A stretch of DNA of 57,067 nucleotides, taken from Elusimicrobiota bacterium (GTDB taxonomy: Bacteria; Elusimicrobiota; UBA8919). Each line of letters begins with the position of its first letter. Within the stretch, counting starts at the first letter, position 1. The position numbers were made by a program, and so were the translations under genes. Positions 1-57,067 of the stretch are shown here, one piece after another. A model generated the notes under the pieces. It did no database searches. It was not told the DNA's origin and worked only from the letters and a program-made list of their open reading frames with translations. The stretch lies in the NCBI GenBank assembly GCA_043802785.1, contig JAZDKR010000012.1, forward strand, positions 1 through 57,067, written 5' to 3'.

Positions 1-136
1 CATTTGATGAAAACATTGTTCGGTACAGTGTTGGTGCGTCATCAAGTATAGCACGCCCTGCATTACCAAAACAAATTGAACCACCATACACATCAAATTT
101 CGTCTGCGGATTCGTCGTCCCAATACCGACATTGCC
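1..136. repeat. Intragenic direct repeat, copy A (identical to 1108-1243)
   Basis: 136 nt identical by eye; offset 1107 nt = 369 codons, so in frame. Truncated by the window edge. Confidence 0.95.
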
Positions 137-1873
137 GGATATTAAATCACCGTAAATTGCATTGCCGATATTAAGACGATTAGAAGAATCTGGTGCAGGT
201 GCGTCAACACCATAACCAATAATTATGTTTCTTCCGCCTGTTGTAAGAGTGTATCCTGACTGCCAACCTAATAATATATTGTCACTACCTGTTGTGAGAC
301 CACTACCTGCTGCATAACCCACGATAGTAGAACTGGAAAATGAAAAACCGTTACTACCATAACCTGCATAACTACCTACCAGTGTATTTTGACTGCCAAT
401 TTGAGTAAAATTGCCTGCCCGATTGCCTATGAAGATGTTGTAGTTACCAGTGGTGTTTGAATGTCCCGCAGAAACACCCAAAAAGGTGTTGCCATCCGCC
501 GTGCTATTGTAACCAGCCCGGTTGCCCAAGAAGGTGTTGTAACTACCAGTGGCGCCAAGTTGTCCCGCCTGATAGCCAAAAAAGGAATTGTAGACACCAG
601 TGTTCCTTTCGCCCGCCTGAGTGCCAACAAGTGAGTTGGCGTAACCGACACTGTTTGTATACCCAGCACGATATCCCAAAAAGGTATTGCGGCTAGCATC
701 AGCATCAGCAATATTGTATCCCGCCTGATAGCCAACAAAGGTATTTAGTACCGCAGTATTGTTTAAACCCGCCTGATAACCAACAAATGTTCCACTACTT
801 ATATTGTCAAAATTAATGAGATTAGCAACTTGCAGTGTATTGTTTGGATTCGTCGTCCCGATGCCAACATTGCCATTTACAACAACCAAAGTTGACCCAC
901 CAACGGAAAATCCTGATGCAGTAACTGTTACAGAACTACTAAATGTCTTTGACCCTGTAACCTCTTCATTCACATTACCTGTCCTGCGAACAAAATCTAG
1001 GGAATCTAACCCATCTAATTTATCCGCATTCGCTGACCCTGTAATATTGGTTAATCCAGAACCATCACCGTAATATCTCGCCGCAGATGAATAGCCAACA
1101 ATATATACATTTGATGAAAACATTGTTCGGTACAGTGTTGGTGCGTCATCAAGTATAGCACGCCCTGCATTACCAAAACAAATTGAACCACCATACACAT
1201 CAAATTTCGTCTGCGGATTCGTCGTCCCAATACCGACATTGCCTTCTTTTTTTACTACAAACAATTCTTGCCCTGATAATGTGCCACTGCTTACTACCAA
1301 CACACTCAGTCCAGCAGTAGCCGTGCTTATCCTGACGGTGCCTTTATCATATGATATGCCTGTTGCTGTATCAGACCATTTACTGAATGTTGCAGGAATA
1401 CCACCCTGTCTTAACTGCCCAGTCAAATTTATATCTCCATTTACATCCAATTTATATGCAGGATTTATCAGCCCGATACCAACATTGCCCGCTGCTGTTG
1501 ATAATAACACCCCTGAACTTACTACAAGCGCATAATTATTACCCGTATATTGAATTGTTGTTGAACCCATGATAACAGTGTTGCCATTAGAGTCAATCGT
1601 GACAACATTGTTGGGAACCGAATTTTGGATGCAAAACCTGCTCGTACCACCGGCATCGTTCAGTTTCGCTTTGATGTCGTCAGCGGCGTAAAGATTTGTA
1701 GTCGCCTGATTGAGCAGGCAAAAAAGTGTAAAGTGCAAAGTGTAAAATAACAGTGTAAGGTGTAATGTGTAAGATGTAATGTAAGAGACAAACTTTTTAC
1801 TTCCAACTTCTAACTTCGTACTTCTAACTGCCTTAATGCTTCTTGCTTTTCGCTTCTTGCTTGTTGATAACAT
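1..1873 (-). CDS. Large secreted/surface fibre-like protein with GNVGIGTTNP and NTFxGYxAG repeats; 3' end runs off the window
   Basis: Manual translation from ATG at 1873 stays open to position 1 (MLSTSKKRK...TNLYAADDIKAK...GNVGIGTTNPQTKFDVYGG...NTFVGYQAGYN...). Missed by the ORF track because there is no stop in the window. Repeats are typical of trimeric beta-helix / tail-fibre-like surface proteins. Confidence 0.85.
   Translation of the reverse strand, partial: MLSTSKKRKARSIKAVRSTKLEVGSKKFVSYITSYTLHLTLLFYTLHFTLFCLLNQATTNLYAADDIKAKLNDAGGTSRFCIQNSVPNNVVTIDSNGNTVIMGSTTIQYTGNNYALVVSSGVLLSTAAGNVGIGLINPAYKLDVNGDINLTGQLRQGGIPATFSKWSDTATGISYDKGTVRISTATAGLSVLVVSSGTLSGQELFVVKKEGNVGIGTTNPQTKFDVYGGSICFGNAGRAILDDAPTLYRTMFSSNVYIVGYSSAARYYGDGSGLTNITGSANADKLDGLDSLDFVRRTGNVNEEVTGSKTFSSSVTVTASGFSVGGSTLVVVNGNVGIGTTNPNNTLQVANLINFDNISSGTFVGYQAGLNNTAVLNTFVGYQAGYNIADADASRNTFLGYRAGYTNSVGYANSLVGTQAGERNTGVYNSFFGYQAGQLGATGSYNTFLGNRAGYNSTADGNTFLGVSAGHSNTTGNYNIFIGNRAGNFTQIGSQNTLVGSYAGYGSNGFSFSSSTIVGYAAGSGLTTGSDNILLGWQSGYTLTTGGRNIIIGYGVDAPAPDSSNRLNIGNAIYGDLISGNVGIGTTNPQTKFDVYGGSICFGNAGRAILDDAPTLYRTMFSSN
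1108..1243. repeat. Intragenic direct repeat, copy B
   Basis: Identical to 1-136; encodes GNVGIGTTNPQTKFDVYGGSICFGNAGRAILDDAPTLYRTMFSSN. Confidence 0.95.
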
Positions 1874-1903
1874 AACCAACCCCCCATAACGACAAACGAG
1901 ACA

Positions 1904-3115
1904 CTACATGAGTCCGAAACCACTATGCAAAACTCTTACCGCTTTATCGGTATCTCTGTTTGATATAACGCAAGAAATTTTTATCTCGGAAGTAGATATC
2001 ATCTGTATGTTTATTCCGTTATCAGCAAGTATTTTGAACATTTTCGCTGCTACGCCGGGATGGCTACGCATTCCAATTCCCACTATTGAAACCTTGGCAA
2101 CATTTTCGTCAAAAATAATCGTGCCACCACCTAATTTTCTGGAAATATTTGACAATAACGAAACGGCAACTTTAAGGTCGTTTTTTGAGACGGTAAATGA
2201 AATATCGTTGTATTTTTCACTGGCAGCCGACTGAATTATCATATCAACATTTATATTTTTCTTTGCAAGTGCGCCGAAAATTTTTGCAGCAATTCCCGGC
2301 TTATCCGGAACATCCGTAATTGAAAGTTTTGATTCGTTTTTATCAAACGCCACACCTGACACAACAACATTCTCCATTTTGGCAACCTCCTTCATAATAA
2401 GTGTGCCTTTTTCTTGCGAAAAACTGGATCGGACATTTATTACAACATTGTATTTTTTTGCTACTTCAATAGAGCGAGACATCATCACCTGACTTCCTAC
2501 TCCTGCAAGTTCTAACATTTCATCATATGAAAGCATATCAAGTTTTTTGGCATCTGTTACGACACGCGGGTCGGCAGTATAAACACCCTTTACATCGGTA
2601 TAAATCTCGCACTCTGTCGCTTTAAGCGCTGCCGCGAGAGCAACAGCAGTTAAGTCGCTACCGCCTCTTCCGAGCGTTGTTATATCATCGTTAGGATTTA
2701 TTCCCTGAAAGCCGGCAACTATAACAATTTTATTTTTTTTCAATTCGTCTATAATTTTTTTTGGCTTTATTTTTTTAATTTTTGCTTTTGTGTGAACGCT
2801 ATCGGAATAAATTCCCGCTTGAGGACCTGTTAAAGAAATTGCATCAAAGCCATTTGATTTTATCGCCATCGTAAGAAGCGCTATTGATTGCATTTCGCCG
2901 GTCGCAAGAAGCATATCCATCTCTCTCGGGTCAGGCATCTCCGTAATACTTCTGGCCCTTTCTATTAAGTCATCTGTCATATCGCCCGGGGCAGATACAA
3001 CAACGACAACTCGTCTGTGGCGGGCTTTTTGTACTACCCGTGCGGCAACATTTTTTATTTTTTCTGATGTTGCCACCGACGACCCACCAAATTTCATTAC
3101 GACAAGATTATCCAT
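1904..3115 (-). CDS. lysC: Aspartate kinase
   Basis: VMKFGGSSV, TTLGRGGSDLTA, YTDVKGVYTADPR motifs; C-terminal ACT domains. Confidence 0.97.
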   Translation of the reverse strand: MDNLVVMKFGGSSVATSEKIKNVAARVVQKARHRRVVVVVSAPGDMTDDLIERARSITEMPDPREMDMLLATGEMQSIALLTMAIKSNGFDAISLTGPQAGIYSDSVHTKAKIKKIKPKKIIDELKKNKIVIVAGFQGINPNDDITTLGRGGSDLTAVALAAALKATECEIYTDVKGVYTADPRVVTDAKKLDMLSYDEMLELAGVGSQVMMSRSIEVAKKYNVVINVRSSFSQEKGTLIMKEVAKMENVVVSGVAFDKNESKLSITDVPDKPGIAAKIFGALAKKNINVDMIIQSAASEKYNDISFTVSKNDLKVAVSLLSNISRKLGGGTIIFDENVAKVSIVGIGMRSHPGVAAKMFKILADNGINIQMISTSEIKISCVISNRDTDKAVRVLHSGFGLM

Positions 3116-3123
3116 ATTTAAAC

Positions 3124-3176
3124 CAGAGATTTGGAAATTAGGAGATTGGGATATTAGGAAAAGTCAAAATCCTAAT
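3124..3176. repeat. Half copy of the GAGATTRGG/CCTAATCTC palindromic element family
   Basis: Minus strand AATTAGGATTTTGACTTTTCCTAATATCCCAATCTCC matches 44502-44538; includes the MTase TAG stop. Confidence 0.75.
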
Positions 3177-4164
3177 TAAAATTAAAATCAAACAAATCTT
3201 TATTTGTGATTTTTTCAACATTATTATTTATGTAATCCCTTAATGGTGTCATAATTTTTAAATTCTCTTTAAGAAATATCGGGGTAAAATCTATCTGTGT
3301 AATATCCTCGGGTATATAAAAATACTCTTTCAAATGTTCCCAATCTTTATCTCTCAATGTAGCAACCTTCCCTAAATAAATACTTGCCCATATCTTGCCT
3401 AATTTCGAATTTGATTTTTCTTTTAATAATTTGTTTTTAGCAATTTCAACATAGTTATTATCCAATTCAAATCCTACATAATTCCTACCCAATCTTTTTG
3501 ATGCAATCGCAGTTGTTCCAGTCCCAGCAAATGGATCTAAAACTATATCGTCTTCATCCGTTGACATCAAAACAATACGCTCCAACAAATGAAGAGGCAA
3601 TTGACAAGGATGTTCATCTCTAAATTTATTATGTTTTATTCTGTAAATATCAGACCACACATCAGACACTAAAGGACCAAACGGATGTAAAAGAGATTTT
3701 TTTCCACCATAATCTTTCATCAAATAACTACTTTTTCTTTCTCTTTTATGTGGACATCTTATTTCATAAAATTTTAACTTACTTTTTTCTTTTGCATAAA
3801 ATAAAATCCCATAATGTGCCGGTTGTAATGTCTTTCCCATAGGTGCAGTAGATGCGTTCCAGCAAATCCAATGTTTGAAGTCCGCAATTTTATTTAAGTA
3901 CACAGAATAGTAAGTCAACCATTTGGGTATATTATGTATAAATATTGACCCTGTTGATTTAGTAATCCTGACCATTTCAGAGACCCATTGTTCACACCAA
4001 TTTAGATATTCCTGAAACTCTAAACTATCCCTATAACCATTGTATTTTTTTTTCAAATTAAAAGGAGGATCAGCAAATGTCATATCAATACTATTGTCAG
4101 GAATAGTTTTTAATAATTCCAAACAATCGCCTTGAACAATATGATTTAAATATTTTTTTATCAT
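3172..4164 (-). CDS. DNA amino-methyltransferase (N4/N6, beta class), R-M system 1
   Basis: DPPF catalytic motif N-terminal; HPCQLP; VLDPFAGTGTT SAM-binding motif. Confidence 0.93.
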   Translation of the reverse strand: MIKKYLNHIVQGDCLELLKTIPDNSIDMTFADPPFNLKKKYNGYRDSLEFQEYLNWCEQWVSEMVRITKSTGSIFIHNIPKWLTYYSVYLNKIADFKHWICWNASTAPMGKTLQPAHYGILFYAKEKSKLKFYEIRCPHKRERKSSYLMKDYGGKKSLLHPFGPLVSDVWSDIYRIKHNKFRDEHPCQLPLHLLERIVLMSTDEDDIVLDPFAGTGTTAIASKRLGRNYVGFELDNNYVEIAKNKLLKEKSNSKLGKIWASIYLGKVATLRDKDWEHLKEYFYIPEDITQIDFTPIFLKENLKIMTPLRDYINNNVEKITNKDLFDFNFN

Positions 4165-4166
4165 TT

Positions 4167-5150
4167 TTATAAATTGAATGCTTTAAGCAAAAAATTTTGG
4201 AATCGTTCTAATTCGGATTTATGAAACGTAAAAACTTCGTCATATGCAGAGACCATCCTCTGTAAATCGCCTTTTCGTACATACCAACCAATTCCGTCAA
4301 CAAAACCAATAAATTTTGCTTTCGGATAATATTTCTTTATCAAACCATTAATATTCCCTTCGGTTTTAGATTTATCTCCTTGACCTGAAGATGTGGTAAC
4401 AAGAAATGAACTTTCAATAATAATTTTAGGTTTTTTCTTATTCGGAATGATAAAATCCATTGTACGCTTTGCGACTTTTTCATTTTTCAGTAGTTCTGTC
4501 AAATCGCCTTTTTCAAAAGTTAAATTTAAATCTTTTAGAATATTTTCCAACAAAAATTCCGGATTATTTTCCGCTTTACCGGAATATGAACCCTTTTCTT
4601 TATACCTTACAAGAGTATCAATCATTGCGGGAATATCAAATTTTAATTTTGATATACTTAATTTTTTAAGTTCAAATAACGGAAGTGTATCGGCAAGGAA
4701 AGGAATGGTAGAACCTTCAAAAAATATATTAACTATTCCTTTTCTAAAATAGGAATTTTCAGCGACTAATTTTGTAATTTTTGTGTCCGACCATTCTTTA
4801 ATCTCGGTGAGTTTTTCTTCTTCAATCCACCTTTCCCTATAAACTAATTTCGATAACTCCGGATTTTTAATAACTCTACTGATTGTAATCAATCTTTTTA
4901 AGTTTTCATTTGAAAAACCTGTTAAAGCAAGTAAACATCTCAATCCGTTAGATTTGTTTTCAAGCAATCTTTCAAAAATTTCTTTTTTTATTCCTTCGGT
5001 TTCAAGTTGATTTTTTAGAACAAGCAATGTCTCAGTGAGAGAATTAATATAACTTTCATACTTTTCCTGAAAAACAGGATTATAAAAATAGAAAGTATTT
5101 TTTTCAATTACCGTTTTAAATTTTTTATCATTGATTGAAAGTAACTTCAC
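4167..5150 (-). CDS. Type II restriction endonuclease, DpnII/MboI-like PD-(D/E)xK fold
   Basis: MDFII...IIIESSF...FIGFVDGIGW resembles DpnII-family motifs; adjacent MTase. GTG at 5150 overlaps the thrB TGA (ORF track starts at 5162). Confidence 0.75.
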   Translation of the reverse strand: MKLLSINDKKFKTVIEKNTFYFYNPVFQEKYESYINSLTETLLVLKNQLETEGIKKEIFERLLENKSNGLRCLLALTGFSNENLKRLITISRVIKNPELSKLVYRERWIEEEKLTEIKEWSDTKITKLVAENSYFRKGIVNIFFEGSTIPFLADTLPLFELKKLSISKLKFDIPAMIDTLVRYKEKGSYSGKAENNPEFLLENILKDLNLTFEKGDLTELLKNEKVAKRTMDFIIPNKKKPKIIIESSFLVTTSSGQGDKSKTEGNINGLIKKYYPKAKFIGFVDGIGWYVRKGDLQRMVSAYDEVFTFHKSELERFQNFLLKAFNL

Positions 5151-6070
5151 TCTTGCCTCCAAGCAACTCTTATCCCTTCGTTATCAAAATCGCAGACGAT
5201 ATACTTTGATTTTATGTTGTGTTTGTAAAATGCTTTCTGCATCGATTGACCGATCTTCGTTGCTGACCGCTGACCGCTGACAGCTAAAATTGTTGGACCG
5301 CTTCCCGAAATACAAACACCATATGCACCGGATTTTTTTGCAGAGTTAAAAACATCATCCATACCGGGAATAAGTTTTTTTCTATATGGCTGATGGAGTT
5401 TGTCGTCCATCGCAATTGAAAGCAAATCGTATTTTTTCTGAATAATTGCCGATACAAAAAGCGCAACCCTACTTGAATTGAAAACTGCATCTTTGTGCGA
5501 AACCATCTTCGGCAAAATATCTCTTGCCTTACTCGTTGATAATTCAAAATCCGGAATACACAAAACAGCTTTTAATTCCGATGGAATGTTTATTTTCGTG
5601 TATTTTACATTTTTTCCGTCAAAATTGCAAATGCACAACCCACCAAAAAACGAAGGCACGACATTATCCGGATGACCTTCAAGTTGTGAAACAATCTGAA
5701 TAATTTCATCTCCCGAAAGTTTTCCACCACAAATTTCATTAGCAGCAACTATCCCACCCAGACGGGCAGCAGCGGAGCTTCCGAGTCCTCTTGCCAAAGG
5801 AATGTTATTTATTAACTGCATGTGTAAAGTGTAAGGTGTAAAGTGTAAAGTATTAAAAACCTTTTTCATTGTCTGCCAAACGATATTTTTTCCGTCTCTC
5901 GGAAGCGTTTCCACCCCCTCTCCTACAATCTCAATTTTTAATTCTGAATTCTTAATTCTGAATTCTGACACTTCTATCTCGTTGTATAATTTTAACGATG
6001 CACCGAGCACATCAAACCCGCTGCCGAAGTTCGCCGTCGTCGCCGGAATCTTAATTTTTATTTTTTTCAT
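5147..6070 (-). CDS. thrB: Homoserine kinase
   Basis: PATTANFGSGFD, IPLARGLGSSAA (GHMP), EGHPDN, SGSGPT motifs. Confidence 0.96.
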   Translation of the reverse strand: MKKIKIKIPATTANFGSGFDVLGASLKLYNEIEVSEFRIKNSELKIEIVGEGVETLPRDGKNIVWQTMKKVFNTLHFTPYTLHMQLINNIPLARGLGSSAAARLGGIVAANEICGGKLSGDEIIQIVSQLEGHPDNVVPSFFGGLCICNFDGKNVKYTKINIPSELKAVLCIPDFELSTSKARDILPKMVSHKDAVFNSSRVALFVSAIIQKKYDLLSIAMDDKLHQPYRKKLIPGMDDVFNSAKKSGAYGVCISGSGPTILAVSGQRSATKIGQSMQKAFYKHNIKSKYIVCDFDNEGIRVAWRQE

Positions 6071-6087
6071 AGTTACACTCTACGCCC

Positions 6088-6183
6088 TCAATAATTCTCA
6101 CACAAAAGTTCGTAATACGCCATCGGATGAGCACATGCAGGACACTCTTCGGGAGCAGATTCACATTCATGGACATATCCACA
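6088..6183 (-). pseudogene. 3' fragment of rubrerythrin (rubredoxin-like domain)
   Basis: Translates CGYVHECESAPEECPACAHPMAYYELLCENY*, matching the rubrerythrin C-terminus; no N-terminal part. Confidence 0.8.
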
Positions 6184-6210
6184 ATGATATCCATTATTAT
6201 CTATTACTTT

Positions 6211-6483
6211 TTAGATTTTTTTGTAAATATCCCCACGTGGAAGAATTAGTATAATATGAATTATTCTTTCCTTAGGTTCTATCCAATAAACAGATCTCAA
6301 CCAGGCATTTTCAATCCTGTATAAACCAGTATGCCCTTTCAATTGTTTTATCTTCCCAGGATAGTAAAAGGGATTCTCTTCTAATAGTGTGAAATCCTCT
6401 GACAATGCCTTCCTTGTCTTCTCTACACATTTTTTGTAGTATTTACTTGCTTTTTTGTGTAGACGAACTTCAAATTTTAGCAT
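6211..6483 (-). CDS. RelE/ParE-family toxin
   Basis: 90 aa, basic; IKQLKG.TGLYRI...LR.VY.I......I..I.PRGDIYK pattern; overlaps the antitoxin stop. Confidence 0.85.
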   Translation of the reverse strand: MLKFEVRLHKKASKYYKKCVEKTRKALSEDFTLLEENPFYYPGKIKQLKGHTGLYRIENAWLRSVYWIEPKERIIHIILILPRGDIYKKI

Positions 6484-6727
6484 ATTTCACTTTTCTCCAA
6501 TTAGTTCCTCTTTCCTTATATGACTCTGTTAATGCTTCTTCAATCATTGCCCATTCTTTAATAGTAAATTCATCTTCTATTCTTTCAACAATAGATTCTC
6601 TTACTATCTCAGAAATACTTTTGTATTGTCTGTGAGCAACATCGTTAAGATAATTATAAAGCACCCCAGGGACCCTTACGCCAACGATTCTTTCTTTGCT
6701 ATCAGTTTTAACTGTGCAAGTAGACAT
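6470..6727 (-). CDS. Ribbon-helix-helix antitoxin
   Basis: VGVRVP...L..VA....KSISEIVRESI RHH pattern; AAGGAGG RBS before ATG 6727; upstream of the toxin. Confidence 0.8.
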   Translation of the reverse strand: MSTCTVKTDSKERIVGVRVPGVLYNYLNDVAHRQYKSISEIVRESIVERIEDEFTIKEWAMIEEALTESYKERGTNWRKVKYAKI

Positions 6728-6750
6728 ATTCAACCTCCTTTGTTATACAT

Positions 6751-6779
6751 ATTATAACAAAACAAAACAGTTTTGTCAA
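6751..6779 (-). promoter_or_regulatory. Consensus sigma70 promoter of the TA operon
   Basis: TTGACA-17 nt-TATAAT on the minus strand. Confidence 0.85.
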
Positions 6780-6811
6780 GTACTTTTTTTATTTTTTCAT
6801 TTTTATACCAA

Positions 6812-7639
6812 CTAAATATCAGTTTGGAATACTTTAAAATACCCGTTTAGTAAATGTTTGATTTTGAAATTCTTAATTGTTTGAAAATCACGGTCAAAAA
6901 CTATTTTTAGTTTTTTCATATACTCCATTTCGTCCGCATTGTCATGCAAAGGCAGTAGAAAATTTAGTGTGTTATCTCCGATTTCAGGATATTTTTTACT
7001 ATTTAAGATATTCCCTTCCACTTTAACTTCTGTCATAATACGAAAACGTAGTTTTACAGATGCTTTATCAACATTTCTTACTCTGCTAAAATTTTCTTGT
7101 TGTGAAAAAATTGAAAGTAATTTCTTTTTCCACTCGTCAGAAATTTGCTCGTCGATTTCTTTTAACCTTTCTTCCAAAACCTGCCCAAAAGATTGTTGAA
7201 TTAGTTCATCAATTTTTAGTGTTTCAAAAAAACTTCCATGGACTAAACATACCTTAATTTTTCCGTTATGTTTCCCTCTAATAAGATAAAATACATCTCT
7301 TGTCGGTAATGATAAAATATTATTACCCGCATTTTCCATTTGTTGTTTTATGATGCTATTTTCGCTTGTAACAATTTTCGCGATTTCTTTTTTACCTGTG
7401 GGAATTGTTGAATTAAAGGAAGACACTGTATATGAATCCGAATCTTTTAATTCAATCAATTCACCGCCCGTGAAAAGAGATTTGTCTGAATTTAATCTTA
7501 TAGCCATATCCGGGAATACGCCATCATTCCTACAAGAAAGCATTTTTTTATCAAAAGGGAAATTTCCTAATTTTTTGATTTTTACAAAAGATTCCCTGTT
7601 ATCGCATAAATTCTTAAAAAAATGATAAATTGAGTTCAT
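6812..7639 (-). CDS. Probable type II restriction endonuclease, R-M system 2
   Basis: FPDMAI...GGELIELK PD-(D/E)xK signature; directly downstream of an MTase. Confidence 0.65.
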   Translation of the reverse strand: MNSIYHFFKNLCDNRESFVKIKKLGNFPFDKKMLSCRNDGVFPDMAIRLNSDKSLFTGGELIELKDSDSYTVSSFNSTIPTGKKEIAKIVTSENSIIKQQMENAGNNILSLPTRDVFYLIRGKHNGKIKVCLVHGSFFETLKIDELIQQSFGQVLEERLKEIDEQISDEWKKKLLSIFSQQENFSRVRNVDKASVKLRFRIMTEVKVEGNILNSKKYPEIGDNTLNFLLPLHDNADEMEYMKKLKIVFDRDFQTIKNFKIKHLLNGYFKVFQTDI

Positions 7640-7642
7640 AAA

Positions 7643-8650
7643 TTATTTAAACAATGCTATTTGTTGAAATTTAGTATTAAATGATTCTCTTCCTTGTTCT
7701 GTTTCAGTTTCTGTTCCCCAGATTTTATCTAAATTTTCAGTACATTTATAGTCCTTATAATATTTTTCAATGTCGTCACTTCTTTTTATTTTTCTTAATC
7801 TATTTTCAATACATTTTACATTTTCTGGATCTACCTCTATACCAATTGCCTTTCTATTTAATTGAGAAGCAACAACTAATGTGGTCCCCGTCCCGGCAAA
7901 AGGGTCCAAAACAACATCATCCACATTCGTTGAAGATAGTATAATTCGTAATAATAACGCCATGGGAGATTGTTGTTTATGAAACCTTGTGCCGTCGGTC
8001 TTTTTAATCGCCTCATCACCTGCAAAATATCCAGAAGTTAATTCTCTTATATCATCCAACACATCAGTAACATATAAACCATTTTCTCGTTCGTATTTAT
8101 ATCCCGATGGAAGCGGCGGAGAAATTCTCAAACGATTAAAGAACCTCGGCTTTTTGCCTTTGGTAGCAAAAGCAATAATTTGATATTGTTTGCTAAATTT
8201 ATTGCAACACGGAACGGCAGAAGTTTTCTTTTTCCAGACAATCAGATTATGCAATGTCCATCCAGTTTTACAAAGACAATGCAATACAAATTCCGCATTT
8301 TTTTCCCGCTGCATAAAATAAACTGCGCCGCCGTCAACAGTTTTGTTGTATGTATTTGATAATACTTCCGTCATAAAATCCCAATATTCGCTATCAGGTA
8401 AAGAGTCATCAAAAAATTTATATTCTTTACCTTGATTGAATGGTGGGTCCAAAAAAGTCAGATGAACTTTGGTTCCGCTATCTCTCTTCAACCAATCAAG
8501 ACATTTGCAATTGTAAATAGTCGCATTCTCTCTAATTTCAATTATTTTTTCTTGTTCTGGCAAGTAATCAATTTTTGTTTTTTCATGAAAACATTTGGAA
8601 TATTTTTTTGGTTTATAGATTTTATTCTGATTTTCACTTTTAATTTTCAT
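7643..8650 (-). CDS. DNA amino-methyltransferase (beta class), R-M system 2
   Basis: FLDPPF; VLDPFAGTGTT. Confidence 0.93.
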   Translation of the reverse strand: MKIKSENQNKIYKPKKYSKCFHEKTKIDYLPEQEKIIEIRENATIYNCKCLDWLKRDSGTKVHLTFLDPPFNQGKEYKFFDDSLPDSEYWDFMTEVLSNTYNKTVDGGAVYFMQREKNAEFVLHCLCKTGWTLHNLIVWKKKTSAVPCCNKFSKQYQIIAFATKGKKPRFFNRLRISPPLPSGYKYERENGLYVTDVLDDIRELTSGYFAGDEAIKKTDGTRFHKQQSPMALLLRIILSSTNVDDVVLDPFAGTGTTLVVASQLNRKAIGIEVDPENVKCIENRLRKIKRSDDIEKYYKDYKCTENLDKIWGTETETEQGRESFNTKFQQIALFK

Positions 8651-8685
8651 AATTGAAATACTTGTAATGTACTATTTTATTTCTA

Positions 8686-9585
8686 TTATTTATGAAGTAA
8701 TACTACAAAACAAGGGACTTTATAATTTTTTTCACCTTGAATTTTGTGCTTAAAGGGAAAATTAATCTCAATTGGTTTGTTCAAATTTGCATTGTTAATT
8801 ATTTCTCTGATTTTCTGTATTGATACATCTTCATCTATATAAACTACGAGCAATCTGGGATCTGCTCCGAATCTTCCTTCATCTTGATATTGGTAAAGAT
8901 ATTTTGCCACAAGAGAAGGATTCTTTATTGCTTCTTCACGCCACTTATCCTTAAAATGATTTTTGAATTGGTTTGTTGGGCTCTTCGCAACTTTTTGGTC
9001 AAAAGAAATTCCATCAATAAAAAAATCAACACCCTTTCTATGACTAAGGGTTGGCAATATGTTTTGGTTTTTTTCAAAAATTAACGTTTCAATAAAATCA
9101 TTTCTGACGGTGTTTATCTCTTTTATTCTCCGATATTTCACCGCTGCAATTTTTACTTTTTCGTCTTTTACCAATCCTGTGGATTTTTCCGAATTTATTC
9201 TTTGAACAAAACCGTCAAAATCACCTTGAGAAAACGGCCATTCAATTTTCCCCATATTCAATGTCTCCCACTCTTTTACTAGAAAATCCATTACGGCGTT
9301 TGCCTCCTTGCCGTTTTTATATTTCTCCGTTTCTTTAAATAAACCCCTGATGATTTTTTTGCTTAATTCATAATCCCAGTTATCAACAACTATTTTCCAG
9401 ATATTATTAGAACCAATATCCGGCACAGACAAACCTTTGTTTTTTCCTCGATTAAGCGTCTTGAAATTCAAACCGCTAACAGATTTTTCCTTATTCAAAC
9501 GCAACAAATAAGCAAGAGCATTTTCCTTGCTTCCTAAAATCTTTCTTGCCAGATCATCAGATAATTTTGATTTTATGTATTCCAT
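8686..9585 (-). CDS. Probable restriction endonuclease, R-M system 3
   Basis: GVDFFIDGISFDQK resembles a PD-(D/E)xK site; in the same run as MTase 10144-11091. Confidence 0.55.
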   Translation of the reverse strand: MEYIKSKLSDDLARKILGSKENALAYLLRLNKEKSVSGLNFKTLNRGKNKGLSVPDIGSNNIWKIVVDNWDYELSKKIIRGLFKETEKYKNGKEANAVMDFLVKEWETLNMGKIEWPFSQGDFDGFVQRINSEKSTGLVKDEKVKIAAVKYRRIKEINTVRNDFIETLIFEKNQNILPTLSHRKGVDFFIDGISFDQKVAKSPTNQFKNHFKDKWREEAIKNPSLVAKYLYQYQDEGRFGADPRLLVVYIDEDVSIQKIREIINNANLNKPIEINFPFKHKIQGEKNYKVPCFVVLLHK

Positions 9586-10088
9586 AGTTTTGCTTTTTTA
9601 ATGTTAAATAATATAAATTCTTCGCCGGTGGCTTCTGGATCATAATATCTAATCCCGTCATACTCTAAAGCACACACACTGTTTTCTATGTTGTTTTTAT
9701 TTTTCAGAAAAAACTTTTGAAAAGATTTCTCCTCAACTAAATCAAGAAAATTAAAATTTCCAGTAATTTTAATTGTAAAGTTTTGGGGATTATTGAAATC
9801 AGGACTATAGAAATTTATAATCGCATTTTTGTCCCTACCCAAATATAATCCTCTACCTGCCCCGCAATTAGATTTGTCTATTTTTGTATCATTAAATCCA
9901 CTTTTTAAGACACTCTGTTTATCCTTTAACGAGTTGGCTTGATGATAGAAAATACCTTCAATAAAATTATCGGGGTTACTTAAATAATAAGACCAATCTC
10001 CGTCAATATATTCCCGCATTAGATAATGTTTATATTTATAATTAAGTTTTTTAACTTCTATTTTCTGTAGACAAAAATTATTAGACAT
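9573..10088 (-). CDS. Putative ADP-ribosyltransferase-fold (HYE/PARP-like) protein
   Basis: FYHQ...SVLKSGF...GAGRGLYL...YDGI...GEEFILF parallels the PARP/ART H-Y-E motif order. Confidence 0.5.
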   Translation of the reverse strand: MSNNFCLQKIEVKKLNYKYKHYLMREYIDGDWSYYLSNPDNFIEGIFYHQANSLKDKQSVLKSGFNDTKIDKSNCGAGRGLYLGRDKNAIINFYSPDFNNPQNFTIKITGNFNFLDLVEEKSFQKFFLKNKNNIENSVCALEYDGIRYYDPEATGEEFILFNIKKAKLWNT

Positions 10089-10143
10089 TTTTTAAAATTA
10101 AAACACATTTGTACTTAGAAACTTTTTTTACCTTCATTGTTTA

Positions 10144-11091
10144 TCATATTGCCTTCTTCTGGAAAAACATTATGTATTCGTGCTTAAAAATATAAAATCC
10201 GCCGCCCAGGGCACGCCGTCGCCAAAGTTGTTCTGCATTTCTTTTTGCACGGTTGCCGGAGATGTTTTTTATCACAATACTTTTAAGTTTATATCCGTTT
10301 TCTAAAACTTTTTGCATTGTGTAAAAACTCAAAGGCACCCATTCACTCTGACTATATTTATCTCCCATAACAAGCACCAAGTATCTTTTTTCATCAAGAA
10401 GAGGATAGGTGTTTTTAACGACTTGTGAAAATTTATCCAAAAATTCTTCCGTTGTTTTTGTATTACATAAATCGTTCGGATTATCGCTAAATTTAATTAT
10501 ATCATGATACGGCGGATGCATTATAATGAGTTGAACTTTTTCAGCATTGTAATTTTGTCTCAATGTTTTTTTTACTTTTTCAATTGTTTCTTGGGCAGTA
10601 TTATCCCCTTCAATTATATCTGTTTTTACCTTGAAAGGATTTTGCTCTTGTGATATAAGTTCTTTTGCTCTTTTTACCATGTTTGGCAATAATTCCATAC
10701 CAATTCCGTGTCGGCCCAATTGTTTGCATTCAATTAAAGTTGTGCCACTACCTAAAAAAGTATCTAAAACAATTTCTCTTTTTTTTGTATATCTTAATAT
10801 CGCTTGATGCGGAATTTGAGGAACAAAATTGCCGTGATATTCACCGCTATGCGCACCGCTTTTATCACGAGCACCCAAAAGCCATAAACTATCGGTAATA
10901 ATGTCGCCGTAATCTTTCCAATTATTCAAATCAATATCATTGAAAATCGTAGTTTTCGGATGTTCGTATTTTTTTATATCCACCGAAGGCAAATCTTTTT
11001 CAACGATATATGACACACCCAATTCTTCACGAATTAGTTCGGATTTATCTTTTGTTTTATAAACAATTTTTTTCTGTTTTTTCTTTTTCAT
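10144..11091 (-). CDS. DNA amino-methyltransferase, R-M system 3
   Basis: [21 protein letters not shown], then HPPY (alpha order); ATG overlaps the thrC TGA. Confidence 0.9.
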
Positions 11092-12215
11092 AGCCCGATT
11101 GCTTTTATTATCTTCTTCATATCTGGCTCTAAAACCTTTGGCTGGGTTGCGGATTTGATTGCACGGTCAGGGTCTTTCAAGCCGTGACCGGTTAAGGTGC
11201 AAACAACAACAAGAGATTGGGAGATTGGGAGATTGGGAGATTGGGTTAAAAAACTTTTCTGAATATATTTTATCAGGCCGGCGAGGGAGGCGGCGGAGGC
11301 GGGTTCAACGAAAATTCCTTCAAGCGAGGCAAGTAATTTGTATGCTTTTATGATTTCAGCATCGGTAACCATATCAATTACGCCTTTCGATTCATCTCTT
11401 GCCTCTTCCGCTTTTTTCCAAGATGCAGGGTTGCCGATTTTTATTGCTGTTGCTATTGTTTTCGGATTTTTTATCGGTTTTCCTCGGACAATTGGTGCGG
11501 CACCTGACGCCTGAAAACCCATCATTTTTGGTAAGTCAGTGTAAGGTGTAAGGTGTAAGGTGTTAATTTTTTTCTTTACACTTGTCACTTTACACTTTAC
11601 ACTATATTCCTTGTATCCTTTCCAATACGCGGTGATATTTCCAGCATTGCCGACGGGTATAAAATGATAATCCGGTGTACGACCCAGAAAATCTACAATT
11701 TCAAACGCAGCAGTTTTTTGCCCTTCAATCCGATAAGGATTTAATGAATTCACAAGCGTTATTGGATATTTTTCCGTAATTTCAAGGACAATTTTCAGGG
11801 CATCGTCAAAATTTCCCTTGAGGGCGATAACCTTTGCACCGTGCATCATCGCCTGAGAAAGTTTTCCGAGAGCGATTGAACCGTCCGGAATTATAACGGA
11901 ACATTTTAGTCCTGCTTTCGCCGCATAAGCTGCCGCAGAAGCCGCAGTATTTCCGGTTGAAGCACATATTACCGCTTTGCTTCCCTCTTCAACCGCTTTT
12001 GAGATTGCCATGGTCATCCCGCGGTCTTTGAATGAGCCCGTAGGATTTGCGCCTTCAAATTTGAGATAGAGATTGAGATTGAGTCCGCCTAATGCGGATT
12101 CTAAATTCTTTGCACGTAAGAGTGGCGTATTGCCTTCGTAAAGCGTAATGATCGGCGTTTTATCTGTTACCGGCAAAAATTTTCTGTACCGTTCAATTAT
12201 TCCTTTGTAAATCAT
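11088..12215 (-). CDS. thrC: Threonine synthase
   Basis: [13 protein letters not shown]-lysine motif, ASTGNT, PVGNAGN, TGHGLKD; start at MIYKG (12215). Confidence 0.96.
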
Positions 12216-12345
12216 TTTCTTACCTTTTTTAATCGCGGAGCGAAGCCAAGTAGGTTCACTGGTAGCGAACAAGAAATTTCTGAAGAGCCTCTATTTGCGA
12301 CTTATTCGTTCCGAGCGACTTTGCCTTTCACCGCTCCCATTCCAG

Positions 12346-12504
12346 ACAAAAACCAGATTTTTGAGCAATATAGATGTTTTTAGCCGAAAAAATCGTTAAA
12401 AAATTGATATGTCTGAGTAACGACGACAGTCGTTGCGAGTTTATCAATTTTAGATTTTTTCGGCGTTAAAAAAACATCGTCAAGCGAAAAAATCTGGTTT
12501 TTGT
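12346..12504. repeat. ~160 bp imperfect foldback (MITE-like) between hom and thrC
   Basis: 17-bp perfect terminal IR ACAAAAACCAGATTTTT; inner stems GATGTTTTT/AAAAACATC, GCCGAAAAAATC/GATTTTTTCGGC, AAAATTGATA/TATCAATTTT. Confidence 0.85.
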
Positions 12505-12507
12505 TTT

Positions 12508-13806
12508 TCATTCCATTATTCTGAACATTACTGTTTTTGACTTAACAATCGGCAACTCATCAATTATTTTTAATGCTTTTCTTATGTTGCCTTCTTTCGT
12601 CTGATGTGTAAGTATTAAAACCGGAACGGCATGCTTTTTATGGCGTTCTTCCTGGAAGCATGCGGAAATGGAAACATTGTTTTTTCCCAGAATCCCGGAA
12701 ATTTTTGAAAGAACACCAGGTTTGTCGGCGGTTGAAAATCTCATATAATATTTTGACTCTATTTTTTCAACCGGTTTTATATTCAATTTTATTTTTTTGT
12801 CATATAAAATAAATGGAAATTTTCCAGCGGTGCCGTAAAAAATATTTGTTGCAAGATAAATTATATCCGATGCAACTGCACTTGCAGCAGCAGGTCCACC
12901 AGCCCCTTTCCCATAAAGCATTATGTCACCACAGGAATCACCATCAATATAAATCGCATTGTACTCGTTTTCAACCGCAGCCAGCGGATGCTCGGCATCA
13001 ATAAGTGTCGGATAAACAGTCGCAGAAATTTTACCGTTTTCATTTTTCACTGAAGCTAAAAGTTTCAACACATAACCAAACTCTGCTTTGGCATATTTTA
13101 CGTCAACAGGACTTATGTCTGATATTCCTTCACGGTAAATTTTTTCAAATGGCAGATGATTACCAAACGCAAGTGACGCTAATATTGAAAGTTTTTGTGC
13201 GGCATCAGAACCATCAAGGTCAAGAGATGGGTTCGCTTCGGCAAAACCAGATTTCTGTGCAAGTTTCAACGCCTCGTTAAAACCAAGTCCTGCGTCTGTC
13301 ATCTTTGTAAGTATGAAATTGGTCGTGCCGTTCAATATGCCGACGATTGATCGTATACTGTTTGCAGCAAGTCCTTCGTTTAATGACTGTATAACCGGTA
13401 TCCCAGCACCAACTGCTGCTTCAAAATATACCAAAACTTTTTTTCTTAACACCATAGAGAAAATTTCGTCCCAGCATTTTGAAAGCAACGCTTTGTTGGC
13501 AGTTACAATGTGCTTGCCACGATTCATCGCTTCAATAACTATTTTTTTAGAAATATCCACACCGCCGATTAATTCAACAATAATATCCACCGACGGGTCA
13601 GTAATTACTTTATTGATGTCTGTTGTGATGTTTTCGGTTGGTAAATTTAGTTGTTTAAGTTTAGATGTATCTTTATCGCATACCCATTTTATATTGATAC
13701 TGCAACCTACTTTCTTTTTTATGATATCTGAGTGTTTTTCTAAAATTTTAACGACATTAAGTCCGACGGTGCCACAACCAATAATCCCTATATTAACATT
13801 TTTCAT
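12508..13806 (-). CDS. hom: Homoserine dehydrogenase
   Basis: GCGTVG, VTANKAL, FEAAVGAGIP, NGTTNFIL, C-terminal ACT; start at MKNVNIG. Confidence 0.96.
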   Translation of the reverse strand: MKNVNIGIIGCGTVGLNVVKILEKHSDIIKKKVGCSINIKWVCDKDTSKLKQLNLPTENITTDINKVITDPSVDIIVELIGGVDISKKIVIEAMNRGKHIVTANKALLSKCWDEIFSMVLRKKVLVYFEAAVGAGIPVIQSLNEGLAANSIRSIVGILNGTTNFILTKMTDAGLGFNEALKLAQKSGFAEANPSLDLDGSDAAQKLSILASLAFGNHLPFEKIYREGISDISPVDVKYAKAEFGYVLKLLASVKNENGKISATVYPTLIDAEHPLAAVENEYNAIYIDGDSCGDIMLYGKGAGGPAAASAVASDIIYLATNIFYGTAGKFPFILYDKKIKLNIKPVEKIESKYYMRFSTADKPGVLSKISGILGKNNVSISACFQEERHKKHAVPVLILTHQTKEGNIRKALKIIDELPIVKSKTVMFRIME

Positions 13807-13887
13807 ATAAAACCAGATTACAGCGATTAACAACACGATTACAGCGATATTTCTTCATCGTTGTTATCGCTTTTTTTATCGTTGAAA

Positions 13888-15069
13888 TCAGCCCCTTACA
13901 AATGTTTTCAGACGCAATAATGCGTCGTGAAATCTGTTGAAGTGTGTGACCAATGCAAATCTCACATATCCCTCACCGTATTTACCAAAACCTGTTCCAG
14001 GCGAACAGACGACGCCCGTGGATTTAATAAGTTCTTCTGAAAATTTCAACGAACCACCTTTACTAAATTTTTCCGGCAACTTCGCCCAAAGATACATTGT
14101 TGCTTTCGGTTTCTCAACGATAAATCCGAGTTTATTCAACCCGTCACAAAATTTATCCCTTCTTTTTTTATACTCTTCAAGCGTTTCTTTCATAACATCA
14201 TCGGCTGAATTTAGTGCCGTAACTGCTGCCAACTGCAAAAATGTAGGAACACCGTAATCAATAAACGACTTGAGTTTTTCTAACGGTGCGATAGTTTTTG
14301 AATTGCCGAGACAAAATCCAACACGCCAACCGGCCATATTGTATGTTTTGGAAAGCGAGTAAAATTCTACTCCTACATCTTTTGCACCGGGTGTCTGTAA
14401 AAATGACGGTGCAACATATCCATTAAAAGTAACTTCGGAATATGCGTTATCGTGACAGACGATTATATCGTATTTTTTTGCAAACTGAACCACTTCCTTA
14501 AAAAAAGACAAATCATCTACAGTAGCACTTGTAGGATTGTTCGGGTAATTCAGGAACATCAGTTTCGCACGACGGGCAACTTTTTCCGGAATCTTTGTCA
14601 AGTCGGGCAGCCATTTATTTTTCGCCATAATCGGCATATTGTGAATTTTTCCACCAGCCAAAATTACACCGTTAAGATGCACTGGATACGCAGGATTTGC
14701 CACAAGTGCGATATCGCCGGGATCCAGATGCGCCATACACATATGGGCAATTCCCTCTTTGGAGCCAATTAAAACAAGTGCCTCATTGTCAGGATTCAAT
14801 TCAACATTAAATCTTTTCTTGTACCAGTCACAAATCGCTTTTCTCAATTTCGGCATTCCCTTCGCCTGAGGATAGCGATGCGTGCCGGGATGATTCTTTA
14901 CCGTGTCAATAAGCCGCTCAATAATAAAATCCGGGGTCGGAAGATCTGGATTCCCCATACCCAAATCAATAACATCTAAATTTTTTGAATGCGCCTCTTT
15001 TTTCAGAGTGTTTATTATTGAAAAAATATAAGGCGGCAATTTGCCAAGTTTTTTAGAATATGGTTTCAT
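13888..15069 (-). CDS. Class I/II PLP aminotransferase (AlaC / LL-DAP aminotransferase-like)
   Basis: DLGMGNPD, NYPNNPT, HDNAY, SLSKTYNMAGWRVG; usual neighbour of hom. Confidence 0.92.
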   Translation of the reverse strand: MKPYSKKLGKLPPYIFSIINTLKKEAHSKNLDVIDLGMGNPDLPTPDFIIERLIDTVKNHPGTHRYPQAKGMPKLRKAICDWYKKRFNVELNPDNEALVLIGSKEGIAHMCMAHLDPGDIALVANPAYPVHLNGVILAGGKIHNMPIMAKNKWLPDLTKIPEKVARRAKLMFLNYPNNPTSATVDDLSFFKEVVQFAKKYDIIVCHDNAYSEVTFNGYVAPSFLQTPGAKDVGVEFYSLSKTYNMAGWRVGFCLGNSKTIAPLEKLKSFIDYGVPTFLQLAAVTALNSADDVMKETLEEYKKRRDKFCDGLNKLGFIVEKPKATMYLWAKLPEKFSKGGSLKFSEELIKSTGVVCSPGTGFGKYGEGYVRFALVTHFNRFHDALLRLKTFVRG

Positions 15070-15086
15070 ATAAATACCACGGAACT
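15047..15086. repeat. 40-bp direct repeat, copy 1 (start of the aminotransferase gene)
   Basis: 36/40 identical to 17158-17197; both encode MKPYSKKL plus upstream bases. Confidence 0.92.
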
Positions 15087-15117
15087 GTCCTGTGTCTGTT
15101 CCGTGTTTTTTTATTGT

Positions 15118-15741
15118 TTAATCATTTACTATTTTATATTTTTCAAATTTTCCATTTTCATCAAACCATATAAGAAGCCATTCAGAATCAATATTAAACA
15201 AACTGGCCCTTTCAGGACCAAGAAAATATATTAAATCCCTGCCACTATCTTTGAAATAGGTTGCCTCTAAAGACGGACCAAGAAGTTTTTCCATTTCATC
15301 CCTACTTTTGCCTGGCAAAATATTTACCACAATGTCTTTAAGCATTTTTTCCCTTTTACTTATACCATTTACATCTTCTCCAGAAGATTTTGCCTTCCAT
15401 TCTATTGAATTAAATTTAAGCAAATTTGAACCAATTGGCAAACCTCCTAAAATGTAATTTCGTAAAAAGAAACTCAATGACATAAAAAAAACTGTTGTAA
15501 AAAATATTGTTAAAAATGAAACAAAAAACCAACTCTGTTTATGTTTTTTAGTTGCCCTGAATATAATTACAGGTATTGATATTATACCTAAAATTGGTGA
15601 AACAATACATATGACAATTAAAGATATTATGTAGAAAAAATTGGAAACACTTGAAAAAAAATCAATTGGAACAACATATCTTAACAATAATGGGCTCAAA
15701 TACAACAGAGTACAGAAAAAAGATATTAAAACAGTTTTCAT
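15118..15741 (-). CDS. Hypothetical membrane protein (possible immunity partner)
   Basis: About three N-terminal hydrophobic segments and a soluble C-terminus; ATGA coupling with the upstream gene. Confidence 0.7.
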   Translation of the reverse strand: MKTVLISFFCTLLYLSPLLLRYVVPIDFFSSVSNFFYIISLIVICIVSPILGIISIPVIIFRATKKHKQSWFFVSFLTIFFTTVFFMSLSFFLRNYILGGLPIGSNLLKFNSIEWKAKSSGEDVNGISKREKMLKDIVVNILPGKSRDEMEKLLGPSLEATYFKDSGRDLIYFLGPERASLFNIDSEWLLIWFDENGKFEKYKIVND

Positions 15742-17180
15742 TTTTGTTTTTTTGGCTTTTGTATCAACTTATCCATGTTATCAAGTATCTCCTTTGCATA
15801 TAAATCATCATCAATTATACCTTGATATTTTAATCTACTGCATATGTCTCTGCCAATACTATTGTTCCACAAATCCATTTCTATAGAAGCTTCATTATCC
15901 GGCTCACGGTTTAATTCATGATTATCGGCGATTTCTTTTGCAAAATCATAGCCAACATCTCTCGTCATTATTGCATTCCAATATGCGTGCAAAAATGCAT
16001 TACTTGTGTCGTCGTCTTTACTATATCCAAATTCTTTATATGTACGGTTGAAAGCATTGGTTTTATTTTTACAGGCGGTTATTATATCGTAAATTCTGTC
16101 AATATTCTTTACGTTCTCTACTAACGTCTTTGCATCTCCTAATCCACCATATCCAATCAAACTTAAAATATCCCCGAGTAAATAGGTAAATTCGTATTGA
16201 AGATTATTGTAATATTTGTTAAAATCAGGGACGTCAAAACCAAGCGACTGGACGTCCTTTCTTAAAGGTTCGAAATATGAATTTATCTCAATCGGATTAT
16301 CGGTTGTATTTACAAAAGTGACTGTTGCATTTGAATAACCATTGGCTTTTACCAATGCGTAGATTTCATAACCTTCCGCTTTAACTGGTTTATCATTGTT
16401 TGGCTTTTTATACTTTGAATTTAAGTTTTCAATTCTTTTTGCATATTCATGGTAATCATAAACTTTTCCCTTTATTATTTCCACTACTTCTTTTACACTT
16501 TCCACTTCCGACGGTAAGTATTTACCAATAAGTTTCCCAAGTCCTTCTTTGGCAACTTCCTTGAAATAATTGTTGACTTTCAAATAAGCATTTTTATCTA
16601 CCTTAAGCAGTAGTTCCCGCTGGTCACTCGGCAAATCTTCAAATTTTACTTTATTCTGCAGATTCCATATAACATTTTGTTTGAGATGTTGGTCAACTGC
16701 CTCTTTTGTATTGGTATATCGCATTATCTCGGAATAGAGCGGGATATCTGGAACTCTGTTCGTAAGAATATATGGTTCATCATCGCTTGGTGACGCTTTT
16801 TGAGAAGATAGGCAATAAGTATTCAACTTTAATGTCAATTTGGTTTTTGGCGGGATTACTATTGTGCCGTTGTCTTTATTGATTACATTTACGGCAGCTG
16901 AGTGTTTTTTGTACTCTTCTACAATCGGAGTCAGTTCTTTAATTATATCATCATAATCTTTATCTGTAAGTTTATCGTCATAGCGTTGTATCCGTTCCCT
17001 TAATGTTTGTATCTTGTTTGTTGTATTATTAATGTCTGTTGGAGTATATGAAATATCCTGCAACGAAGAGTAATCATCGTTTTCCAGATATTTTACTTTT
17101 AACAAACCCGTGGCGCAAGATGAGTTCAGCAACAAACATACCGCCACTAAATAATTGAGTTTTTTTGAATATGGTTTCAT
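15738..17180 (-). CDS. Putative lipoprotein with C-terminal DUF6973-like domain
   Basis: Lipobox-like LLNSSC; C-terminal NAFLHAYWNAIM...HE...MDLWNNSIGR motif. Confidence 0.7.
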   Translation of the reverse strand: MKPYSKKLNYLVAVCLLLNSSCATGLLKVKYLENDDYSSLQDISYTPTDINNTTNKIQTLRERIQRYDDKLTDKDYDDIIKELTPIVEEYKKHSAAVNVINKDNGTIVIPPKTKLTLKLNTYCLSSQKASPSDDEPYILTNRVPDIPLYSEIMRYTNTKEAVDQHLKQNVIWNLQNKVKFEDLPSDQRELLLKVDKNAYLKVNNYFKEVAKEGLGKLIGKYLPSEVESVKEVVEIIKGKVYDYHEYAKRIENLNSKYKKPNNDKPVKAEGYEIYALVKANGYSNATVTFVNTTDNPIEINSYFEPLRKDVQSLGFDVPDFNKYYNNLQYEFTYLLGDILSLIGYGGLGDAKTLVENVKNIDRIYDIITACKNKTNAFNRTYKEFGYSKDDDTSNAFLHAYWNAIMTRDVGYDFAKEIADNHELNREPDNEASIEMDLWNNSIGRDICSRLKYQGIIDDDLYAKEILDNMDKLIQKPKKQK

Positions 17181-17197
17181 ATAGATACCGCAGAACT
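17158..17197. repeat. 40-bp direct repeat, copy 2 (start of the cargo lipoprotein gene)
   Basis: See 15047-15086. Confidence 0.92.
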
Positions 17198-17220
17198 AAC
17201 GCGAAACTATTAGCGTCGGT

Positions 17221-17484
17221 TTAGCGTTCAGGTTCTGCGTTTGTTTCGCGGATTTCCGGGAGTCGTTTAGAGAATTCAAAAATCACAAGTCCAATTAGAA
17301 TACATGCAAGTCCATAAACGACTTCAAAGCCGGCGTATTTTGACCATTTTACAAGCGGAACAAATTCGGATTCAGGAAGTCCGACGAAAACATCGTATAA
17401 TCCTTTTAACGCAACGATTATTCCCCAGACAGCAAAAATCCATCCGCTGCTCTTAAAAACCGCACGATATTTAATCTTTTGCAT
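17221..17484 (-). CDS. Small two-TM hypothetical protein
   Basis: AAGGA RBS; two hydrophobic segments; C-terminus encoded by a 12-mer repeat palindrome (17187-17255). Confidence 0.7.
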   Translation of the reverse strand: MQKIKYRAVFKSSGWIFAVWGIIVALKGLYDVFVGLPESEFVPLVKWSKYAGFEVVYGLACILIGLVIFEFSKRLPEIRETNAEPER

Positions 17485-17527
17485 TTAATTATTCCTTGCG
17501 AACTGTCTATTCCTATCACTGTACTGG

Positions 17528-17865
17528 TTCACAATTTCGGCAACAACTTGGCAACCCGTTTTAGTTTATCATAAGGTGTCATACTGAACTTGTTTCAGCA
17601 TCAGCATTTGCTCCTTGTCTTTTCGCAAGCGGAAGGCAGGGATATTATGATATCGTTGAAAAACCCCAATCTTTTGAACGATTTGGCAGTTTTAGGTTAT
17701 CAGTTGAAATCGTTTTGACCGCAATGTCCGACGAGCAAAGCGAGGAGTTTTGCGGTCTGATTGAAACTGATAACCGTTAAAAAACTGCCTTTAAGTGAAA
17801 AAGATGGGTTTTTCAATAATATCATTATACAAAAAATCCTGAGAAACCGTTACCGAAATTGTGAA
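17528..17865. mobile_element. MITE-like element with 17-bp terminal IRs and an internal ~180 bp foldback
   Basis: TTCACAATTTCGGCAAC (17528-17544) / GTTACCGAAATTGTGAA (17849-17865), one mismatch; internal hairpin 17647-17825; truncates vapC. Confidence 0.7.
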
Positions 17866-18029
17866 GTATTACACTCATCACATTGTTGGATCGCACGCTT
17901 AAATACCTCATAAATGCTAATTGAGGGAATAACTAATTTAGATATGTTCTCAATTGCGGGTGTAAAGAAATTTGCGTTTGGACCATCAGCGAAATACTCA
18001 AGCCATCCGGAAGAATCCACGATATTCAT
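17850..18029 (-). pseudogene. vapC: Truncated VapC (PIN) toxin
   Basis: MNIVDSSGWLEYFADGPNA...VIPSISIYEVFKR is a PIN N-terminus; only 59 aa, and the stop lies inside the element IR. Confidence 0.85.
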
Positions 18030-18232
18030 ATGCGGTCTGCCTCCCGATTTACTGTTGTATCAATACCTTTGAGAAAACCACGCATTTCCTTGACTGCCTT
18101 CAGAGGAATCAGTTCAATGCGATTTTCGTATTGAATAACTTGAATTTTCTGTCCTGGACAAACACCGAGCGATTCACGAATTATGCGAGGAATCACAACT
18201 TGAAACTTTGGCGAAACTGTTAATGTTTCCAT
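18026..18232 (-). CDS. AbrB/MazE-type antitoxin (VapB)
   Basis: VSPKFQVVIPRIIRESLG swapped-hairpin motif; ATGA-coupled to vapC. Confidence 0.9.
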   Translation of the reverse strand: METLTVSPKFQVVIPRIIRESLGVCPGQKIQVIQYENRIELIPLKAVKEMRGFLKGIDTTVNREADRI

Positions 18233-18256
18233 ATAATCTCCTTAATTGTTCTTATA

Positions 18257-18315
18257 TTCTAACGATAGATCTCAGCGGCGACGTACTCGCCGTCCACTGC
18301 ACCGATTTGTTAGAG
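18257..18315 (-). other. Integron attC site
   Basis: Minus strand CTCTAAC (contains GyrI stop)...GCAGTGGACGGCGAGTACGTCGCCGCTGAG...GTTAGAA; 59 bp imperfect palindrome. Confidence 0.85.
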
Positions 18316-18903
18316 GGTTTTGTTAATTTTCAACCTCACGATTGTTTTCAAATTTTCTGGTTTTGTCTTTCGGAAATCATTTAAATAGATATCATGAGTA
18401 TCTTTCATAGATGAATATCCTTTACTTTTAATGAAATTGAGTAATATCTCCAATGTTTCATTCATTTTTTCATAATGACCTTTATGCATTATTTGGGCAC
18501 ATAACCCTTCATCAAATTTTTCAAATCTCAGTTTTAAGATTGAGGGAAGTGTCTGTTTTAATGCCAATTTTTCCAAAGCTTCGTTATATAATTGTTTTGT
18601 TACATATTTGGGTTGCATTTGTAGCATTGTCCACCTAAAGGTTTTTCTTTCTCGATTGAGTGTCCATAGCAACTCAAGTAGCATTATCCTATAATCAATA
18701 TCTATTCTTGGTCTAATCATAAATTTCATTGTATAAGCTACAGGATAAATAGTGCCTGCTGCATCTTGAAATTCCTGTTCTGAAGGATGTCCCTTACCAT
18801 CAATCATAAGAAAATTCATAGCCGGAACTTTTACAATTGTTGGTTCCTTTGTCGAAGCGAAATAAAGTTGTTTCAGTTCTTTTCTATAATCAATCTTTTT
18901 CAT
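18310..18903 (-). CDS. GyrI-like small-molecule-binding protein (cassette)
   Basis: KIDYRKELKQLY, FLMIDGKGHP, QIMHKGHY, HDIYLNDFRKTKPENLKTIVR. Confidence 0.85.
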   Translation of the reverse strand: MKKIDYRKELKQLYFASTKEPTIVKVPAMNFLMIDGKGHPSEQEFQDAAGTIYPVAYTMKFMIRPRIDIDYRIMLLELLWTLNRERKTFRWTMLQMQPKYVTKQLYNEALEKLALKQTLPSILKLRFEKFDEGLCAQIMHKGHYEKMNETLEILLNFIKSKGYSSMKDTHDIYLNDFRKTKPENLKTIVRLKINKTL

Positions 18904-18913
18904 ATTTGTTTCC

Positions 18914-18972
18914 CTCTACCGACTGAGTTCAGCGGCGACGTACTCGCCGTCCACTGCAACGAATAGTTAGAC
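18914..18972 (-). other. Integron attC site (R' mutated GTT>GGT)
   Basis: Minus strand GTCTAAC...GCAGTGGACGGCGAGTACGTCGCCGCTGA...GGTAGAG; core identical to the 18257 site. Confidence 0.82.
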
Positions 18973-19009
18973 ATTTAACAGTAACTATCCATATTTTATT
19001 AGTATAGTT

Positions 19010-19288
19010 TTATGCTACTTCCGTTTTGAGTAATTTGTTAGTCGCTGTTTTGCCATTTGTCCAAAGTTCATATTCACTCAGGTCAATATCATCACTCCAC
19101 GAAATACCATAACCACCTGTATCAACATGGACGGCATTGAAAAAGGCAGGACTCCCGAGCAAATGAAACTGCGATCTGGCAAGAAGAGACTCACAATCAT
19201 AAATTTTCTTAACTCCGCTATCAAAAGTAACAAGCAACCGTACCCCACCAATGGTTTTTACAGTTTTAATTCTGGGTATCTGTTCCAT
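19010..19288 (-). CDS. DUF2442-family protein (TA partner)
   Basis: LLVTFDSG..K.YD....L....F..L....FF..V.VD.GGYGISW..DIDLSE.ELW; start at MEQIPR. Confidence 0.85.
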   Translation of the reverse strand: MEQIPRIKTVKTIGGVRLLVTFDSGVKKIYDCESLLARSQFHLLGSPAFFNAVHVDTGGYGISWSDDIDLSEYELWTNGKTATNKLLKTEVA

Positions 19289-19295
19289 ATAAAGT

Positions 19296-19550
19296 TTACT
19301 CCAATCCAGGAAGTTGCTTAAATTCCTGACGATTCCACATTTCCAACAATTCTTTTTGGTAAAAACCAGCCCATTCTTTGACAAGCCGTTGAGCTCTGCC
19401 AGGCAAATCCCCTTCAATCATCTCCAATGATTCTATAGCAAAAACAGCATTGAACTCTCCGTAAATTGTATGAAAATGAGGAACGCCATGTTCGCTTTGA
19501 CTGAAGTACATCTTGATTATAACTCCGTAAAATCTGGCTATAACTGGCAT
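19296..19550 (-). CDS. DUF4160-family protein (TA partner)
   Basis: MPVIARFYGVIIKMYF..EH..PHFH..YGE...LVKEWA......L..MW. Confidence 0.9.
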   Translation of the reverse strand: MPVIARFYGVIIKMYFSQSEHGVPHFHTIYGEFNAVFAIESLEMIEGDLPGRAQRLVKEWAGFYQKELLEMWNRQEFKQLPGLE

Positions 19551-19570
19551 ATGTTTATCCTCCTTTTATT

Positions 19571-19631
19571 GTCTAACGTTTAATCTCAGCGGCGACGATT
19601 TTTTGCCATTCGCTGGATTGATTTGTTATGA
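19571..19631 (-). other. Integron attC site
   Basis: Minus strand TCATAAC (HNH stop)...CCAGCGAATGGC...GTCGCCGCTGAG...GTTAGAC, followed by AGGAGG and the ATG of the next cassette. Confidence 0.85.
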
Positions 19632-19937
19632 CTTTTCTTTGTTTTTTCTTCTTGTTTCAGCAGCCTTTCTGCCCGCATCTTTCATTCGTTTATGCCAGTC
19701 AACAACCTTCGGGCGATCACGCATTATCTTGATTGTTTCAGAGGATATTAGATTCAGATCATGCATTTTGTGGCAATTGGGGCAAAGAATGACAAGATTG
19801 TTCACCTCATTATTGTTCCTATCACCATCAACATGAGCAACTTCCAGAACTGATGGTATACCGAAACCGCAGTGTGCACACAGTATGTTATATGATTCAA
19901 ATGCCATTTTACGGTAATTGACTCGTTTTGTTGTCAT
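19626..19937 (-). CDS. HNH endonuclease (cassette)
   Basis: CAHCG...LEVAHVDGDRNNN...NLVILCPNCH. Confidence 0.9.
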   Translation of the reverse strand: MTTKRVNYRKMAFESYNILCAHCGFGIPSVLEVAHVDGDRNNNEVNNLVILCPNCHKMHDLNLISSETIKIMRDRPKVVDWHKRMKDAGRKAAETRRKNKEKS

Positions 19938-20088
19938 CCATTTTTCAACAAAAATAACTAACTCCCTGTCTGGGTCTGGTTCATTTTTTTGTTATGCTCA
20001 ATTTTTACTCCACCGTCTTTTTCTTTCCTTTGTCTCGCCTCAATTCTGCTTTCAATGTCTGACCCCAATTACCTCTCCCGAGCAATTA

Positions 20089-21147
20089 CTACTTTTTTCC
20101 CAAATTTTCAGGTCTTAATGACCGTACAGCAGCGCCTGCTCTCCACATTTCGGAGTCCCTAATCTGTTTTAATTCTTTATCTAATTTTTCTCTATAATCA
20201 GAAGCGCCGTTTGCTTCAATTACTCTCTTTGTTTCTTCACCATTGTGAACTTTGTTGTATAATTCTTCAAATACCGGCTCTACCGCTTTCCTGAATTTAG
20301 GCATCCAATCAAGAGCACCTCTCTGAGCAGTCGTTGAACAGTTGGCGAACATCCAATCCATACCGTTTTCGGCAACAAGTCGTATCAAACTCTGCGTAAG
20401 TTCTTCAACGGTTTCGTTGAACGACTCAGACGGACTGTGTCCGTGTTTTCTCAAAAGATTATATTGTGCATCCATTATACCGGCTAACGCACCCATCAAG
20501 GTTCCTCTCTCACCGGTAAGGTCTGAGTAAACCTCTTTTTCAAAAGTTGTCGGGAAAAGGAAGCCAGAACCAACGGCAATACCGAGAGCAAGTGTCCTAT
20601 CCATGGCTTTACCAGTAGCATCTTGAAAAACGGCGAAACTTGAATTTATTCCGCTGCCATTCAAAAAATTCCTTCTTACCGATAATCCAGAGCCCTTCGG
20701 TGCAACTAATATAACATCAATATCTTTTGGCGGGATAACTTTTGTCTGGTCCTTGTAGACAATTGAAAACCCGTGTGAAAAATACAATGCCTTTCCTTTT
20801 GTAAGCAACGGTTTTAATTTCGGCCAATATGCCATTTGACCTGCATCGGAAATCAGATACTGTATTATTGTTCCTCTTTGTGCCGCTTCTTCAATACTGA
20901 AAAGAGTTTTACCGGGTATCCAACCGTCTTTAACGGCTTTATCCCAATATATTTTTTCTTCGGGTTTCTGTCCAATTATAACATTTATTTTGTTATCCCT
21001 CATATTCAGTGATTGCGCCGGTCCCTGAACACCATATCCGATTACGGCAACAACTTCATTTTTCAGAACTTCCTGTGCTTTTGACAACGGAAATTCGTCC
21101 CTTGTAACAACTTCTTCCATAACCCCACCAAAATCAATCTTCGCCAT
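20089..21147 (-). CDS. ilvC: Ketol-acid reductoisomerase (Bacteroidetes/fungal-type)
   Basis: IGYGVQG, FSHGF, VAPKGSG, SDLTGERG, CSTTAQRGA. Confidence 0.96.
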   Translation of the reverse strand: MAKIDFGGVMEEVVTRDEFPLSKAQEVLKNEVVAVIGYGVQGPAQSLNMRDNKINVIIGQKPEEKIYWDKAVKDGWIPGKTLFSIEEAAQRGTIIQYLISDAGQMAYWPKLKPLLTKGKALYFSHGFSIVYKDQTKVIPPKDIDVILVAPKGSGLSVRRNFLNGSGINSSFAVFQDATGKAMDRTLALGIAVGSGFLFPTTFEKEVYSDLTGERGTLMGALAGIMDAQYNLLRKHGHSPSESFNETVEELTQSLIRLVAENGMDWMFANCSTTAQRGALDWMPKFRKAVEPVFEELYNKVHNGEETKRVIEANGASDYREKLDKELKQIRDSEMWRAGAAVRSLRPENLGKK

Positions 21148-21200
21148 TGCTCTACCCTCCTATTTTGAAAATTTTGCTAACACCTATTTTATATCTCTAT

Positions 21201-21368
21201 CTAAAAATATTTTTGAGGATTTAATTTTACTACTTTTCCCTTCTCCCACACCACAATTGGTATTCCTTTGGACTTGTGGTCTGCAATCACTCCCGCAACT
21301 GCTTTTTTGATTGCCCATTCGGCTTTTTTTCCTTCGGACGATAATTTGTAAACATTTTTTTTTTTCAT
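21201..21368 (-). CDS. 55-aa partner of the zeta-like ATPase
   Basis: Manual translation MKKKNVYKLSSEGKKAEWAIKKAVAGVIADHKSKGIPIVVWEKGKVVKLNPQKYF; GGAGG RBS inside the upstream gene end. Confidence 0.75.
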   Translation of the reverse strand: MKKKNVYKLSSEGKKAEWAIKKAVAGVIADHKSKGIPIVVWEKGKVVKLNPQKYF

Positions 21369-21369
21369 T

Positions 21370-21951
21370 CTATTCCACCTCCATCTTTATCCTCTCAAAA
21401 AGTTTTTTGTTAATGTATTGATAACCTTCTTTTGTTTTTTCAAAAATTGCTCGGGGTTTTGTGGACGAGTTGTCAAAAATAACAAGACAATCTATCAAAT
21501 CTATGTAAATATGAAAAAGATTATACAATGTTCTTGAAAAACGACGTTTAACATCGGAAGCAGGGACATTATGCCCGCCTTCCAACACTCTGTTTTTTAT
21601 TCTTTCTATAGCAAGCTGAAAGTTGGGAATCCATAAATAATACATATGTATGCGATACCCAGCAGATTTCATCTGACGAAGTAAAATAGAATACGAACGA
21701 CCTGACAAAGTTGTTTCAAAAGCAAATGTTTTTCGTTCTCTAAAAAGTTCGTGAATTCTTTTTAACACTAATCTGCCAGATTGGATAGTAACTTTTTCAG
21801 GAGCAAACGGTGAAAGTCCCTGGGCGATTAAATCGGCATTTATAAAATCCACATTGCCGACAAATTTAGGAAGAAATTCTCGTGCAAATGTTGTTTTTCC
21901 TGCACCATTTGAGCCGGCTATTAAATAGACATCTGGATTTGTTTTATTCAT
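21370..21951 (-). CDS. Zeta-toxin-like / predicted ABC-type P-loop ATPase
   Basis: AGSNGAGKTT, INADLIA, FETTLSG, RVLEGGHNVP. Confidence 0.88.
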   Translation of the reverse strand: MNKTNPDVYLIAGSNGAGKTTFAREFLPKFVGNVDFINADLIAQGLSPFAPEKVTIQSGRLVLKRIHELFRERKTFAFETTLSGRSYSILLRQMKSAGYRIHMYYLWIPNFQLAIERIKNRVLEGGHNVPASDVKRRFSRTLYNLFHIYIDLIDCLVIFDNSSTKPRAIFEKTKEGYQYINKKLFERIKMEVE

Positions 21952-22020
21952 ACTTTTGTCAAATTCGTTCAAGTATTTACGCCACTTTAATCAGAACCAT
22001 CCCTTAGTCGTTATTATCAA

Positions 22021-22524
22021 TTAATCTATGTTACTTTCAGATACTGGCAATGGATAATAACTATTTTCTTTGGCTATACTTTTCAATACTGATTTATACT
22101 TTTCTATTTTTATTGAAAACTTCAGTAGACCTTCTTCATATACCACCACACCATGTCTTCTGCCATGATAATCATTGACAATTGGAAATAATGTTTCATA
22201 TTCCGGTTTTACATATCTTTTTATTACACACATGTGAATTCTTGGAATATTTTTGGTGTCACTATATCCTGATAGTAAAAGGAAGTCTCTCCATCTTTCC
22301 GTCTTTTTATCACGTAAACGAAATTGGATGTTAATAAAAGATGTTTCTTTAAATTTCCATGTTACGGTCGGAAAATCACCAAGAACTCCTTTCATATAAT
22401 CGAATAATTCCTTTACTTTATTCCCCATTAAATGATTTTTTAGAACACATTTTTTAATGTATTCTTCGGCTTTTTCCCTGTGGATTTTTGGGTCATTTGG
22501 TGTTTTACTTTTTCTATGCGGCAT
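22021..22524 (-). CDS. Hypothetical protein
   Basis: 167 aa ORF with AGGAGG RBS; no recognised motif. Confidence 0.65.
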   Translation of the reverse strand: MPHRKSKTPNDPKIHREKAEEYIKKCVLKNHLMGNKVKELFDYMKGVLGDFPTVTWKFKETSFINIQFRLRDKKTERWRDFLLLSGYSDTKNIPRIHMCVIKRYVKPEYETLFPIVNDYHGRRHGVVVYEEGLLKFSIKIEKYKSVLKSIAKENSYYPLPVSESNID

Positions 22525-22624
22525 GTTTCCTCCTTTTATTTTTTATCTCACTCTTGCACAGTTATTATATCCTCGGCAATTCTTTCTATCTCTCTATTTT
22601 GAACGGATAAAAATGATTTTCTAC

Positions 22625-22786
22625 CTACTTACAGAATTGTTCAATTTTAGCCCACCTTAATAATTTCATATATCTTTTATTAGCAGGTCTCCACTTTATA
22701 CCATTAGTCGTGATAAGACAAGTTCCTTTTTTCTTTCCATCAGTATATGGAACAGTAACCTTAACCACCCGTTTCCCTTTTGCCAT
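22625..22786 (-). CDS. Small basic hypothetical protein (53 aa)
   Basis: GGGAGG RBS; MAKGKRVVKVTVPYTDGKKKGTCLITTNGIKWRPANKRYMKLLRWAKIEQFCK; below the ORF-track cutoff. Confidence 0.6.
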   Translation of the reverse strand: MAKGKRVVKVTVPYTDGKKKGTCLITTNGIKWRPANKRYMKLLRWAKIEQFCK

Positions 22787-22830
22787 TTGTTCCTCCCGTT
22801 CTCGTTAATTTTTTACTGCCACAACTGTTT

Positions 22831-24645
22831 TTAAAAATCACATAATCTTTTATTTTTCTCTTTCCAAAAGTAATTACAATTTAAAATAACTATTCCTGTA
22901 GTCCAGTCATATAACCATGTAGTCGTATTATCAACATATGTTCTTAAATTCTCTTCTGCTAAACTATAAGAATCAATATAAGAAGAGGAAGTAACCATCT
23001 TAACTGTATTCTTACCATTGCCTTCCCAGTTTTCCGAAATATTCAATTTAACAATGGGTATATTATCAATGTACTTTTGTTTTTTAGGGGGAAGGAACCC
23101 CTGGGACACCAACTCTGGAGTTATATTCCTATCAATATACTCTTTTTTAAGTTCCTCAAGGGAACTGGGATAATTTCCTTCGTTCTGGTCATAATAAATA
23201 GTTAAGGCATTTCTTAAATTCCCTCGGAAATGCATAGCTTTAGATATAGATTTATATTCTGTTGTAGATTTATATTCTTCTGTAATTCTCTCTCCACTAC
23301 TAATATCTTCTCCCCGTCTGCTCCCGTTTTTTACTTTAGATTTAATTGATGATAATTTTTTTGCTTCTGCCAAGGGTAACAAGGGTAATACAATGGAAAT
23401 TTCTATTGATTTCCCCATAAAGGACACCAGATAAAATCCAGGTTCACCTTTCCTTATACCTGTTACAAAAAAGGGAGATACATCAACAATGGACGACACA
23501 TTATCAAATTTTTTAGAATTCCCATATGATTTTCCGGCAATAATATGACCATTGCTATCTACAAAAGTAAAGATAATTTCCATGTCACATAAAAGATTAT
23601 AAAAATACATGTTTAATCCGTATTCTGCTTCTTTTTCATTATCAATACCAGCACCGTCTCCCTTAAAGGCAATACAATGAATACCTTCGTCAAGAAATAT
23701 TACTGACCCTTCTAATGTTTTTTCTACTTGATAAATCTTTTCTCTAACACTATCATCAAGGGAAATTTCTACATTTACTTTAACAGTAATATTATCGAAA
23801 TCGTTTAAATTTGTTGAAATGTTTGGTTCTCCTATTTTAATTACAAACCCATTTTTAATTATTTCATCCGCTAAATCTTTAAGTAATTTTTTAGAAGTAG
23901 TTAAAAAATCAGTTTTGTTACTAAGTTGTGAAAATGCTTCAGAAAATATATTTTCTCCAGACACATTCTTTGAGAAATAAGCATAATTCTCTTGAGCTGA
24001 TTTATATTCCGGAGCCATTTGAGTTGCCTTTTTGAACAATTCCAACGCTTTTTTAATTTGCTCGTCATCTACTGCACTAATACCTTCATAATTATATTTG
24101 ACAGCGTCTAAATTTTCCGTTTCCAGTTGTTCAATTGTTTTTTGATTCTCCGGTGTTAATTTAACGCCTAATGTTTTTAGCAATTCTATACTGAATTTTT
24201 TTTCTACTAACAAAAAATTTGAAACATTTCCGGTAGTTCTAACACTATCCATAATTTCAGAAGTTTTTATGTCAATAATCTGACCATCTATATTTATTTT
24301 GTCGTCAAAAATAATAAATGACCCTAATAAAACAACATTTGCACCCAAGGTATTTCCCACTTCAATTGCACTGTCTTTATTTATAACACCTGAAAGTGCA
24401 AGTTTTTGTTCTACTAATACTTTTTGTAGATTTTCCCTTTGAACGACTTGTATCTGTTTAGTTTTAGAGATATCACTAATAATCAAATCAGCAACACCTT
24501 TTCTCATCCAATCAAATTCCAAATTTTTAGAAGTATTATCAAAATACATAACAGACAAAACTATATTATCCGGAAGTTTTCCTCCCCAGATTAAAGTATT
24601 GTTTAGTAGCGAGAAAAAAAAGAATAATAAAAAATATTTTTTCAT
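22831..24645 (-). CDS. Secreted protein: CsgG/TolB-N-like domain + TPR + GspG-like C-terminal segment
   Basis: Signal peptide; VMYFDNTS...VVQRENLQKVLVEQKLALSG...VGNTLGA; TPR-like helix pair; LRNALTIYY...GNYPSSLEEL. Confidence 0.7.
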   Translation of the reverse strand: MKKYFLLFFFFSLLNNTLIWGGKLPDNIVLSVMYFDNTSKNLEFDWMRKGVADLIISDISKTKQIQVVQRENLQKVLVEQKLALSGVINKDSAIEVGNTLGANVVLLGSFIIFDDKINIDGQIIDIKTSEIMDSVRTTGNVSNFLLVEKKFSIELLKTLGVKLTPENQKTIEQLETENLDAVKYNYEGISAVDDEQIKKALELFKKATQMAPEYKSAQENYAYFSKNVSGENIFSEAFSQLSNKTDFLTTSKKLLKDLADEIIKNGFVIKIGEPNISTNLNDFDNITVKVNVEISLDDSVREKIYQVEKTLEGSVIFLDEGIHCIAFKGDGAGIDNEKEAEYGLNMYFYNLLCDMEIIFTFVDSNGHIIAGKSYGNSKKFDNVSSIVDVSPFFVTGIRKGEPGFYLVSFMGKSIEISIVLPLLPLAEAKKLSSIKSKVKNGSRRGEDISSGERITEEYKSTTEYKSISKAMHFRGNLRNALTIYYDQNEGNYPSSLEELKKEYIDRNITPELVSQGFLPPKKQKYIDNIPIVKLNISENWEGNGKNTVKMVTSSSYIDSYSLAEENLRTYVDNTTTWLYDWTTGIVILNCNYFWKEKNKRLCDF

Positions 24646-24797
24646 AATAAAAGCTCCTCGTATAATGGAATTACCTTTATTTCCACTTTTTGTTAGCATT
24701 CAGGCAAAATGGAACAAATAGAGCAAAAAAATAGTGTCAGGCTTCTGTTCAAACCTTGAATAATCAGGCGAAATTCAAAATACAACAATGATTGCAA

Positions 24798-25118
24798 CTA
24801 TATTACAATTTCCATTGAATTTTTTAAAGCATCCATTATTATAGAAGATTCGTTCTTTATCTTTTTATACTCTTTGGGTGTGTAACACAGATAGTCAATA
24901 TGTTTTGGAAATGCTATTTTTTTTAGTGCAATGGACATTCTCTTTAAAAATGGTATATTAACAAAATAATCGGAAACTAAAATAATATCTAAGTCCGAAT
25001 TTCTTTTTGCTGTACCATTTACTCTTGAACCAAACATAATGACTTTATTTGGCTCAAATTCTTTCATAATGCTTGGCAAAGCATTCTTTTTAAATTTTAG
25101 TATCCATTGGTCAATCAT
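24798..25118 (-). CDS. Minimal nucleotidyltransferase (MNT) antitoxin
   Basis: FGSRVNG....SDLDI motif. Confidence 0.9.
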   Translation of the reverse strand: MIDQWILKFKKNALPSIMKEFEPNKVIMFGSRVNGTAKRNSDLDIILVSDYFVNIPFLKRMSIALKKIAFPKHIDYLCYTPKEYKKIKNESSIIMDALKNSMEIVI

Positions 25119-25518
25119 TTTTTTCCTCTTTCAGTAAACTCTCATAATATTTTTTTAATGCCTCAAATATTTCCTTTGCAATTCCTACCTTTTCTTTCGA
25201 TATTTCCTTCGTGTACTCCTCATATGGAACATTTTCAGATACATCTGGATATCTTGAAAAAGCATAATCTACCGTAAGATCTGATACCACATCGGTAACT
25301 TCTTTGTTTAATTTAAGTGTTCTTGCCATATCATCAAGATAATGGGTTCTCGGAACATTCTTCCCCGATAAAATAAAAATTGTTTTCAGCAATTTTTCTA
25401 CAGATTGGTGCGCAAGAAAAGCAGATACATCATAGCCACCAATATCAATATTCTTTTCTGCCATATCCAAGTCATGTAGGGCTTGTTTAAACCATTTTAA
25501 TGCTATTTTCTTTTTCAT
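25111..25518 (-). CDS. HEPN-domain protein
   Basis: W..QA..DL..A......Y....F.AHQSVEK.LK...PRTH....SRYPD. Confidence 0.9.
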   Translation of the reverse strand: MKKKIALKWFKQALHDLDMAEKNIDIGGYDVSAFLAHQSVEKLLKTIFILSGKNVPRTHYLDDMARTLKLNKEVTDVVSDLTVDYAFSRYPDVSENVPYEEYTKEISKEKVGIAKEIFEALKKYYESLLKEEKND

Positions 25519-25568
25519 ATTTCATTTTCTTGAATTTTTTTTGTCAATCCGAATTAAAAGTCAGCCAC

Positions 25569-26348
25569 TTATTTTTTCATTCTATCTGAAATAATTTCTG
25601 CAACTTTTTTGCCACTCATAAGCATTCCACCGAAAATAGGACCCATTCTCTGTGCACCAAATATAGCATTACAACACATCCCACATGAATAGACCCCCGG
25701 ATATATTTCTTTTGTATTTTCAAGAATCTTTTTCTCCCCTATTTCGGCATTCATCTCTTTTTCTCCCATAATTTTACCAGTTTTTGTTTTTAATTTACAA
25801 CCATTTTTGTCCTGAAGTTTATGGGCAACTTCTGCTGGATGGCCTGTTGCATCTATAACATATTTTGTTCCCACTGTGATAGGGTCAACATGGAGTTTGG
25901 CAATTTCAACAGCACTCCAATTTACAACTAATCCGCTGACCCTTCCCTTTGTAATCATAACATCTTCAGCACTCATTAAATTAAATATCTTTACTCCTGC
26001 TTTTGATGCTTTGGAACAAATTGTTGAAACCGTCTCAACCGAATCAGCACAATAATAACCATCACCCATATCTTTTGTTTTTACATCAAATTCATCGAGA
26101 ATTTTTTTTGCATTATTTTGAATGACGATTTCGTTAAACATTATTCCGCCGCCCCACATCCCACCGCCTATTGAAAGTTTCCTCTCAAAAAGAATTACTT
26201 TTACATTTTCTTTTGCAAGATAATAAGCAGCCGTTAATCCGGCCGGGCCACCGCCAACTACGACAACATCGGACTTCAAACTATCAAGCAACTTTTCCGA
26301 AAATTGCTTGATTATTAATTCGGATATTTTGACATCATCTAATACCAT
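25569..26348 (-). CDS. thi4: Sulfide-dependent thiazole synthase Thi4, copy 2
   Basis: [33 protein letters not shown]; start at MVLDD. Confidence 0.93.
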
Positions 26349-26517
26349 TTTACTATCCTCCTTTTTAGAGTTCCTGTTAGTCATTTTAATAAGTTAGCCG
26401 ACTAAAACATGCCCCGATAAAATCGGGGTCGGGCATAATTTATTCCCCACTTCAGTTGGGACAAATCTTCCAAATTCCGATACTATAATTTATGTACATA
26501 AGCGTTCAATCCAGTTG

Positions 26518-27768
26518 TTAGCAGTTCGGCTTTTTCAATACAACAATATACTCGCAATTCATAGTGGTATTCTTTGCGCCAGTAACATTTGTCGGACTGT
26601 TTTCTTTTGGCATCCGCTTGCTCGGAATGTTGCGAATGATTGTTTCTATATGCGTAACATTGTGTTGCTCAAAAAACTTTGCAGTAGCAATATCTGTTGG
26701 AAGTTCCTCATCTTTCACTCGTCTGTTTCCGACAACATATGCAATGTTGCATCCTGGTTTAATTGTCTTAGCAACATTTGAAATTGAAATTTTGTAATCG
26801 TGGTAAAAACTAATTACATCTAACGCTCGCTTCTCGTCTTTGTTCCCTATTTTCTCAATTTGTTTGTCCAACTCTTTCACGCCAAACTTTTCATAATTCT
26901 TTGCTCGTCTACCTCCCATTAAATTATTGTCAACCTGATTTGCATTTTTAAGTCCTAACCACTGATTTGAAAGTCGTGAAAATTGTCCATATGCAACAGT
27001 AGTTTTGCTATCTCCATATGGTGGCGAGGTAACAATCAAATCAATGCTTCCTTCCTTGATAATTTTCTTTGGGATATCGTTAATTGTATTAAAGTCACAA
27101 ATCTGATTTTTCTTATGTGCTTTAACTTGCTCAATGAAATTTTTCAAGCCGTTTCTATTTCTGAAAATTTTTCTTTCAAAAATTGTGAAAACATCTGGAG
27201 AAAATTTTTTTAGTTGCCCTTCTTTCATTCGCACTAATTTGAATTCACTATTTTTTGTCAGCGAACTTTCTCTAATAGTTTCGCTAAACGCAACTTTGAA
27301 AAAGGCAATCACATTTTCATCTTCAATTTTGTCGATGTAGTTTTTAATCCTTGCTAAATGTTGTTTCACTTGCGGAGTAAACCAAAAATCAACATTTTGG
27401 AAATATGGAATCTCTATTGTTTCATTTTTAATTCCGAATTTGTATTGAAAAATAAAATCGTTGAAATCCTTTAAATAAAAATCTAAAACTTGTAATGGAA
27501 TTACAGTTGACTTTGCTTTTGTGATTAGTCGGGCTAAAGGATTTATGTCTGTTGCAATTCCGCTTATACCACGCAAGTTTGCTTCAACAACTGAAGTTCC
27601 TGTTCCGCAATAGGGGTCAAACAAAACATCATTTTTCTTTCCTAAACGGTCAATCAATCTTCCTGCAATTTGAGGTATCATCATTGCTGGATAATTGTGG
27701 AAGCAATGAGTGAAAACTTTTGTATCCGCTGTCCTGAAATCCCAAGAATTGTCTGTATATTTTTTCAT
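26518..27768 (-). CDS. N4-cytosine DNA methyltransferase (M.MvaI-like), R-M system 4
   Basis: HNYPAMMIPQ, FDPYCGTGT, TSPPY; ATG at 27768 coupled to the REase stop. Confidence 0.9.
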   Translation of the reverse strand: MKKYTDNSWDFRTADTKVFTHCFHNYPAMMIPQIAGRLIDRLGKKNDVLFDPYCGTGTSVVEANLRGISGIATDINPLARLITKAKSTVIPLQVLDFYLKDFNDFIFQYKFGIKNETIEIPYFQNVDFWFTPQVKQHLARIKNYIDKIEDENVIAFFKVAFSETIRESSLTKNSEFKLVRMKEGQLKKFSPDVFTIFERKIFRNRNGLKNFIEQVKAHKKNQICDFNTINDIPKKIIKEGSIDLIVTSPPYGDSKTTVAYGQFSRLSNQWLGLKNANQVDNNLMGGRRAKNYEKFGVKELDKQIEKIGNKDEKRALDVISFYHDYKISISNVAKTIKPGCNIAYVVGNRRVKDEELPTDIATAKFFEQHNVTHIETIIRNIPSKRMPKENSPTNVTGAKNTTMNCEYIVVLKKPNC

Positions 27769-28439
27769 AGTAATTTTGTTTTTTCGGCAAAACATTGAAT
27801 AAGATTTTTTTCCGTTCCTCTATTTCTAACTGCACCCGATGGATTTAAGTGCATCCTCAAATCTACAACTACGAAACCTTGCTCTATCAATTTTAGCAAT
27901 CCATTTTTGCTTGGAGTTTTCAATAAGTATGCTTCGTTGTAATGAAATTCTTCTTTGTCATTTTCATCTCTACGGGTATTAGCAAGAACTAAAATGAGTG
28001 AGGGTAGTTTTGCTGAAAAGTATTTCAATAAAATTGTTGCGTCCCACTCAGCAATCAAAGTTTTGTCGGTGTGATACATTTGAAGCGATTGCTTCGTTAC
28101 TTTCAAATAAAGTCCTTGTGCGTTTGGTATAACACGAACAAAACATTTCAATGCCTTTCGTTTCTGCTTGTCTTTGTAGCCATAAGTTTTGATAACATCC
28201 GATTGATGAATTTTCCAAACTCCACTATTAAAAGTGAACATCGTTATAAATGAAGAAACGTTTTTCCGTTTTGATTTCAACTCAATCTTTCCGAGATCGG
28301 GAAGTTTGATATTGTTTTCTTTAATATCCAAAAGCGTTTCAATCGTGTACCCAATTCCTGTATTGTTTTTTCGCTTTGATTGCACAAAACCTAATTTCTC
28401 AATCGCTGTCAGTTTACTTTTAAATTCCGATAATGTCAT
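27765..28439 (-). CDS. MvaI/BcnI-family restriction endonuclease
   Basis: TGIGYTIETLLDIKENN..LPD...IELKS...ITMF signature. Confidence 0.85.
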   Translation of the reverse strand: MTLSEFKSKLTAIEKLGFVQSKRKNNTGIGYTIETLLDIKENNIKLPDLGKIELKSKRKNVSSFITMFTFNSGVWKIHQSDVIKTYGYKDKQKRKALKCFVRVIPNAQGLYLKVTKQSLQMYHTDKTLIAEWDATILLKYFSAKLPSLILVLANTRRDENDKEEFHYNEAYLLKTPSKNGLLKLIEQGFVVVDLRMHLNPSGAVRNRGTEKNLIQCFAEKTKLL

Positions 28440-28545
28440 AAAATATTTTGTCGGTTTTCCCTACAAACAAATCACCCTTATGGGATTACGGTTTCGTTTC
28501 TATTATCTTTTTGAATTTTCCTGTTTCAAAAATAGAAGTATATCT

Positions 28546-29664
28546 TCAAATTCTTATCAGCCATTGCTTAAAAAATACATCATTTATATTGTATGAACCG
28601 TTGGATTTATCAATTAATTCTTTCAATAACAAACTTTTTATTGTCTTTTGAACAACCGAAGCAGTTAGATTAAATTTTTGAAGGTTCTCAATTGAATATA
28701 TTTTATTCTCCTGCCCCGATTCTACAAGCATTTTCAACACTTTTTTCTGGTTCAGAGAAAGTTCATCCCAGATATTACTGTATGCACTCTTTTCTTCAGC
28801 GAGAGTAAGTGTTAAAGCATCCTCAACTGTTTTTTCATCAATCCGCTTATGTTCAGCAAGTTTCCACACTGAACTACCCAAATGTTGCACATAATACGGA
28901 TGACATTCGGCTATATCTACAATTTTTTTGGCAATATTTTCAGGTATATTCATCCCGGTAGATTTAAACCTTTCAACAACAAAAGATGTTAATTTATCCG
29001 ATGATATTTTACCTATGGGATAATGTCTGCCAATTTTATAAAAAGGTCGGTTGGGATTGGAAAACATATCATAAATCAAATGTTTTTTACTGCCCATAAA
29101 AATATAGGATACTTTTCTACCGTGTGTTTGCACAATTCCCCGAAGGCGTTTTTCTATTTTGTCTGTGCCAAGCAAACCTATCTGCTGAAATTCATCAAAA
29201 ACAACAACCACCTGTTTTTTATATTTATCTGCATACCTTTTTACTGCACTTCCGACATCTTCTATCATCATATTAGTATCTTTGATTAAATCCACACCGA
29301 TTTCTGTATCACCTTGTGGATTAATTACTATTTTAGGACGGAGCGACTTAAAGATATTTTTCAAATTGCTTATTATTTTTTCCATTGAACCCGATAACGT
29401 TTTGGATATGGCGGCAGCATAGATAGAAACAAAATCTTCTTCTTTTAATACGGCATACAGGTCAACATAAATACCGACAACACCTTCTTTTTCGGCTTTT
29501 TTCAGAACCTCTTTTATAAGTGATGTCTTGCCATATCTCCTGGGGGAATAGACAATAACATTCTGTCCGCTTATAATGTCTGATACAAGTTCTTTAATTT
29601 CTTTTGTTCTGTTACAGAATATTTCTCCGAACACTTCCTGTCCATAAACAAACGGATTTTGCAT
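28546..29664 (-). CDS. AAA ATPase (archaeal-ATPase type) with C-terminal wHTH
   Basis: NPFVYG, F.NR..E, SPRRYGKTS Walker A, FDEFQ Walker B, HPYYVQ. Confidence 0.88.
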   Translation of the reverse strand: MQNPFVYGQEVFGEIFCNRTKEIKELVSDIISGQNVIVYSPRRYGKTSLIKEVLKKAEKEGVVGIYVDLYAVLKEEDFVSIYAAAISKTLSGSMEKIISNLKNIFKSLRPKIVINPQGDTEIGVDLIKDTNMMIEDVGSAVKRYADKYKKQVVVVFDEFQQIGLLGTDKIEKRLRGIVQTHGRKVSYIFMGSKKHLIYDMFSNPNRPFYKIGRHYPIGKISSDKLTSFVVERFKSTGMNIPENIAKKIVDIAECHPYYVQHLGSSVWKLAEHKRIDEKTVEDALTLTLAEEKSAYSNIWDELSLNQKKVLKMLVESGQENKIYSIENLQKFNLTASVVQKTIKSLLLKELIDKSNGSYNINDVFFKQWLIRI

Positions 29665-29712
29665 TGAGTTACCTCAATTATACTTTATGGGTTAACCCCT
29701 TGGGTATAATAA

Positions 29713-29741
29713 ATATTATCTTTTTTAGATAAAATTGTCAA
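29713..29741 (-). promoter_or_regulatory. Probable sigma70 promoter of the ATPase/R-M cargo
   Basis: TTGACA-17-TAATAT. Confidence 0.5.
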
Positions 29742-29759
29742 GTGTTTTTTATCCCTTCT

Positions 29760-30539
29760 TCATTCTTTGATTCTGTCTGAAATAATTTCGGCGACTTTTT
29801 TACCGCTCATAAGCATTCCGCCGAAAATAGGTCCCATCCGCTGGTCGCCGAATACAGCATTACAACACATCCCACAGGAATAGACACCTGGGTATATTTC
29901 CCTTGTGTTTTCAAGAATCTTTTTTTCTCCTATATCAGCGTTCATTTCTTTTTCACCCATAATTTTACCCGTTTTTGTTTTTAATTTACAGCCGTTTTTA
30001 TCCTGAAGTATATGAGCAATTTCTGCAGGATGTCCTGTGGCATCTACAACATATTTAGATGCTACTGTGATAGGGTCAACATGGAGTTTGGCAATTTCAA
30101 CAGCACTCCAATTTATAACTAATCCGCTGACCCTTCCCTTTGTAATCATAACATCTTCAGCACTCATTAGATTGAATATCTTTACTCCTGCTTTTGATGT
30201 TTTGGAACAGATTGTTGAAACCGTCTCAACTGAATCAGCACAATAATAACCGCCACCCATATCTTTTGTTTTTACATCAAATTCATCAAGAATTTTCTTT
30301 GCCTTATCTTGAATAACAATTTCATTAAACATTATTCCGCCGCCCCACATCCCACCGCCTATTGAAAGTTTCCTCTCAAAAAGAATTACTTTTACATTTT
30401 CTTTTGCAAGATAATAAGCAGCCGTCAGTCCTGCCGGACCGCCACCGACGATAGCAACATCGGACATTAGACCGTCAAGCAGTTTTTCCGAAAATTGCTT
30501 GATTATCAGTTCGGATATTTTGACATCATCTAATACCAT
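29760..30539 (-). CDS. thi4: Sulfide-dependent thiazole synthase Thi4, copy 1
   Basis: Same motifs as copy 2; about 20 aa differences over 259. Confidence 0.93.
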
Positions 30540-30576
30540 TTTTTATCCACCTCCAAAAAAAATTTGGTTTTGTAAT

Positions 30577-30708
30577 GTAGGCAGGATCTTCACCTGCCCC
30601 CCTGTCTTGATTCGCAGGGCGAATTATGGGAGGAAACCCTGTCGTCTCGGTTGAACGGTCTCCCGCCACTAAAACTTTGGCGAGGTCTTCGAAAAGACAG
30701 TTCACTAC
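30577..30708 (-). ncRNA. Candidate structured leader/ncRNA upstream of thi4 (family unassigned)
   Basis: GC-rich island with several stems (GGCAGG/CCTGCC, CAGGG/CCCTG, CTGTCTT/AAGACAG, TGAACGGTCT/AGACAGTTCA); lacks TPP hallmarks. Confidence 0.3.
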
Positions 30709-30713
30709 TTAAA

Positions 30714-31706
30714 TCAAACCGTAATTGAATACTGCCTGTTGCGTCTTGTACCGACGGGTATAATTCTTTTTGTTTTTAGTAACGGATTTAATACCTTGTA
30801 AAGACCCTGTCGAGTAATATAAAGTTCCGATGTAAGTTGTTTTATTGTTTTGGGACCATCTTGCGATAATATCATTAGCAATTTCTTTTGCGTTTCGGAA
30901 AGTGAGGGTAATTTCTTTTCCGTTGCCTGCGCCGATTTAAGACGATTAACTGCCCTCGCAAGACCTTCGGCTGTGATATCGGAAATATATTCCAGCCAGT
31001 CAGCCAAGCCGCCGGGTTTTCTTGCGTTGCTTAATTGCAAATAATATAATTTTCTGTTTTCTAACAAAATATCGTCAAGCGTAAAAACATGCAGAGTATC
31101 AAACCCCCGACGATACAATTCCCAAATGGCTAATGCTCTGGCTACTCTACCGTTACCGTCACGAAATGGATGTATTGTTGCAATTTCAAAATGGGCAAGA
31201 GCAGAACTTAAGACAGGATGGTATTGGTGGCTTTCGTTATTCAACCATTCTAAAAACTCTCTCATCAGATACGGCACTTTTTCAGATGAAGGTGGCGTGT
31301 GGTCCCCGACATATACTTGAACCTTCCTATATTTACCGACAGGACCACCGGCAACTGCTTTCTCACCGATGATTTTGTGCAATGTAAAAATACTGCCTTC
31401 CGTAATAACTTTTGTATTTTCTTTTTCTCTTATCCATCTGACAACATCTAAATAATTTTTAACCATCTGTATATGAAACTCTGGCTTTCGTGGTCTTTCA
31501 CCGTCGGCTACTTGTTTGACTTCTTGAGGCGTCAATGTGCTTCCTTCAATTGTTGTTGAGGCATATGCCATTATTATCGCTGATTCTTTTTGAACCACCG
31601 GGACAAATACTCCTTTTGTTGAACTACCTGTGATTTTGCCCTGTAAATAATCAATCTCTGATAGCGTTTTCATTACTCTCGGTCTGATTTCAAGATTATT
31701 CAACAT
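30714..31706 (-). CDS. Fic-family protein with C-terminal wHTH
   Basis: STTIEG inhibitory motif; HPFRDGNGRVAR catalytic motif. Confidence 0.92.
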   Translation of the reverse strand: MLNNLEIRPRVMKTLSEIDYLQGKITGSSTKGVFVPVVQKESAIIMAYASTTIEGSTLTPQEVKQVADGERPRKPEFHIQMVKNYLDVVRWIREKENTKVITEGSIFTLHKIIGEKAVAGGPVGKYRKVQVYVGDHTPPSSEKVPYLMREFLEWLNNESHQYHPVLSSALAHFEIATIHPFRDGNGRVARALAIWELYRRGFDTLHVFTLDDILLENRKLYYLQLSNARKPGGLADWLEYISDITAEGLARAVNRLKSAQATEKKLPSLSETQKKLLMILSQDGPKTIKQLTSELYITRQGLYKVLNPLLKTKRIIPVGTRRNRQYSITV

Positions 31707-31745
31707 ATTATCCGGTTCTCCTTATGTCAACTATATGTCAACCGT

Positions 31746-31774
31746 AGTTTACATAAAGATTTGCATAAAGTCAA
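31746..31774 (-). promoter_or_regulatory. Probable sigma70 promoter of fic
   Basis: TTGACT-17-TAAACT; tandem ATGTCAAC repeat just downstream (possible operator). Confidence 0.6.
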
Positions 31775-31818
31775 GCGGAAAAACGAACTTTCATTAAATG
31801 TTGCTTGAATTTAATGGC

Positions 31819-32103
31819 TCTTCTCCTTTTCGTGTGGGTAAAAAACAGCAGTTTATAGACGAAAAAGACCACTGAAAAACTTGGCAGAATTTTACCCATA
31901 TGTGTCATTCTCGCGCACATACTGTGCCATAATCCAAAAATGTAGTTGCTCTTACAGAGCCTACTTTTGGCCAATCTTGCTTGGCAATAGTAACCATTTA
32001 TTAGCCCGCCACAGGCGGGCGCGACACAGTCTGTTCGCAGAAATGACAGCCCCTAAAGAATCTTGTTTTTCTGGTCATTTTTACCCACAGGAAACGGCGA
32101 AGA
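31819..32103. repeat. ~285 bp imperfect foldback downstream of tyrS
   Basis: TCTTCTCCTTTTCGTGTGGGTAAAAA / TTTTTACCCACAGGAAACGGCGAAGA outer arms; TGTCATTCTCGCGCACATACTGTG / CACAGTCTGTTCGCAGAAATGACA inner arms. Confidence 0.75.
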
Positions 32104-32126
32104 CCCTCTTTTTTAGACAAAATTGT

Positions 32127-33290
32127 TTATCCTATTTTTACTTTTTTGAATTTTCTTTTGCCGACCTGGATTAAAATTTCGCCGCTGATTTCTATAATTT
32201 TGTCAGCCAGTATTTTTTCTTCGTTGATTTTAACTCCGCCCTGTTTTATCAATCGCTCCGATTCTTTTTTGCTGGAACAAAGCCCTGCATCTACCAGCAA
32301 TTCCGATATTTTTAGTTCTTTTTTTTGCGAAACATATTCTTCTATTACCGACGGCAATTCTTTTTCGGCAAATATTTTATTAAATTCATTTTCAGCATTA
32401 TCAGCAATCTCTTTTGAATAAAATTTACCTACTATTATTTTTGCAAGATGCTGCTTCATCTGTTTTGGATGACCTTTGATAACATCGTCCAGATTTTCAT
32501 TTGTGAGAAGTTCAAAATATTTGTACATAAGTTCGTCGGAAATTGACATAATTTTGCCAAAAATTTCCGACGGTACTTCCGAAATACCGATATAATTTCC
32601 ATATGACTTTGACATTTTTTGCACGCCGTCAGTGCCTTCTAAAAGTGGCATCGTCATAACAACTTGTGGCAGTTGGCCATAATCCTTCTGAATTTGGCGC
32701 GCCATGAGAAGATTGAATTTCTGGTCGGTGCCGCCGAGTTCTATGTCGGAATTTACTGCAACGGAATCATAGCCAGTCAACAGCGGATACAAAAATTCAA
32801 GAATTGTTATATCGGTTCCGCTTTTGTATCTCTGATTAAAATCGGCACGAGCAAGCATCTGTGCAACGGTAGAATGTTTTGCCAATTCCATAAGACCGTC
32901 AAGTCCTAATGAATAAAGCCAGTGGCTGTTAAATCTAACTTCCGTTTTTTCCTTATCTAAAATTTTGAAGACCTGTTCCTGATATGTCTTTGCGTTGTCC
33001 AAAATTTCACTCTCGTCCAAAACAGGTCTTGCCTCGCTTCTACCCGACGGGTCACCGATACGGGCTGTAAAATCACCGATAATAAAAACAACATTGTGCC
33101 CTAAATCCTGAAATGTCTTGAGTTTTTCCATTACGACGGTATGTCCAAGATGAATATCCGGCGAAGTCGGGTCAACACCTAATTTAATTCTCAATGGTCT
33201 GTTAAGTTTCAATTTCGCAGTAAGTTCTTCTTCTGAAATTATTTCAACGACACCTCGCTTTATTTTAGATAGTTGCTCGTTTATGTCCAT
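32127..33290 (-). CDS. tyrS: Tyrosyl-tRNA synthetase
   Basis: [18 protein letters not shown]-terminal S4 domain. Confidence 0.97.
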
Positions 33291-33432
33291 AGATTTTTAA
33301 CGACAGAGATTAAGAGATTAGGGTTTTGATTTTCCCTAATTTCTTCGCCATATGCGAACCTACTTGGCTAATTTCCATTTTCCTAATCTCTGTCTTTCTG
33401 TTCTCTGACTTTCTCTGCGTCTCTGCGGTAAG

Positions 33433-33461
33433 ATTTTACCAAAAAAAAATAAAAAAATCAA
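33433..33461 (-). promoter_or_regulatory. Probable tyrS promoter
   Basis: TTGATT-17-TAAAAT. Confidence 0.6.
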
Positions 33462-33551
33462 GCCCTGTTAGAAATTGCTGAAAAGTTATAGTTACAATCT
33501 ATCTCACAAAATATTTCTAACAGAGCAAGCAAAAAGTTGAGAATTTATCAC

Positions 33552-33580
33552 TTGACAAATAAGTTTGTTAGAGATATAAT
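33552..33580 (+). promoter_or_regulatory. Consensus sigma70 promoter for the PBP1A operon
   Basis: TTGACA-17-TATAAT. Confidence 0.8.
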
Positions 33581-34024
33581 CAAGAAAACTGAATAGCCAC
33601 GAATTACACGAAAAACTAATTTCTTTTCTTTTTAATTCGTGAAATTCGTGGCAGATCCCGCCTCGGCGGGATACTTTTCTATACTTCAAGAAAATCTTGT
33701 AACAACAGATACTCACAGATTTTCACAGATGACCCCGCCAAAGCGGGGACGAAGTCCCCTGCCCGACAGATGGCAGGCGGGCGTGGTAATCCAATGAGAT
33801 TGCTTCGTCAGTCGTCCCGATTTTATCGGGACTCCTTCCTCGCAATGACATCTGCGTTTTGATGAAATAAAATATGCCCGATAAATCGCCTGCCCGACGG
33901 CAAGGCGGGGGCAACTACATTTGCTGTTGTAGTTGCTCAATTTATTGAGCGTTTTATTCAAATTCTTCGCCGAAGGTTGAAAATCCGCCGTGGCGGGCGA
34001 ACCTACTCGGCGATACCACAAATT

Positions 34025-36211
34025 ATGAAAAAATGGATTTTTTTGGCGGTTGGAGTTGTGATACTTTTTGCTTTTATTGAGCGATTGACAAAATATTTAG
34101 GCGATATTCCCGACCCAACCCAACTAATAAATTATACCCCGTCTTTAACCACAAAAATTTACGATATAAACGGTGAATTGATTGCCGAATTATTTACGGA
34201 AAAGAGAACCGTTGTCCCACTTTCACAAATCCCAAAAGATATGCTCAACGCTATTATTGCAATTGAGGATACCCGTTTTTTCAGACACTGGGGAATTGAC
34301 CCTTATAGAATCGCCGGTGCCTTTGTTTCAAATGTTAAAGCAGGCGAAGTGGTCGAGGGTGCCTCAACTATCACCCAACAACTTTCAAAGGTGATTTTTT
34401 TGTCACGACGAAAAACACTCGCCAGAAAAATAAAAGAGGTAATTCTTGCAATTCAGTTGGAACGCGATTATTCAAAATACGAAATTCTTGAAATATACCT
34501 AAACCAGATTTATTTCGGAAACGGTGCCTACGGGATTGCGACCGCAGCAAAAGTTTATTTCGGAAAAAATGTAGCCGAGTTAACACTTGAAGAGTGCGCA
34601 CTTCTGGCGGGACTTCCGAGAGCACCGTCAATATATTCACCTTTCAAAAGTCCGGAAAAGGCAATTCAGAGAAGGGCTGTCGTTTTATCAAGAATGCATT
34701 CTGTCGGATTTATTACCGACGAACAAAAAAAAGGAGCAGAAGAAAAGAATATTGTTCTTTCACCGCCGCACATTGCCGCAAAAATAGCACCTCATTTTAT
34801 TGACAATATCAGACAGACGCTTGAATCAAAATACGGGAGCGCATTATATCAGGGCGGACTTGAAATCTGGACTACGCTTGATAGAAAATTGCAGGAAGCA
34901 GCGGAAAAAATTTTTGAAAGACAACTTTCTGAATTTGATTCATTAGCAAAATCAACTGTTTCGGTAGAGGGTGCGCTGTTATGTCTTGATGTGAAAACAG
35001 GCGGAATTCGTGCTTTGGTTGGCGGAAGAAATTTTCAGACAAGTCAGTTTAACAGAACCTTTCAGGCGAAAAGACAGCCGGGAAGTGCGTTTAAGGTTTT
35101 TGTCTATACAGCCGCAATTGAAAACGGTTTTACCCCAACTTCAATTATTGATGATTCACCAATAACCTATTACAACACCGGCCGTGACTGGAAACTTTTG
35201 TCAAACACGACCGACTTTTCAGATGTTACAGATAGAGATCTCCTTAACAAACTATTGGAAGAAGATAAGGAAGCAATTAAAAACAACAAACCAAATGAGC
35301 AAGTTCTGTGGCAACCACAGAATTATTCAGAAAAATTTCATGGACTCGTTTTATTGAGAAAGGCACTTGAACATTCTCTGAATATTTGTGCAATAAAAGT
35401 AACCGACAAGATAGGTCCTACGACGGTGGCACATTACGCAAGACAATTAGGAATAGAATCGCCTCTTACTGAAACGATTTCTTTGGCACTTGGCTCGTCG
35501 GATGTTACATTAAAAGAGATGACCTCTGCTTTTGGCTGCTTGGCAAACTCCGGCATAAAAACAACTCCTTACTCACTTGTAAAAGTTTTAGACAATAAAG
35601 GCAGAATTTTAGAGGAATTTTTTCCTGAGGAAAAAGATACGGTATCTGCACAGACGGCATTTTTGATAACAAATCTGATGCTCGGTGTTGTTGAACACGG
35701 AACCGGCGTTTACGCAAAACAATTAAAAAGACCTGCGGCTGGAAAAACTGGAACAACAAACGACTCGCAGGATGCATGGTTTATCGGCTACACACCACAA
35801 CTCGCCTGCGGTGTATGGGTGGGTTATGATGATCACAGAACACTCGGTAAAAAAATGACCGGTGGACGAATTGCCTGCCCCATCTGGACCGAGTTTATGC
35901 GATCGGCTCTACAAGGACAACCTGTTATGGATTTTGCGCCACCTTCAAATATTACATATGTAAAAATTGATCCACAGACGGGACTTTTGGCACTTGGAAA
36001 TTTAAAGGGAACATATTTAGAAGCATTTTTAAGTGGAACAGAACCGAAAGAGTTCTCGTGCGGAAAAGGTGTCGCTATCATCAAAAAACTTGAAGATGAA
36101 ACAGTGCCATCATCAACAAATACGGAAATAGTATCCGATCTTATAGACGGTACCACACGAACTGTACCTGTCTTACCAACAACTAATATCAATACCGAAG
36201 GCGGATTCTAA
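34025..36211 (+). CDS. mrcA: Penicillin-binding protein 1A
   Basis: EDTRFF.H.G, GASTITQQL (transglycosylase); SAFK, SLN, KTGT (transpeptidase); start at MKKWIF. Confidence 0.92.
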   Translation: MKKWIFLAVGVVILFAFIERLTKYLGDIPDPTQLINYTPSLTTKIYDINGELIAELFTEKRTVVPLSQIPKDMLNAIIAIEDTRFFRHWGIDPYRIAGAFVSNVKAGEVVEGASTITQQLSKVIFLSRRKTLARKIKEVILAIQLERDYSKYEILEIYLNQIYFGNGAYGIATAAKVYFGKNVAELTLEECALLAGLPRAPSIYSPFKSPEKAIQRRAVVLSRMHSVGFITDEQKKGAEEKNIVLSPPHIAAKIAPHFIDNIRQTLESKYGSALYQGGLEIWTTLDRKLQEAAEKIFERQLSEFDSLAKSTVSVEGALLCLDVKTGGIRALVGGRNFQTSQFNRTFQAKRQPGSAFKVFVYTAAIENGFTPTSIIDDSPITYYNTGRDWKLLSNTTDFSDVTDRDLLNKLLEEDKEAIKNNKPNEQVLWQPQNYSEKFHGLVLLRKALEHSLNICAIKVTDKIGPTTVAHYARQLGIESPLTETISLALGSSDVTLKEMTSAFGCLANSGIKTTPYSLVKVLDNKGRILEEFFPEEKDTVSAQTAFLITNLMLGVVEHGTGVYAKQLKRPAAGKTGTTNDSQDAWFIGYTPQLACGVWVGYDDHRTLGKKMTGGRIACPIWTEFMRSALQGQPVMDFAPPSNITYVKIDPQTGLLALGNLKGTYLEAFLSGTEPKEFSCGKGVAIIKKLEDETVPSSTNTEIVSDLIDGTTRTVPVLPTTNINTEGGF

Positions 36212-36250
36212 GAAGGGCAGGTAGAAAGGTAGAAGGTAAAAAGAGGAAAA

Positions 36251-36781
36251 ATGGAAATTAAATCAAAGGATGCAGAAAAAATGGGGATTTTAAGTGTAGC
36301 AAATTTGATGTGTGTTGCGGCAAGAACTGCACCCAAAGCAAGAGGAATTGACAACATCATAACTTTAATTTTGACCGATAAAGATATTGAGGGACTTTCA
36401 GAAAAAATGGTTGAAGTGGCAAACACGGGCTACAGAACAAATACATTTTTGAGAGATGCGGAATGTATTAAAAAAGCGACTGCTGTTGTGCTCATCGGGA
36501 CGAAAATTTCTCCAATCGGGCTTGATTGCGAATTTTGCGGATTTGAAAATTGTAAAAAATTAGAGGAATCAAAAAGTGTATGCGTCTATAACTCAGGCGA
36601 TTTGGGAATTGCAATTGGTTCTGCTATATCTGTTGCTGCGGATAATCGAGTTGATAATAGAATTATGTACACAGCCGGCTACTCCGCTATACAAAATAAC
36701 TTGCTTGGCAAAGAAGTAAAAATTGCCTTTGGAATTCCTCTTTCCGCATCTGGTAAAAACATATTTTTTGAGAGAAAATGA
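36251..36781 (+). CDS. DUF2148 ferredoxin-domain protein
   Basis: AARTAPKARG, CEFCGFENC, DLGIAIGSA, VDNRIMY, KNIFFER. Confidence 0.88.
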   Translation: MEIKSKDAEKMGILSVANLMCVAARTAPKARGIDNIITLILTDKDIEGLSEKMVEVANTGYRTNTFLRDAECIKKATAVVLIGTKISPIGLDCEFCGFENCKKLEESKSVCVYNSGDLGIAIGSAISVAADNRVDNRIMYTAGYSAIQNNLLGKEVKIAFGIPLSASGKNIFFERK

Positions 36782-36782
36782 A

Positions 36783-36924
36783 TGTAGTCGCTCAATTTAT
36801 TGAGCGCTGTTATTGAACACCGTCATACCCAACAAAACCGCCCTATAAATTGGGCAACTACAAATCAACGGCAAATCTACAAATCAACGGCAAATCAACG
36901 ACGCCTGATAAATCAGGCAACTAC
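36783..36924. repeat. GTAG-type REP cluster (three copies plus AAATCAACGGC tandem) between convergent genes
   Basis: TGTAGTCGCTCAATTTATTGAGCG; GCCCTATAAATTGGGCAACTACA; GCCTGATAAATCAGGCAACTAC (provides the ppdK TAG). Confidence 0.85.
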
Positions 36925-39665
36925 TTTTCTTCCACAACAACTTGGGCAGCGGCAAGTTTCGCAATTGGAACTCTGAACGGTGAGCAAGAAACATAGTCCA
37001 TCTTAGCATAATGGCAGAACTTTACCGATTCCGGGTCGCCGCCGTGTTCTCCACAAATTCCAATTTCAAGATTTTTTTTGGTTTTTCTGCCTCGCTCAAT
37101 TCCGATTTTGATTAACTCCCCGATTCCTTCAAAATCAATCGTTGCAAACGGGTCGCAGGGCAGAATTTTTTTCTCTAAATAATCCGGCATAAATCCGCCT
37201 ATGTCATCTCTGGAAAAACCAAATCCCATCTGAGTTAAATCGTTCGTTCCGAATGAAAAAAATTCAGAGACCTCGGCGATTTTTCCAGCCGTCAATGCCG
37301 CTCTTGGAATTTCAATCATCGTGCCGAACAAATACGAGATTTTTTTCAAACCAAATTTTTTCAGTACTTCTTTGTAAATTCCCTCAACGATTTCTTTTTG
37401 ATTTTGTAATTCGTGAACCGTTCCAACTACAGGAATCATAATTTCCGGAATCACCTTTTTGCCTTCTTTGAGCAATTCGGCAGATGCTTCAAAAATCGCA
37501 CGAACCTGCATCTCCGTAATTTCAGGATATGTTATTCCCAGACGAACACCGCGGTGTCCCATCATCGGATTTGACTCGTGCAAAACGTTTGCCCTTTTAT
37601 TAAATTCCTCATCAGATATTCCAATTGATTCCGCAAGTTTTTTTCGTTCCTCTTCATTTTTGGGAACGAATTCGTGCAAGGGCGGATCCAAAAGACGGAT
37701 AACAACAGGAAAACCTTCCATTGCTTCTAATGTGCCCTTGATGTCGTTTTTAACAAACGGGAAAAGTTCGGAAAGTGCTTTTTTTCTTTCTTCAAGTCCA
37801 CCTGAAATTATCATCTTTCTCAGTAAAAACAGCGGCTGCTCCGAACCCTTTCCGTAAAACATATGCTCCGTCCTAAAAAGTCCAATTCCCTCAGCACCAA
37901 AAGTTCTCGCCTTTTTTGCGTCCTCCGGTGTATCGGCATTTGTTCGCACATCTAATTTTCTTATTTTGTCGCATATCTTAATAAACTCAACAAAATACGG
38001 GTTTTCCCCGGCAGCTTTTACCATCGGAAGTTGTCCGCTATAAATATAACCCCTTGAACCGTTGAGAGTTAACCAATCGCCTTCTTTTAATACGATATCG
38101 CTACCGGTTACTTTCAGCGTTTTTTCTTTGTAGTCAATGTGAAGTTCACCAGCACCGACGATACAACACTTGCCCCAACCACGAGCAACAAGTGCAGCGT
38201 GAGATGTCATTCCACCTCGCGCGGTTAAAATTGCATTTGCAGCACGCATACCTTCAACATCTTCCGGGTTTGTTTCCTCTCTGACAAGAATAACATCTTT
38301 TCCGTTTTTCTTCCAGGCAACTGCATCATTGGCAGAAAAGACAATCATTCCAGTAGCACCACCGGGTCCCGCTGGGAGCCCTTTTGCGAACGGTTTTGAC
38401 TTCGCTTCCGTTATAGGGTCAACAATAGGATGCAAAAGTTCGTCAAGTTGAGACGGTGTTACTCGCATCACTGCCACCTCTTTCGTAATCAATTTTTCCT
38501 TTACCATATCAACTGCTATTCTGATGGCAGCAGGTCCAGTTCTTTTTCCCACGCGACACTGTAACATCCAAAGTTTTCCTTCTTGAATGGTGAACTCAAT
38601 ATCCTGCATATCATGGTAGTGATTTTCAAGTTTCTTCTGAAATGCATGAAGTTGTTTATATAATTCCGGCATTGCCGTTTCAAGTGACTGAAACTTTTTG
38701 TTCTGCTCGGTTTTTCCCTGCTCGTTTATCGGATTCGGAGTTCTGATACCAGCGACAACATCCTCGCCCTGTGCATTTACAAGCCACTCACCGTAGAAAA
38801 CCTTTTCACCAGTTGCAGGATTTCTTGTAAAGGCAACACCAGTCGCGGAAGTATTACCCATATTTCCGAAAACCATCGCTTGAACACTTACAGCGGTTCC
38901 CCATTCATCGGGAATACTTTCTATCCGACGGTAAGAAATCGCTCTTTTTCCCTGCCACGACTGAAACACAGCACCAATTCCACCCCACAACTGTTCCATC
39001 GGATTTTCAGGAAATTCCTTGCCCAAAACCTCTTTCACTTTTAATTTATAAATTTCAATAAGTTCTTTTAAGTCATCTGCGGTTAAATCCGTGTCCTGCT
39101 TGGCACCTTTTTTCACTTTCATCTTATGGAGTTCCTTCTCAAGTTGCTGACGAACACCACAGCCCTCTTTCGGCTCTTCCAGAGAGCCTACTTTTGGTTC
39201 AATTCCTGCTGCTTTTTCCATGACAACATCCGAATACATCTGTATCAGACGACGATGTGCATCATAGACAAACCTCGGATTACCTGTCTTTTTGATAAGT
39301 GCTTCACGGGTCTCGTTGTTAAGCCCGACATTTAAGACGGTTTCCATCATCCCTGGCATTGAACGGCGGGCACCACTTCGGACTGAAACCAAGAGCGGAT
39401 TTTCCTTGTCACCAAATTTACAATCCATCAATTTTTCAACTTTGACAAGTGCTGCCTCAACCTGCTTTGATAACTCAGGCGGATATTTTTTCTTACTTTT
39501 ATAATATGCCGTGCAAACATCTGTCGTTATTGTAAATCCGGCGGGAACAGGAAGCCCTATCTTTACCATCTCGGCAAGATTTGCACCCTTGCCCCCCAAA
39601 AGATTTTTCATCTTTTCATTTCCATCCGCATGCCCTTTGCCAAAAAAATACACATACTTTGCCAT
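36921..39665 (-). CDS. ppdK: Pyruvate, phosphate dikinase
   Basis: LGGKGANL, SVRSGA, GGMTSHAA phospho-His, SFGTNDLTQ, CGEHGG. Confidence 0.98.
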   Translation of the reverse strand: MAKYVYFFGKGHADGNEKMKNLLGGKGANLAEMVKIGLPVPAGFTITTDVCTAYYKSKKKYPPELSKQVEAALVKVEKLMDCKFGDKENPLLVSVRSGARRSMPGMMETVLNVGLNNETREALIKKTGNPRFVYDAHRRLIQMYSDVVMEKAAGIEPKVGSLEEPKEGCGVRQQLEKELHKMKVKKGAKQDTDLTADDLKELIEIYKLKVKEVLGKEFPENPMEQLWGGIGAVFQSWQGKRAISYRRIESIPDEWGTAVSVQAMVFGNMGNTSATGVAFTRNPATGEKVFYGEWLVNAQGEDVVAGIRTPNPINEQGKTEQNKKFQSLETAMPELYKQLHAFQKKLENHYHDMQDIEFTIQEGKLWMLQCRVGKRTGPAAIRIAVDMVKEKLITKEVAVMRVTPSQLDELLHPIVDPITEAKSKPFAKGLPAGPGGATGMIVFSANDAVAWKKNGKDVILVREETNPEDVEGMRAANAILTARGGMTSHAALVARGWGKCCIVGAGELHIDYKEKTLKVTGSDIVLKEGDWLTLNGSRGYIYSGQLPMVKAAGENPYFVEFIKICDKIRKLDVRTNADTPEDAKKARTFGAEGIGLFRTEHMFYGKGSEQPLFLLRKMIISGGLEERKKALSELFPFVKNDIKGTLEAMEGFPVVIRLLDPPLHEFVPKNEEERKKLAESIGISDEEFNKRANVLHESNPMMGHRGVRLGITYPEITEMQVRAIFEASAELLKEGKKVIPEIMIPVVGTVHELQNQKEIVEGIYKEVLKKFGLKKISYLFGTMIEIPRAALTAGKIAEVSEFFSFGTNDLTQMGFGFSRDDIGGFMPDYLEKKILPCDPFATIDFEGIGELIKIGIERGRKTKKNLEIGICGEHGGDPESVKFCHYAKMDYVSCSPFRVPIAKLAAAQVVVEEK

Positions 39666-39745
39666 TTTACTCTACCTCCCAAGCAGTTGCCAGTTGCCAG
39701 TTACGAACAAGCCCCTCTGTAGTTGATGACTTTCTTAACAACCTC

Positions 39746-39774
39746 AATATAGTAAAAATAAAAGAATTTGTCAA
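39746..39774 (-). promoter_or_regulatory. Probable ppdK promoter
   Basis: TTGACA-17-TATATT. Confidence 0.7.
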
Positions 39775-39775
39775 C

Positions 39776-39817
39776 AAAAAAAAGGGACGCTTCCAAAAAT
39801 AGAAGCATCCCTTTTTT
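39776..39817 (-). terminator. Rho-independent terminator (bidirectional shape)
   Basis: A-tract-GGGACGCTTC-loop-GAAGCATCCC-T-tract. Confidence 0.8.
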
Positions 39818-39846
39818 CCCTTTTTTTCTCTTTTTCCTTCCGTCAA

Positions 39847-39945
39847 CTACCTTTTTTTCCCTTTAGATAATATTGTCGGAAGTGTAAAAATGATAAGAAA
39901 AATCATCGCTGATAGGAGTAAAGCCACTGCCGTATAAGGATACAT
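39847..39945 (-). CDS. 32-aa single-TM small protein
   Basis: AAGGAG RBS; MYPYTAVALLLSAMIFLIIFTLPTILSKGKKR; followed by the terminator. Confidence 0.55.
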   Translation of the reverse strand: MYPYTAVALLLSAMIFLIIFTLPTILSKGKKR

Positions 39946-40041
39946 TTTACTCTCCTTTTTTGTGTTTACTTAGTTTCTGTTGAAAAACTAACAGAAACTA
40001 TAATTACCATTCTTGTTGATGACTTTTTCAACAAGAACTAC

Positions 40042-42321
40042 TTATGGATTTACCGAAATCTTTTGCGATTGCCCATCCTGACCTGTAAGACGATATAATG
40101 CATCTAGTTGCTTACGAACATCAAAACCATAATAAAGGTATGTCTCATACTCATCAATAGCACTATCCCACATTTTATTCTCAATAAAGACGGATAAAAG
40201 AGAACCTTCCTTCCAGTTTCTTTTTTCAAGTTCTTCAAGAATATTCAGAGATTCATTCTTACCTTTTTCTCTAAGAATACTATAAAGATATGTCCCCTCG
40301 TCAAAATATTCCAATTTAACAAAGTCCTTCCAAAAATCATCAAGAATCTTTCTTTCCCTTTCACCACAGTAAAGTGTTTTATATGAAGAATTGACCCTCA
40401 TTGCTTCCCTGTAGTTAATTAGCAAGTGGGTAATTTTGTTTTTATCAAGTACGCTGCGAAATTCCGAAACATCTTTTGATTCTTTCAGATATTCAATCAG
40501 CGGATGGAGATTTTGTTCCACACAGTAAGAAATGTAATCTCTCTGAGTATAATATGATTTACTATCCCCCACGAATAAAACCTTGGCATCTTGCGGTAAA
40601 TTCTTATTCAGCCATTTTATTGCACTATATGACGGGTGAGGATAGATCGGTTGTGTCCTTGAGAGCAATTCATCCTTTGTCTCTTTTCCCGTTATATATC
40701 CATATGAATGACCTGCATCCGCTATACCAGCTACTACAAACAAATTTGTTATTAGAAAAATTAGAAAAGCCCAGATTAAAATGAAAATACGTTGTGTGAC
40801 AAATGTCATTGCCCATCCTACAACGACCGATAAACATATAAGGGACGGCAATAGATATCTATACAAAGGGGCTCCCGCAAACCAAAAAATATATGATGCC
40901 GCAAAACATATAAACATATAAATAATTTCCTGCTTATATGGCCTAATAATAAAAATCAAAGGAAAGAACAGCAAAAAAAGCGGACCGACAAAAGTAGATG
41001 AATCATTCCCTTCCATAACCTTTGTCCATGGTGAAATTAAAAATTCTTTTAATCCAAAATTAAATATGTTGAGCGGGCCTGCCACTATTTTCCCGCCACC
41101 GCCAAAATTTTTCAGATTCTGTTCTCCAAAAATACCATACAAAAATGGATGAACAGGATTTTTTGTAAACGCATAATTTTTTGCCAACCATGGAATAATA
41201 AACATAAAAACTATTAAACCAAAAATCAAAATTTTTTTCATTGCATCTTTGAACGGATAATACCTTAAAAGCATAACCGATAAGGCAACACCTAAACCAG
41301 CTATTGAACTTATTACAGTATATTTCGTACTAAGAGTAACTCCTGCAAATATACCACATAACACAAAATAACTTTTTTCTTTTTCTTTCAACCAGTTGAC
41401 AAATGAAAAAAAACTCAAAGCAAAGAAAAACGATAAACCAATATCGTTCCCGCATGTCCATGAATTCATTGAAACTATCGGTATGGAATAAAACAATGCG
41501 GCAGATATTATGCCTGTTTTGGCAGAGTAAAGACGTTTCGTATTGGCATATATTAAAAGTAATGTAAAAATTCCTGTGCTGAAATGTATGATTTTTGCCA
41601 AAGATTCCGAGTCCAGACACAATGCAAGTTGGTAAATCATTGACAAATTTAACGGATAATTTGAAGGTGCAAGAAATTCCATCGGGACAATTTTGTGTTT
41701 AATCAAATAGAAATTCGGGCATGCAAGATGATACACTAATGAATCGTAGAATATCTCGGGCATCAAAGACATTATCCCATTCAACAATACGAATAAAATC
41801 GTCGTGAATAGTATAAGCCACCAGGCAAATCCTATATTCTTAGGAATATCCTCTTTTACCGACGGCAGTTTTATTTTCCATACAGAGATAATGGTGAGTG
41901 CAATAACTACCAGACGAATAGGTGTTTTATACAATAATCCTAATATGCCGGTTGCAAACATAATATAGGCAATTAAACAAAAACCAACACCCGTACAAAA
42001 AATTATATATTCCAGCCCGTTTATTTTAATTTTTAGCCAGTTAATAATCTTTTGTCCTGCTCTGTATGAAATCACAAGCAAGGCGGAAAACCAAAAAATA
42101 CTTATCATCTTACTAAAAAATATTCTTATTAAACCCCATATCACGGATAAACTATCCGGCATATTTACAAACGGCAAAGAAACGCGATGCTTCGGGAAGT
42201 AATGTATTGTCACCACATAGAACCACAAAGATATTAATACAACCGAAAGCCATATCGGAATATTAAATTTTATAGCATCAACATCCTGTATTTTAACTTT
42301 TTTTCTTTTTTGTGATGTCAT
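40042..42321 (-). CDS. GT-C (PMT/ArnT-like) polytopic glycosyltransferase
   Basis: Many TM segments; PEIFYDSLVYHL and PWLAKNY....NPVHP motifs shared with the neighbour. Confidence 0.78.
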   Translation of the reverse strand: MTSQKRKKVKIQDVDAIKFNIPIWLSVVLISLWFYVVTIHYFPKHRVSLPFVNMPDSLSVIWGLIRIFFSKMISIFWFSALLVISYRAGQKIINWLKIKINGLEYIIFCTGVGFCLIAYIMFATGILGLLYKTPIRLVVIALTIISVWKIKLPSVKEDIPKNIGFAWWLILFTTILFVLLNGIMSLMPEIFYDSLVYHLACPNFYLIKHKIVPMEFLAPSNYPLNLSMIYQLALCLDSESLAKIIHFSTGIFTLLLIYANTKRLYSAKTGIISAALFYSIPIVSMNSWTCGNDIGLSFFFALSFFSFVNWLKEKEKSYFVLCGIFAGVTLSTKYTVISSIAGLGVALSVMLLRYYPFKDAMKKILIFGLIVFMFIIPWLAKNYAFTKNPVHPFLYGIFGEQNLKNFGGGGKIVAGPLNIFNFGLKEFLISPWTKVMEGNDSSTFVGPLFLLFFPLIFIIRPYKQEIIYMFICFAASYIFWFAGAPLYRYLLPSLICLSVVVGWAMTFVTQRIFILIWAFLIFLITNLFVVAGIADAGHSYGYITGKETKDELLSRTQPIYPHPSYSAIKWLNKNLPQDAKVLFVGDSKSYYTQRDYISYCVEQNLHPLIEYLKESKDVSEFRSVLDKNKITHLLINYREAMRVNSSYKTLYCGERERKILDDFWKDFVKLEYFDEGTYLYSILREKGKNESLNILEELEKRNWKEGSLLSVFIENKMWDSAIDEYETYLYYGFDVRKQLDALYRLTGQDGQSQKISVNP

Positions 42322-42330
42322 TTTTTTATA

Positions 42331-44427
42331 TTAAAGACGATTCTTTAGCACTATTTCTGTCATCATATTAAGTGGTGAAGTATGTAAAGTTAATGCATCT
42401 TTTTCCGACAGAATTTCATAAACCACAATTCTGTTTGTCGCTTCGTCACAAAAAATTTCTTTTACATATTTTTCCCAGAAATCATTAAATACGGCTATTG
42501 ATTTTTTATCCCATTGAAACATTCCATAACTTTCGCTCAACCGAATGGCTTCTCTAAGGTTAAAATAAATATGGGTTATACCTTCCGACTGAATTTGTTG
42601 ATAAAGTTCCTTACCTGAAGCGGATTTTTTAGACCATTCCACAATCGGTGTTAAATCATGGGCGGACGATACTACAGGAGTTCGTTCAAAATAAAAACTT
42701 CTTCCATCCCCGATAAATAAAATTTTTGCGTTCTGCGGTAAATTTTTATTAACAAATTCTGCAGCAGTATAATAACCGCAGGCGGGTGTACTACTTAGAT
42801 AACTTTCTTTAGATTCCTTACCAAAGACCACTTTCCAACCACCACGATTATAGCATATCCAACCGGTTAAATAAATACTTATCATACAAGCGGATAGCAC
42901 AACAAATAATAAAAATTTATTTAATATTTTCCCGGAATTATTTTGGGTTAGATATACCGCAATTATTAGCCCACCGACGGGAAAGGCGGGCATCATAAAT
43001 CTTATCATTGTTGTTGAAAATGACCAACTTAACCAGATTACTATGAAATAAATAATTCCGAATTTTAAGAACGGCGGAGGACGACCTAGCAAAAAAAGTA
43101 TCGGGAGAAAATACAGGAAAAGCGGAGTAAAGTAATCTGAATTAGCAATTTTTCCCATCGTTATATCCCAGGGATGTTTTAGCCAATTGATAATCTTAAA
43201 CCGGTCAAACTGTTTCGCTTCAGCAATAAAACCAGCAAGTTTATTATAGTCAGAATCCTTGTCTTTTGGAAATATATTACTCAAATAAGGATATACGGGA
43301 TTTTTTTTGTAAACATAATTTTTTATAAGCCATGGAGATACAACAACCGCCGAAACAAGTCCGAATAAAATCATATTCTTAATATTTTTTAGAGAAAAAA
43401 CTCCTTCAATAATTAAAAAGGAAATGATAATTCCGAGCATTACAAAAAAACCGGTATACTTCACCGACATTGACAACCCGGAAAATACGGCAGAAAGAAT
43501 GAGCCACTTTTTTTCATTGGCCGCATAATTCATAATAGAATAAAGGGCGAGCATTCCAAAAAACGCAAGGAGCATTTCAGTGCCACAAGCCCATGAATGT
43601 CTCATAACTTGCGAAATTGTGTAAAAAATGAGGACAGCCCAAATACCAACCCTTAATCTAAAATACCGAATTGAAATTGATATTATGGCAAGACAGCAAA
43701 GAAGTCCTGCGGAAAAATTTATCAACTTAGAAACAATCTCATTTTTTATCAGAAGTCCTGCTGTAAAAAGCATGCTTGCTACTGCCGGCAGGTTTGAGAG
43801 AAATACAAACGGCATATTAACGATTTTATGGTGAATTTTATAAAAGTTGGTAACTCCCAGATGATACACAAGTGAATCATAAAAAATCTCAGGACTTAAA
43901 GCGCCTGTCAAATTTATCAATACTGTAATTCCAAGAACCACCAAAACCAGAATATCAAATACCGATAATTTCTCGCTCGGAAAACCGATTTTCGGCGAAT
44001 TTTTCTTAAAATTGACAACACCCAATACCGAAAATATAATAACTACAAAATATATCACGGAACTATAAAGTAGTCCGAGGACACCGAGAAAAAATATTAA
44101 ATATGCTATAATTCCAAGACCCAAACCAACAGAAAAAACAATTTCTTCAAGAAAATTAAAAAATAAGAGACCTACCCGTAATAAAATCCATCGCCCGATG
44201 GCGAAGGCAGAAAACAAAAAAAATCCTGCCAAAAAAATATTAAACAAATGCTTAAAAATCAAAAAATTCTCAAAATTAAAAATACCGAGATACTGGTCAA
44301 ACGAAAGCATAATTCCCAGATTATCAAAATTCGGACTAAATATGGAATAGTAGTTTTGCAGAACGATAAATCCCCAGATGCAGACAACTACCCATATCAG
44401 CCAATCGGGAAAAAACTTTTTTTGCAT
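42331..44427 (-). CDS. GT-C (PMT/ArnT-like) polytopic glycosyltransferase, paralogue
   Basis: PEIFYDSLVYHL, KYTG, PWLIKNY....NPVYP. Confidence 0.78.
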   Translation of the reverse strand: MQKKFFPDWLIWVVVCIWGFIVLQNYYSIFSPNFDNLGIMLSFDQYLGIFNFENFLIFKHLFNIFLAGFFLFSAFAIGRWILLRVGLLFFNFLEEIVFSVGLGLGIIAYLIFFLGVLGLLYSSVIYFVVIIFSVLGVVNFKKNSPKIGFPSEKLSVFDILVLVVLGITVLINLTGALSPEIFYDSLVYHLGVTNFYKIHHKIVNMPFVFLSNLPAVASMLFTAGLLIKNEIVSKLINFSAGLLCCLAIISISIRYFRLRVGIWAVLIFYTISQVMRHSWACGTEMLLAFFGMLALYSIMNYAANEKKWLILSAVFSGLSMSVKYTGFFVMLGIIISFLIIEGVFSLKNIKNMILFGLVSAVVVSPWLIKNYVYKKNPVYPYLSNIFPKDKDSDYNKLAGFIAEAKQFDRFKIINWLKHPWDITMGKIANSDYFTPLFLYFLPILFLLGRPPPFLKFGIIYFIVIWLSWSFSTTMIRFMMPAFPVGGLIIAVYLTQNNSGKILNKFLLFVVLSACMISIYLTGWICYNRGGWKVVFGKESKESYLSSTPACGYYTAAEFVNKNLPQNAKILFIGDGRSFYFERTPVVSSAHDLTPIVEWSKKSASGKELYQQIQSEGITHIYFNLREAIRLSESYGMFQWDKKSIAVFNDFWEKYVKEIFCDEATNRIVVYEILSEKDALTLHTSPLNMMTEIVLKNRL

Positions 44428-44473
44428 ATATATCCTACAAATCCGCCGTGGCGGACTCCTACGGAGCTAACAG

Positions 44474-44553
44474 CAGAGATTAAAAGATTAGGAAATTGGG
44501 AAATTAGGGTTTTGACCTTTCCTAATATCCTAATCTCCATTTTCCTAATCTCT
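44474..44553. repeat. GAGATTRGG/CCTAATCTC palindromic element (complete copy)
   Basis: 9-mer periodic arms in inverted orientation; homologous to 33304-33391, 49020-49085 and 3124-3176. Confidence 0.85.
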
Positions 44554-44583
44554 ATTCTTCATTGTTCTATTAACAGGTCGCCC

Positions 44584-46017
44584 TTAACGAGATTGTTTGC
44601 TCCTCCGTCCCTGTTTCATTAGTATTGCCGATAAAGTTGAAAACCCAACTTTTATATCCGACAAATTTCTTATTTTGAAAACTCTTTTCAGTAAATAATT
44701 GGGTCGCCAATAAAATTTTCTGTATGCCATGTTGTAATATTCTTTAATTTCTTTCACACTGACCGTCGGTAAGTTCATTATCGGTCTTGATAAATCATAA
44801 TCGTCCCAATTTTCTGTGATTAAAATTCCTTTTTCTTTCGCCCAATTAAACATCTCGCTTCCAGGATAAGGAGTTGTTATATTAAAAATAGCGACATCTG
44901 GCGCCAACTGTATAGCATAATCAATGGTTTTTTGCATCGTCTCTTTTGTTTCACCCGGATTGCCGAGCATAAATGCCGCACGGACATCCATTCCTGTTTT
45001 TTTTGTTATGTTGATTATTTCCTTAACCTTTTCAAGAGAAATTTTTTTATGAATATTTTTCAGTATCTCCTCGTCACCGGATTCAATTCCGTACATTATC
45101 TGATGGCAACCTGCCTCTTTCATTGCCCTCAACAATTCTTCGTCCACAAAGTCCACCCTCGCGAAACAAGACCATGAGACACTCATTTTCTCTGTGATAA
45201 TTTTTTTGCACAAGTTTTTTACATTTTCTTTTTTTGTGGTAAAGACATCGTCGTAAAAACTAATCTCTTTTATTCCATATCTGTCCTGAAGCAAAAACAT
45301 TTCTTCAAAAATCTTTTCGGCAGAGCGATTTCTAACCTGTTGCCCAAGATAACTACCGAGACAAAATGTGCATCTTCCGGGGCACCCCCGGGTTGTCATC
45401 ATTCCCATCGCAGGAAGTTTTTTGTAACTTCCCCTCGCAGGAAAATATTTTTCCATTGGAAGTAAATGATATGCGGGAAACGGCAAAGTATTTATATCGG
45501 AAATTACGGCTCGCTCTGAATTATGAATAATATTTTTGTCTTCTTTATACGAAAGCCCTGTGATTTTTTTTCTGTCCACTCCGGATATAAGTTCTCTGAA
45601 TGTTTCCTCACCTTCGCCTCTGATTACAAAATCAACGGATTCTTCTTTCAATACATCCTCTGCCATAACAGACGGATGAACTCCGCCTAAAACTATTTTT
45701 GTATTGCCTTGGCGAGAAAAAATATCTTTTGCTATTTTTGAGACAATTAAAGAGGACGAAATAGTGGGTGTCGCGGCAGTTATACCTATGTATTCAGGGG
45801 TATTTTTCTGTTTTGCGGACCCAGTGCTTCGCAACATCTGATCAATTTCTTTATATGAAAGTTTAAGGGCATCCGCATCAATTATTTCAACACTGACATC
45901 GCTTTTTTCCAAATATGCCGCGATGAATGCTAATCCAAAAGGAGGCATGCAACTTGCCACATCCCGCCAGATGCCGCCTTTCGTTATCCACGGTGGATTG
46001 ATAAGTAAAACATTCAT
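44584..46017 (-). CDS. B12-binding radical SAM protein (class B methyltransferase-like)
   Basis: N-terminal cobalamin domain (PPFGLA, GGVHPS, RGEGE); TRGCPGRCTFC; GIESG. Confidence 0.92.
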   Translation of the reverse strand: MNVLLINPPWITKGGIWRDVASCMPPFGLAFIAAYLEKSDVSVEIIDADALKLSYKEIDQMLRSTGSAKQKNTPEYIGITAATPTISSSLIVSKIAKDIFSRQGNTKIVLGGVHPSVMAEDVLKEESVDFVIRGEGEETFRELISGVDRKKITGLSYKEDKNIIHNSERAVISDINTLPFPAYHLLPMEKYFPARGSYKKLPAMGMMTTRGCPGRCTFCLGSYLGQQVRNRSAEKIFEEMFLLQDRYGIKEISFYDDVFTTKKENVKNLCKKIITEKMSVSWSCFARVDFVDEELLRAMKEAGCHQIMYGIESGDEEILKNIHKKISLEKVKEIINITKKTGMDVRAAFMLGNPGETKETMQKTIDYAIQLAPDVAIFNITTPYPGSEMFNWAKEKGILITENWDDYDLSRPIMNLPTVSVKEIKEYYNMAYRKFYWRPNYLLKRVFKIRNLSDIKVGFSTLSAILMKQGRRSKQSR

Positions 46018-46709
46018 TAATTTGTAAATCTGTATTTAATCAAAGTTATCAGTGCCGTAACACCATCACGCCAGCCGATTTTTTTCCCTTCTTTGTATGT
46101 TCTACTTTGATAAGAAATCGGCATTTCGTATATCGAAATTTTTTTTTTAAGAATTTTTGCTGTTACCTCCGGTTCAAATTCAAACCTGTTCGCCGTTAAG
46201 TTTAATGACAATATAACATCGCTTCTAAAAACTTTATAGCATGTTTCCATGTCCGTTATATTTGCTCTGTAAATAAAATTAGTAAAAAAATTCAACAACT
46301 TATTGCCAAGATAGTGATGCACAAAACTTTTTTCTTTCAACTGTAAAAATCTTGAACCATAGACAACCGACGATTTTCCTTCAATTATGGGAACTATAAG
46401 CTTTCTAATTTCTTCCGGATTGTATTCCAAATCCGCATCCTGAATTGTGACAATTTCACCGGTTACATATAATAATGCGGTTCTTATCGCAGCCCCTTTC
46501 CCCTGATTTTTTTCATGCAATACAATTTGCAATTTGCAATTTGCAATTTGCAATTTATTCAGTATCTCCCTTGTTCCATCAGTAGAATAATCGTCAACAA
46601 TGATAATTTCTCGGGGAGAAAGAGAAAGCACTTTTTCAACCACCTTTTCAATCGTGGCTTTTTCGTTAAACACCGGCATAATTATTGAAACTTTTTCTAA
46701 ATTATTCAT
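46017..46709 (-). CDS. GT2 polyprenol-phosphate glycosyltransferase (DPM-synthase-like)
   Basis: PVFNE, VDDYSTDGT, QDADLEY, TDMETCYK. Confidence 0.93.
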   Translation of the reverse strand: MNNLEKVSIIMPVFNEKATIEKVVEKVLSLSPREIIIVDDYSTDGTREILNKLQIANCKLQIVLHEKNQGKGAAIRTALLYVTGEIVTIQDADLEYNPEEIRKLIVPIIEGKSSVVYGSRFLQLKEKSFVHHYLGNKLLNFFTNFIYRANITDMETCYKVFRSDVILSLNLTANRFEFEPEVTAKILKKKISIYEMPISYQSRTYKEGKKIGWRDGVTALITLIKYRFTN

Positions 46710-46888
46710 AAAAAGTACTCACCACGAAGACACGAAAACACGCCTGCCTGCCGTCAGGCAGGGGTGCAACATGCATTTCCTATTAACAGGTCAGCCCTAA
46801 CGGGCTTTACAACTTTACAAACTTTTTACTACAATAATTTCACCCCTTTCGGGGTTAGTGGAATAGTAAAATGGGACGCCACAGATTA

Positions 46889-48073
46889 CTATAAAAACTC
46901 TCTAAACACACAATTTGCAAACATTATTCCTTTGTCTGTAAGTTTCAGAAAATCGTTCCGCTCCGATAATAAACCATCATTTTTAAGATTGTTGATTTTT
47001 GCTGAAAATTTTTCTTTTATTTTACTTGATATTTTCATCCCGTCGGTAAGCCGTAAGCCGAGCATCAAATCCTCGGACATTTTTTGCTCGTTGTTAAGTT
47101 CTTCAAAATCAGAATGAAATTTTCCGTTTAAGTAATCTGTAAGATTTTCAGTATTTTTTATTCTTTTGCCCTTGATATATGAAACGGCACCAAGTCCAAA
47201 ACCCAGATATTCGCCGTTGCGCCAGTAATTTATGTTGTGCTGACATTGCCGCCCAGGACGACCAAAATTGGAAATCTCATAATGATGATAACCATTTTTT
47301 TTAAGATATTCAATCGCGAATTCATACATATCTGCGGATAAATCATCGTCCACAACAACACCGTTTTTGTGGAAATTCGTGCCTTCTTCAACGGTTAAAT
47401 TATATACGGAAATATGTTCGGTATTAAAAGTTATCGCCTCAGTTAAAGTTTTTTGCCAATCTCTTAATGTCTGCTCTGGGATACCGAAAATTAAATCAAT
47501 GTTTATATTTTCAAAACCGATTTTTCGTGCAATGTCAAATTTTTTTAAAAAATCCTCTTTTGTATGAACCCGCCCGAGTATTTTCAATAAATTATTATCA
47601 AGTGCCTGAAGACCAAAACTTAAGCGGTTAATCCCGAAACTTTTCAGAAGTTTTAATTTGTCCTTCGTAATTGATTCTGGATTTATTTCATATGTACTCT
47701 CATAAGGAGGATTTAATCTGACACATTCTGATTTAAACAGATTACTGAACAAGAATTCAATCTGTTTTTCGGAAAAAATGGAAGGAGTACCACCACCAAC
47801 ATAGATGGAAGATGGAAGATGAAAGATGGAAGATGGAAGACAAAAAGAAAACTCTTTAACGAGAACTTTTAGGTATCTATCTATGAGATTATGAGATTCC
47901 TCGCTCCGCTCGGAATGACCCGCCAGTGGCGGGTCATCTGTGCCATCTGCGGTTTTTCTCTGTGTCATCTGTGTAATCGGTGTTGAGACAAAATCACAAT
48001 AATTACATTTTTTTCTGCAAAACGGTATATGAATATAGATTCCCGTTTTCACGGGAATGACACTTTGTGTCAT
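46889..48073 (-). CDS. hemW: HemN-like radical SAM heme chaperone
   Basis: YIHIPFCRKKCNYCDF, GGGTPS, YEISNF, HNINYW; near lepA. Confidence 0.88.
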   Translation of the reverse strand: MTQSVIPVKTGIYIHIPFCRKKCNYCDFVSTPITQMTQRKTADGTDDPPLAGHSERSEESHNLIDRYLKVLVKEFSFCLPSSIFHLPSSIYVGGGTPSIFSEKQIEFLFSNLFKSECVRLNPPYESTYEINPESITKDKLKLLKSFGINRLSFGLQALDNNLLKILGRVHTKEDFLKKFDIARKIGFENINIDLIFGIPEQTLRDWQKTLTEAITFNTEHISVYNLTVEEGTNFHKNGVVVDDDLSADMYEFAIEYLKKNGYHHYEISNFGRPGRQCQHNINYWRNGEYLGFGLGAVSYIKGKRIKNTENLTDYLNGKFHSDFEELNNEQKMSEDLMLGLRLTDGMKISSKIKEKFSAKINNLKNDGLLSERNDFLKLTDKGIMFANCVFREFL

Positions 48074-48100
48074 TTTTTTTATACGCGTTCATCAGCGTTA

Positions 48101-49000
48101 TTATCCGCGTTTATCTGCGTTTTCCTTTTTTTCTTTAAAAAGTTCGGAAATACCAGCAATGGAACCGAGCACGCCAGATGTTTCTAACGGTAGAAATATC
48201 TTTGTGGCGTGACCATCCGCTACTTTCCCGAGTGTTTCAAGATATTTTATTGCTATAAGATCATTTGTCGGACGACCAGAGTGAATTGCACTGTACACAA
48301 TTTCAATCTGATATTTTTCCGCATCCGCAACTGTTTTTATTGCACCTGCTTTTCCTTCTGCCTCAAGAATCTGTTTTTGCCGAAACCCTTCCGCCTGAAG
48401 AATCTGCGACTGTTTTACTCCTTCCGCCTCTAATATCACTGCCCTCTTTTCCCTCTCTGCTTTCATCTGCTTACTCATCGCGGTTGTAATATCAGCGGGT
48501 GGATCAATTTTACGCAGTTCAACACGGGTAACTTTTACTCCCCAAGCATCTGTTGCTTCATCCAAAACTTCGCGCAGTGTTGAGTTTATTTTTAAACGAG
48601 AAGTTAATGTCTCATCCAAAAGCATATCACCGATAACATTTCTCAAGTTTGTCTGTGCAAGATTAATCGCTGCCTGAACGAAATTTGCAACATTGTAAAG
48701 AACCTTAAAGGGATCCGTAATTTTGAAATAAATAATCGCATCAACTGTAACGGCGACATTATCTTTCGTAATTACATCCTGCGGTGGTACATCCAAAACC
48801 TGCTCGCGCATATCAACTTTTCTTATCGTCTCAAACATCGGAATTACAAAGGCAAGTCCGGAGCCAACGGTTCTGTTAAATTTACCGAGGAACTCCACCA
48901 AACCTTTTTCAAACGGTCTTATGATGCGAAGCGCCATCTTCGCAAAAATGAATAACAAAACCACTACAACAATTACAAACGGAACAGGAATCTGCTGCAT
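48101..49000 (-). CDS. SPFH/band 7 (stomatin-like) protein
   Basis: VITKDNV.V.VDA, QTNLRNVIG, QMKAEREKRA. Confidence 0.95.
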   Translation of the reverse strand: MQQIPVPFVIVVVVLLFIFAKMALRIIRPFEKGLVEFLGKFNRTVGSGLAFVIPMFETIRKVDMREQVLDVPPQDVITKDNVAVTVDAIIYFKITDPFKVLYNVANFVQAAINLAQTNLRNVIGDMLLDETLTSRLKINSTLREVLDEATDAWGVKVTRVELRKIDPPADITTAMSKQMKAEREKRAVILEAEGVKQSQILQAEGFRQKQILEAEGKAGAIKTVADAEKYQIEIVYSAIHSGRPTNDLIAIKYLETLGKVADGHATKIFLPLETSGVLGSIAGISELFKEKKENADKRG

Positions 49001-49019
49001 AAAAAACCTCCTTAAACGG

Positions 49020-49085
49020 CAGAGATTAAGAGATTAAGAGATTCGGTTTTACCCTAATATCCTAATCTCCATTTTCCTAATCTCT
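49020..49085. repeat. GAGATTRRG/CCTAATCTC palindromic element
   Basis: Shares CCTAATATCCTAATCTCCATTTTCCTAATCTCT with 44521-44553. Confidence 0.85.
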
Positions 49086-49518
49086 ATTCTCTATTCTCTG
49101 CCTTCTTAACTATCAACCGCACGCCTTTTACTTCAATAATTTTTACCTGACTGCCTTTCTGGATTTCTTCCGACGATTCAGCAAGCCATTCCTCGCCCTC
49201 AATTTTTACCCTGCCAAATTTATTCGGTTTTATTTCTTCCAAAACAACGGCTTCCTGATTTATAATAGCATCCACATTAGCGGGGCGGGAAGTTTTTTTC
49301 ATAAGTTTATTAACGAGCGGGCGGGAGAAAATTATCGCCGAAAGCGAGACGGTAAAAAACACCGCCCAGTTTAGCCACATCAAACCGAATACGGTTGTTA
49401 CTGCCGCAAAAACAGCACCCAAACCGAAACATGCAAAGAAAAACACCGTTGGTGAAATCATTTCATAAATAAAAAGAATTGCCGCGATCACCGCCCATGT
49501 AAGCCAATTTTCAAACAT
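49084..49518 (-). CDS. NfeD-family protein
   Basis: TM N-terminus; GRVKIEGEEWLA OB fold; upstream of SPFH; start at MFENW. Confidence 0.9.
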   Translation of the reverse strand: MFENWLTWAVIAAILFIYEMISPTVFFFACFGLGAVFAAVTTVFGLMWLNWAVFFTVSLSAIIFSRPLVNKLMKKTSRPANVDAIINQEAVVLEEIKPNKFGRVKIEGEEWLAESSEEIQKGSQVKIIEVKGVRLIVKKAENRE

Positions 49519-49635
49519 ATTTACCTCACTCCGTTCGGTAACGCTAAACTGACGCCGAACTTGTAACACCCCGCGAAACTGACGCCAAACAGTTCCGCGT
49601 CTGTTTTGCGTTTTCAGTTTTGCGTCTGTTCCGCG

Positions 49636-50439
49636 TTACTTAATAAGTTTCACTCTTTTCGGTGGCCAGTAAATCAGAAGCGGACTGCCTTTGACATATT
49701 TCCCTTCAAGCGTGCCCCAGAAACGGGAGTCCTTACTGTTGTTACGGTTATCACCGAGCATAAAATAATGACCCGTCGGAACCGTTATGGGCCCAAAATT
49801 ATCCCGCCGGGGAATGTCGTCGTTATAGACATCGGAAAAAATAACATATTTTTCTTTTTGAAGCACACCGTTCAAATATAATTTTTGTCTTTTGATTTCA
49901 ATTTTGTCGCCGGCAATTCCGATACATCTTTTTACAAAGTCCTTTTTCACGCCGGATTCTCTTTCGTAGGGTTCAAGTGCCTGAGGCGGCGCAGCAAAAA
50001 CAACGATGTCGCCACGCACCGGCTTTTTTATTACCCATATTCTCTTCATTTTCATTTTCACGCTGTCTGAAAATGAAGGATAAAAAAGCCGCGTTCCGTA
50101 GATGAATTTATTAACGAAAAGCTGGTCGCCTTCCAAAAGCGTATTTCTCATTGAACCCGAAGGAATCTTAAACGCCTGAAGGAGAAAATACATTATCAAA
50201 AATGCAAAAAAACCCGACCATACAAGCGTGTCCGCCCACTCGGTTGCCTCGGCGAGCGCTTTTTTCAGAAACCCCTTTGATTTTTTTCCGATTTTTCTGA
50301 AAACAACGGCACAGATTATAGAAACCCCGACGATAATGCCCAGTTTCATCTCCATCGGATATTCCTGCATTTTGAAAAAGACATATACGACAGTGCCTAT
50401 TTCCGCCGCTGAAAAAATCAAAAAAAGTAAAAAGTTCAC
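49636..50439 (-). CDS. lepB: Signal peptidase I
   Basis: IPSGSM, FVKRCIG, GDNRNNSKDSR. Confidence 0.95.
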   Translation of the reverse strand: MNFLLFLIFSAAEIGTVVYVFFKMQEYPMEMKLGIIVGVSIICAVVFRKIGKKSKGFLKKALAEATEWADTLVWSGFFAFLIMYFLLQAFKIPSGSMRNTLLEGDQLFVNKFIYGTRLFYPSFSDSVKMKMKRIWVIKKPVRGDIVVFAAPPQALEPYERESGVKKDFVKRCIGIAGDKIEIKRQKLYLNGVLQKEKYVIFSDVYNDDIPRRDNFGPITVPTGHYFMLGDNRNNSKDSRFWGTLEGKYVKGSPLLIYWPPKRVKLIK

Positions 50440-50506
50440 CCTATTAGACCTCCATCAATACCCTGCCAAACCTTCTCGTATACAGCACAGATCTAACAGG
50501 GTTCAT
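50434..50506. mobile_element. 67-bp CCCTGTTAGA...TCTAATAGGG element at the lepB start, flanked by a TGAAC duplication
   Basis: Minus strand ATGAAC-CCTGTTAGA...GGAGG-TCTAATAGGG-TGAAC-TTT. Confidence 0.6.
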
Positions 50507-50551
50507 GTTTTTTTAATGGTTTTAATGAGGCTATTGAAAAAGTCATTTCTG

Positions 50552-50624
50552 ATGTCATTCCTGTGGAAGCAGGAATCTATATTCCGACGGTTATGGATTC
50601 CCGATAACAACATTCGGGAATGAC
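50552..50624. repeat. GTCATTCCY palindrome pair (dRS3/REP-like)
   Basis: TGTCATTCCTGTGGAAGCAGGAATCT ... GGATTCCCGATAACAACATTCGGGAATGACA. Confidence 0.75.
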
Positions 50625-50669
50625 AAGCAATCCTATTATATTAAAAATCATATAGAAATCAACTAAAAA

Positions 50670-52538
50670 TTACTCAGCGTCAAGTTGTAGCACCGCCAGA
50701 AACGCCTCTTGAGGAATTGAAACATTGCCAAACTGCTTCATTTTTTTCTTGCCTTCTTTCTGCTTTTCAAGAAGTTTTCTTTTTCTTGAAATGTCGCCGC
50801 CATAACATTTGGCTATTACATCTTTTCTTAACGCACGGACATTTTCACGGGCAATGATTTTTCCCGAAACAGATGCCTGTATGGGAATCTCAAACTGCTG
50901 CCTGGGAATAAGTCCTCTCAATTTGTCCACTATTTTTCTTCCGTAAAATTCGGCATTATTTTTATGAATAACAAATGAGAGAGCATCAACTGTCTCACTG
51001 TTAACAAGAATGTCCATCTTTACCAATTCCGATTCTTTATAGTCAGAAAATTCATAGTCAAACGAGGCATAGCCGGATGAAACGGATTTCAGATTATCGT
51101 AAAAATCCACGATTACATCAGCCAACGGCATCTCGTAGACAAGTTTTACTTTATCCTCGGTAATGTATGTCATATCAAGAAAATCGCCTCTTTTTCCCTC
51201 GCAAAGAGCCATCACATTTCCAACAAACTGGGACGGCAAAATAATTGTCGCAAGAATATACGGCTCATAAATTTTTTCTATAAATTGCCTTTCGGGAAAT
51301 TTTGACGGATTTTCTATTTCAATTATAGATTGCTTCACCCCGATTTCATCGGGGTTCGCAATGACAGTCGAGGGAACTTCGCCACTACTTGTTCTATTGC
51401 ATTTTATTCTATACCTAACATTGGGCGCTGTGATGATAAGATTAAGATCAAACTCTCTCTGAAGTCGCTCCTTGACGATATCCATATGAAGAAGTCCCAA
51501 AAATCCGCAACGGTATCCGAACCCGAGTGCAACGGATGTTTCCGGCTGATAAAAAAAAGAGGAATCCTCTAAATGAAGTTTTCCCATCGCTTTTGATAGA
51601 TTGGCATAATCGCCCGGCTGAACTGGATATAATCCACAGAACACAAATGGCTTTAATTCACGATAACCAGGATGAGGTGTCACCGTCTGGTTTTCAAATC
51701 CCGTGATGGTATCTCCGATTTTTATTTTGTGAATATCCCTGATTCCCAAAATTACATAACCAACCTCGCCAGCGGAAAGTTTTTTGGTCATTGAACGTCC
51801 GGCAGGAGCGTCTGGATTTTGAATTTGAAAAAACCCAACTTCTTCAACATCAAATTTTTCTAAGTTTGATAAAAAAATTACTTTATCGCCGGTTGAAATT
51901 TCACCGTCAAAAATCCGTACATAAATTATAACCCCGCGAAATGAATCGTAATGCGAATCAAACACTAATGCTTTGAGCGGTTTTTTTATATCACCGCTGG
52001 GAGCAGGAATTTTTAAAATTATAGCGTCAACAATCTCTTTTGTGCCGATGTTCTGCTTGGCAGAAATAAGAATAGGACTTTCTTTAATTTTCAGCACTTT
52101 CTCTATCTGTTGGGCGGTCTTTGAAACATCCGCCTGCTTTAAGTCAATTTTGTTGATAACCGGAATGATTTTCAGGTTGTGCTGGTGGGCAAGTTCAAAA
52201 TTGGAAAGCGTCTGCGCCTCAACGCCCTGAGAGGCGTCAACCAAAAGAAGGCAGCCCTCGCAGGCGGCAAGCGCGCGGGAAACCTCGTAAGTAAAATCAA
52301 CATGACCCGGGGTGTCTATCAGATTCAACTGATAAGTTTCACCCGTGGAAGTTGTGTAATTCAAGCGGACCGCTTTTGCCTTAATTGTAATTCCACGCTC
52401 TCTTTCCAAATCCATCGCATCTAAAACCTGTCCATGATGTGAAGTGGAAATTGCGGATGTCAACTCCAAAAGACGGTCTGCCAAAGTGGATTTTCCGTGG
52501 TCAATATGTGCTATGATAGAAAAATTTCGGATGTTCAT
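50670..52538 (-). CDS. lepA: Elongation factor 4
   Basis: IAHIDHGKSTLADR, DTPGHVDF, KCYGGDISRKRKLL. Confidence 0.98.
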   Translation of the reverse strand: MNIRNFSIIAHIDHGKSTLADRLLELTSAISTSHHGQVLDAMDLERERGITIKAKAVRLNYTTSTGETYQLNLIDTPGHVDFTYEVSRALAACEGCLLLVDASQGVEAQTLSNFELAHQHNLKIIPVINKIDLKQADVSKTAQQIEKVLKIKESPILISAKQNIGTKEIVDAIILKIPAPSGDIKKPLKALVFDSHYDSFRGVIIYVRIFDGEISTGDKVIFLSNLEKFDVEEVGFFQIQNPDAPAGRSMTKKLSAGEVGYVILGIRDIHKIKIGDTITGFENQTVTPHPGYRELKPFVFCGLYPVQPGDYANLSKAMGKLHLEDSSFFYQPETSVALGFGYRCGFLGLLHMDIVKERLQREFDLNLIITAPNVRYRIKCNRTSSGEVPSTVIANPDEIGVKQSIIEIENPSKFPERQFIEKIYEPYILATIILPSQFVGNVMALCEGKRGDFLDMTYITEDKVKLVYEMPLADVIVDFYDNLKSVSSGYASFDYEFSDYKESELVKMDILVNSETVDALSFVIHKNNAEFYGRKIVDKLRGLIPRQQFEIPIQASVSGKIIARENVRALRKDVIAKCYGGDISRKRKLLEKQKEGKKKMKQFGNVSIPQEAFLAVLQLDAE

Positions 52539-52546
52539 GATAACAT

Positions 52547-52677
52547 CAGGATTAAGGATTAAGTAGTCAGGATTAAGTTGTAAGTAGTAAGAATTAAGTT
52601 TTAAATCTTTTACTTAATCCTTATCACTTATCACTTACCACTTACCCCTTACCACTTACCACTTAATCCTTATTACT
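52547..52677. repeat. Inverted heptamer tracts filling the lepA/rpoC divergent spacer
   Basis: (GATTAAG/TAGTAAG)n followed by (CTTATCA/CTTACCA)n. Confidence 0.88.
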
Positions 52678-52686
52678 GGTGTTAAT

Positions 52687-55600
52687 ATGGCGAAATTCAT
52701 TAAAAATCAGTTAAAAAAATCATTAAAGCCGAAAAGAAAAACTGTCGACCAGTTAAATTATGCAGAGTTTGACAGAATCAAAATTTCTCTCGCATCACCG
52801 GAGGTTATCCGTTCGTGGAGTTATGGTGAGGTGAGAAAACCGGAGACAATAAATTACAGGACATTCAAACCGGAGAGGGACGGTCTTTTTTGCGAAAAAA
52901 TTTTTGGGCCCGTTAACGACTGGGAATGCAACTGCGGAAAATATAAATGGGTCAAGCACAAGGGTATTGTATGCGACAGATGTGGCGTTGAGGTTACAGA
53001 ATCAAAAGTTCGTCGAGAGCGAATGGGTCATATTGATCTTGCCACTCCTATTGCACATATCTGGTTTATGAGAAAGAATCCTTCCAAAATCGCAACGCTT
53101 TTGGATATGAAACTTTCAGATATTGAAAAAATAGTTTATTATGCAATGTATGTTGTTTTATCCGTAGAAAAGAATGAAAACAAACTTCCGCTCTATGAAA
53201 AACAACTCCTGACCGACGAGGAATATCAAAAATACAAAAGTGATGCGGAATTGAAATTTAAGGTGGGAATAGGTGCGAGTGCGATTTTGGAGTTGATAAG
53301 AAATACTGATTTGGATAAAGAGGCGAAGGAAATTACTGCCGACATTAAAAAAGGGAAGTCAGAGGCAAACAAGATTAAGTTTGTCAAACGGCTTCGTCTC
53401 ATAAACGGGTTTTTGAAAAGCGGATTTAAGCCAGAATGGATGATTTTCACTACAATTCCTGTTCTTCCTCCTGATTTAAGGCCATTGGTTCCTCTTGAAG
53501 GAGGCAGGTTTGCGGCATCCGACTTGAACGATTTATACAGAAGAATAATAAACAGAAATAACCGTCTTCGTCATTTGGAAGCACTGAAATCGCCGGAACT
53601 TATGATTCACAATGAAAAACGTCTATTGCAGGAAGCAGTTGACTCGCTTTTTGAAAACGGTGCCAAGGGAAAAATTGTAACAGGTGCCGGCAACAGACCT
53701 TTGAAATCACTTTCCGATGTTATCAAGGGCAAAAACGGCCGTTTCCGTCAAAATCTTCTTGGAAAAAGGGTTGATTATTCAGGAAGAAGCGTTATAGTTG
53801 TTGGACCAGAAATGAAGTTGAGCCAGTGCGGACTTCCGAAAGAAATGGCTCTTGAACTGTTCAAACCATACATTATCAAAGAAATAATATCCCGAGGGTT
53901 TGTGTCATCGCTAAAAGCCGCAAAAAGATTTTTAGAAAAAGAGCGTCCCGAGGTCTGGGATATATTAGAGACAATAACAAAAAACCATCCGGTTATGCTG
54001 AACAGAGCGCCTACTTTGCATCGTATGGGCATTCAGGCATTTTATCCGGTTTTGATTGAGGGTCGTGCGATACGACTTCATCCTTTAACCTGCACGGCGT
54101 TCAATGCCGATTTTGATGGCGACCAGATGGCTGTTCATATTCCGCTTTCAGCGGAAGCAATCAAAGAAGTTAACGAAAGGATGCTTTCAACCAAAAATCT
54201 GCTTCTTCCTTCAAGTGGAAGACCGGTTGTTTCGCCCAGTCAGGATATGGTTGTCGGCTGTGCTTATCTTACAAAGCCAAAAGACGGCGTTATGGGCGAG
54301 GGAATGATTTTTTCGGATACCGACGAGGTATTATCGGCATATCAAAATGGACAGATTGACCTCAATGCGAAAATAAAAGTGAGAGGAATAAATAAAATCA
54401 GGGAAGAAGAGAGTGAGAGAGGAAGAGAGAAAGAGAGTAAGAGAGAAGTAGCGGCGGGATTGCGAGCCCGCAAAAATGTTGGAAGTTGGGCTGATTACAC
54501 AACAGTAGGGCGAGTGATATTCAACAGCATAATTCCATCCGAGTTGGGTTTTACAAACAAATCAGTTGGGAAAAAAGATGTTGCTAACATAGTTGAAGCA
54601 TCTTTCAAAAAATTAGGCAATGACAAGACCGTTATTCTGTTGGACGAAATTAAAAAAATGGGTTTTCGTTATGCGACACTTTCCGGACTTTCAATTTCCA
54701 TTGATGATCTAATTGTTCCGAACGAAAAGTCAAAAATGATAAATGAAACACGGGGAAAAGTTAAAGAATTTGAAAGACAGGCAAGAAAGGGAGTCATCAC
54801 AAACAAAGAAAGATATGAAAAAATCATTGACGAATGGACGAGAACGACTGATAAAATTTGCGATTTAATGTTTGATAAAATGGAAGCACAGGAATCGTTC
54901 CCTTATAAAGAGGGCGAGCCAAAGTTCAACTCGCTTTTTATTATGTCAAATTCCGGTGCGCGTGGAAGCCGGGCACAGGTAAGGCAATTGGGTGGTATGC
55001 GAGGGCTTATGGCTAAACCGGCAAAACGGCTGACCGGTCAAATTGGCGAAATTATTGAGCAGCCGGTTGAGGCGAATTTTAGAGAAGGACTTACCGTTTT
55101 GGAATATTTTATTTCAACCCACGGTGGAAGAAAAGGACTTGCCGACACAGCACTTAAAACATCGGAAGCCGGCTATCTAACTCGCCGTCTTGTTGATGTC
55201 GCTCATGATGTGGTGATTACAGAGGATGACTGCGGCACATTAAACGGAATAAAAGTAGGTGCGATTGTTTCGGGTGATGAAGCAATAGAGTCATTAGCCG
55301 AAAGAATTGTCGGAAGATGCGCACTTGATAATATCGTCGGAGTTATTCAGACACCGTCCGGAGAATACAAAGAAGAACTTATAATAAAAGAGCATGAAAT
55401 AATAACGGCGGAGCAGTCAAAAATGGTGGTTCATGCCGGCATTGAATCCATTAGAATCCGTTCCGTTTTAACCTGCGAGACAAAAAACGGCATCTGTGCA
55501 AAGTGTTATGGACTTGATCTCGCAACCGCCAGAGAGATAGAAAAAGGCGAGGCGATTGGTATAATAGCGGCACAGTCCATCGGTGAGCCGGGTACGCAGT

Positions 55601-56871
55601 TGACATTAAGAACTTTTCACATCGGCGGCACTGCATCCAGAATTGTAAAAGAAGCAAGTATCTCGGCAGAAAAGGACTCAACGGTAAAGTTTTTTAATTT
55701 AAGACATATTAAAAACCGTTCCGGAAAAATAATAGTCGTTTCCAGAAATGCGGAGATGCAACTTGTTTCAGGTAAGTGGAAAAAGGTATACAAACTTCCA
55801 TATGGAACAGAGGTAAAATTTGCGAAGGATACAAAGGTTCCGAAAGGCACAATAGTTGCATCATGGGATTCTTACACACTTCCTGTTATAACGGAACACT
55901 CCGGTCGGGTTCATCTTAAAGATGTTGCCGAGGGTTCAACGATGCACGAAGCGGAAAATAAAGTTACACAGCAGAAAGAACGAGTGATTATTGAGCATCC
56001 GGGGTCCAAAATGAATCCGCGGATAGTAATAATTGACCCCGTCGGGACGAAAAAGATTGTGTCATATCCGCTGCCCGTCGGAACCCACATCGTTGTTGAC
56101 AAGAATCAGCCGGTTGAAGCAGGAGATGTCGTAGCAAAAATCCCTCGTGAGTATGCCAAAAGCAAGGATATCACCGGCGGACTTCCGAGAGTTGCTGAAC
56201 TTTTTGACGCTAGAAAACCGAAGAACACAGCGATTATTTCCGAACTTGAAGGAACAGTGACAATCGGTTCCGGCGAAGAGGGAACTTTTGTTACCGTTGA
56301 AAGCGAATCGGGAATAAAAAGAGAATACAAAATTCCGCAGGGCAAACATTTGATGGTCTACGAAGGCGACAGAGTAACGGTCGGAGGAACGCTTACCGAC
56401 GGTTCCATTGACCCGCATGATATATTAGATGTTTTAGATGTAAAGGGCGTGCAAGAGTTTTTAGTCAACGAGATTCAAGAGGTTTATCGTCTACAAGGTG
56501 TATCCATAAATGATAAGCACATTGAGGTCATCGTTCGGCAGATGTTATTAAATGTTAAAATAGAAAAATCCGGCGATAGCAGTTTTCTTGAAGGCGAACT
56601 TGTAAATAGGTTTGACTTTGATGCTGAAAATAAAAAGATTGAAGCAAGGAAAGGTGAACCAGCCGAGGTAAAACCGGTGCTTCTTGGAATTACTCGTGCG
56701 GCGCTTTCTTCAAGAAGTTGGATTTCAGCGGCGTCATTCCAGGAGACATCAAGAATTTTGACAGATGCGGCTGTCAGAGGTGCGGTTGATAATTTAGTCG
56801 GCTTAAAAGAAAATGTTATTATCGGACATTTGATTCCCGCCGGCACAGGATTTAGAAAAAACGCGAATTAA
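52687..56871 (+). CDS. rpoC: RNA polymerase beta' subunit
   Basis: N-terminal Zn-finger Cys, LLGKRVDYSGRS, NADFDGD, GEPGTQLT, GLKENVIIGHLIPAGTG. Confidence 0.99.
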   Translation: MAKFIKNQLKKSLKPKRKTVDQLNYAEFDRIKISLASPEVIRSWSYGEVRKPETINYRTFKPERDGLFCEKIFGPVNDWECNCGKYKWVKHKGIVCDRCGVEVTESKVRRERMGHIDLATPIAHIWFMRKNPSKIATLLDMKLSDIEKIVYYAMYVVLSVEKNENKLPLYEKQLLTDEEYQKYKSDAELKFKVGIGASAILELIRNTDLDKEAKEITADIKKGKSEANKIKFVKRLRLINGFLKSGFKPEWMIFTTIPVLPPDLRPLVPLEGGRFAASDLNDLYRRIINRNNRLRHLEALKSPELMIHNEKRLLQEAVDSLFENGAKGKIVTGAGNRPLKSLSDVIKGKNGRFRQNLLGKRVDYSGRSVIVVGPEMKLSQCGLPKEMALELFKPYIIKEIISRGFVSSLKAAKRFLEKERPEVWDILETITKNHPVMLNRAPTLHRMGIQAFYPVLIEGRAIRLHPLTCTAFNADFDGDQMAVHIPLSAEAIKEVNERMLSTKNLLLPSSGRPVVSPSQDMVVGCAYLTKPKDGVMGEGMIFSDTDEVLSAYQNGQIDLNAKIKVRGINKIREEESERGREKESKREVAAGLRARKNVGSWADYTTVGRVIFNSIIPSELGFTNKSVGKKDVANIVEASFKKLGNDKTVILLDEIKKMGFRYATLSGLSISIDDLIVPNEKSKMINETRGKVKEFERQARKGVITNKERYEKIIDEWTRTTDKICDLMFDKMEAQESFPYKEGEPKFNSLFIMSNSGARGSRAQVRQLGGMRGLMAKPAKRLTGQIGEIIEQPVEANFREGLTVLEYFISTHGGRKGLADTALKTSEAGYLTRRLVDVAHDVVITEDDCGTLNGIKVGAIVSGDEAIESLAERIVGRCALDNIVGVIQTPSGEYKEELIIKEHEIITAEQSKMVVHAGIESIRIRSVLTCETKNGICAKCYGLDLATAREIEKGEAIGIIAAQSIGEPGTQLTLRTFHIGGTASRIVKEASISAEKDSTVKFFNLRHIKNRSGKIIVVSRNAEMQLVSGKWKKVYKLPYGTEVKFAKDTKVPKGTIVASWDSYTLPVITEHSGRVHLKDVAEGSTMHEAENKVTQQKERVIIEHPGSKMNPRIVIIDPVGTKKIVSYPLPVGTHIVVDKNQPVEAGDVVAKIPREYAKSKDITGGLPRVAELFDARKPKNTAIISELEGTVTIGSGEEGTFVTVESESGIKREYKIPQGKHLMVYEGDRVTVGGTLTDGSIDPHDILDVLDVKGVQEFLVNEIQEVYRLQGVSINDKHIEVIVRQMLLNVKIEKSGDSSFLEGELVNRFDFDAENKKIEARKGEPAEVKPVLLGITRAALSSRSWISAASFQETSRILTDAAVRGAVDNLVGLKENVIIGHLIPAGTGFRKNAN

Positions 56872-57041
56872 CGTGAATAAAGGCATAGTGTCATTGCGAG
56901 GCAAAGCCGAAGCAATCTCGTTTTAAAAATAAAAAACATTGAAGTAATAAACTCTTTTGAAACATCAATAGTAATAATTCTAGATGCAGAGTGCGGCACT
57001 ATCATTACCGTCAGCATGTTGTTTTTTTTTTTAATTTTCAT
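56868..57041 (-). pseudogene. 5' fragment of an M23-peptidase-like gene ending in a palindromic repeat
   Basis: MKIKKKNNMLTVMIVPHSASRIITIDVSK resembles M23 peptidase N-termini; the frame runs into the GTCATTGCGAGG element (56889-56919) and stops. Confidence 0.5.
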
Positions 57042-57067
57042 AAAAAACCCCAGTAAAACCAAATATG

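Follow-up and report, generated by a model that had tools for sequence, protein, structure and literature searches.

The window, i.e., the whole stretch of 57,067 nucleotides that was analysed, is one contig of a metagenome-assembled genome (MAG) of Elusimicrobiota (1.56 Mb in 93 contigs, 78% complete; here G000, with the other genomes likewise given by G numbers). The source lineage is uncultured, free-living and from groundwater. Tandem tracts were called with Tandem Repeats Finder, the reading frame was checked by in-frame translation, and the gene calls for G000 are our own. Short repeats lie within or next to thrB, thrC, ppdK, a GT2 gene, hemW, lepA and rpoC, and are listed here by their position in the window:

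1697..1866, minus strand: three heptamer tracts and a GTAG-2-like REP in the first 60 codons of ORF 2-1879
5262..5285, minus strand: thrB heptamer tract 3, (GGTCAGC)n on the coding strand, aa 262-270
5822..5851, minus strand: thrB heptamer tract 2, (ACTTTAC)n, aa 74-83
5929..5968, minus strand: thrB heptamer tract 1, (TCAGAAT)n, aa 35-48
11213..11245, minus strand: thrC octamer tract, (CCCAATCT)x4, aa 343-354
11539..11603, minus strand: thrC inverted heptamer pair, (AGTGTAA)n ... (ACACCTT)n, a hairpin within the CDS
33929..34010, no strand assigned: GTAG-2 and GTAG-1 REPs, non-coding, upstream of the PBP1A gene
36903..36926, minus strand: GTAG-2 REP abutting the ppdK 3' end, its TAG being the stop codon
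39174..39197, minus strand: 24-nt GTAG-tagged hairpin in ppdK, an in-frame 8-aa insertion
44471..44563, no strand assigned: intergenic periodic hairpin with octamer arms (GAGATTNN)
46523..46556, minus strand: GT2 heptamer tract, (AAATTGC)x4.9, aa 52-63
47803..47840, minus strand: hemW heptamer tract, (TCTTCCA)x5.4, aa 78-91
47893..47934, minus strand: hemW internal palindromes, CCCGCC..GGCGGG and then GTCATTCC...GGAATCTC
48031..48062, minus strand: GTCATT palindrome at the hemW N-terminus, coding status uncertain
51327..51366, minus strand: lepA nested palindrome GTCATT...AATCT, in frame
52536..52689, no strand assigned: intergenic periodic hairpin with heptamer arms (GGATTAA / CTTACCA), between lepA and rpoC
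54403..54471, plus strand: rpoC octamer tract (AAGAGAGN)x5 (54403-54447), then the GTAG-tagged hairpin GTAGCGGCGGG...CCCGC (54448-54471)

An earlier note on this DNA had listed a number of these as coding cases. Ten are truly in frame (three in thrB, and those in thrC, GT2, hemW, lepA, rpoC and ppdK), while three are found at ORF edges. The second ppdK REP was rejected as coding, as it adjoins the 3' end and provides the TAG stop; GTAG REPs giving stop codons through their TAG are among those described in PMC3733652. The REPs near the ORF at 33977 (PBP1A) were also rejected, as they lie upstream of the real ATG. The hemW palindrome at 48031..48062 has an uncertain coding status because there is a GTG start downstream. 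The same status applies to the elements of ORF 2-1879, which sit in an N-terminal stretch with an uncertain start codon; no family was matched for this ORF.

The micro-repeat observation holds and extends beyond the window to the whole genome. By period, G000 has 3 tracts of 3 nt, 1 of 4, 0 of 5, 14 of 6, 232 of 7, 95 of 8, 8 of 9, 0 of 10, 3 of 11 and 2 of 12. Periods 7 and 8 are heavily over-represented (3 and 0 tracts, respectively, in a third-order Markov control), and periods 3, 6 and 9 are rare. CDS-internal tracts comprise 78 of 232 heptamer and 23 of 119 octamer tracts, i.e., 101 tracts spread over 79 genes, and at least one internal micro-element is present in 148 of 1,149 confident genes (about one in eight). 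All 20 array-bearing genes tested belong to named housekeeping families, including ValRS, LeuRS, ArgRS, CarB, HypF and Ddl, and the earlier claim of several unrelated families lying in frame in conserved genes is thus confirmed on a large scale. There are 81 distinct heptamer and 52 distinct octamer units; AAGTGGT is found at 30 loci and AGTTCACG at seven, six of them within genes. The dominant units are specific to each genome. Arbitrary samples of 64-80 kb gave 35 tracts in G006, 23 in G005, 13 in G017, 4 in G030, 3 each in G014 and G001, 2 in G011 and none in G015, G020 and G013. Judged from these sequence comparisons, the arrays appear to be an old trait of the lineage, common to the taxonomic family.

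Such a pattern could also be generated by metagenome assembly or binning, or by mechanical ORFs running across intergenic repeats. The genome is indeed a MAG of 93 contigs and 78% completeness, REP arrays make up several contig ends, and the three edge cases above are effects of this kind. Against this, the protein sequence aligns on either side of the tracts in one frame, the 24-nt element described below avoids just the stop-containing frame, and 10 further genomes of the family, each assembled independently, contain orthologous arrays. Since the tracts are 20-70 nt long, below the length of sequencing reads, and recur at orthologous sites in independent assemblies, we consider an artefact hardly credible.

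The arrays in thrB, GT2 and hemW are old sites and not recent insertions. At thrB tract 1, period-7 or period-8 arrays of other units are found in 7 of 11 orthologues (by eye) with a length difference of 0 to +3 aa; at tract 2, the orthologues have AAATTAC, ATATTAC, ACTTTAC or TYGGAAG arrays; and at tract 3, the G008 orthologue has the GGTCAGC unit four times, with the length unchanged. The structure model of ThrB is poor (mean pLDDT 61.6). The GT2 segment has the same length as in G001, G010 and G002, the G001 unit being AAATTAC, and in G005 and G006 the array is interrupted by inserted CCGCC..GGCGG hairpins. The hemW tract site has other-unit arrays in three further orthologues, and its segment exceeds that of four outgroup families by 10-14 aa. 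Overall, orthologues from other genera have different-unit arrays at matching loops of thrB, hemW, GT2, rpoC, PrmC and HypF. The thrB (three sites) and GT2 heptamers had been taken for indels in the earlier note, which had set beforehand that orthologue segments of equal length would speak against this. The segments are equal in length, and this, together with the different-unit arrays at the same positions, points to old array sites instead of fresh insertions. In thrC, the octamer loop carries heptamers or GTCATT palindromes in orthologues. The loop of the inverted pair (hairpin of -11.3 kcal/mol, z -4.2) spans 8-11 aa in four outgroups, with a range of 4 to about 40 aa among family members. 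Some close relatives (G010 and G009) have no tract at all in thrC.

The palindromes of lepA, rpoC and ppdK are window-specific, with insertions of +9, +14 and +8 aa in comparison with orthologues, and are probably young. That of lepA is confined to the window, with the net gain measured against the same-genus orthologue, and the loop carries other palindromes in other genomes. The rpoC gain is seen against 8 of 11 orthologues, and the octamer arrays of G010 and G006 at this site are built from other units. The ppdK hairpin (-5.9 kcal/mol, z -2.0) is missing from 14 of 14 orthologues. The internal palindromes of hemW, a GTCATT element among them, are part of an insertion of ~22 aa.

Recent activity is seen for a 24-nt GTAG-tagged hairpin with the structure CCRAGTAGGTTCGCC-NNN-GGCGAA. 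It has 108 copies in G000, 3, 5 and 2 copies in three relatives and none in 27 others, with five single matches outside these genomes among 185,579 species genomes. This distribution suggests that the element has burst in the species of the window, and the very active process proposed earlier is thereby supported for at least one family. Confident genes hold 50 of 102 copies, which are distributed over the five open frames as 13, 8, 10, 7 and 12, with none in the stop frame. The flank consensus is T-W-G^G-R-A. Removal of the element restores a perfect 7/8-nt periodicity in 20 of 102 copies (shifted joins: one). In PrmC, clean 24-nt insertions are found in an array that is uninterrupted in G005, and ValRS contains three [octamer + element] units, with one 24-nt element nested within a GTCATT palindrome. 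ValRS also carries a composite of ~69 nt, (AGTTCACG)4-(CCRAGAAC)4, present twice as a 23-aa insertion and, at one of its sites, missing from two orthologues.

Placement differs between genes and intergenic DNA. In CDSs, 71 of 78 heptamer units have no stop on the coding strand, and among intergenic heptamer units 38 of 114 have stops in both orientations, versus 21% expected. The longest heptamer array reaches 39 nt in CDSs and 93 nt in intergenic DNA, and 42 of 194 intergenic tracts have an inverted partner, versus 1 of 101 CDS tracts. The two intergenic periodic hairpins of the window fold strongly (-17.1 kcal/mol and z -4.9 at 44471..44563; z -5.9 at 52536..52689). This folding, along with array sites that stay at the same loops across genera, could indicate that the repeats are kept for a function of their own, as protein linkers or signal peptides, RNA regulatory hairpins or frameshift contingency loci, and a regulatory role of intergenic heptamers has been suggested for Beggiatoaceae and Nostoc (PMC4679880 and bioRxiv 2022.06.06.494920). 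However, neither period, 7 or 8, is divisible by three, and periods 6 and 9 are rare, which argues against protein-level selection. The units and the encoded peptides also vary freely among orthologues, to the point of the thrC tract being absent from G010 and G009, and the host genes are essential (RpoC, LepA, tRNA synthetases), where on/off switching would be lethal. With a hairpin partner so rare in CDSs, we regard maintenance by function as improbable.

A candidate catalytic gene was looked for in the window and none was found, in agreement with the earlier note. The gene types that it had named were sought elsewhere in the genome, where Y1 transposases with flanking REPs, four-helix-bundle genes and a GxxExxY gene are present. 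Four PF05635 genes (one broken) and one PF13366 gene of G000, i.e., the four-helix-bundle genes and the GxxExxY gene, lie between inverted periodic arrays. PF05635 is the 23S-rRNA-intervening-sequence protein, an Avd-like four-helix bundle; its genes have inverted arms of 7-8 nt units, and some of the PD-(D/E)XK 'GxxExxY' nuclease genes have arms of 10-11 nt units. Among 13 genomes sampled, complementary flanks (score of at least 12) were found at 12 of 14 four-helix-bundle loci and 7 of 10 GxxExxY loci, in comparison with 5 of 150 small genes in the control; the exceptions among the four-helix-bundle loci are G017, without such flanks, and G007, where they are weak. Only this inverted-arm test discriminates, because arrays are so common near small genes of G000 (a flanking tract is present for 42 of 150 random ones). 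The broken cassette, on C72, has arms of the AGTTCACG family, which also occurs as empty intergenic hairpins and as in-frame copies in ValRS. The number of cassette genes correlates with array density (Spearman 0.80, n=11 related and thus non-independent genomes), with G005 (23 tracts, only 3 cassette genes) and G011 (2 tracts, no cassette gene) as exceptions. 23S rRNA intervening sequences can carry a PF05635 protein gene, and the likeness lies in a small four-helix-bundle gene placed in the loop between the arms of a long inverted repeat; however, the cassettes here are located between ordinary genes, with tandem 7-8-nt arrays as arms. No 23S rRNA gene is present in the G000 assembly.

Cyanobacterial STRR heptamer arrays, described by Elhai and colleagues in 2008, reportedly have 'small dispersed repeats' of 21-27 nt embedded in them. 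Both systems share genome-dispersed 7-nt arrays and hairpins of ~24 nt inside arrays. The host here is, however, a member of the Elusimicrobiota and not a cyanobacterium, since rpoC is unsplit and the lepA matches point to Elusimicrobiota MAGs, and three cyanobacterial STRR units gave no exact match among the 232 heptamer tracts of G000. Moreover, octamers are as typical here as heptamers, about one third of the arrays are in frame within conserved genes, and the link to PF05635/PF13366 cassette genes was observed in the genomes sampled here.

The arrays could instead be ordinary long simple-sequence repeats, produced by local slippage with an intrinsic 7-8-nt step and persisting at loops that tolerate anything; hairpin elements and cassette genes would just favour these arrays, or hairpin loops, for landing, with no common machinery and no cassette origin. 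Heptanucleotide repeats are the commonest 5-11-nt class in many genomes, and polymerase slippage was proposed as their cause (Mrazek 2007, as summarised in PMC4679880). The many distinct units of G000 agree with this, and the 24-nt element demonstrably enters pre-existing arrays. Arm units vary from one cassette copy to another, and the arrays could therefore be landing sites of cassettes and not parts of them. In G001 (94% complete), no cassette gene was found, though it has arrays (3 in 77 kb). On the other hand, one unit recurs at many loci of a genome (AAGTGGT, AGTTCACG), the dominant units are genome-specific, the ValRS composite is missing from two orthologues at one of its sites, and families sampled that lack cassette genes show 0-2 tracts in 64-80 kb with a comparable GC content. 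Stepwise birth by single units in essential genes would go through frameshifts. We see slippage as possible, yet distinctly less probable than the nested elements proposed below.

The link between Y1 transposases and the repeats is weak. No palindrome of the GTAG..CTAC type was seen up to 700 nt from the Y1 genes of G000, the nearest GTAG-1 copy to the Y1 gene of C9 is ~0.5 kb away, and the REPs next to Y1 genes come from different families of low copy number. The best Y1 protein is accepted by the IS200 model but not by the NCBIfam RAYT model (33 bits versus a cutoff of 80), and Y1 genes are also found in families whose samples have few or no arrays (nine copies in G015, six in G014 and two in G012). 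In the description of GTAG-tagged REPs and REPtrons given in PMC3733652 (Di Nocera et al. 2013), the similarities are short GC-rich GTAG-tagged hairpins of high copy number, some copies within ORFs where the TAG gives stops, as at the ppdK 3' end, and the presence in the genome of Y1 genes flanked by inverted REPs. The 24-nt element differs in its size, near the lower limit of the range, in its genic share (REPs being mostly extragenic), in its in-phase position within tandem arrays and in its sequence family, other than that of the Y1-flanking REPs. The Rickettsia palindromic elements of Ogata et al. (2000), as described in PMC10969869, are likewise selfish palindromic DNA that lies in frame in housekeeping genes unrelated to each other and is tolerated there as additional stretches of peptide. 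Their size is, however, about 100-150 bp, with a conserved peptide encoded, and their host is obligately intracellular, whereas the elements here are 24-70 nt long, come from many families, among them tandem arrays of non-triplet period, nest in each other and occur in a free-living groundwater lineage.

From the observed anatomy, counts, orthologue comparisons, frame usage and lineage distribution, we think it rather probable that genomes of this lineage were colonised by nested families of micro-elements. The older, family-wide layer would be the tandem arrays of 7- or 8-nt units, which in intergenic DNA build both arms of long, imperfect hairpins. These arms may originally be those of hairpin-shaped cassettes, with empty hairpins and single arms as their derivatives. 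The younger layer would consist of tiny hairpins (the 24-nt GTAG element, the GTCATT...AATCTC nested palindromes and the CCGCC..GGCGG hairpins), inserting into one another and, by preference, into arrays. Insertion would be blind to genes and selection would sieve the outcome, such that genic survivors would have a net length divisible by three, be stop-free in the frame read, be short and lie at tolerant loops; these loops would remain array sites in the long term while the unit sequence turns over. Simple slippage does not account for this turnover at constant length, and a step of one unit would shift the frame. The enzyme behind such putative mobility could be a Y1/HUH transposase, a PD-(D/E)XK nuclease or neither. 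Of the trans-acting process with families acting together that had been proposed earlier, recent activity of at least one family is supported, while action in trans and in concert is putative. In-frame repeats in about one-eighth of the genes offer a way to ask about the origin of repeats and the reshaping of proteins.

The repeats of the window look cyanobacterial and their host is not: LepA is 91% identical to proteins of MAGs named 'Elusimicrobiota bacterium' and rpoC is one unsplit gene (1394 aa, all five Rpb1 domains), and the host is therefore not a cyanobacterium. The window is the entire contig C12 (57,067 nt) of an assembly (G000) that comprises 1.56 Mb in 93 contigs, with 37% G+C, and is 78% complete. 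No 23S (LSU) rRNA gene was found in G000 at this completeness, and at gathering thresholds Rfam returned zero families for the window. The contigs of one public DNA run with a small share (0.06) of words came from relatives only (85-95% identity). One of them, from a related strain, carries a 24-nt palindromic insertion relative to the window at position 11008, inside the gene at 10144-11091 (a weak DNA-methyltransferase match); the insertion is of the size class of the GTAG element described below and of another family.

Window tracts were checked with Tandem Repeats Finder (TRF) and by translation in the frame of each gene. The earlier note had described several micro-repeat families lying in frame within housekeeping genes, an observation that is real and, overall, stronger than was stated. 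Heptamers are in frame in thrB (three tracts), GT2 (4.9 units) and hemW (5.4 units), thrC carries in frame an inverted heptamer pair and an octamer of four units, and in rpoC an in-frame octamer run is directly followed by a GTAG-tagged hairpin. Among the palindromes assigned to lepA, hemW and ppdK, the first, second and fourth entries below are internal as claimed, but the third and fifth are not secured as such.

Palindromic elements at window genes
51327-51366: GTCATT...AATCT nested palindrome in lepA
47893-47934: GTCATT palindrome in hemW
48031-48062: GTCATT palindrome in hemW, at an uncertain N-terminal start
39174-39197: 24-nt GTAG-tagged hairpin in ppdK, absent in 14/14 orthologues
36903-36926: REP of a separate GTAG family (GTAG-2), adjoining the 3' end of ppdK and supplying its TAG stop

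The REPs attributed to a surface protein (33977 ORF) lie upstream of the true start, MKKWIFLAVG, and the ORF encodes PBP1A. Likewise, the arrays and REP at 1697-1866 of ORF 2-1879 fall in an N-terminal stretch whose start is uncertain and were not counted as a coding insertion. Matches to GTCATTSC in ppdK (38206), in the gene at 40045-42321 and in rpoC (54596, 56733) come without a palindrome and were set aside as chance. In a thrB model with a mean pLDDT of 61.6, the three tracts are placed at strand-turn-strand (aa 35-48), helix end to strand (74-83) and strand to helix (262-270), and so may span loop and edge regions, a placement to which we give little weight.

Larger repeats are also present in the window. 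ORF 2-1879, which has no family match and extends past the contig end, contains an exact 136-nt internal duplication (1-136 and 1108-1243, 1107 nt apart) and a 29-nt motif at 108-136, 846-874, 1215-1243 and 1461-1489, spaced by multiples of 123 nt; the ORF may encode a surface protein rich in repeats, or the assembly may have collapsed here. Two 300-nt stretches 4191 nt apart (25571-25870 and 29762-30061) are 85% identical and fall in ORFs 25569-26384 and 29760-30539, probably paralogous genes. Around small ORFs at 18235-19597, a segment ending in CAGCGGCGACGTACTCGCCGTCCACTGCA occurs three times at a spacing of exactly 657 nt, resembling a tandem gene or cassette array.

For each window protein we built an alignment with orthologues drawn from at most 16 related genomes, of which ten share the taxonomic family of G000. 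Compared with most of 11 orthologues, the three thrB tract sites are free of indels; the exceptions are a +4-aa difference at site 2 in the same-genus genome G001 and, in G003, a palindromic insertion of 10 aa. At site 1, period-7 or period-8 arrays of other units were recognized by eye in 7/11 orthologues (CGAAGTC, GTCAAAG, GTTAAAA, GTCCRAN, GTCCAAA, AATTAAA and the octamer GAGTTCAC), and sites 2 and 3 show the same pattern. In GT2, AAATTGC of the window is matched at equal length by AAATTAC in G001, and in G005 and G006 CCGCC..GGCGG hairpins are inserted within the array. At a single hemW site, four different units occur in 4/10 complete family sequences, the array segment being 10-14 aa longer than in four outgroup families. 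The thrC loop between WKGYKEY and LPKMMGFQ measures 8-11 aa in four outgroups and ranges from 4 to about 40 aa among family members, where 7/11 sequences have marked arrays and the loop is nearly missing from two genomes of a single genus. A reading of the tracts at these sites as fresh insertions fails, as thrB and GT2 are equal in length to orthologues that carry other units there; these are therefore long-lived array sites with turnover of the units.

Other sites carry young insertions. The lepA palindrome is found in the window only (net +9 aa), the loop being occupied by a GTAG REP in G009 and, in G005, by a CCCGCC..GGCGGG hairpin, and the 24-nt hairpin of ppdK adds 8 aa. The rpoC segment is 14 aa longer than in 8/11 orthologues, and octamer arrays of other units occur there in G010 and G006. 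ValRS of G000 has about 100 extra residues over four sites, including a ~69-nt composite, (AGTTCACG)4-(CCRAGAAC)4, at two of them, one block of three [octamer + 24-nt element] units and one 24-nt element nested within a GTCATT palindrome, and HypF has ten repeat-bearing sites, several absent from both orthologues found. The proposal that such repeats are in-frame survivors of selfish micro-elements thus holds in spirit, with at least one family recently active, but several heptamer tracts are old shared array sites and not insertions. In G001, two full-length ValRS genes (L130, contig C7, and L135, contig C90), 79-80% identical to the query, carry different repeat insertions; the bin may mix two strains, or the gene may truly be duplicated.

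Across G000, one detector throughout gave 3, 1, 0, 14, 232, 95, 8, 0, 3 and 2 tracts at periods 3 to 12, against 16, 9, 5, 2, 3 and then 0 from period 3 onward in a third-order Markov control, so that the excess is specific to periods 7 and 8. By our own gene calls (1449 genes, 86% coding), the 232 heptamer tracts comprise 78 CDS-internal, 114 intergenic, 14 near 5' ends, 25 at boundaries and 1 near a 3' end; for the 119 octamer tracts obtained at a lower threshold, the corresponding numbers are 23, 80, 7, 8 and 1. The dominant unit, AAGTGGT, occurs at 30 loci. The 101 CDS-internal tracts lie in 79 genes (median length 368 aa), and of 20 of these genes tested against NCBIfam, 20/20 match named families. 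Counting arrays and five palindrome classes, 148/1149 confident genes (at least 100 aa, coding score of at least 30) have at least one internal element.

Named families (NCBIfam) of array-bearing genes in G000
HypF (six tracts), ValRS, Lnt, PurH, B12-radical-SAM protein, LeuRS, PrmC, ArgRS, YggS, RmlD
RsmE, NuoL-like subunit, Ddl, HisC, TyrA, IspG, CobT, CarB, AcsV, GT2

The arrays retained in genes differ from the intergenic ones in several respects, which we take as signs that selection filters them. In CDSs, 71/78 heptamer units have no stop in any coding-strand frame, whereas 38/114 intergenic units have stops in both orientations (21% for random units), and the longest heptamer array measures 39 nt in CDSs versus 93 nt between genes. 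A complementary partner at most 90 nt away is found for 42/194 intergenic arrays, 1/101 in CDSs and 0/200 random 30-mers. Thus, intergenic arrays are mostly arms of long hairpins, and genes retain single or weakened arms. Folding z-scores of intergenic arrays were -4.9 and -5.9, and thrC is the exception among genes (hairpin z -4.2).

The 24-nt GTAG element is of exactly this length in all copies read, with the form CCRAGTAGGTTCGCC-NNN-GGCGAA (a GTAGG tag, a 6-bp stem and a 3-nt loop). Allowing at most two mismatches, G000 has 108 copies, the same-genus genome 3, two other genera 5 and 2, and 27 further relatives 0, with five single matches only among 185,579 species genomes; its expansion is a species-level burst. 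The flanks have the consensus T-W-G^G-R-A, and no target-site duplication was seen at non-array copies. Removing the 24 nt restores a 7- or 8-nt periodicity at 20/102 copies (the control of joins shifted by 1-2 nt gives 1), and in PrmC an uninterrupted (ACTTCCC)4 of G005 corresponds to an array split by the element in G000. Of 102 copies, 51 are CDS-internal, and the 50 in confident genes are distributed over the five stop-free frames as 13, 8, 10, 7 and 12, with 0 in the frame that reads TAG, as blind insertion followed by purifying selection predicts. At G000 C27:2537-2624 and C88:11973-12060, three [8-nt unit + 24-nt element] repeats follow in tandem with a period of 32 nt, and since three copies make 96 nt, this block keeps the frame. 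A model of the GTAG REP as a perfect GTAG...CTAC palindrome was abandoned, with only four found and another form seen in the copies read.

The other families are mostly intergenic (CDS-internal copies: GTAG-2, 11/116; GTCATTGCGA, 34/153; CCGCC hairpins, 44/120). GTAG-2 REPs also stand head-to-tail with a period of about 44-47 nt on contigs C7 (~45505-45735), C9 (ends), C10 (~2731-2913) and C17 (~9571-9792); several of these arrays are at contig ends and probably cause assembly breaks.

The earlier note had suggested RAYT, GIY-YIG, GxxExxY and four-helix-bundle genes as candidates to be sought next to the repeats. G000 has four matches over cutoff to the four-helix-bundle family TIGR02436 (one broken by three stops) and a fragment, one TIGR04256 gene and two GIY-YIG matches. 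The first family corresponds to PF05635, the 23S-rRNA-intervening-sequence protein (133 bits; a bAvd-like match, at 38 bits, is just below cutoff), and the TIGR04256 (GxxExxY) gene to PF13366 of the PD-(D/E)XK nuclease family. Each four-helix-bundle gene and the GxxExxY gene of G000 is bracketed by inverted periodic arrays, for example (GGGTATA)n...(CTATCCC)n or GGCGTTCACG-AGTTTATG-AGTTCACG...CATGAACC-TATGAACGCC; the small GIY-YIG gene has no such flanks. No transposase was found within these cassettes. The AGTTCACG family forms empty hairpins in six intergenic places, which share arms and GGCGTTCA...TGAACGCC ends with the broken PF05635 cassette, and five genes, ValRS among them, contain it in frame.

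Among loci sampled from 13 genomes, complementary flanks scoring at least 12 were found at 12/14 four-helix-bundle and 7/10 GxxExxY loci, compared with 5/150 small control genes of G000. A 7- or 8-nt array is present in a flank at 12/14 four-helix-bundle loci, and those GxxExxY arms that are periodic consist of 10-11-nt units; in G000, a plain array on one side of a gene says little, because 42/150 control genes have one. Of the G000 tracts, 125/351 are within one mismatch of cassette arms sampled in relatives, the chance expectation being several-fold lower by a back-of-envelope estimate. An origin of the arrays from cassette arms is what we best infer from these data. In G006 (L169:10453-11619), a four-helix-bundle ORF runs stop-free into a TPR-like lipoprotein gene, giving a fused frame of 388 aa; it was rejected as an in-frame fusion, being read-through into the downstream gene, and cassettes just upstream of genes can in this way create N-terminal extensions.

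Array density and the number of cassette genes appear to vary together among the genomes compared.

Tracts per arbitrary 64-80 kb sample and PF05635 + PF13366 genes in related genomes
G006: 35 tracts, 19 genes
G005: 23 tracts, 3 genes
G017 (another family): 13 tracts, 13 genes
G030: 4 tracts, 4 genes
G014: 3 tracts, 3 genes
G001: 3 tracts, 0 genes
G011: 2 tracts, 0 genes
G015: 0 tracts, 1 gene
G020: 0 tracts, 0 genes
G013: 0 tracts, 0 genes

With G000 included, Spearman rho is 0.80 (n=11), which is only a lead, since related genomes are not independent; two genomes fit poorly, G001, in which arrays but no cassette gene were found, and G005, which has many arrays for its few cassettes. Dominant units are genome-specific (AATGTCC and AAGTCCG in G005, AAAAATT in G006), which speaks more for intragenomic spread than for a purely local birth.

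As for candidate enzymes of the small elements, G000 has four PF01797 (Y1/HUH) matches, the best protein scoring 66 bits with the IS200/IS605 model (cutoff 55) and 33 bits with the RAYT model (cutoff 80) of NCBIfam. Two of the loci are REPtron-like: around each stand 2-4 inverted REPs, which form families of their own, distinct from the 24-nt element and GTAG-2. No GTAG..CTAC palindrome was seen within 700 nt of the Y1 genes, and the nearest 24-nt element to the Y1 gene on contig C9 is about 0.5 kb away. The conserved left flank and absent target duplication of the 24-nt element would fit a single-strand HUH mechanism. As a discriminating gene the Y1 transposase was dismissed, being present in 10/10 family relatives but also in array-poor families.

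Taken jointly, these results allow a reading that we put forward tentatively, as possible rather than probable: heptamer and octamer arrays of the STRR type may be not slippage products but the periodic arms of unrecognised hairpin-shaped selfish cassettes, whose loop is an Avd-like 23S-IVS or a PD-(D/E)XK gene. Empty hairpins and single arms would spread and become landing pads for 24-nt REP-like hairpins, creating new peptide loops in at least a tenth of the proteome, even in essential enzymes.

Precedents for in-frame selfish DNA exist in Rickettsia and a few REP-rich bacteria, and for heptamer arrays in cyanobacteria. As with STRRs, the units here stand head-to-tail at many loci in excess over chance (232 versus 3 in the Markov control), but STRRs have cyanobacterial hosts, the host here belongs to Elusimicrobiota, and the three STRR1-3 units match exactly 0/232 tracts. 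Elhai, in 2008, reportedly described tiny 21-27-nt hairpin-forming elements embedded in tandem heptamers of Nostoc; the small dispersed repeats of that genus resemble the 24-nt element in its length, its 6-bp stem and its position in phase within 7/8-nt arrays. MITEs combine terminal inverted repeats with a target-site duplication and derive from an autonomous element. 23S-rRNA intervening sequences sit in a 23S rRNA helix and are removed by RNase III, and the cassettes resemble them in having a PF05635/TIGR02436 ORF inside an inverted repeat.

According to PMC4679880, heptanucleotide arrays occur in cyanobacteria, in Beggiatoaceae and elsewhere, and non-triplet units are described as largely absent from coding regions (Mrazek 2007, cited therein); here, in contrast, 78/232 heptamer and 23/119 octamer tracts are CDS-internal. 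Intragenic REPs and GTAG REPs donating a TAG stop are described in PMC3733652. Both families here share with GTAG-tagged REPs an imperfect palindrome of 20-40 nt, a GTAG tag at one end and a high copy number (108 and 116 for the 24-nt element and GTAG-2); such REPs are predominantly extragenic, as is GTAG-2, unlike the 24-nt element. RPEs, described in Rickettsia (PMC10969869), measure about 100-150 bp and encode a family-specific conserved peptide, whereas the present elements measure 24-70 nt, with five different frames used for the 24-nt one. The scatter of PF05635 genes within cas loci, described in PMC3936711, fits a selfish cassette. In the literature searched, we found no description of in-frame arrays with non-triplet units that persist at orthologous loops in different genera, of in-frame arrays at this scale in essential genes, of an Elusimicrobiota host for such repeats or of a link between arrays and PF05635/PF13366 genes, although the intragenic REP lists of PMC3733652 may hold comparable cases.

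This lineage combines non-triplet arrays in essential genes, array sites kept across genera with turnover of the units, a species-specific 24-nt burst in phase within arrays, and arrays physically linked to PF05635 and PF13366 genes. To our knowledge, how the arrays arise and which enzymes serve such very small elements have been open questions for decades, and the four features together make the question of origin testable by comparative surveys and simple biochemical assays. For annotators and phylogenomicists, they are a warning that repeats may have given rise to many of the lineage-specific insertions seen when marker proteins come from uncultured bacteria. If general, the cassette-arm reading would trace STRRs, 23S rRNA intervening sequences and some of the lineage-specific insertions in conserved proteins back to one common source.

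What the first reader, a model, noticed from the sequence alone, without database searches (positions are those of the whole stretch)
1904..33290. Defence cargo interleaved at nearly every junction of biosynthetic operons, all co-oriented
Seen (minus-strand order): tyrS | fic | thi4 | ATPase, R-M | thi4 | HEPN-MNT, CsgG-like, hypotheticals, zeta pair | ilvC | cassette array | small TM gene | lipoprotein pair | aminotransferase-hom-thrC | MTase, ART, REase, MTase, REase, TA | thrB | REase, MTase | lysC. Cargo genes overlap host stops (thrC ATGA to MTase; thrB GTGA to REase). There is no integrase, transposase or tRNA att site. Inference: a distributed defence island in which cargo uses host operon transcription and translational coupling and could be exchanged by homologous recombination between conserved flanking genes.
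Basis: partly seen in the sequence, partly recalled or inferred. Interest (0 to 1): 0.75.

Follow-up and report, generated by a model that had tools for sequence, protein, structure and literature searches.

The report
Defence genes wedged between biosynthesis genes
In an uncultivated Elusimicrobiota bacterium, a row of eight conserved housekeeping genes has been stretched from about 9 kb to 31 kb by small foreign gene modules, mostly restriction-modification and toxin-antitoxin genes, slipped in between them; this pattern has been described before in the same phylum.

Summary
Eight backbone genes (tyrS, ilvC, a small membrane gene, an aminotransferase, hom, thrC, thrB, lysC) keep the same order in all 11 other genomes of the order. 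There they span about 9 kb when the junctions are empty; here they span 31.4 kb. Five of 7 backbone junctions are filled with 26 low-GC genes: four type II restriction-modification sets, TA-type modules, a Fic protein, a three-attC cassette array without an integrase, and envelope proteins.

Relatives have empty junctions or different cargo. Cargo shared with relatives is much younger at synonymous sites than the flanking genes (0.74-0.93 against 0.50-0.60 for R-M and Fic cargo shared with the congener). So modules were exchanged horizontally at the same junctions.

Three points weaken the "special island" reading. The genome carries 32 matches to one methylase family alone. Co-orientation and 4-nt overlaps are this genome's default. 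Recombination in the flanks is plausible but not shown, and read-through transcription could not be tested.

The closest precedents are restriction-modification genes acting as mobile elements in Endomicrobium, Neisseria minimal mobile elements, and transfer hotspots that lack mobile elements. Verdict: a new member of a known kind, of moderate interest.

The parts
1904..3115 (-). lysC (aspartate kinase), backbone
   Evidence: Pfam AA_kinase + ACT; 78-89% aa identity in 10 relatives at the same position
3172..4164 (-). MT1, N6/N4 DNA methyltransferase of the RE1-MT1 module
   Evidence: PF01555 1.7e-50; PADLOC MTase_II 2.2e-73; 98% aa and 0.93 fourfold-site identity to G001
4167..5150 (-). RE1, putative type II REase; GTG start overlaps thrB's stop (GTGA), GGAGG upstream
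   Evidence: Weak RE_BanI/DpnII C-terminal hits; followed by an MT1 homologue in 77 of 80 loci from many phyla; junction read
5147..6070 (-). thrB (homoserine kinase), backbone; its last codons were replaced by the insert
   Evidence: GHMP kinase domains; alignment with empty sites
6211..6733 (-). TA-like pair: RelB/DUF6290 antitoxin 6470-6733 and a weak ParE-like ORF 6211-6483
   Evidence: PF19807 2.3e-6; NF046040 6.3e-7; ParE_toxin 0.0022, below cut-off
6751..6779 (-). Perfect TTGACA-17-TATAAT promoter-like site in front of the TA pair
   Evidence: 12 of 12 matches with TG; site counts overall are at shuffle level
6812..7639 (-). RE2, putative REase partner of MT2
   Evidence: No Pfam, PADLOC, NCBIfam or PDB hit; Atlas structure match to an NgoPII-family cluster, TM 0.61/0.60: a lead only
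7643..8650 (-). MT2, N6/N4 DNA methyltransferase
   Evidence: PF01555 6.2e-41; PADLOC MTase_II 4e-43
8686..9585 (-).
   Evidence: No hits; nearest named Atlas clusters 0.78-0.80, leads only; fold pLDDT 36.8
9573..10088 (-).
   Evidence: No hits; fold pLDDT 33.2
10144..11091 (-). MT3, DNA methyltransferase; its ATG overlaps thrC's stop (ATGA)
   Evidence: PADLOC MTase_II 1.7e-108; at the same junction in G005, G006, G008 and G011; fourfold identity 0.62 to G011 against 0.29-0.38 for the backbone
11088..15069 (-). thrC, hom and an LL-DAP-type aminotransferase: backbone
   Evidence: Pfam; NCBIfam; synteny
15118..17180 (-). DUF6973 protein (480 aa) plus a 207-aa ORF; an insert found only in G000
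   Evidence: PF22322 3.8e-20; the TM|AT junction is 8-223 nt in 9 relatives; a metagenome contig joins 15005 to 17266
17221..17484 (-). 87-aa membrane protein, conserved backbone gene
   Evidence: 67-89% aa identity in 9 relatives between ilvC and the aminotransferase
17515..17878 (.). Nested MITE-like palindrome that cuts off the PIN ORF
   Evidence: Inverted repeats; DNA fold z -7.2; inner 173 nt is 96% identical to a copy on another contig; about 13 terminal-repeat-like sites genome-wide
17850..19937 (-). Cassette array: HNH | attC | DUF4160(DhiT)+DUF2442 | attC | GyrI-like | attC | AbrB/MazE-like + truncated PIN
   Evidence: attC-like sites at 19562-19632, 18905-18975 and 18248-18318; Pfam and NCBIfam
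20089..21147 (-). ilvC, backbone
   Evidence: KARI_N/KARI_C; 82-92% aa identity in all 11 relatives
21370..25518 (-). Zeta-toxin-domain kinase, 167-aa ORF, CsgG-like 622-aa protein, MNT and HEPN
   Evidence: PF06414 1e-12, PF03783 3.4e-14, PF01909, PF05168 2.9e-22; no tblastn match in the relatives' loci searched
25569..26384 (-). thi4b, the thiazole synthase copy linked to RE4-MT4
   Evidence: PF01946 1.7e-80; 89.6% nt identity to thi4a; fourfold identity 0.77 to G001's single thi4
26518..29664 (-). ATPase (STAND-like), RE4 (MvaI/BcnI family) and MT4
   Evidence: PF15515 1.6e-36, PF01637; PADLOC MTase_II 3.7e-129; RE4-MT4-thi4 is also linked in G001
29760..30539 (-). thi4a
   Evidence: PF01946 3.9e-80; closest to G008's thi4, fourfold identity 0.72
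30714..31706 (-). Fic-domain protein, SoFic-like
   Evidence: PF02661 3.7e-21; PADLOC SoFic 1.5e-50; in G001 it lies next to ilvC instead
32127..33290 (-). tyrS, backbone
   Evidence: tRNA-synt_1b 9.6e-76; synteny

Best explanation
The region is a conserved, co-directional array of housekeeping genes (tyrS, ilvC, a small membrane gene, an aminotransferase, hom, thrC, thrB, lysC) in an Elusimicrobiota genome. Its intergenic junctions act as insertion hotspots.

Small low-GC modules have accumulated there one by one. They include type II restriction-modification pairs, TA-type pairs, a Fic protein, an ATPase, envelope proteins and a three-cassette attC array. This is part of a genome-wide proliferation of restriction-modification genes in this lineage.

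Shown: the backbone is shared by the whole order. Junctions are empty or differently filled in relatives. Shared modules are much younger than their flanks, so they were exchanged horizontally among related species while keeping their junction.

Inferred: first insertions happen by recombinase-independent (illegitimate) events of the kind proposed for restriction-modification genes as mobile elements. An existing insertion then spreads between relatives by recombination in the conserved gene ends next to it. The attC cassettes were placed by an integron integrase acting in trans.

Also inferred: tightly fused modules (MT3 behind thrC, RE1 behind thrB) are probably expressed by read-through and coupled translation. 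Other modules (TA pair, Fic, ATPase, RE4, thi4b) may use their own promoters.
For: Backbone and expansion. The same gene order occurs in all 11 other genomes of the order held. lysC to tyrS spans 8.7-9.1 kb in G007 and G002, against 31.4 kb here.

Junction variability.
- thrC|thrB: adjacent (0-7 nt) in 4 relatives (G002, G003, G004, G007). Filled with different gene sets in 5 (G005, G006, G008, G010, G011). Rearranged in G001 and unreadable in G009.
- thrB|lysC: empty in 9 of 10 readable relatives. G001 carries the same RE1-MT1.
- tyrS|ilvC: 17-57 nt in 3 relatives, with other genes in the rest.
- TM|AT: empty in 9 of 9 readable relatives.

Composition. Cargo is 32.5% GC over 18.4 kb, backbone 39.6% over 8.3 kb, genome 37.4%.

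Age discordance at fourfold sites.
- G000 vs G001 backbone: 0.50-0.60.
- G000 vs G001 cargo: MT1 0.93, RE1 0.89, MT4 0.87, RE4 0.86, thi4b 0.77, Fic 0.74.
- MT3 vs G011: 0.62, against 0.29-0.38 for the backbone.

RE1-MT1 profile. Identity to G001 is 89-100% per 100 nt across the insert (mostly 96-100), against 49-96% in thrB and 66-91% in lysC. The thrB fusion junction is near-identical in the two genomes (1 mismatch in the new tail), and the young tract takes in about 57 nt of thrB's 3' end.

Mobility of the unit. RE1-MT1 homologues (65-90% aa) occur in many phyla. Only 1 of 80 loci has thrB/lysC flanks.

Genome-wide load. PF01555 matches number 32 (G000), 35, 28, 17, 13 and 11 in genomes with filled junctions, against 2, 3, 3 and 8 in those with empty ones.

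No classical mobility genes. The window has no tRNA, integrase or transposase. None of the genome's three tyrosine recombinases reaches the integron-integrase cut-off.

Precedent in the phylum: PMC4760077.
Against: No conspecific genomes or contigs were available, so turnover within a species was not seen.

For both modules profiled, the young tract stops within about 60-90 nt of the module edges. Crossovers scattered through long flanks would look different. A mechanism that moves exactly the module is therefore not excluded.

Modules shared with G001 in the tyrS|ilvC junction stand in a different order. Replacement of a whole junction by flank recombination would not give this.

The window comes from a MAG (78% complete, 93 contigs), so an integrase or transposase could sit in the missing part.

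Expression coupling is untested. The sigma-70 consensus scan may not suit this phylum, and its counts equal those of shuffles.

Co-orientation and 4-nt overlaps are the genome's default.
Confidence: 0.7

Rival explanations
1. The modules are autonomous, recombinase-free mobile units (restriction-modification genes acting as their own mobile elements, for example through REase-made breaks and end joining). They target gene ends directly, and recombination in the flanks plays no part.
For: Young tracts coincide with module edges. Shared modules stand in a different order in G000 and G001. RE1-MT1 is found in many phyla in unrelated contexts. The same proposal was made for Endomicrobium (PMC4760077).
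Against: The thrB fusion junction is near-identical in G000 and G001, and about 57 nt of thrB sequence lies inside the young tract. Independent illegitimate insertions would hardly repeat that. No flanking direct repeats were found. The apparent remnant of the old thrB end is not above chance: 57-150 of 500 shuffles reach the score. No k-mer is shared at module borders beyond A-runs.
Confidence: 0.2
2. All cargo is old and vertically inherited from the ancestor of the order, then lost in some lineages. Its high similarity reflects purifying selection, not transfer.
For: MT3 sits at the same junction in 5 of 12 genomes of the order, G000 included. RE4-MT4-thi4 and Fic are shared with the congener.
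Against: Fourfold-degenerate sites, which protein-level selection barely constrains, are far more alike in cargo than in flanks (0.74-0.93 against 0.50-0.60 for R-M and Fic cargo shared with G001; MT3 0.62 against 0.29-0.38). Most G000 cargo has no tblastn match in the relatives' loci searched.
Confidence: 0.05
3. The interleaving is an assembly or binning artefact: a chimeric contig that joins cargo from other organisms to the backbone.
For: The source is a MAG with 93 contigs. Of the 28 G000 methylase matches checked, 7 lie within about 1 kb of a contig start, so these loci are hard to assemble.
Against: Independent MAGs show the same kind of inserts at the same junctions (G001, G005, G006, G008, G011). 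The junctions are in frame and fused to host gene ends. The same fusion junction occurs in another assembly.
Confidence: 0.03

Closest known systems
Restriction-modification systems as mobile elements in Endomicrobium (Elusimicrobia), Zheng et al. 2016, PMC4760077 (parts 1 and 2 of 3: abstract, results and discussion, start of the references; supplements not seen)
   Same: Same phylum. R-M genes are inserted between housekeeping genes that are contiguous in a relative (mutS|mutL, aroF|aroA). No transposon, prophage or flanking direct repeats were found. One insertion into an amino-acid biosynthesis cluster came with a duplicated flanking gene (tyrA), much like the two thi4 copies around ATPase-RE4-MT4 here. 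Top hits of the R-M genes lie in distant taxa.
   Different: There most R-M genes are pseudogenes in a reduced endosymbiont, and they are tied to 166 synteny breaks. Here the frames are open, the backbone order is kept, five junctions of one array are filled, and non-R-M cargo (TA, Fic, attC cassettes, envelope proteins) shares the junctions. Synonymous-site evidence for exchange at the same junction between species is added here.
[quoted passage not shown] 2007; definition seen only as quoted in PMC3787668)
   Same: Variable gene content sits between specific conserved flanking genes. There are no mobility genes. The proposed exchange mechanism is homologous recombination in the flanks.
   Different: MMEs are defined among closest relatives of a naturally transformable species. 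Here only species-level representatives were available, competence is unknown, and flank recombination is not demonstrated.
HGT hotspots that lack mobile elements, with recombination at flanking core genes (Oliveira et al. 2017, PMC5635113; abstract and outline only)
   Same: Transferred genes concentrate in a few intervals between core genes. Many such hotspots have no recognisable mobile element.
   Different: That study worked on within-species pangenomes. Here several hotspots lie only one to three genes apart inside a single co-directional gene array.
Insertion of R-M genes with long target duplication (Furuta et al. 2010, PMC2853133; abstract and outline only)
   Same: Recombinase-free R-M insertion into chromosomal genes. 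thi4 copies flank ATPase-RE4-MT4.
   Different: The thi4 copies are only 89.6% identical, and only in the coding part. No direct repeats flank RE1-MT1 or G001's RE4-MT4.
CALIN, a cluster of attC sites lacking an integron integrase (Cury et al. 2016, 10.1101/030866; search listing only)
   Same: Three attC-like sites lie 657 nt apart, each behind a small promoterless cassette, with no integrase nearby or in the assembly.
   Different: The array lies between two conserved housekeeping genes of a phylum where integron integrases were found in only 2 of 21 genomes searched. The reference attC model of IntegronFinder was not run.
DpnI/DpnII cassette exchange in Streptococcus pneumoniae (recalled, no paper seen)
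   Same: Alternative R-M cassettes occupy one chromosomal site between homologous flanks and are exchanged by recombination. RE1 has a weak DpnII-family C-terminal hit.
   Different: That case has two alternative cassettes in one species, with the mechanism shown by genetics.

Membership tests
Minimal mobile element / flank-recombination hotspot | Different gene content between the same conserved flanking genes in relatives | tested here: met
   thrC|thrB: 4 empty, 5 filled with different sets, 1 rearranged, 1 unreadable among 11 relatives; thrB|lysC: 9 of 10 empty
Minimal mobile element / flank-recombination hotspot | No mobility genes or terminal repeats with the variable segment | tested here: met
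   No integrase, transposase or tRNA; no flanking direct repeats; no shared border motif. Exceptions: the attC array and one MITE-like palindrome in the ilvC|TM junction
Minimal mobile element / flank-recombination hotspot | Exchange by homologous recombination in the flanking genes | tested here: inconclusive
   Near-identical junction in G001, and about 57 nt of thrB lies inside the young tract. But tracts end within about 60-90 nt of module edges, and module order differs in the tyrS|ilvC junction
Minimal mobile element / flank-recombination hotspot | Variation among the closest relatives (strains of one species) | not testable with these tools
   No close relatives in metagenome contigs. 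One run held 0.07 of the words; 7 of 249 laid pieces were 99% alike or more
Type II restriction-modification system | DNA methyltransferase domain | tested here: met
   PF01555 and PADLOC MTase_II for MT1, MT2, MT3 and MT4
Type II restriction-modification system | Adjacent cognate restriction endonuclease | tested here: inconclusive
   RE4 is in the MvaI/BcnI family (1.6e-36). RE1 has weak REase hits and is paired with MT1 homologues in 77 of 80 loci. RE2 has only a structural lead to NgoPII. The ORFs behind MT3 have no family
Integron cassette array (CALIN) | Two or more attC sites (RYYYAAC...GTTRRRY ends, imperfect palindrome) less than 4 kb apart | tested here: met
   Three sites, 81% mean column identity, 17 predicted pairs, TCTAAC/GTTAGA ends; 72-93 bits against the model built from them, with no other site in the genome. 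The motif consensus is recalled; IntegronFinder's model was not run
Integron cassette array (CALIN) | No integron integrase nearby | tested here: met
   None in the window. Three tyrosine recombinases in the assembly score 56-140 bits against TIGR02249's cut-off of 265. The assembly is 78% complete
Classical genomic island (integrase + tRNA/att + direct repeats, acquired en bloc) | One contiguous foreign segment with an integrase and att repeats | tested here: not met
   Cargo is split into at least 5 junctions by backbone genes conserved across the order. There is no integrase or tRNA
Defence island | Significant local clustering of defence genes | tested here: inconclusive
   4 of the genome's 32 PF01555 matches lie in this window, which is 3.6% of the assembly: about a 3.5-fold enrichment. 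No formal test was run, and only 11 of the 25 cargo proteins scanned hit PADLOC

The most novel reading that the evidence does not exclude
The conserved gene ends of an essential amino-acid biosynthesis array serve as order-wide docking sites for promoter-poor defence modules. Each module brings its own ribosome-binding site and rewrites the last codons and the stop of the host gene (as RE1 does to thrB and MT3 to thrC). Its expression is then hard-wired to the biosynthetic operon. It cannot be deleted imprecisely without killing an essential gene, and it can pass between species that are only about 80% identical, because the gene ends next to it stay recombinogenic.
Probability: 0.2. Interest if true: 0.6.

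Novelty: new member of a known kind. Interest (0 to 1): 0.4.

Why it matters
The region is an unusually dense and clean example of accessory defence genes spreading without any recognisable mobile element. Five insertion hotspots lie within one array of eight conserved genes, and empty sites in sister genomes allow base-level reading of the junctions.

The synonymous-site contrast between cargo and flanks gives direct evidence that related but well-diverged uncultivated species share a pool of restriction-modification modules that land at the same junctions.

If the coupling to host operons were shown, defence expression would be tied to amino-acid biosynthesis, which would help explain why such modules persist. 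As it stands, the finding extends to free-living relatives a pattern already published for Endomicrobium.

Tried and rejected
- RNA evidence: no RNA holder was listed for window 2000-11999. The single DNA run held 0.07 of the words. Its contigs are mostly from relatives: of 249 pieces, 7 were 99% alike or more and 122 were under 90%. One contig joins 15005 to 17266 with 111 letters between, which is an empty TM|AT site in a relative. Weaker joints (11082 to 6051, 11073 to 6772) have short sides and are not used as evidence.
- Closer relatives: a metagenome-contig scan with thrB gave 6 loci at 37-69% identity, none close.
- Target duplication at RE1-MT1: the apparent remnant of the old thrB end right of MT1 is not above chance (57-150 of 500 shuffles reach the score). 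No direct repeats of 30 nt or more flank RE4-MT4 in G001. In G000, only the thi4 coding parts repeat.
- Shared recombination motif at module borders: in 23 spacers, only A-runs and start-codon contexts recur, at shuffle level. The attC model hits nothing else in the window or genome.
- Promoter and terminator scans gave 67 against 61.4 +/- 8.7 and 70 against 58.2 +/- 7.3 promoter-like sites. They gave 13 against 10.0 +/- 3.2 and 16 against 11.9 +/- 3.5 terminator-like sites. This is no signal either way.
- Riboswitch before thi4: no Rfam match, at gathering score over the window or at E<=1 over 25300-33500.
- Identity of the 171-aa and 299-aa ORFs: single-sequence folds had pLDDT 33.2 and 36.8 and were unusable, so no fold search was run. 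PDB sequence searches were empty.
- One genomic island acquired en bloc: rejected by backbone synteny.
- Special co-orientation of cargo: rejected as a signal, because 88.6% of adjacent ORF pairs in the genome are co-oriented and other methylase loci look the same.
- Earlier scan notes: none for this genome.

Full report
WHAT IS THERE

The window is contig C12 of a 1.56-Mb metagenome-assembled genome (93 contigs, 78% complete). A congener's contig is titled Elusimicrobiota. From 33290 down to 1904 every ORF of note lies on the minus strand.

- tyrS
- Fic (SoFic-like, PADLOC 1.5e-50)
- thi4a
- a STAND-like ATPase, an MvaI/BcnI-family REase (RE4) and a methylase (MT4)
- thi4b
- HEPN and MNT, a 622-aa CsgG-domain protein, a 167-aa ORF and a zeta-toxin-domain kinase
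- ilvC
- four small cassettes
- an 87-aa membrane protein (TM)
- a DUF6973 protein and a 207-aa ORF
- an LL-DAP-type aminotransferase (AT), hom and thrC
- a methylase (MT3), a 171-aa ORF, a 299-aa ORF, a methylase (MT2), a 275-aa ORF (RE2) and a RelB/ParE-like pair
- thrB
- an REase (RE1) and a methylase (MT1)
- lysC

thrC's stop and MT3's start form ATGA at 11088-11091. thrB's stop and a GTG start of RE1 form GTGA at 5147-5150, with GGAGG just upstream. The window has no tRNA. No scanned ORF has an integrase or transposase domain, and the rest of the window is ordinary housekeeping.

Some labels are unsupported. The 'ART' ORF (171 aa) and the 299-aa 'REase' hit nothing, and their single-sequence folds are unusable (pLDDT 33.2 and 36.8). 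The 275-aa ORF behind MT2 has only a structural lead to NgoPII-type enzymes (TM 0.61). Only 11 of the 25 cargo proteins given to PADLOC hit any model.

BACKBONE AND CARGO

The collection holds 11 other genomes of the same order. I fetched the region from all of them and mapped the window's proteins onto it.

The order PBP1 | tyrS | ilvC | TM | AT | hom | thrC | thrB | lysC recurs throughout. lysC to tyrS spans 8.7 kb in G007 and 9.1 kb in G002, against 31.4 kb here. The eight backbone genes make up 8.3 kb at 39.6% GC. The 26 inserted genes make up 18.4 kb at 32.5% GC. The genome is 37.4% GC. The small TM gene is backbone, not cargo.

Five of the 7 backbone junctions are filled here. AT|hom and hom|thrC are empty (51 and 235 nt).

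- thrC|thrB. The genes are adjacent (0-7 nt) in G002, G003, G004 and G007. The junction is filled in five relatives:
  - G008: a 111-aa ORF, MT3 and a 246-aa ORF.
  - G006: a split MT3, another methylase and a 363-aa ORF.
  - G011: MT3 and a 351-aa ORF.
  - G010: a 252-aa ORF.
  - G005: MT3, an AIPR protein, a methylase, then a contig break, with a 376-aa ORF next to thrB.
  G001 is rearranged (thrC is followed by cvpA and sugar-nucleotide genes). G009 is unreadable. Among the unnamed partner ORFs, only G005's 376-aa and G006's 363-aa proteins are related (64%).
- thrB|lysC. Empty in 9 of 10 readable relatives. G001 has the same RE1-MT1.
- tyrS|ilvC. The gap is 17-57 nt in G002, G004 and G007. 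Elsewhere it holds DUF2157/GDYXXLXY membrane proteins, a thi4, CsgG-like or unknown ORFs. G001 has RE4, MT4, one thi4, two small ORFs and Fic. The 1.0-1.8 kb gaps in G005 and G009 were not annotated.
- ilvC|TM. The gap is 79-203 nt in 8 relatives. G004 has an NHL/CsgG protein there.
- TM|AT. The gap is 8-223 nt in all 9 relatives where TM was found.

So the predicted 'empty junctions or different cargo' is what is seen. Identical cargo across the lineage is not.

AGE OF CARGO AND FLANKS

Identity at fourfold-degenerate sites separates the two classes.

G000 against its congener G001:
- Backbone: lysC 0.57, thrB 0.60, thrC 0.58, ilvC 0.56, tyrS 0.50.
- Cargo: MT1 0.93, RE1 0.89, MT4 0.87, RE4 0.86, thi4b 0.77, Fic 0.74, thi4a 0.69.

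MT3 against G011 (another family) scores 0.62, while the backbone against G011 scores 0.29-0.38.

Selection on the protein cannot explain this. The shared modules were exchanged between these lineages, or drawn from a common pool, after the lineages split, and they kept their junction.

A 100-nt identity profile of G000 against G001 runs at 89-100% (mostly 96-100) from 5175 to 3176. It gives 49-96% in thrB and 66-91% in lysC.

At base level, the insert replaced the last three codons and the stop of the ancestral thrB. It added a six-codon tail that contains GGAGG and the GTGA overlap. G001 has the same junction, with 1 mismatch in the tail. The last roughly 57 nt of thrB differ at 2 positions between G000 and G001, but visibly more from G008, G010 and G005. 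lysC diverges from its start codon onward.

For MT3, the elevated identity to G011, G008 and G005 is confined to the gene itself. Homology is lost completely downstream of it.

HOW THE MODULES MOVE

Three observations keep this from being shown:
- All four tract ends examined lie within about 60-90 nt of a module edge.
- The modules shared with G001 in the tyrS|ilvC junction stand in a different order. G001 has tyrS-RE4-MT4-thi4-x-x-Fic-ilvC. G000 has tyrS-Fic-thi4a-ATPase-RE4-MT4-thi4b-...-ilvC. The modules therefore also move singly.
- No conspecific genomes could be found.

I found no alternative mechanism either:
- No direct repeats flank the modules.
- The apparent remnant of the old thrB end right of MT1 is not above chance.
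- No motif is shared at module borders.
- The attC model hits only its own three sites.

The RE1-MT1 unit itself is widespread. Of the 80 best loci from a scan of species genomes, 77 have an MT1 homologue behind the RE1 homologue. They come from many phyla at 65-90% identity, and only G001's has thrB and lysC as flanks.

The two thi4 copies are 89.6% identical over the coding part only. thi4b goes with RE4-MT4 as in G001. thi4a is closer to G008's copy. So one copy probably arrived together with the R-M pair.

IS IT A SPECIAL ISLAND?

Probably not.

G000 has 32 matches to the N6/N4 methylase family alone, and four of them lie in this window. Across relatives, methylase load tracks junction load. 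Genomes with filled junctions have 35, 28, 17, 13 and 11 matches. Genomes with empty ones have 2, 3, 3 and 8.

In a crude ORF call of the whole genome, 1142 of 1289 adjacent pairs are co-oriented. Methylase genes elsewhere sit in co-directional runs with gaps of -4 to about 20 nt. Of 28 checked, 7 lie at contig starts. Co-orientation and 4-nt overlaps are therefore the house style of this compact genome, not a property of this region.

EXPRESSION

Nothing could be tested. No RNA run was listed, and promoter- and terminator-like sites equal shuffle counts.

The anatomy suggests a mixture. MT3 and RE1 are fused to host stops. The thrC|thrB and thrB|lysC inserts are packed with gaps of -14 to 140 nt. 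But the TA pair has a perfect TTGACA-17-TATAAT (6779-6751). Promoter-like hexamers lie in the spacers before Fic, the ATPase, RE4 and thi4b. A GC-rich hairpin follows MT4 (26428-26412).

In the relatives with empty junctions, thrB directly abuts or overlaps thrC. Here thrB therefore depends either on 5 kb of read-through or on a promoter inside the cargo.

THE CASSETTE ARRAY

The three repeats end in TCTAAC and GTTAGA and fold as imperfect palindromes. Each follows a small gene set in the usual cassette orientation:
- an HNH nuclease;
- DUF4160 (DhiT-like) with DUF2442;
- a GyrI-like protein.

A fourth unit, an AbrB/MazE-like antitoxin with a PIN ORF, is cut off after 59 codons by a nested palindromic repeat at 17515-17878 (DNA fold z -7.2). 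The inner 173 nt of that repeat has a 96% copy on another contig, and its terminal motif recurs at about 13 sites.

No integron integrase is in the assembly. The best tyrosine recombinase is XerC/D-like at 140 bits against a cut-off of 265. None was found in the 10 family members searched. Two of 21 genomes of the phylum have one. Weak attC-like matches occur in G006 and G010. The array is therefore a cluster of attC sites without an integrase.

COMPARISON WITH WHAT IS KNOWN

The nearest precedent is in the same phylum. Zheng et al. (PMC4760077; parts 1 and 2 of 3 read; supplements not seen) found R-M genes inserted between housekeeping genes that are contiguous in a relative. One insertion was into aroF|aroA, with duplication of a flank. 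They found no transposon structures or direct repeats, and proposed that R-M systems act as mobile elements.

Three further precedents describe the same logic:
- Neisseria minimal mobile elements (definition seen in PMC3787668).
- Transfer hotspots that lack mobile elements but show recombination at flanking core genes (PMC5635113, abstract only).
- Alternative DpnI/DpnII cassettes (recalled, no paper seen).

Insertion with long target duplication (PMC2853133, abstract only) was tested here and is not supported for RE1-MT1.

Earlier notes of this scan on other genomes describe a low-GC patch with R-M scraps and a CsgG-like gene between ispG and proS of another Elusimicrobiota genome. They also describe a defence operon inserted with a 42-bp target duplication. 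I did not check those claims.

My searches were aimed at these precedents. I ran no search for this particular array, and none of the listings describes it.

VERDICT

The phenomenon is a dense new example of a known kind.

Noticed in passing
window 17515-17878: Nested palindromic, MITE-like repeat (DNA fold z -7.2). The inner 173 nt has a 96% copy on contig C89. A terminal motif of about 30 nt recurs at about 13 sites in the genome. The repeat truncates a PIN (VapC-like) ORF at 17850.
   Followed up: partly
window 2-1879 (minus strand): A 626-aa open frame runs off the contig end directly behind lysC, with no Pfam or NCBIfam hit and no match in the relatives' loci searched. In relatives, lysC is followed by a leuA/cimA-like gene (in G001 by DUF5674 plus an ORF, then leuA). 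lysC|leuA therefore looks like a sixth variable junction.
   Followed up: partly
window 33291-33976; L032, L034-L036, L038-L040: Seven relatives examined carry a YfhO-family membrane protein gene of about 2.1 kb between tyrS and PBP1. It is missing here and in G011 and G001, and only two small ORFs (70 and 102 aa) remain in the window.
   Followed up: no
window 26385-26517 and L047 11000-11140, 13060-13200: The spacer before thi4b has two GC-rich hairpins. In G001 its 3' part lies upstream of RE4, and its 5' part lies between MT4 and thi4, as if RE4-MT4 had landed inside a thi4 leader. No Rfam family matches, TPP riboswitch included.
   Followed up: partly
window 22831-24699; L034 9107-9913; L040 4554-6296; L048 8618-10057: CsgG-domain proteins with differing added domains (TPR, NHL, none) recur as variable cargo at different junctions of the backbone or elsewhere in relatives. 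An earlier scan note reports one in another Elusimicrobiota junction.
   Followed up: no
L066-L129 (many loci): In many other phyla the RE1 homologue is preceded, at -17 to +11 nt, by a co-oriented ORF of about 410 aa that is often distantly MT4-like. The common form of this system is therefore M-R-M, and the two-gene R-M form here and in G001 is a reduced variant.
   Followed up: partly
G000 contigs C4, C17, C42, C43, C72, C80, C86 (starts): Of the 28 methylase-family matches checked, 7 lie within about 1 kb of a contig start, which suggests that assembly breaks at strain-variable R-M loci.
   Followed up: no
L140 (G015:C12) and L141 (G014:C112): Two Elusimicrobiota genomes of other families encode proteins above the integron-integrase cut-off (401 and 375 bits). 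Their cassette arrays were not examined.
   Followed up: no

Follow-up and report, generated by a model that had tools for sequence, protein, structure and literature searches.

SXT/R391 integrative and conjugative elements (ICEs) enter the 5' end of prfC and rebuild the gene, as outlined in the introduction to PMC2791158, which cites Hochhut & Waldor 1999. Short copied patches are the subject of the SPDIR account (bioRxiv 10.1101/2023.11.22.568220), in which ectopic single strands are described as annealing at extended microhomologies to give patches of 3 to ~100 bp from intragenomic donors, the setting being microindels in Acinetobacter baylyi at frequencies below 1e-12. The locus analyzed here resembles the ICEs as outlined there in that near-identical direct repeats stand at the 5' end of a conserved gene that stays functional. 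Unlike those elements, the insert measures 2 kb rather than about 100 kb and has neither an integrase nor a repeatedly used att site, the site is empty in 10 relatives while a homologous cassette lies elsewhere in a related genome (G010), and the duplicated start also serves the cargo through an in-frame fusion. Among the literature matches listed, we found no account of target duplication with start-codon fusion.

The locus lies in a 57,067-nt stretch of DNA (hereafter, the window) from an Elusimicrobiota bacterium, whose metagenome-assembled genome is a draft of 93 contigs (1.56 Mb, 78% complete). A first-pass annotation of the window had claimed that a two-gene insert is flanked by 40-nt repeats over the start of an aminotransferase gene, and that proteins of host and cargo share the start MKPYSKKL. 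A repeat search and the ORF list bore out both points, giving two repeat copies that are 36/40 identical and spaced by 2111 nt, and the same first residues in ORFs of 393 and 480 aa. All genes at the locus are on the minus strand, and the features are:

11088-12272, minus strand: thrC, after hom
12508-13836, minus strand: hom, after the aminotransferase gene
13888-15069, minus strand: aminotransferase (LL-diaminopimelate aminotransferase subfamily), 393 aa, N-terminus MKPYSKKLGKLPPYIF
15047-15086, minus strand: downstream (right) repeat copy, comprising a REP 3' arm, the 8-nt spacer GTATTTAT, the ATG and 20 nt of the aminotransferase gene
15078-15105, minus strand: small hairpin B, CACGGAAC, a 12-nt loop and GTTCCGTG, preceded by an A-run
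15118-15741, minus strand: cargo gene 2 (mem), membrane protein, 207 aa, with a 4-nt overlap between its ATG and the gene 1 stop
15738-17180, minus strand: cargo gene 1 (lip), lipoprotein-like, 480 aa, beginning MKPYSKKL-NYLVAVCLLLNSSC, with a C-terminal DUF6973 domain
17158-17197, minus strand: upstream (left) repeat copy, giving cargo gene 1 its spacer, ATG and codons 1-8
17189-17250, minus strand: palindrome A, REP-like, overlapping the last codons and stop of sm
17221-17484, minus strand: sm, native small membrane protein gene, 87 aa, the immediate upstream neighbor of the aminotransferase gene in relatives

Between the repeat copies lies an insert of 2071 nt (15087-17157) with low GC and two ORFs; in 400-nt windows, GC was 0.25-0.37 across the cargo versus 0.375-0.435 inside the aminotransferase gene. 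Each repeat copy begins 17 nt before the ATG and extends 20 coding bases past it, the coding part being identical at 22/23 bases, with the same codon choice at 6/7 codons, and the longest exact run common to both copies is 17 nt. With up to 3 mismatches allowed, the 23-nt start string occurred at two sites only in the whole assembly (reversed-pattern control, 0), and the start region scored 28 in ungapped matching against the 3.5 kb downstream, compared with at most 13 in 30 shuffles. As had also been proposed, the first cassette ORF relies on the copied ATG and n-region, and the aminotransferase ORF, restored by the downstream copy, is full-length. Promoter-like sites between 13500 and 21500 numbered 30 against 28.6 expected, which is no evidence either way, and Rfam at gathering thresholds gave 0 matches in the whole window.

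The aminotransferase matched Pfam Aminotran_1_2 (E 2e-62) and NCBIfam PRK09276 (524.9 bits, cut-off 507), its orthologues in 11 relatives are 79-91% identical, and its gene belongs to a conserved host cluster for amino-acid biosynthesis with the order ilvC-sm-aminotransferase-hom-thrC. By tblastn, sm lies 9-409 nt upstream of the aminotransferase gene in 10/10 same-family genomes, and likewise in G012 and G014; in the window this gap is 2151 nt. Neither lip nor mem was found between the two genes in the 10 same-family genomes, nor was a cassette remnant found in the 409-nt spacer of G001, and so the site is unoccupied in all 10 and the cassette was inserted, as claimed. Aminotransferase orthologues begin with exactly MKPYSKKL in 4/10 family genomes and with MK.YSK[KR]L in 9/10, in line with the suggestion that they keep this N-terminus, and the aminotransferase copy is therefore the original; the coding part of the downstream repeat copy likewise agrees with the aminotransferase starts of relatives. 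A second start-like match, in G001:C10, turned out not to be a start.

In the upstream copy, the junction to cassette sequence falls after AAAAAACT. From CTCAAT on, cargo gene 1 follows a paralogue of the same genome (G000:C18), which before the junction reads ATGAAA-TAC-AAAGCA (ATGAAA..TAC..AAAGCACTC). With this paralogue standing in for the donor, the left joint has ATGAAA/TAT/AAA/CT in common with the paralogue start, and at the right joint the REP arm matches at 7/9 positions. We put at about even chances that the promoterless cassette was inserted by illegitimate short-homology recombination, microhomology- or REP-guided, with two overlapping junctions, and consider it most likely that the duplicated start is a scar of sloppy recombination rather than the product of a dedicated insertion machine. 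The cassette, a toxin-type lip gene with its membrane partner, would have entered between sm and the aminotransferase gene without an element-encoded enzyme. Its left joint would fall within the first codons, at a point of likeness between the cassette's own start and that of the aminotransferase (pattern MK.[YIL]SK), and its right joint in the REP-type hairpin 8 nt before the aminotransferase ATG; since the left joint would be downstream of the right joint on the target, the REP arm, spacer, ATG and 7 2/3 codons would come to stand on both sides. The upstream copy would then provide the ATG and the basic n-region of a signal peptide to a 5'-truncated lipoprotein ORF, whose product is presumably exported, and the downstream copy would leave the aminotransferase intact. 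As neither gene would be broken and the cargo would sit in an existing transcript, probably co-transcribed with its neighbors, selection could have kept the product. No foreign 5' UTR is found between palindrome A and the lipoprotein ATG, which fits a repeat that arose at the insertion itself. The proposed route resembles SPDIR, as the preprint presents it, in requiring no dedicated enzyme, in joints at mismatch- and gap-tolerant extended microhomologies, in donors that may be intra- or extragenomic, and in patches of up to ~100 bp, comparable to the copies of 16, 40 and 122 nt found here; it differs in that the cargo is 2 kb long with a flanking duplication, compared with patches of 3 to ~100 bp.

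The 16-nt copy comes from G010, where the homologous cassette lies between two copies of AATAAAATGAAA[A/G]CGG (15/16), a repeat that covers the stop of the upstream gene together with the ATG and 2 1/3 codons of dtd; the corresponding empty site in G005 reads ...GATAAAATGAAAGCGGTTATT. This is a second, independent cassette insertion with a repeat over a host start, in keeping with the duplication inferred for the window. The G010 site has no hairpin, and the left copy there forms a useless 6-codon mini-ORF before an intact native start. By score alone this repeat is marginal (13 versus a shuffle maximum of 12), and it was the only boundary repeat among the lip loci elsewhere (20 examined, 18 scorable). 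The 122-nt copy is in the same genome as the window (G000:C38), where a perfect copy of the groEL start (4 nt upstream and 39 1/3 codons), sitting inside a 1.62-kb insert, heads a foreign 351-aa secreted-protein body. Between this copy and its source lie groES and a REP, and the case does not fit the simple geometry of an insert with duplication. The fused body was found in 0/40 relatives, and the groEL start is single-copy in 9/10 relatives, with no match in the tenth. In a genome scan for identical starts, of the kind that the first-pass annotation had suggested, 12 gene pairs shared at least 25/27 nt at their starts, versus 1, 0, 0 and 0 at offsets 60-240; 4 of the 12 were repeat elements read as ORF starts. 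The otherwise unrelated genes that share MKRIRTVPIL (three genes) or MKKVSKVAV (two) are non-adjacent.

Such copies also bear on a rival account, to our judgment rather unlikely, according to which the cassette arrived with its own start and a patch of 30-40 nt from the aminotransferase start later overwrote the lipoprotein start from 2.1 kb away. Ectopic gene conversion, template switching or SPDIR could have carried this out, primed at the REP arm and ending at the AAA..CT microhomology, and the patch would have been kept for better initiation. The groEL-start copy is a same-genome precedent with such a geometry, and the absence of the fused body from the relatives, their single-copy groEL starts, the start-anchored identities in non-adjacent genes, the excess of start-sharing pairs and the intragenomic donors and patch sizes described for SPDIR all favor it as well. 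However, the absence of a foreign 5' UTR before the lipoprotein ATG means that the overwriting would have to be exact, and the useless mini-ORF in G010 fits an insertion by-product rather than a selected patch.

The dtd and groEL cases hint at recurrence. We hold only tentatively, and think it rather improbable, that a recurrent, replication- or REP-linked process grafts housekeeping starts (aminotransferase, groEL, dtd) onto incoming promoterless genes for exported proteins. Such grafting would be a general route for plugging foreign cassettes into operons, translatable at once, with the interchangeable n-region of the signal peptide making the graft tolerable. Under the short-homology insertion favored above, a compact genome with overlapping or hairpin-filled junctions would gain promoterless genes with an essential operon unbroken, a short junction duplication both preserving the host gene and supplying the newcomer with a working start. 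The three instances, in two related genomes, make the pattern searchable as start-covering direct repeats around accessory genes, and call for caution in annotation, as identical N-termini of neighboring genes can be recombination scars.

The palindromes had been viewed as possible anchors of the insertion, the smaller one as a remnant of the larger; neither idea held. Both hairpins adjoin the repeat copies, end 8 nt before an ATG and have the same orientation. Palindrome A (fold of 17189-17240, -24.2 kcal/mol, z -3.6) has 25 matches in its own genome, 8 of them at other places with E <= 1e-5. Hairpin B (-12.6 kcal/mol, z -4.4) is a variant that is single-copy in the genome, and its 5' arm and loop start (CACGGAACAGACACAG) are identical over 16 nt to a REP at the same locus in G008; its arms (CACGGAAC/GTTCCGTG, versus CGCAGAAC/GTTCTGCG in palindrome A) mark it as a minimal REP-type hairpin in its own right. 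Of the 4 mismatches between the repeat copies, two sit in the hairpin arm, and the partner arm, which lies outside the repeat, carries the complementary changes, showing that the REP part of the repeat is family-level homology and not copied target. The aminotransferase-specific part of the repeat is only CCATATTC[A/T]AAAAAACT (16/17). Among the 41 elements of the REP-like family, 32 have their end no more than 30 nt from a start codon (3-29 nt upstream, oriented toward the start), compared with 13.8% of random positions. The combination of REP end, spacer GTATTTAT and ATGAA is also seen in other genera ahead of unrelated genes, one of them ATP-synthase epsilon-like (G002) and one permease-like (G008). 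REPs at the cassette ends are thus expected anyway, and the palindromes are generic REP-like elements, not insertion anchors. The family is like REP/RAYT systems in its dispersed imperfect palindromes, with 8-nt units and one to several hundred bases per locus, and in the presence of Y1 transposase genes in the genome (4 Y1_Tnp matches over the Pfam cut-off); it is unlike them in its strongly start-proximal, start-directed position, an unusual feature that deserves to be flagged.

A dedicated mechanism, in which a trans-acting enzyme (a REP-associated Y1 transposase or a tyrosine recombinase) targets start-proximal hairpins and duplicates the initiation region, would account for the like-oriented hairpins at equal distance from both starts and for start-covering repeats at two independent cassette insertions. 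The Y1_Tnp matches could supply the enzyme, and a RAYT-like gene stands beside a lip homologue in G015, although its 63 bits are below the NCBIfam cut-off of 80. We nevertheless consider such a mechanism improbable: the hairpins are as expected before unrelated starts, the G010 site has none, nothing is inserted at the aminotransferase site in the 10 relatives, and the repeats differ in sequence and in length (40 versus 16 nt), the differing lengths and sites arguing against a site-specific system. Pfam and NCBIfam searches of the insert revealed no recombinase, giving DUF6973 for the first ORF and nothing for the second. Y1 transposition of the IS200/IS605 type is not known to leave a target duplication; here, hairpins of a generic 5' kind and Y1_Tnp matches occur together with a duplication of 40 nt. 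The absence of a transposase from the insert and the unequal duplications also speak against a transposon or insertion sequence, and none of the longest 25 of 57 inverted repeats pairs the insert ends. An integrative element would fit the direct repeats that rebuild the target gene, but none of the 10 family genomes reuses the site, the cassettes of G010 and G000:C18 being at other sites.

Integron cassettes are similar in that the cargo appears to be promoterless and to use resident expression signals. In the adjoining ilvC-sm gap, small accessory genes are separated by three attC-like repeats. Unlike an integron cassette, the lip-mem pair has no attC-like site: hairpin B carries no GTTRRRY-type box, the hairpins are unrelated to the three repeats, and the attC-like repeat at 18235-18314 matches its own three copies only. 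Integron insertion is not known to produce a 40-nt duplication. No IntI passed the cut-off in the 78%-complete assembly, which counts against a dedicated mechanism as well.

Whether anything was copied at all turns on the N-termini of lip homologues. These had been expected to lack MKPYSKKL, which is true of the exact string (0/17 distinct N-termini), but not of its general form, for the closest homologue, P0002 (69% identity), begins MKSYSKML and others follow MK.[YIL]SK (G188 MKKISKKF, G172 MKSLSKIK), with MKSISIRN in P0006. The fusion may therefore predate this genome, or the likeness may be partly native. The lip tree gave no resolved order among P0001, P0002 and P0003, and none of the 6 metagenome-contig and 13 genome-contig loci found by scanning with alignment A1 starts with MKPYSKKL or MKSYSKML. 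A native lip N-terminus, REP-consensus likeness upstream (REP arm, spacer and ATGAA also precede the unrelated genes in G002 and G008) and coincidental identity with the neighbor, of a kind roughly expected somewhere when very many windows are scanned, would together make copying unnecessary. We regard this as very unlikely, given the near-complete identity of the coding bases and codon choice, the fact that, over the first 8 residues, the window protein departs from P0002 at two positions, each time toward the aminotransferase, the position of the cassette beside the sole other gene with such a start in 1.56 Mb, and the perfect groEL-start copy, which shows that real copying occurs in this genome. 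A chimeric join, conceivable in an incomplete 93-contig draft, is least credible of all, since the longest exact run of 17 nt is under common assembler word sizes, neither junction breaks the reading frame, the inserted gene pair is complete and conserved, and its flanking genes, sm and that for the aminotransferase, have the order and orientation expected of them.

The cargo itself has the layout of a polymorphic toxin-immunity module, with a conserved region, a variable C-terminal domain and a small partner gene. In cargo gene 1, a conserved N-terminal region of ~320 aa (alignment A1) precedes the DUF6973 (Pfam, E 4e-20), for which no mention was found in the literature searched. A Foldseek search of the PDB with the full-length lip model (pLDDT 83.6) gave nothing usable (best E 0.6), mem had no Pfam, NCBIfam or PADLOC match, and PADLOC likewise returned no match for lip or for the groEL-fused protein. 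Of 401 genomes sampled from the phylum, 13 were found to have the lip gene, frequently as multiple copies, as fragments or at the ends of contigs. At the C-terminus, 9 members carry DUF6973, P0010 carries Peptidase_M23 and L072 a different domain, and two types of partner, mem and mem2, follow different lip genes. In seven loci (L038, L039, L042, L049, L052, L068 and L069), a lip homologue is directly followed by a homologue of mem (27-52% identity), and mem is probably an immunity-type partner. The module resembles BteO/BtiO of Bacteroides fragilis in its conserved N-terminal region, exchangeable C-terminal domains, adjacent small partner gene and orphan C-terminal fragment (here at G000:C18:2389-2733); it differs in that the cargo protein has a lipoprotein-type signal peptide and no T6SS context. 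The profile match to the T6SS effector BteO (9UU0, E 0.0044) is weak, with the motifs AFRH..W, HE.NP and DL.NN.IGR common to both proteins, and DUF6973 would thereby gain a first functional lead, as a putative BteO-like interbacterial effector domain.

The insertion lies within a cluster of minus-strand genes, given here from the first in transcription order.

Features of the gene cluster (window coordinates)
21147-20089, minus strand: ilvC, first in transcription order
ilvC-sm gap, minus strand: accessory stretch of 2.6 kb
17484-17221, minus strand: sm, small membrane protein gene
17180-15738, minus strand: lip, 480-aa lipoprotein-like gene
15741-15118, minus strand: mem, 207-aa membrane protein gene
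15069-13888, minus strand: AT, class I/II aminotransferase gene, LL-diaminopimelate type
13836-12508, minus strand: hom
12272-11088, minus strand: thrC

A repeat search found a single 40-nt direct repeat (15047-15086 and 17158-17197; identity 36/40, spacing 2111 nt), each copy of which runs, on the coding strand, from a hairpin's 3' arm through an 8-nt spacer (GTATCTAT or GTATTTAT) to an ATG and 20 more bases, and so the lip and AT proteins both start with MKPYSKKL. The DNA string of this start occurs only at these two sites in the 1.56-Mb assembly (reversed control, 0). The first-pass annotation, which had described a repeat-flanked cargo with a common start, is confirmed in this observation. 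The start-region match scored 28, compared to at most 13 in 30 shuffles; pure coincidence was considered improbable, and mis-assembly more so. The hairpins adjoining the repeat both fold well (-24.2 kcal/mol, z -3.6, and -12.6 kcal/mol, z -4.4). That AT is left whole by its repeat copy also held true, and the architecture resembles that of integrative elements that restore the target gene at its 5' end, such as SXT/R391 in prfC (PMC2791158).

An AT orthologue was present in 30 of the 41 genomes searched (own genome counted). The empty sites that an insertion would leave in relatives were found in all ten same-family genomes, where 9-409 nt separate sm from the AT downstream of it and no cassette lies between, sm being preceded by ilvC wherever the flank extends that far; by tblastn, only the window's own AT locus matched lip or mem, and the 409-nt sm-AT spacer of a genome of the same genus (G001) held no trace of the cassette. 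The insert is lower in GC (0.25-0.37 per 400-nt window) than the AT gene (0.375-0.435), and lip is patchy: it turned up in 13 of the 401 genomes sampled across the phylum, often multicopy, at contig ends or fragmentary. Judged by sequence comparison, lip-mem is an insertion, and the AT copy of the start is the original. Among the family genomes, AT orthologues start with MKPYSKKL in 4/10 and with MK.YSK[KR]L in 9/10, while MKPYSKKL was absent from all 17 distinct N-termini of lip homologues. The expectation that this start belongs to AT and is foreign to lip thus held in the main, but is tempered by the closest lip homologue (P0002; 69% identity, encoded on a 2577-nt contig), whose start, MKSYSKML, is close; remoter family members start with MKKISKKF, MKSLSKIK and MKSISIRN. 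In a tree excluding the first 25 residues, P0001, P0002 and the own genome's paralogue on contig C18 formed a trio without resolved branching. The C18 paralogue starts ATG AAA TAC AAA GCA CTC AAT (MKYKALN), and the window matches it from CTCAAT on, placing the joint within a stretch of microhomology.

The large palindrome proved to be a member of a dispersed REP-like family with units such as CGCGAAAC and GTTTCGCG, defined here by 41 elements of the own genome (e.g., window 17189-17250 and 49542-49635). In 32 of these 41, one end lies within 30 nt of an ATG that opens 80 codons or more, the element standing 3-29 nt upstream of the start and facing it, and in none are both ends so placed. The share was 13.8% for 3000 random positions, and start-preceding hairpins are thus the rule in this genome. 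At the same intergenic positions, relatives have REPs with unit variants of their own. The REP end followed by GTATTTAT and ATGAA also stands ahead of an ATP-synthase epsilon-like gene (G002) and a permease-like gene (G008), leaving only CCATATTC[A/T]AAAAAACT (16/17) as AT-specific. Together, these REP findings weaken the mechanism that the first-pass annotation proposed. Two of the four repeat mismatches fall in the hairpin arm and are offset by complementary changes in the partner arm outside the repeat, and the 5' arm of the small hairpin shares a 16-nt identity with the REP of G008 at the same locus. The final codons and stop of sm (window 17221-17262) are encoded by REP 5' units, as they are in G008 and G001 with variants of their own, so that the sm C-terminus changes with the REP variant present there.

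A parallel case was found in another relative, G010, whose homologous cassette (contig C12; L032 = L067) couples lip to a different membrane partner and has a SLOG-family gene on one side and dtd on the other, two host genes that overlap by ATGA in G005 with no insert between. It is flanked by AATAAAATGAAA[A/G]CGG (15/16; L067:3969-3985 and 6182-6197), a repeat spanning the stop of the upstream SLOG-family gene together with the ATG and 2 1/3 codons of dtd. Here the left copy is a mere 6-codon mini-ORF and lip retains its own start. By score alone this repeat is marginal (13, shuffle maximum 12), and it carries weight because of its position and the empty site; at the other 17 of 18 scorable lip loci, no boundary repeat exceeded the shuffles.

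The reading we favor, at roughly even odds, is an illegitimate insertion by short homology, with two joints that overlap on the target. The left joint would lie near the start, in microhomology shared by the AT start and the 5' end that the cassette itself brought, and the right joint in homology between REP arms. Such an insertion would explain why the repeat stops precisely where foreign and native sequence meet, why no foreign 5' UTR remains, why the REP part is merely family-like, and why G010 has the same architecture without benefit to the cargo. That starts are covered would reflect survivorship, since between packed or overlapping genes only a junction-duplicating insertion spares both. 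Microhomology-mediated illegitimate recombination is the nearest known way of working, lip-mem being unusual in that the cargo makes use of the duplicated initiation region; we infer that the cassette is co-transcribed with the host cluster, that the fusion protein is exported and that expression benefits.

Patch copying after insertion appears unlikely at this locus, though SPDIR, in which patches of 3 to ~100 bp are joined at extended microhomologies (bioRxiv 10.1101/2023.11.22.568220), is a published precedent for it, and it better fits the groEL case described below. A dedicated mechanism, as proposed by the first-pass annotation and here taken to depend on REP/Y1 or a recombinase, is less probable again: the genome does yield four Y1_Tnp (Y1 transposase) matches, but no recombinase is encoded between the repeats, which themselves vary, and the G010 site has no hairpin. 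The palindromes' proposed role as insertion anchors is likewise weakened by that site and by the generic, start-proximal nature of the REP family. Unlike integrative elements, the insert has neither an integrase nor site reuse. Judged by what defines membership, it is neither a transposon nor an integron cassette.

Further identical starts were seen in the own genome. On contig C38 (L055), a perfect 122-nt direct repeat (8771-8892 and 10403-10524) contains 4 nt and the first 39 1/3 codons of groEL, with groES and a REP between the copies. In the upstream copy, the groEL start runs in frame into a foreign 351-aa secreted-protein body, which continues with the apparent remainder of a signal peptide (VLIMFSYTLPSAAQ); this body, found in none of 40 relatives, is a domain of ~300 aa that is known as a part of giant surface proteins, with short stand-alone homologues bearing ordinary signal peptides. 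The 1.62-kb insert in which the body lies replaces a TTGACA...TATAAT promoter-like region found upstream of groES in relatives, nine of ten of which have a single-copy groEL start (the tenth gave no match). Two further starts are common, at the DNA level and from the ATG, to unrelated genes.

Genes with common starts (G000, own genome; 0-based offsets on the named strand)
C44:11196, C44:13712 and C76:2599(-): three genes starting MKRIRTVPIL
C9:11379 and C31:16045(-): two genes starting MKKVSKVAV

The genes with identical first 26-32 nt are unrelated exported-protein genes with no likeness upstream or further downstream. Sharing of at least 25/27 nt was seen for 12 gene pairs at starts (4 of the 12 being repeat elements read as ORF starts) vs 1, 0, 0 and 0 at internal offsets. 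A recurrent process of start grafting seems doubtful. Within the window, two 259-aa ORFs 4.2 kb apart have their first ~68-85 nt in common (26284-26351 and 30475-30542), which suggests paralogues or a local duplication.

The lip protein consists of a conserved ~320-aa N-terminal region and a C-terminal DUF6973 domain, the latter replaced in relatives by others (Peptidase_M23 in P0010, another in L072). A family profile matched the B. fragilis T6SS effector BteO (PDB 9UU0; E 0.0044) with motifs in common; this effector is described as acting on OmpA in a non-enzymatic way and as being paired with an immunity protein, BtiO (PMC12541434). A Foldseek search with the full-length lip model gave no match, and so a possible toxin/immunity pair is a lead and not a result. 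At about residues 393-400 the window's lip (15738-17180) reads AFLHAYWN, the conserved arginine of the AFRH found in eight other DUF6973 family members and BteO being replaced. Directly after the partner gene of the C18 paralogue lies an orphan DUF6973 fragment with one internal TAG (G000:C18:2389-2733; L035/L037), a layout typical of displaced toxin tips. The orthologous AT of a different family within the phylum has a lip-type gene or fragment ~2 kb away on the opposite strand (L072:532-1749 and 3995-5440; G036:C15:61745-62056), which may be coincidence or old linkage.

The ilvC-sm gap of the window holds three attC-like imperfect palindromes (18235-18314, 18892-18971 and 19566-19628; 657 and 674 nt apart) with a TCTAAC ... 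GTTAGA outer stem, unpaired spacers and an inner stem, and between them small accessory genes (MazE-like with a truncated PIN, GyrI-like, DUF4160/DUF2442, HNH). This array resembles a cluster of integron-type cassettes that lacks an integrase; in the five relatives with flanking sequence extending to ilvC (G002, G003, G008, G009 and G011), the same gap is short.
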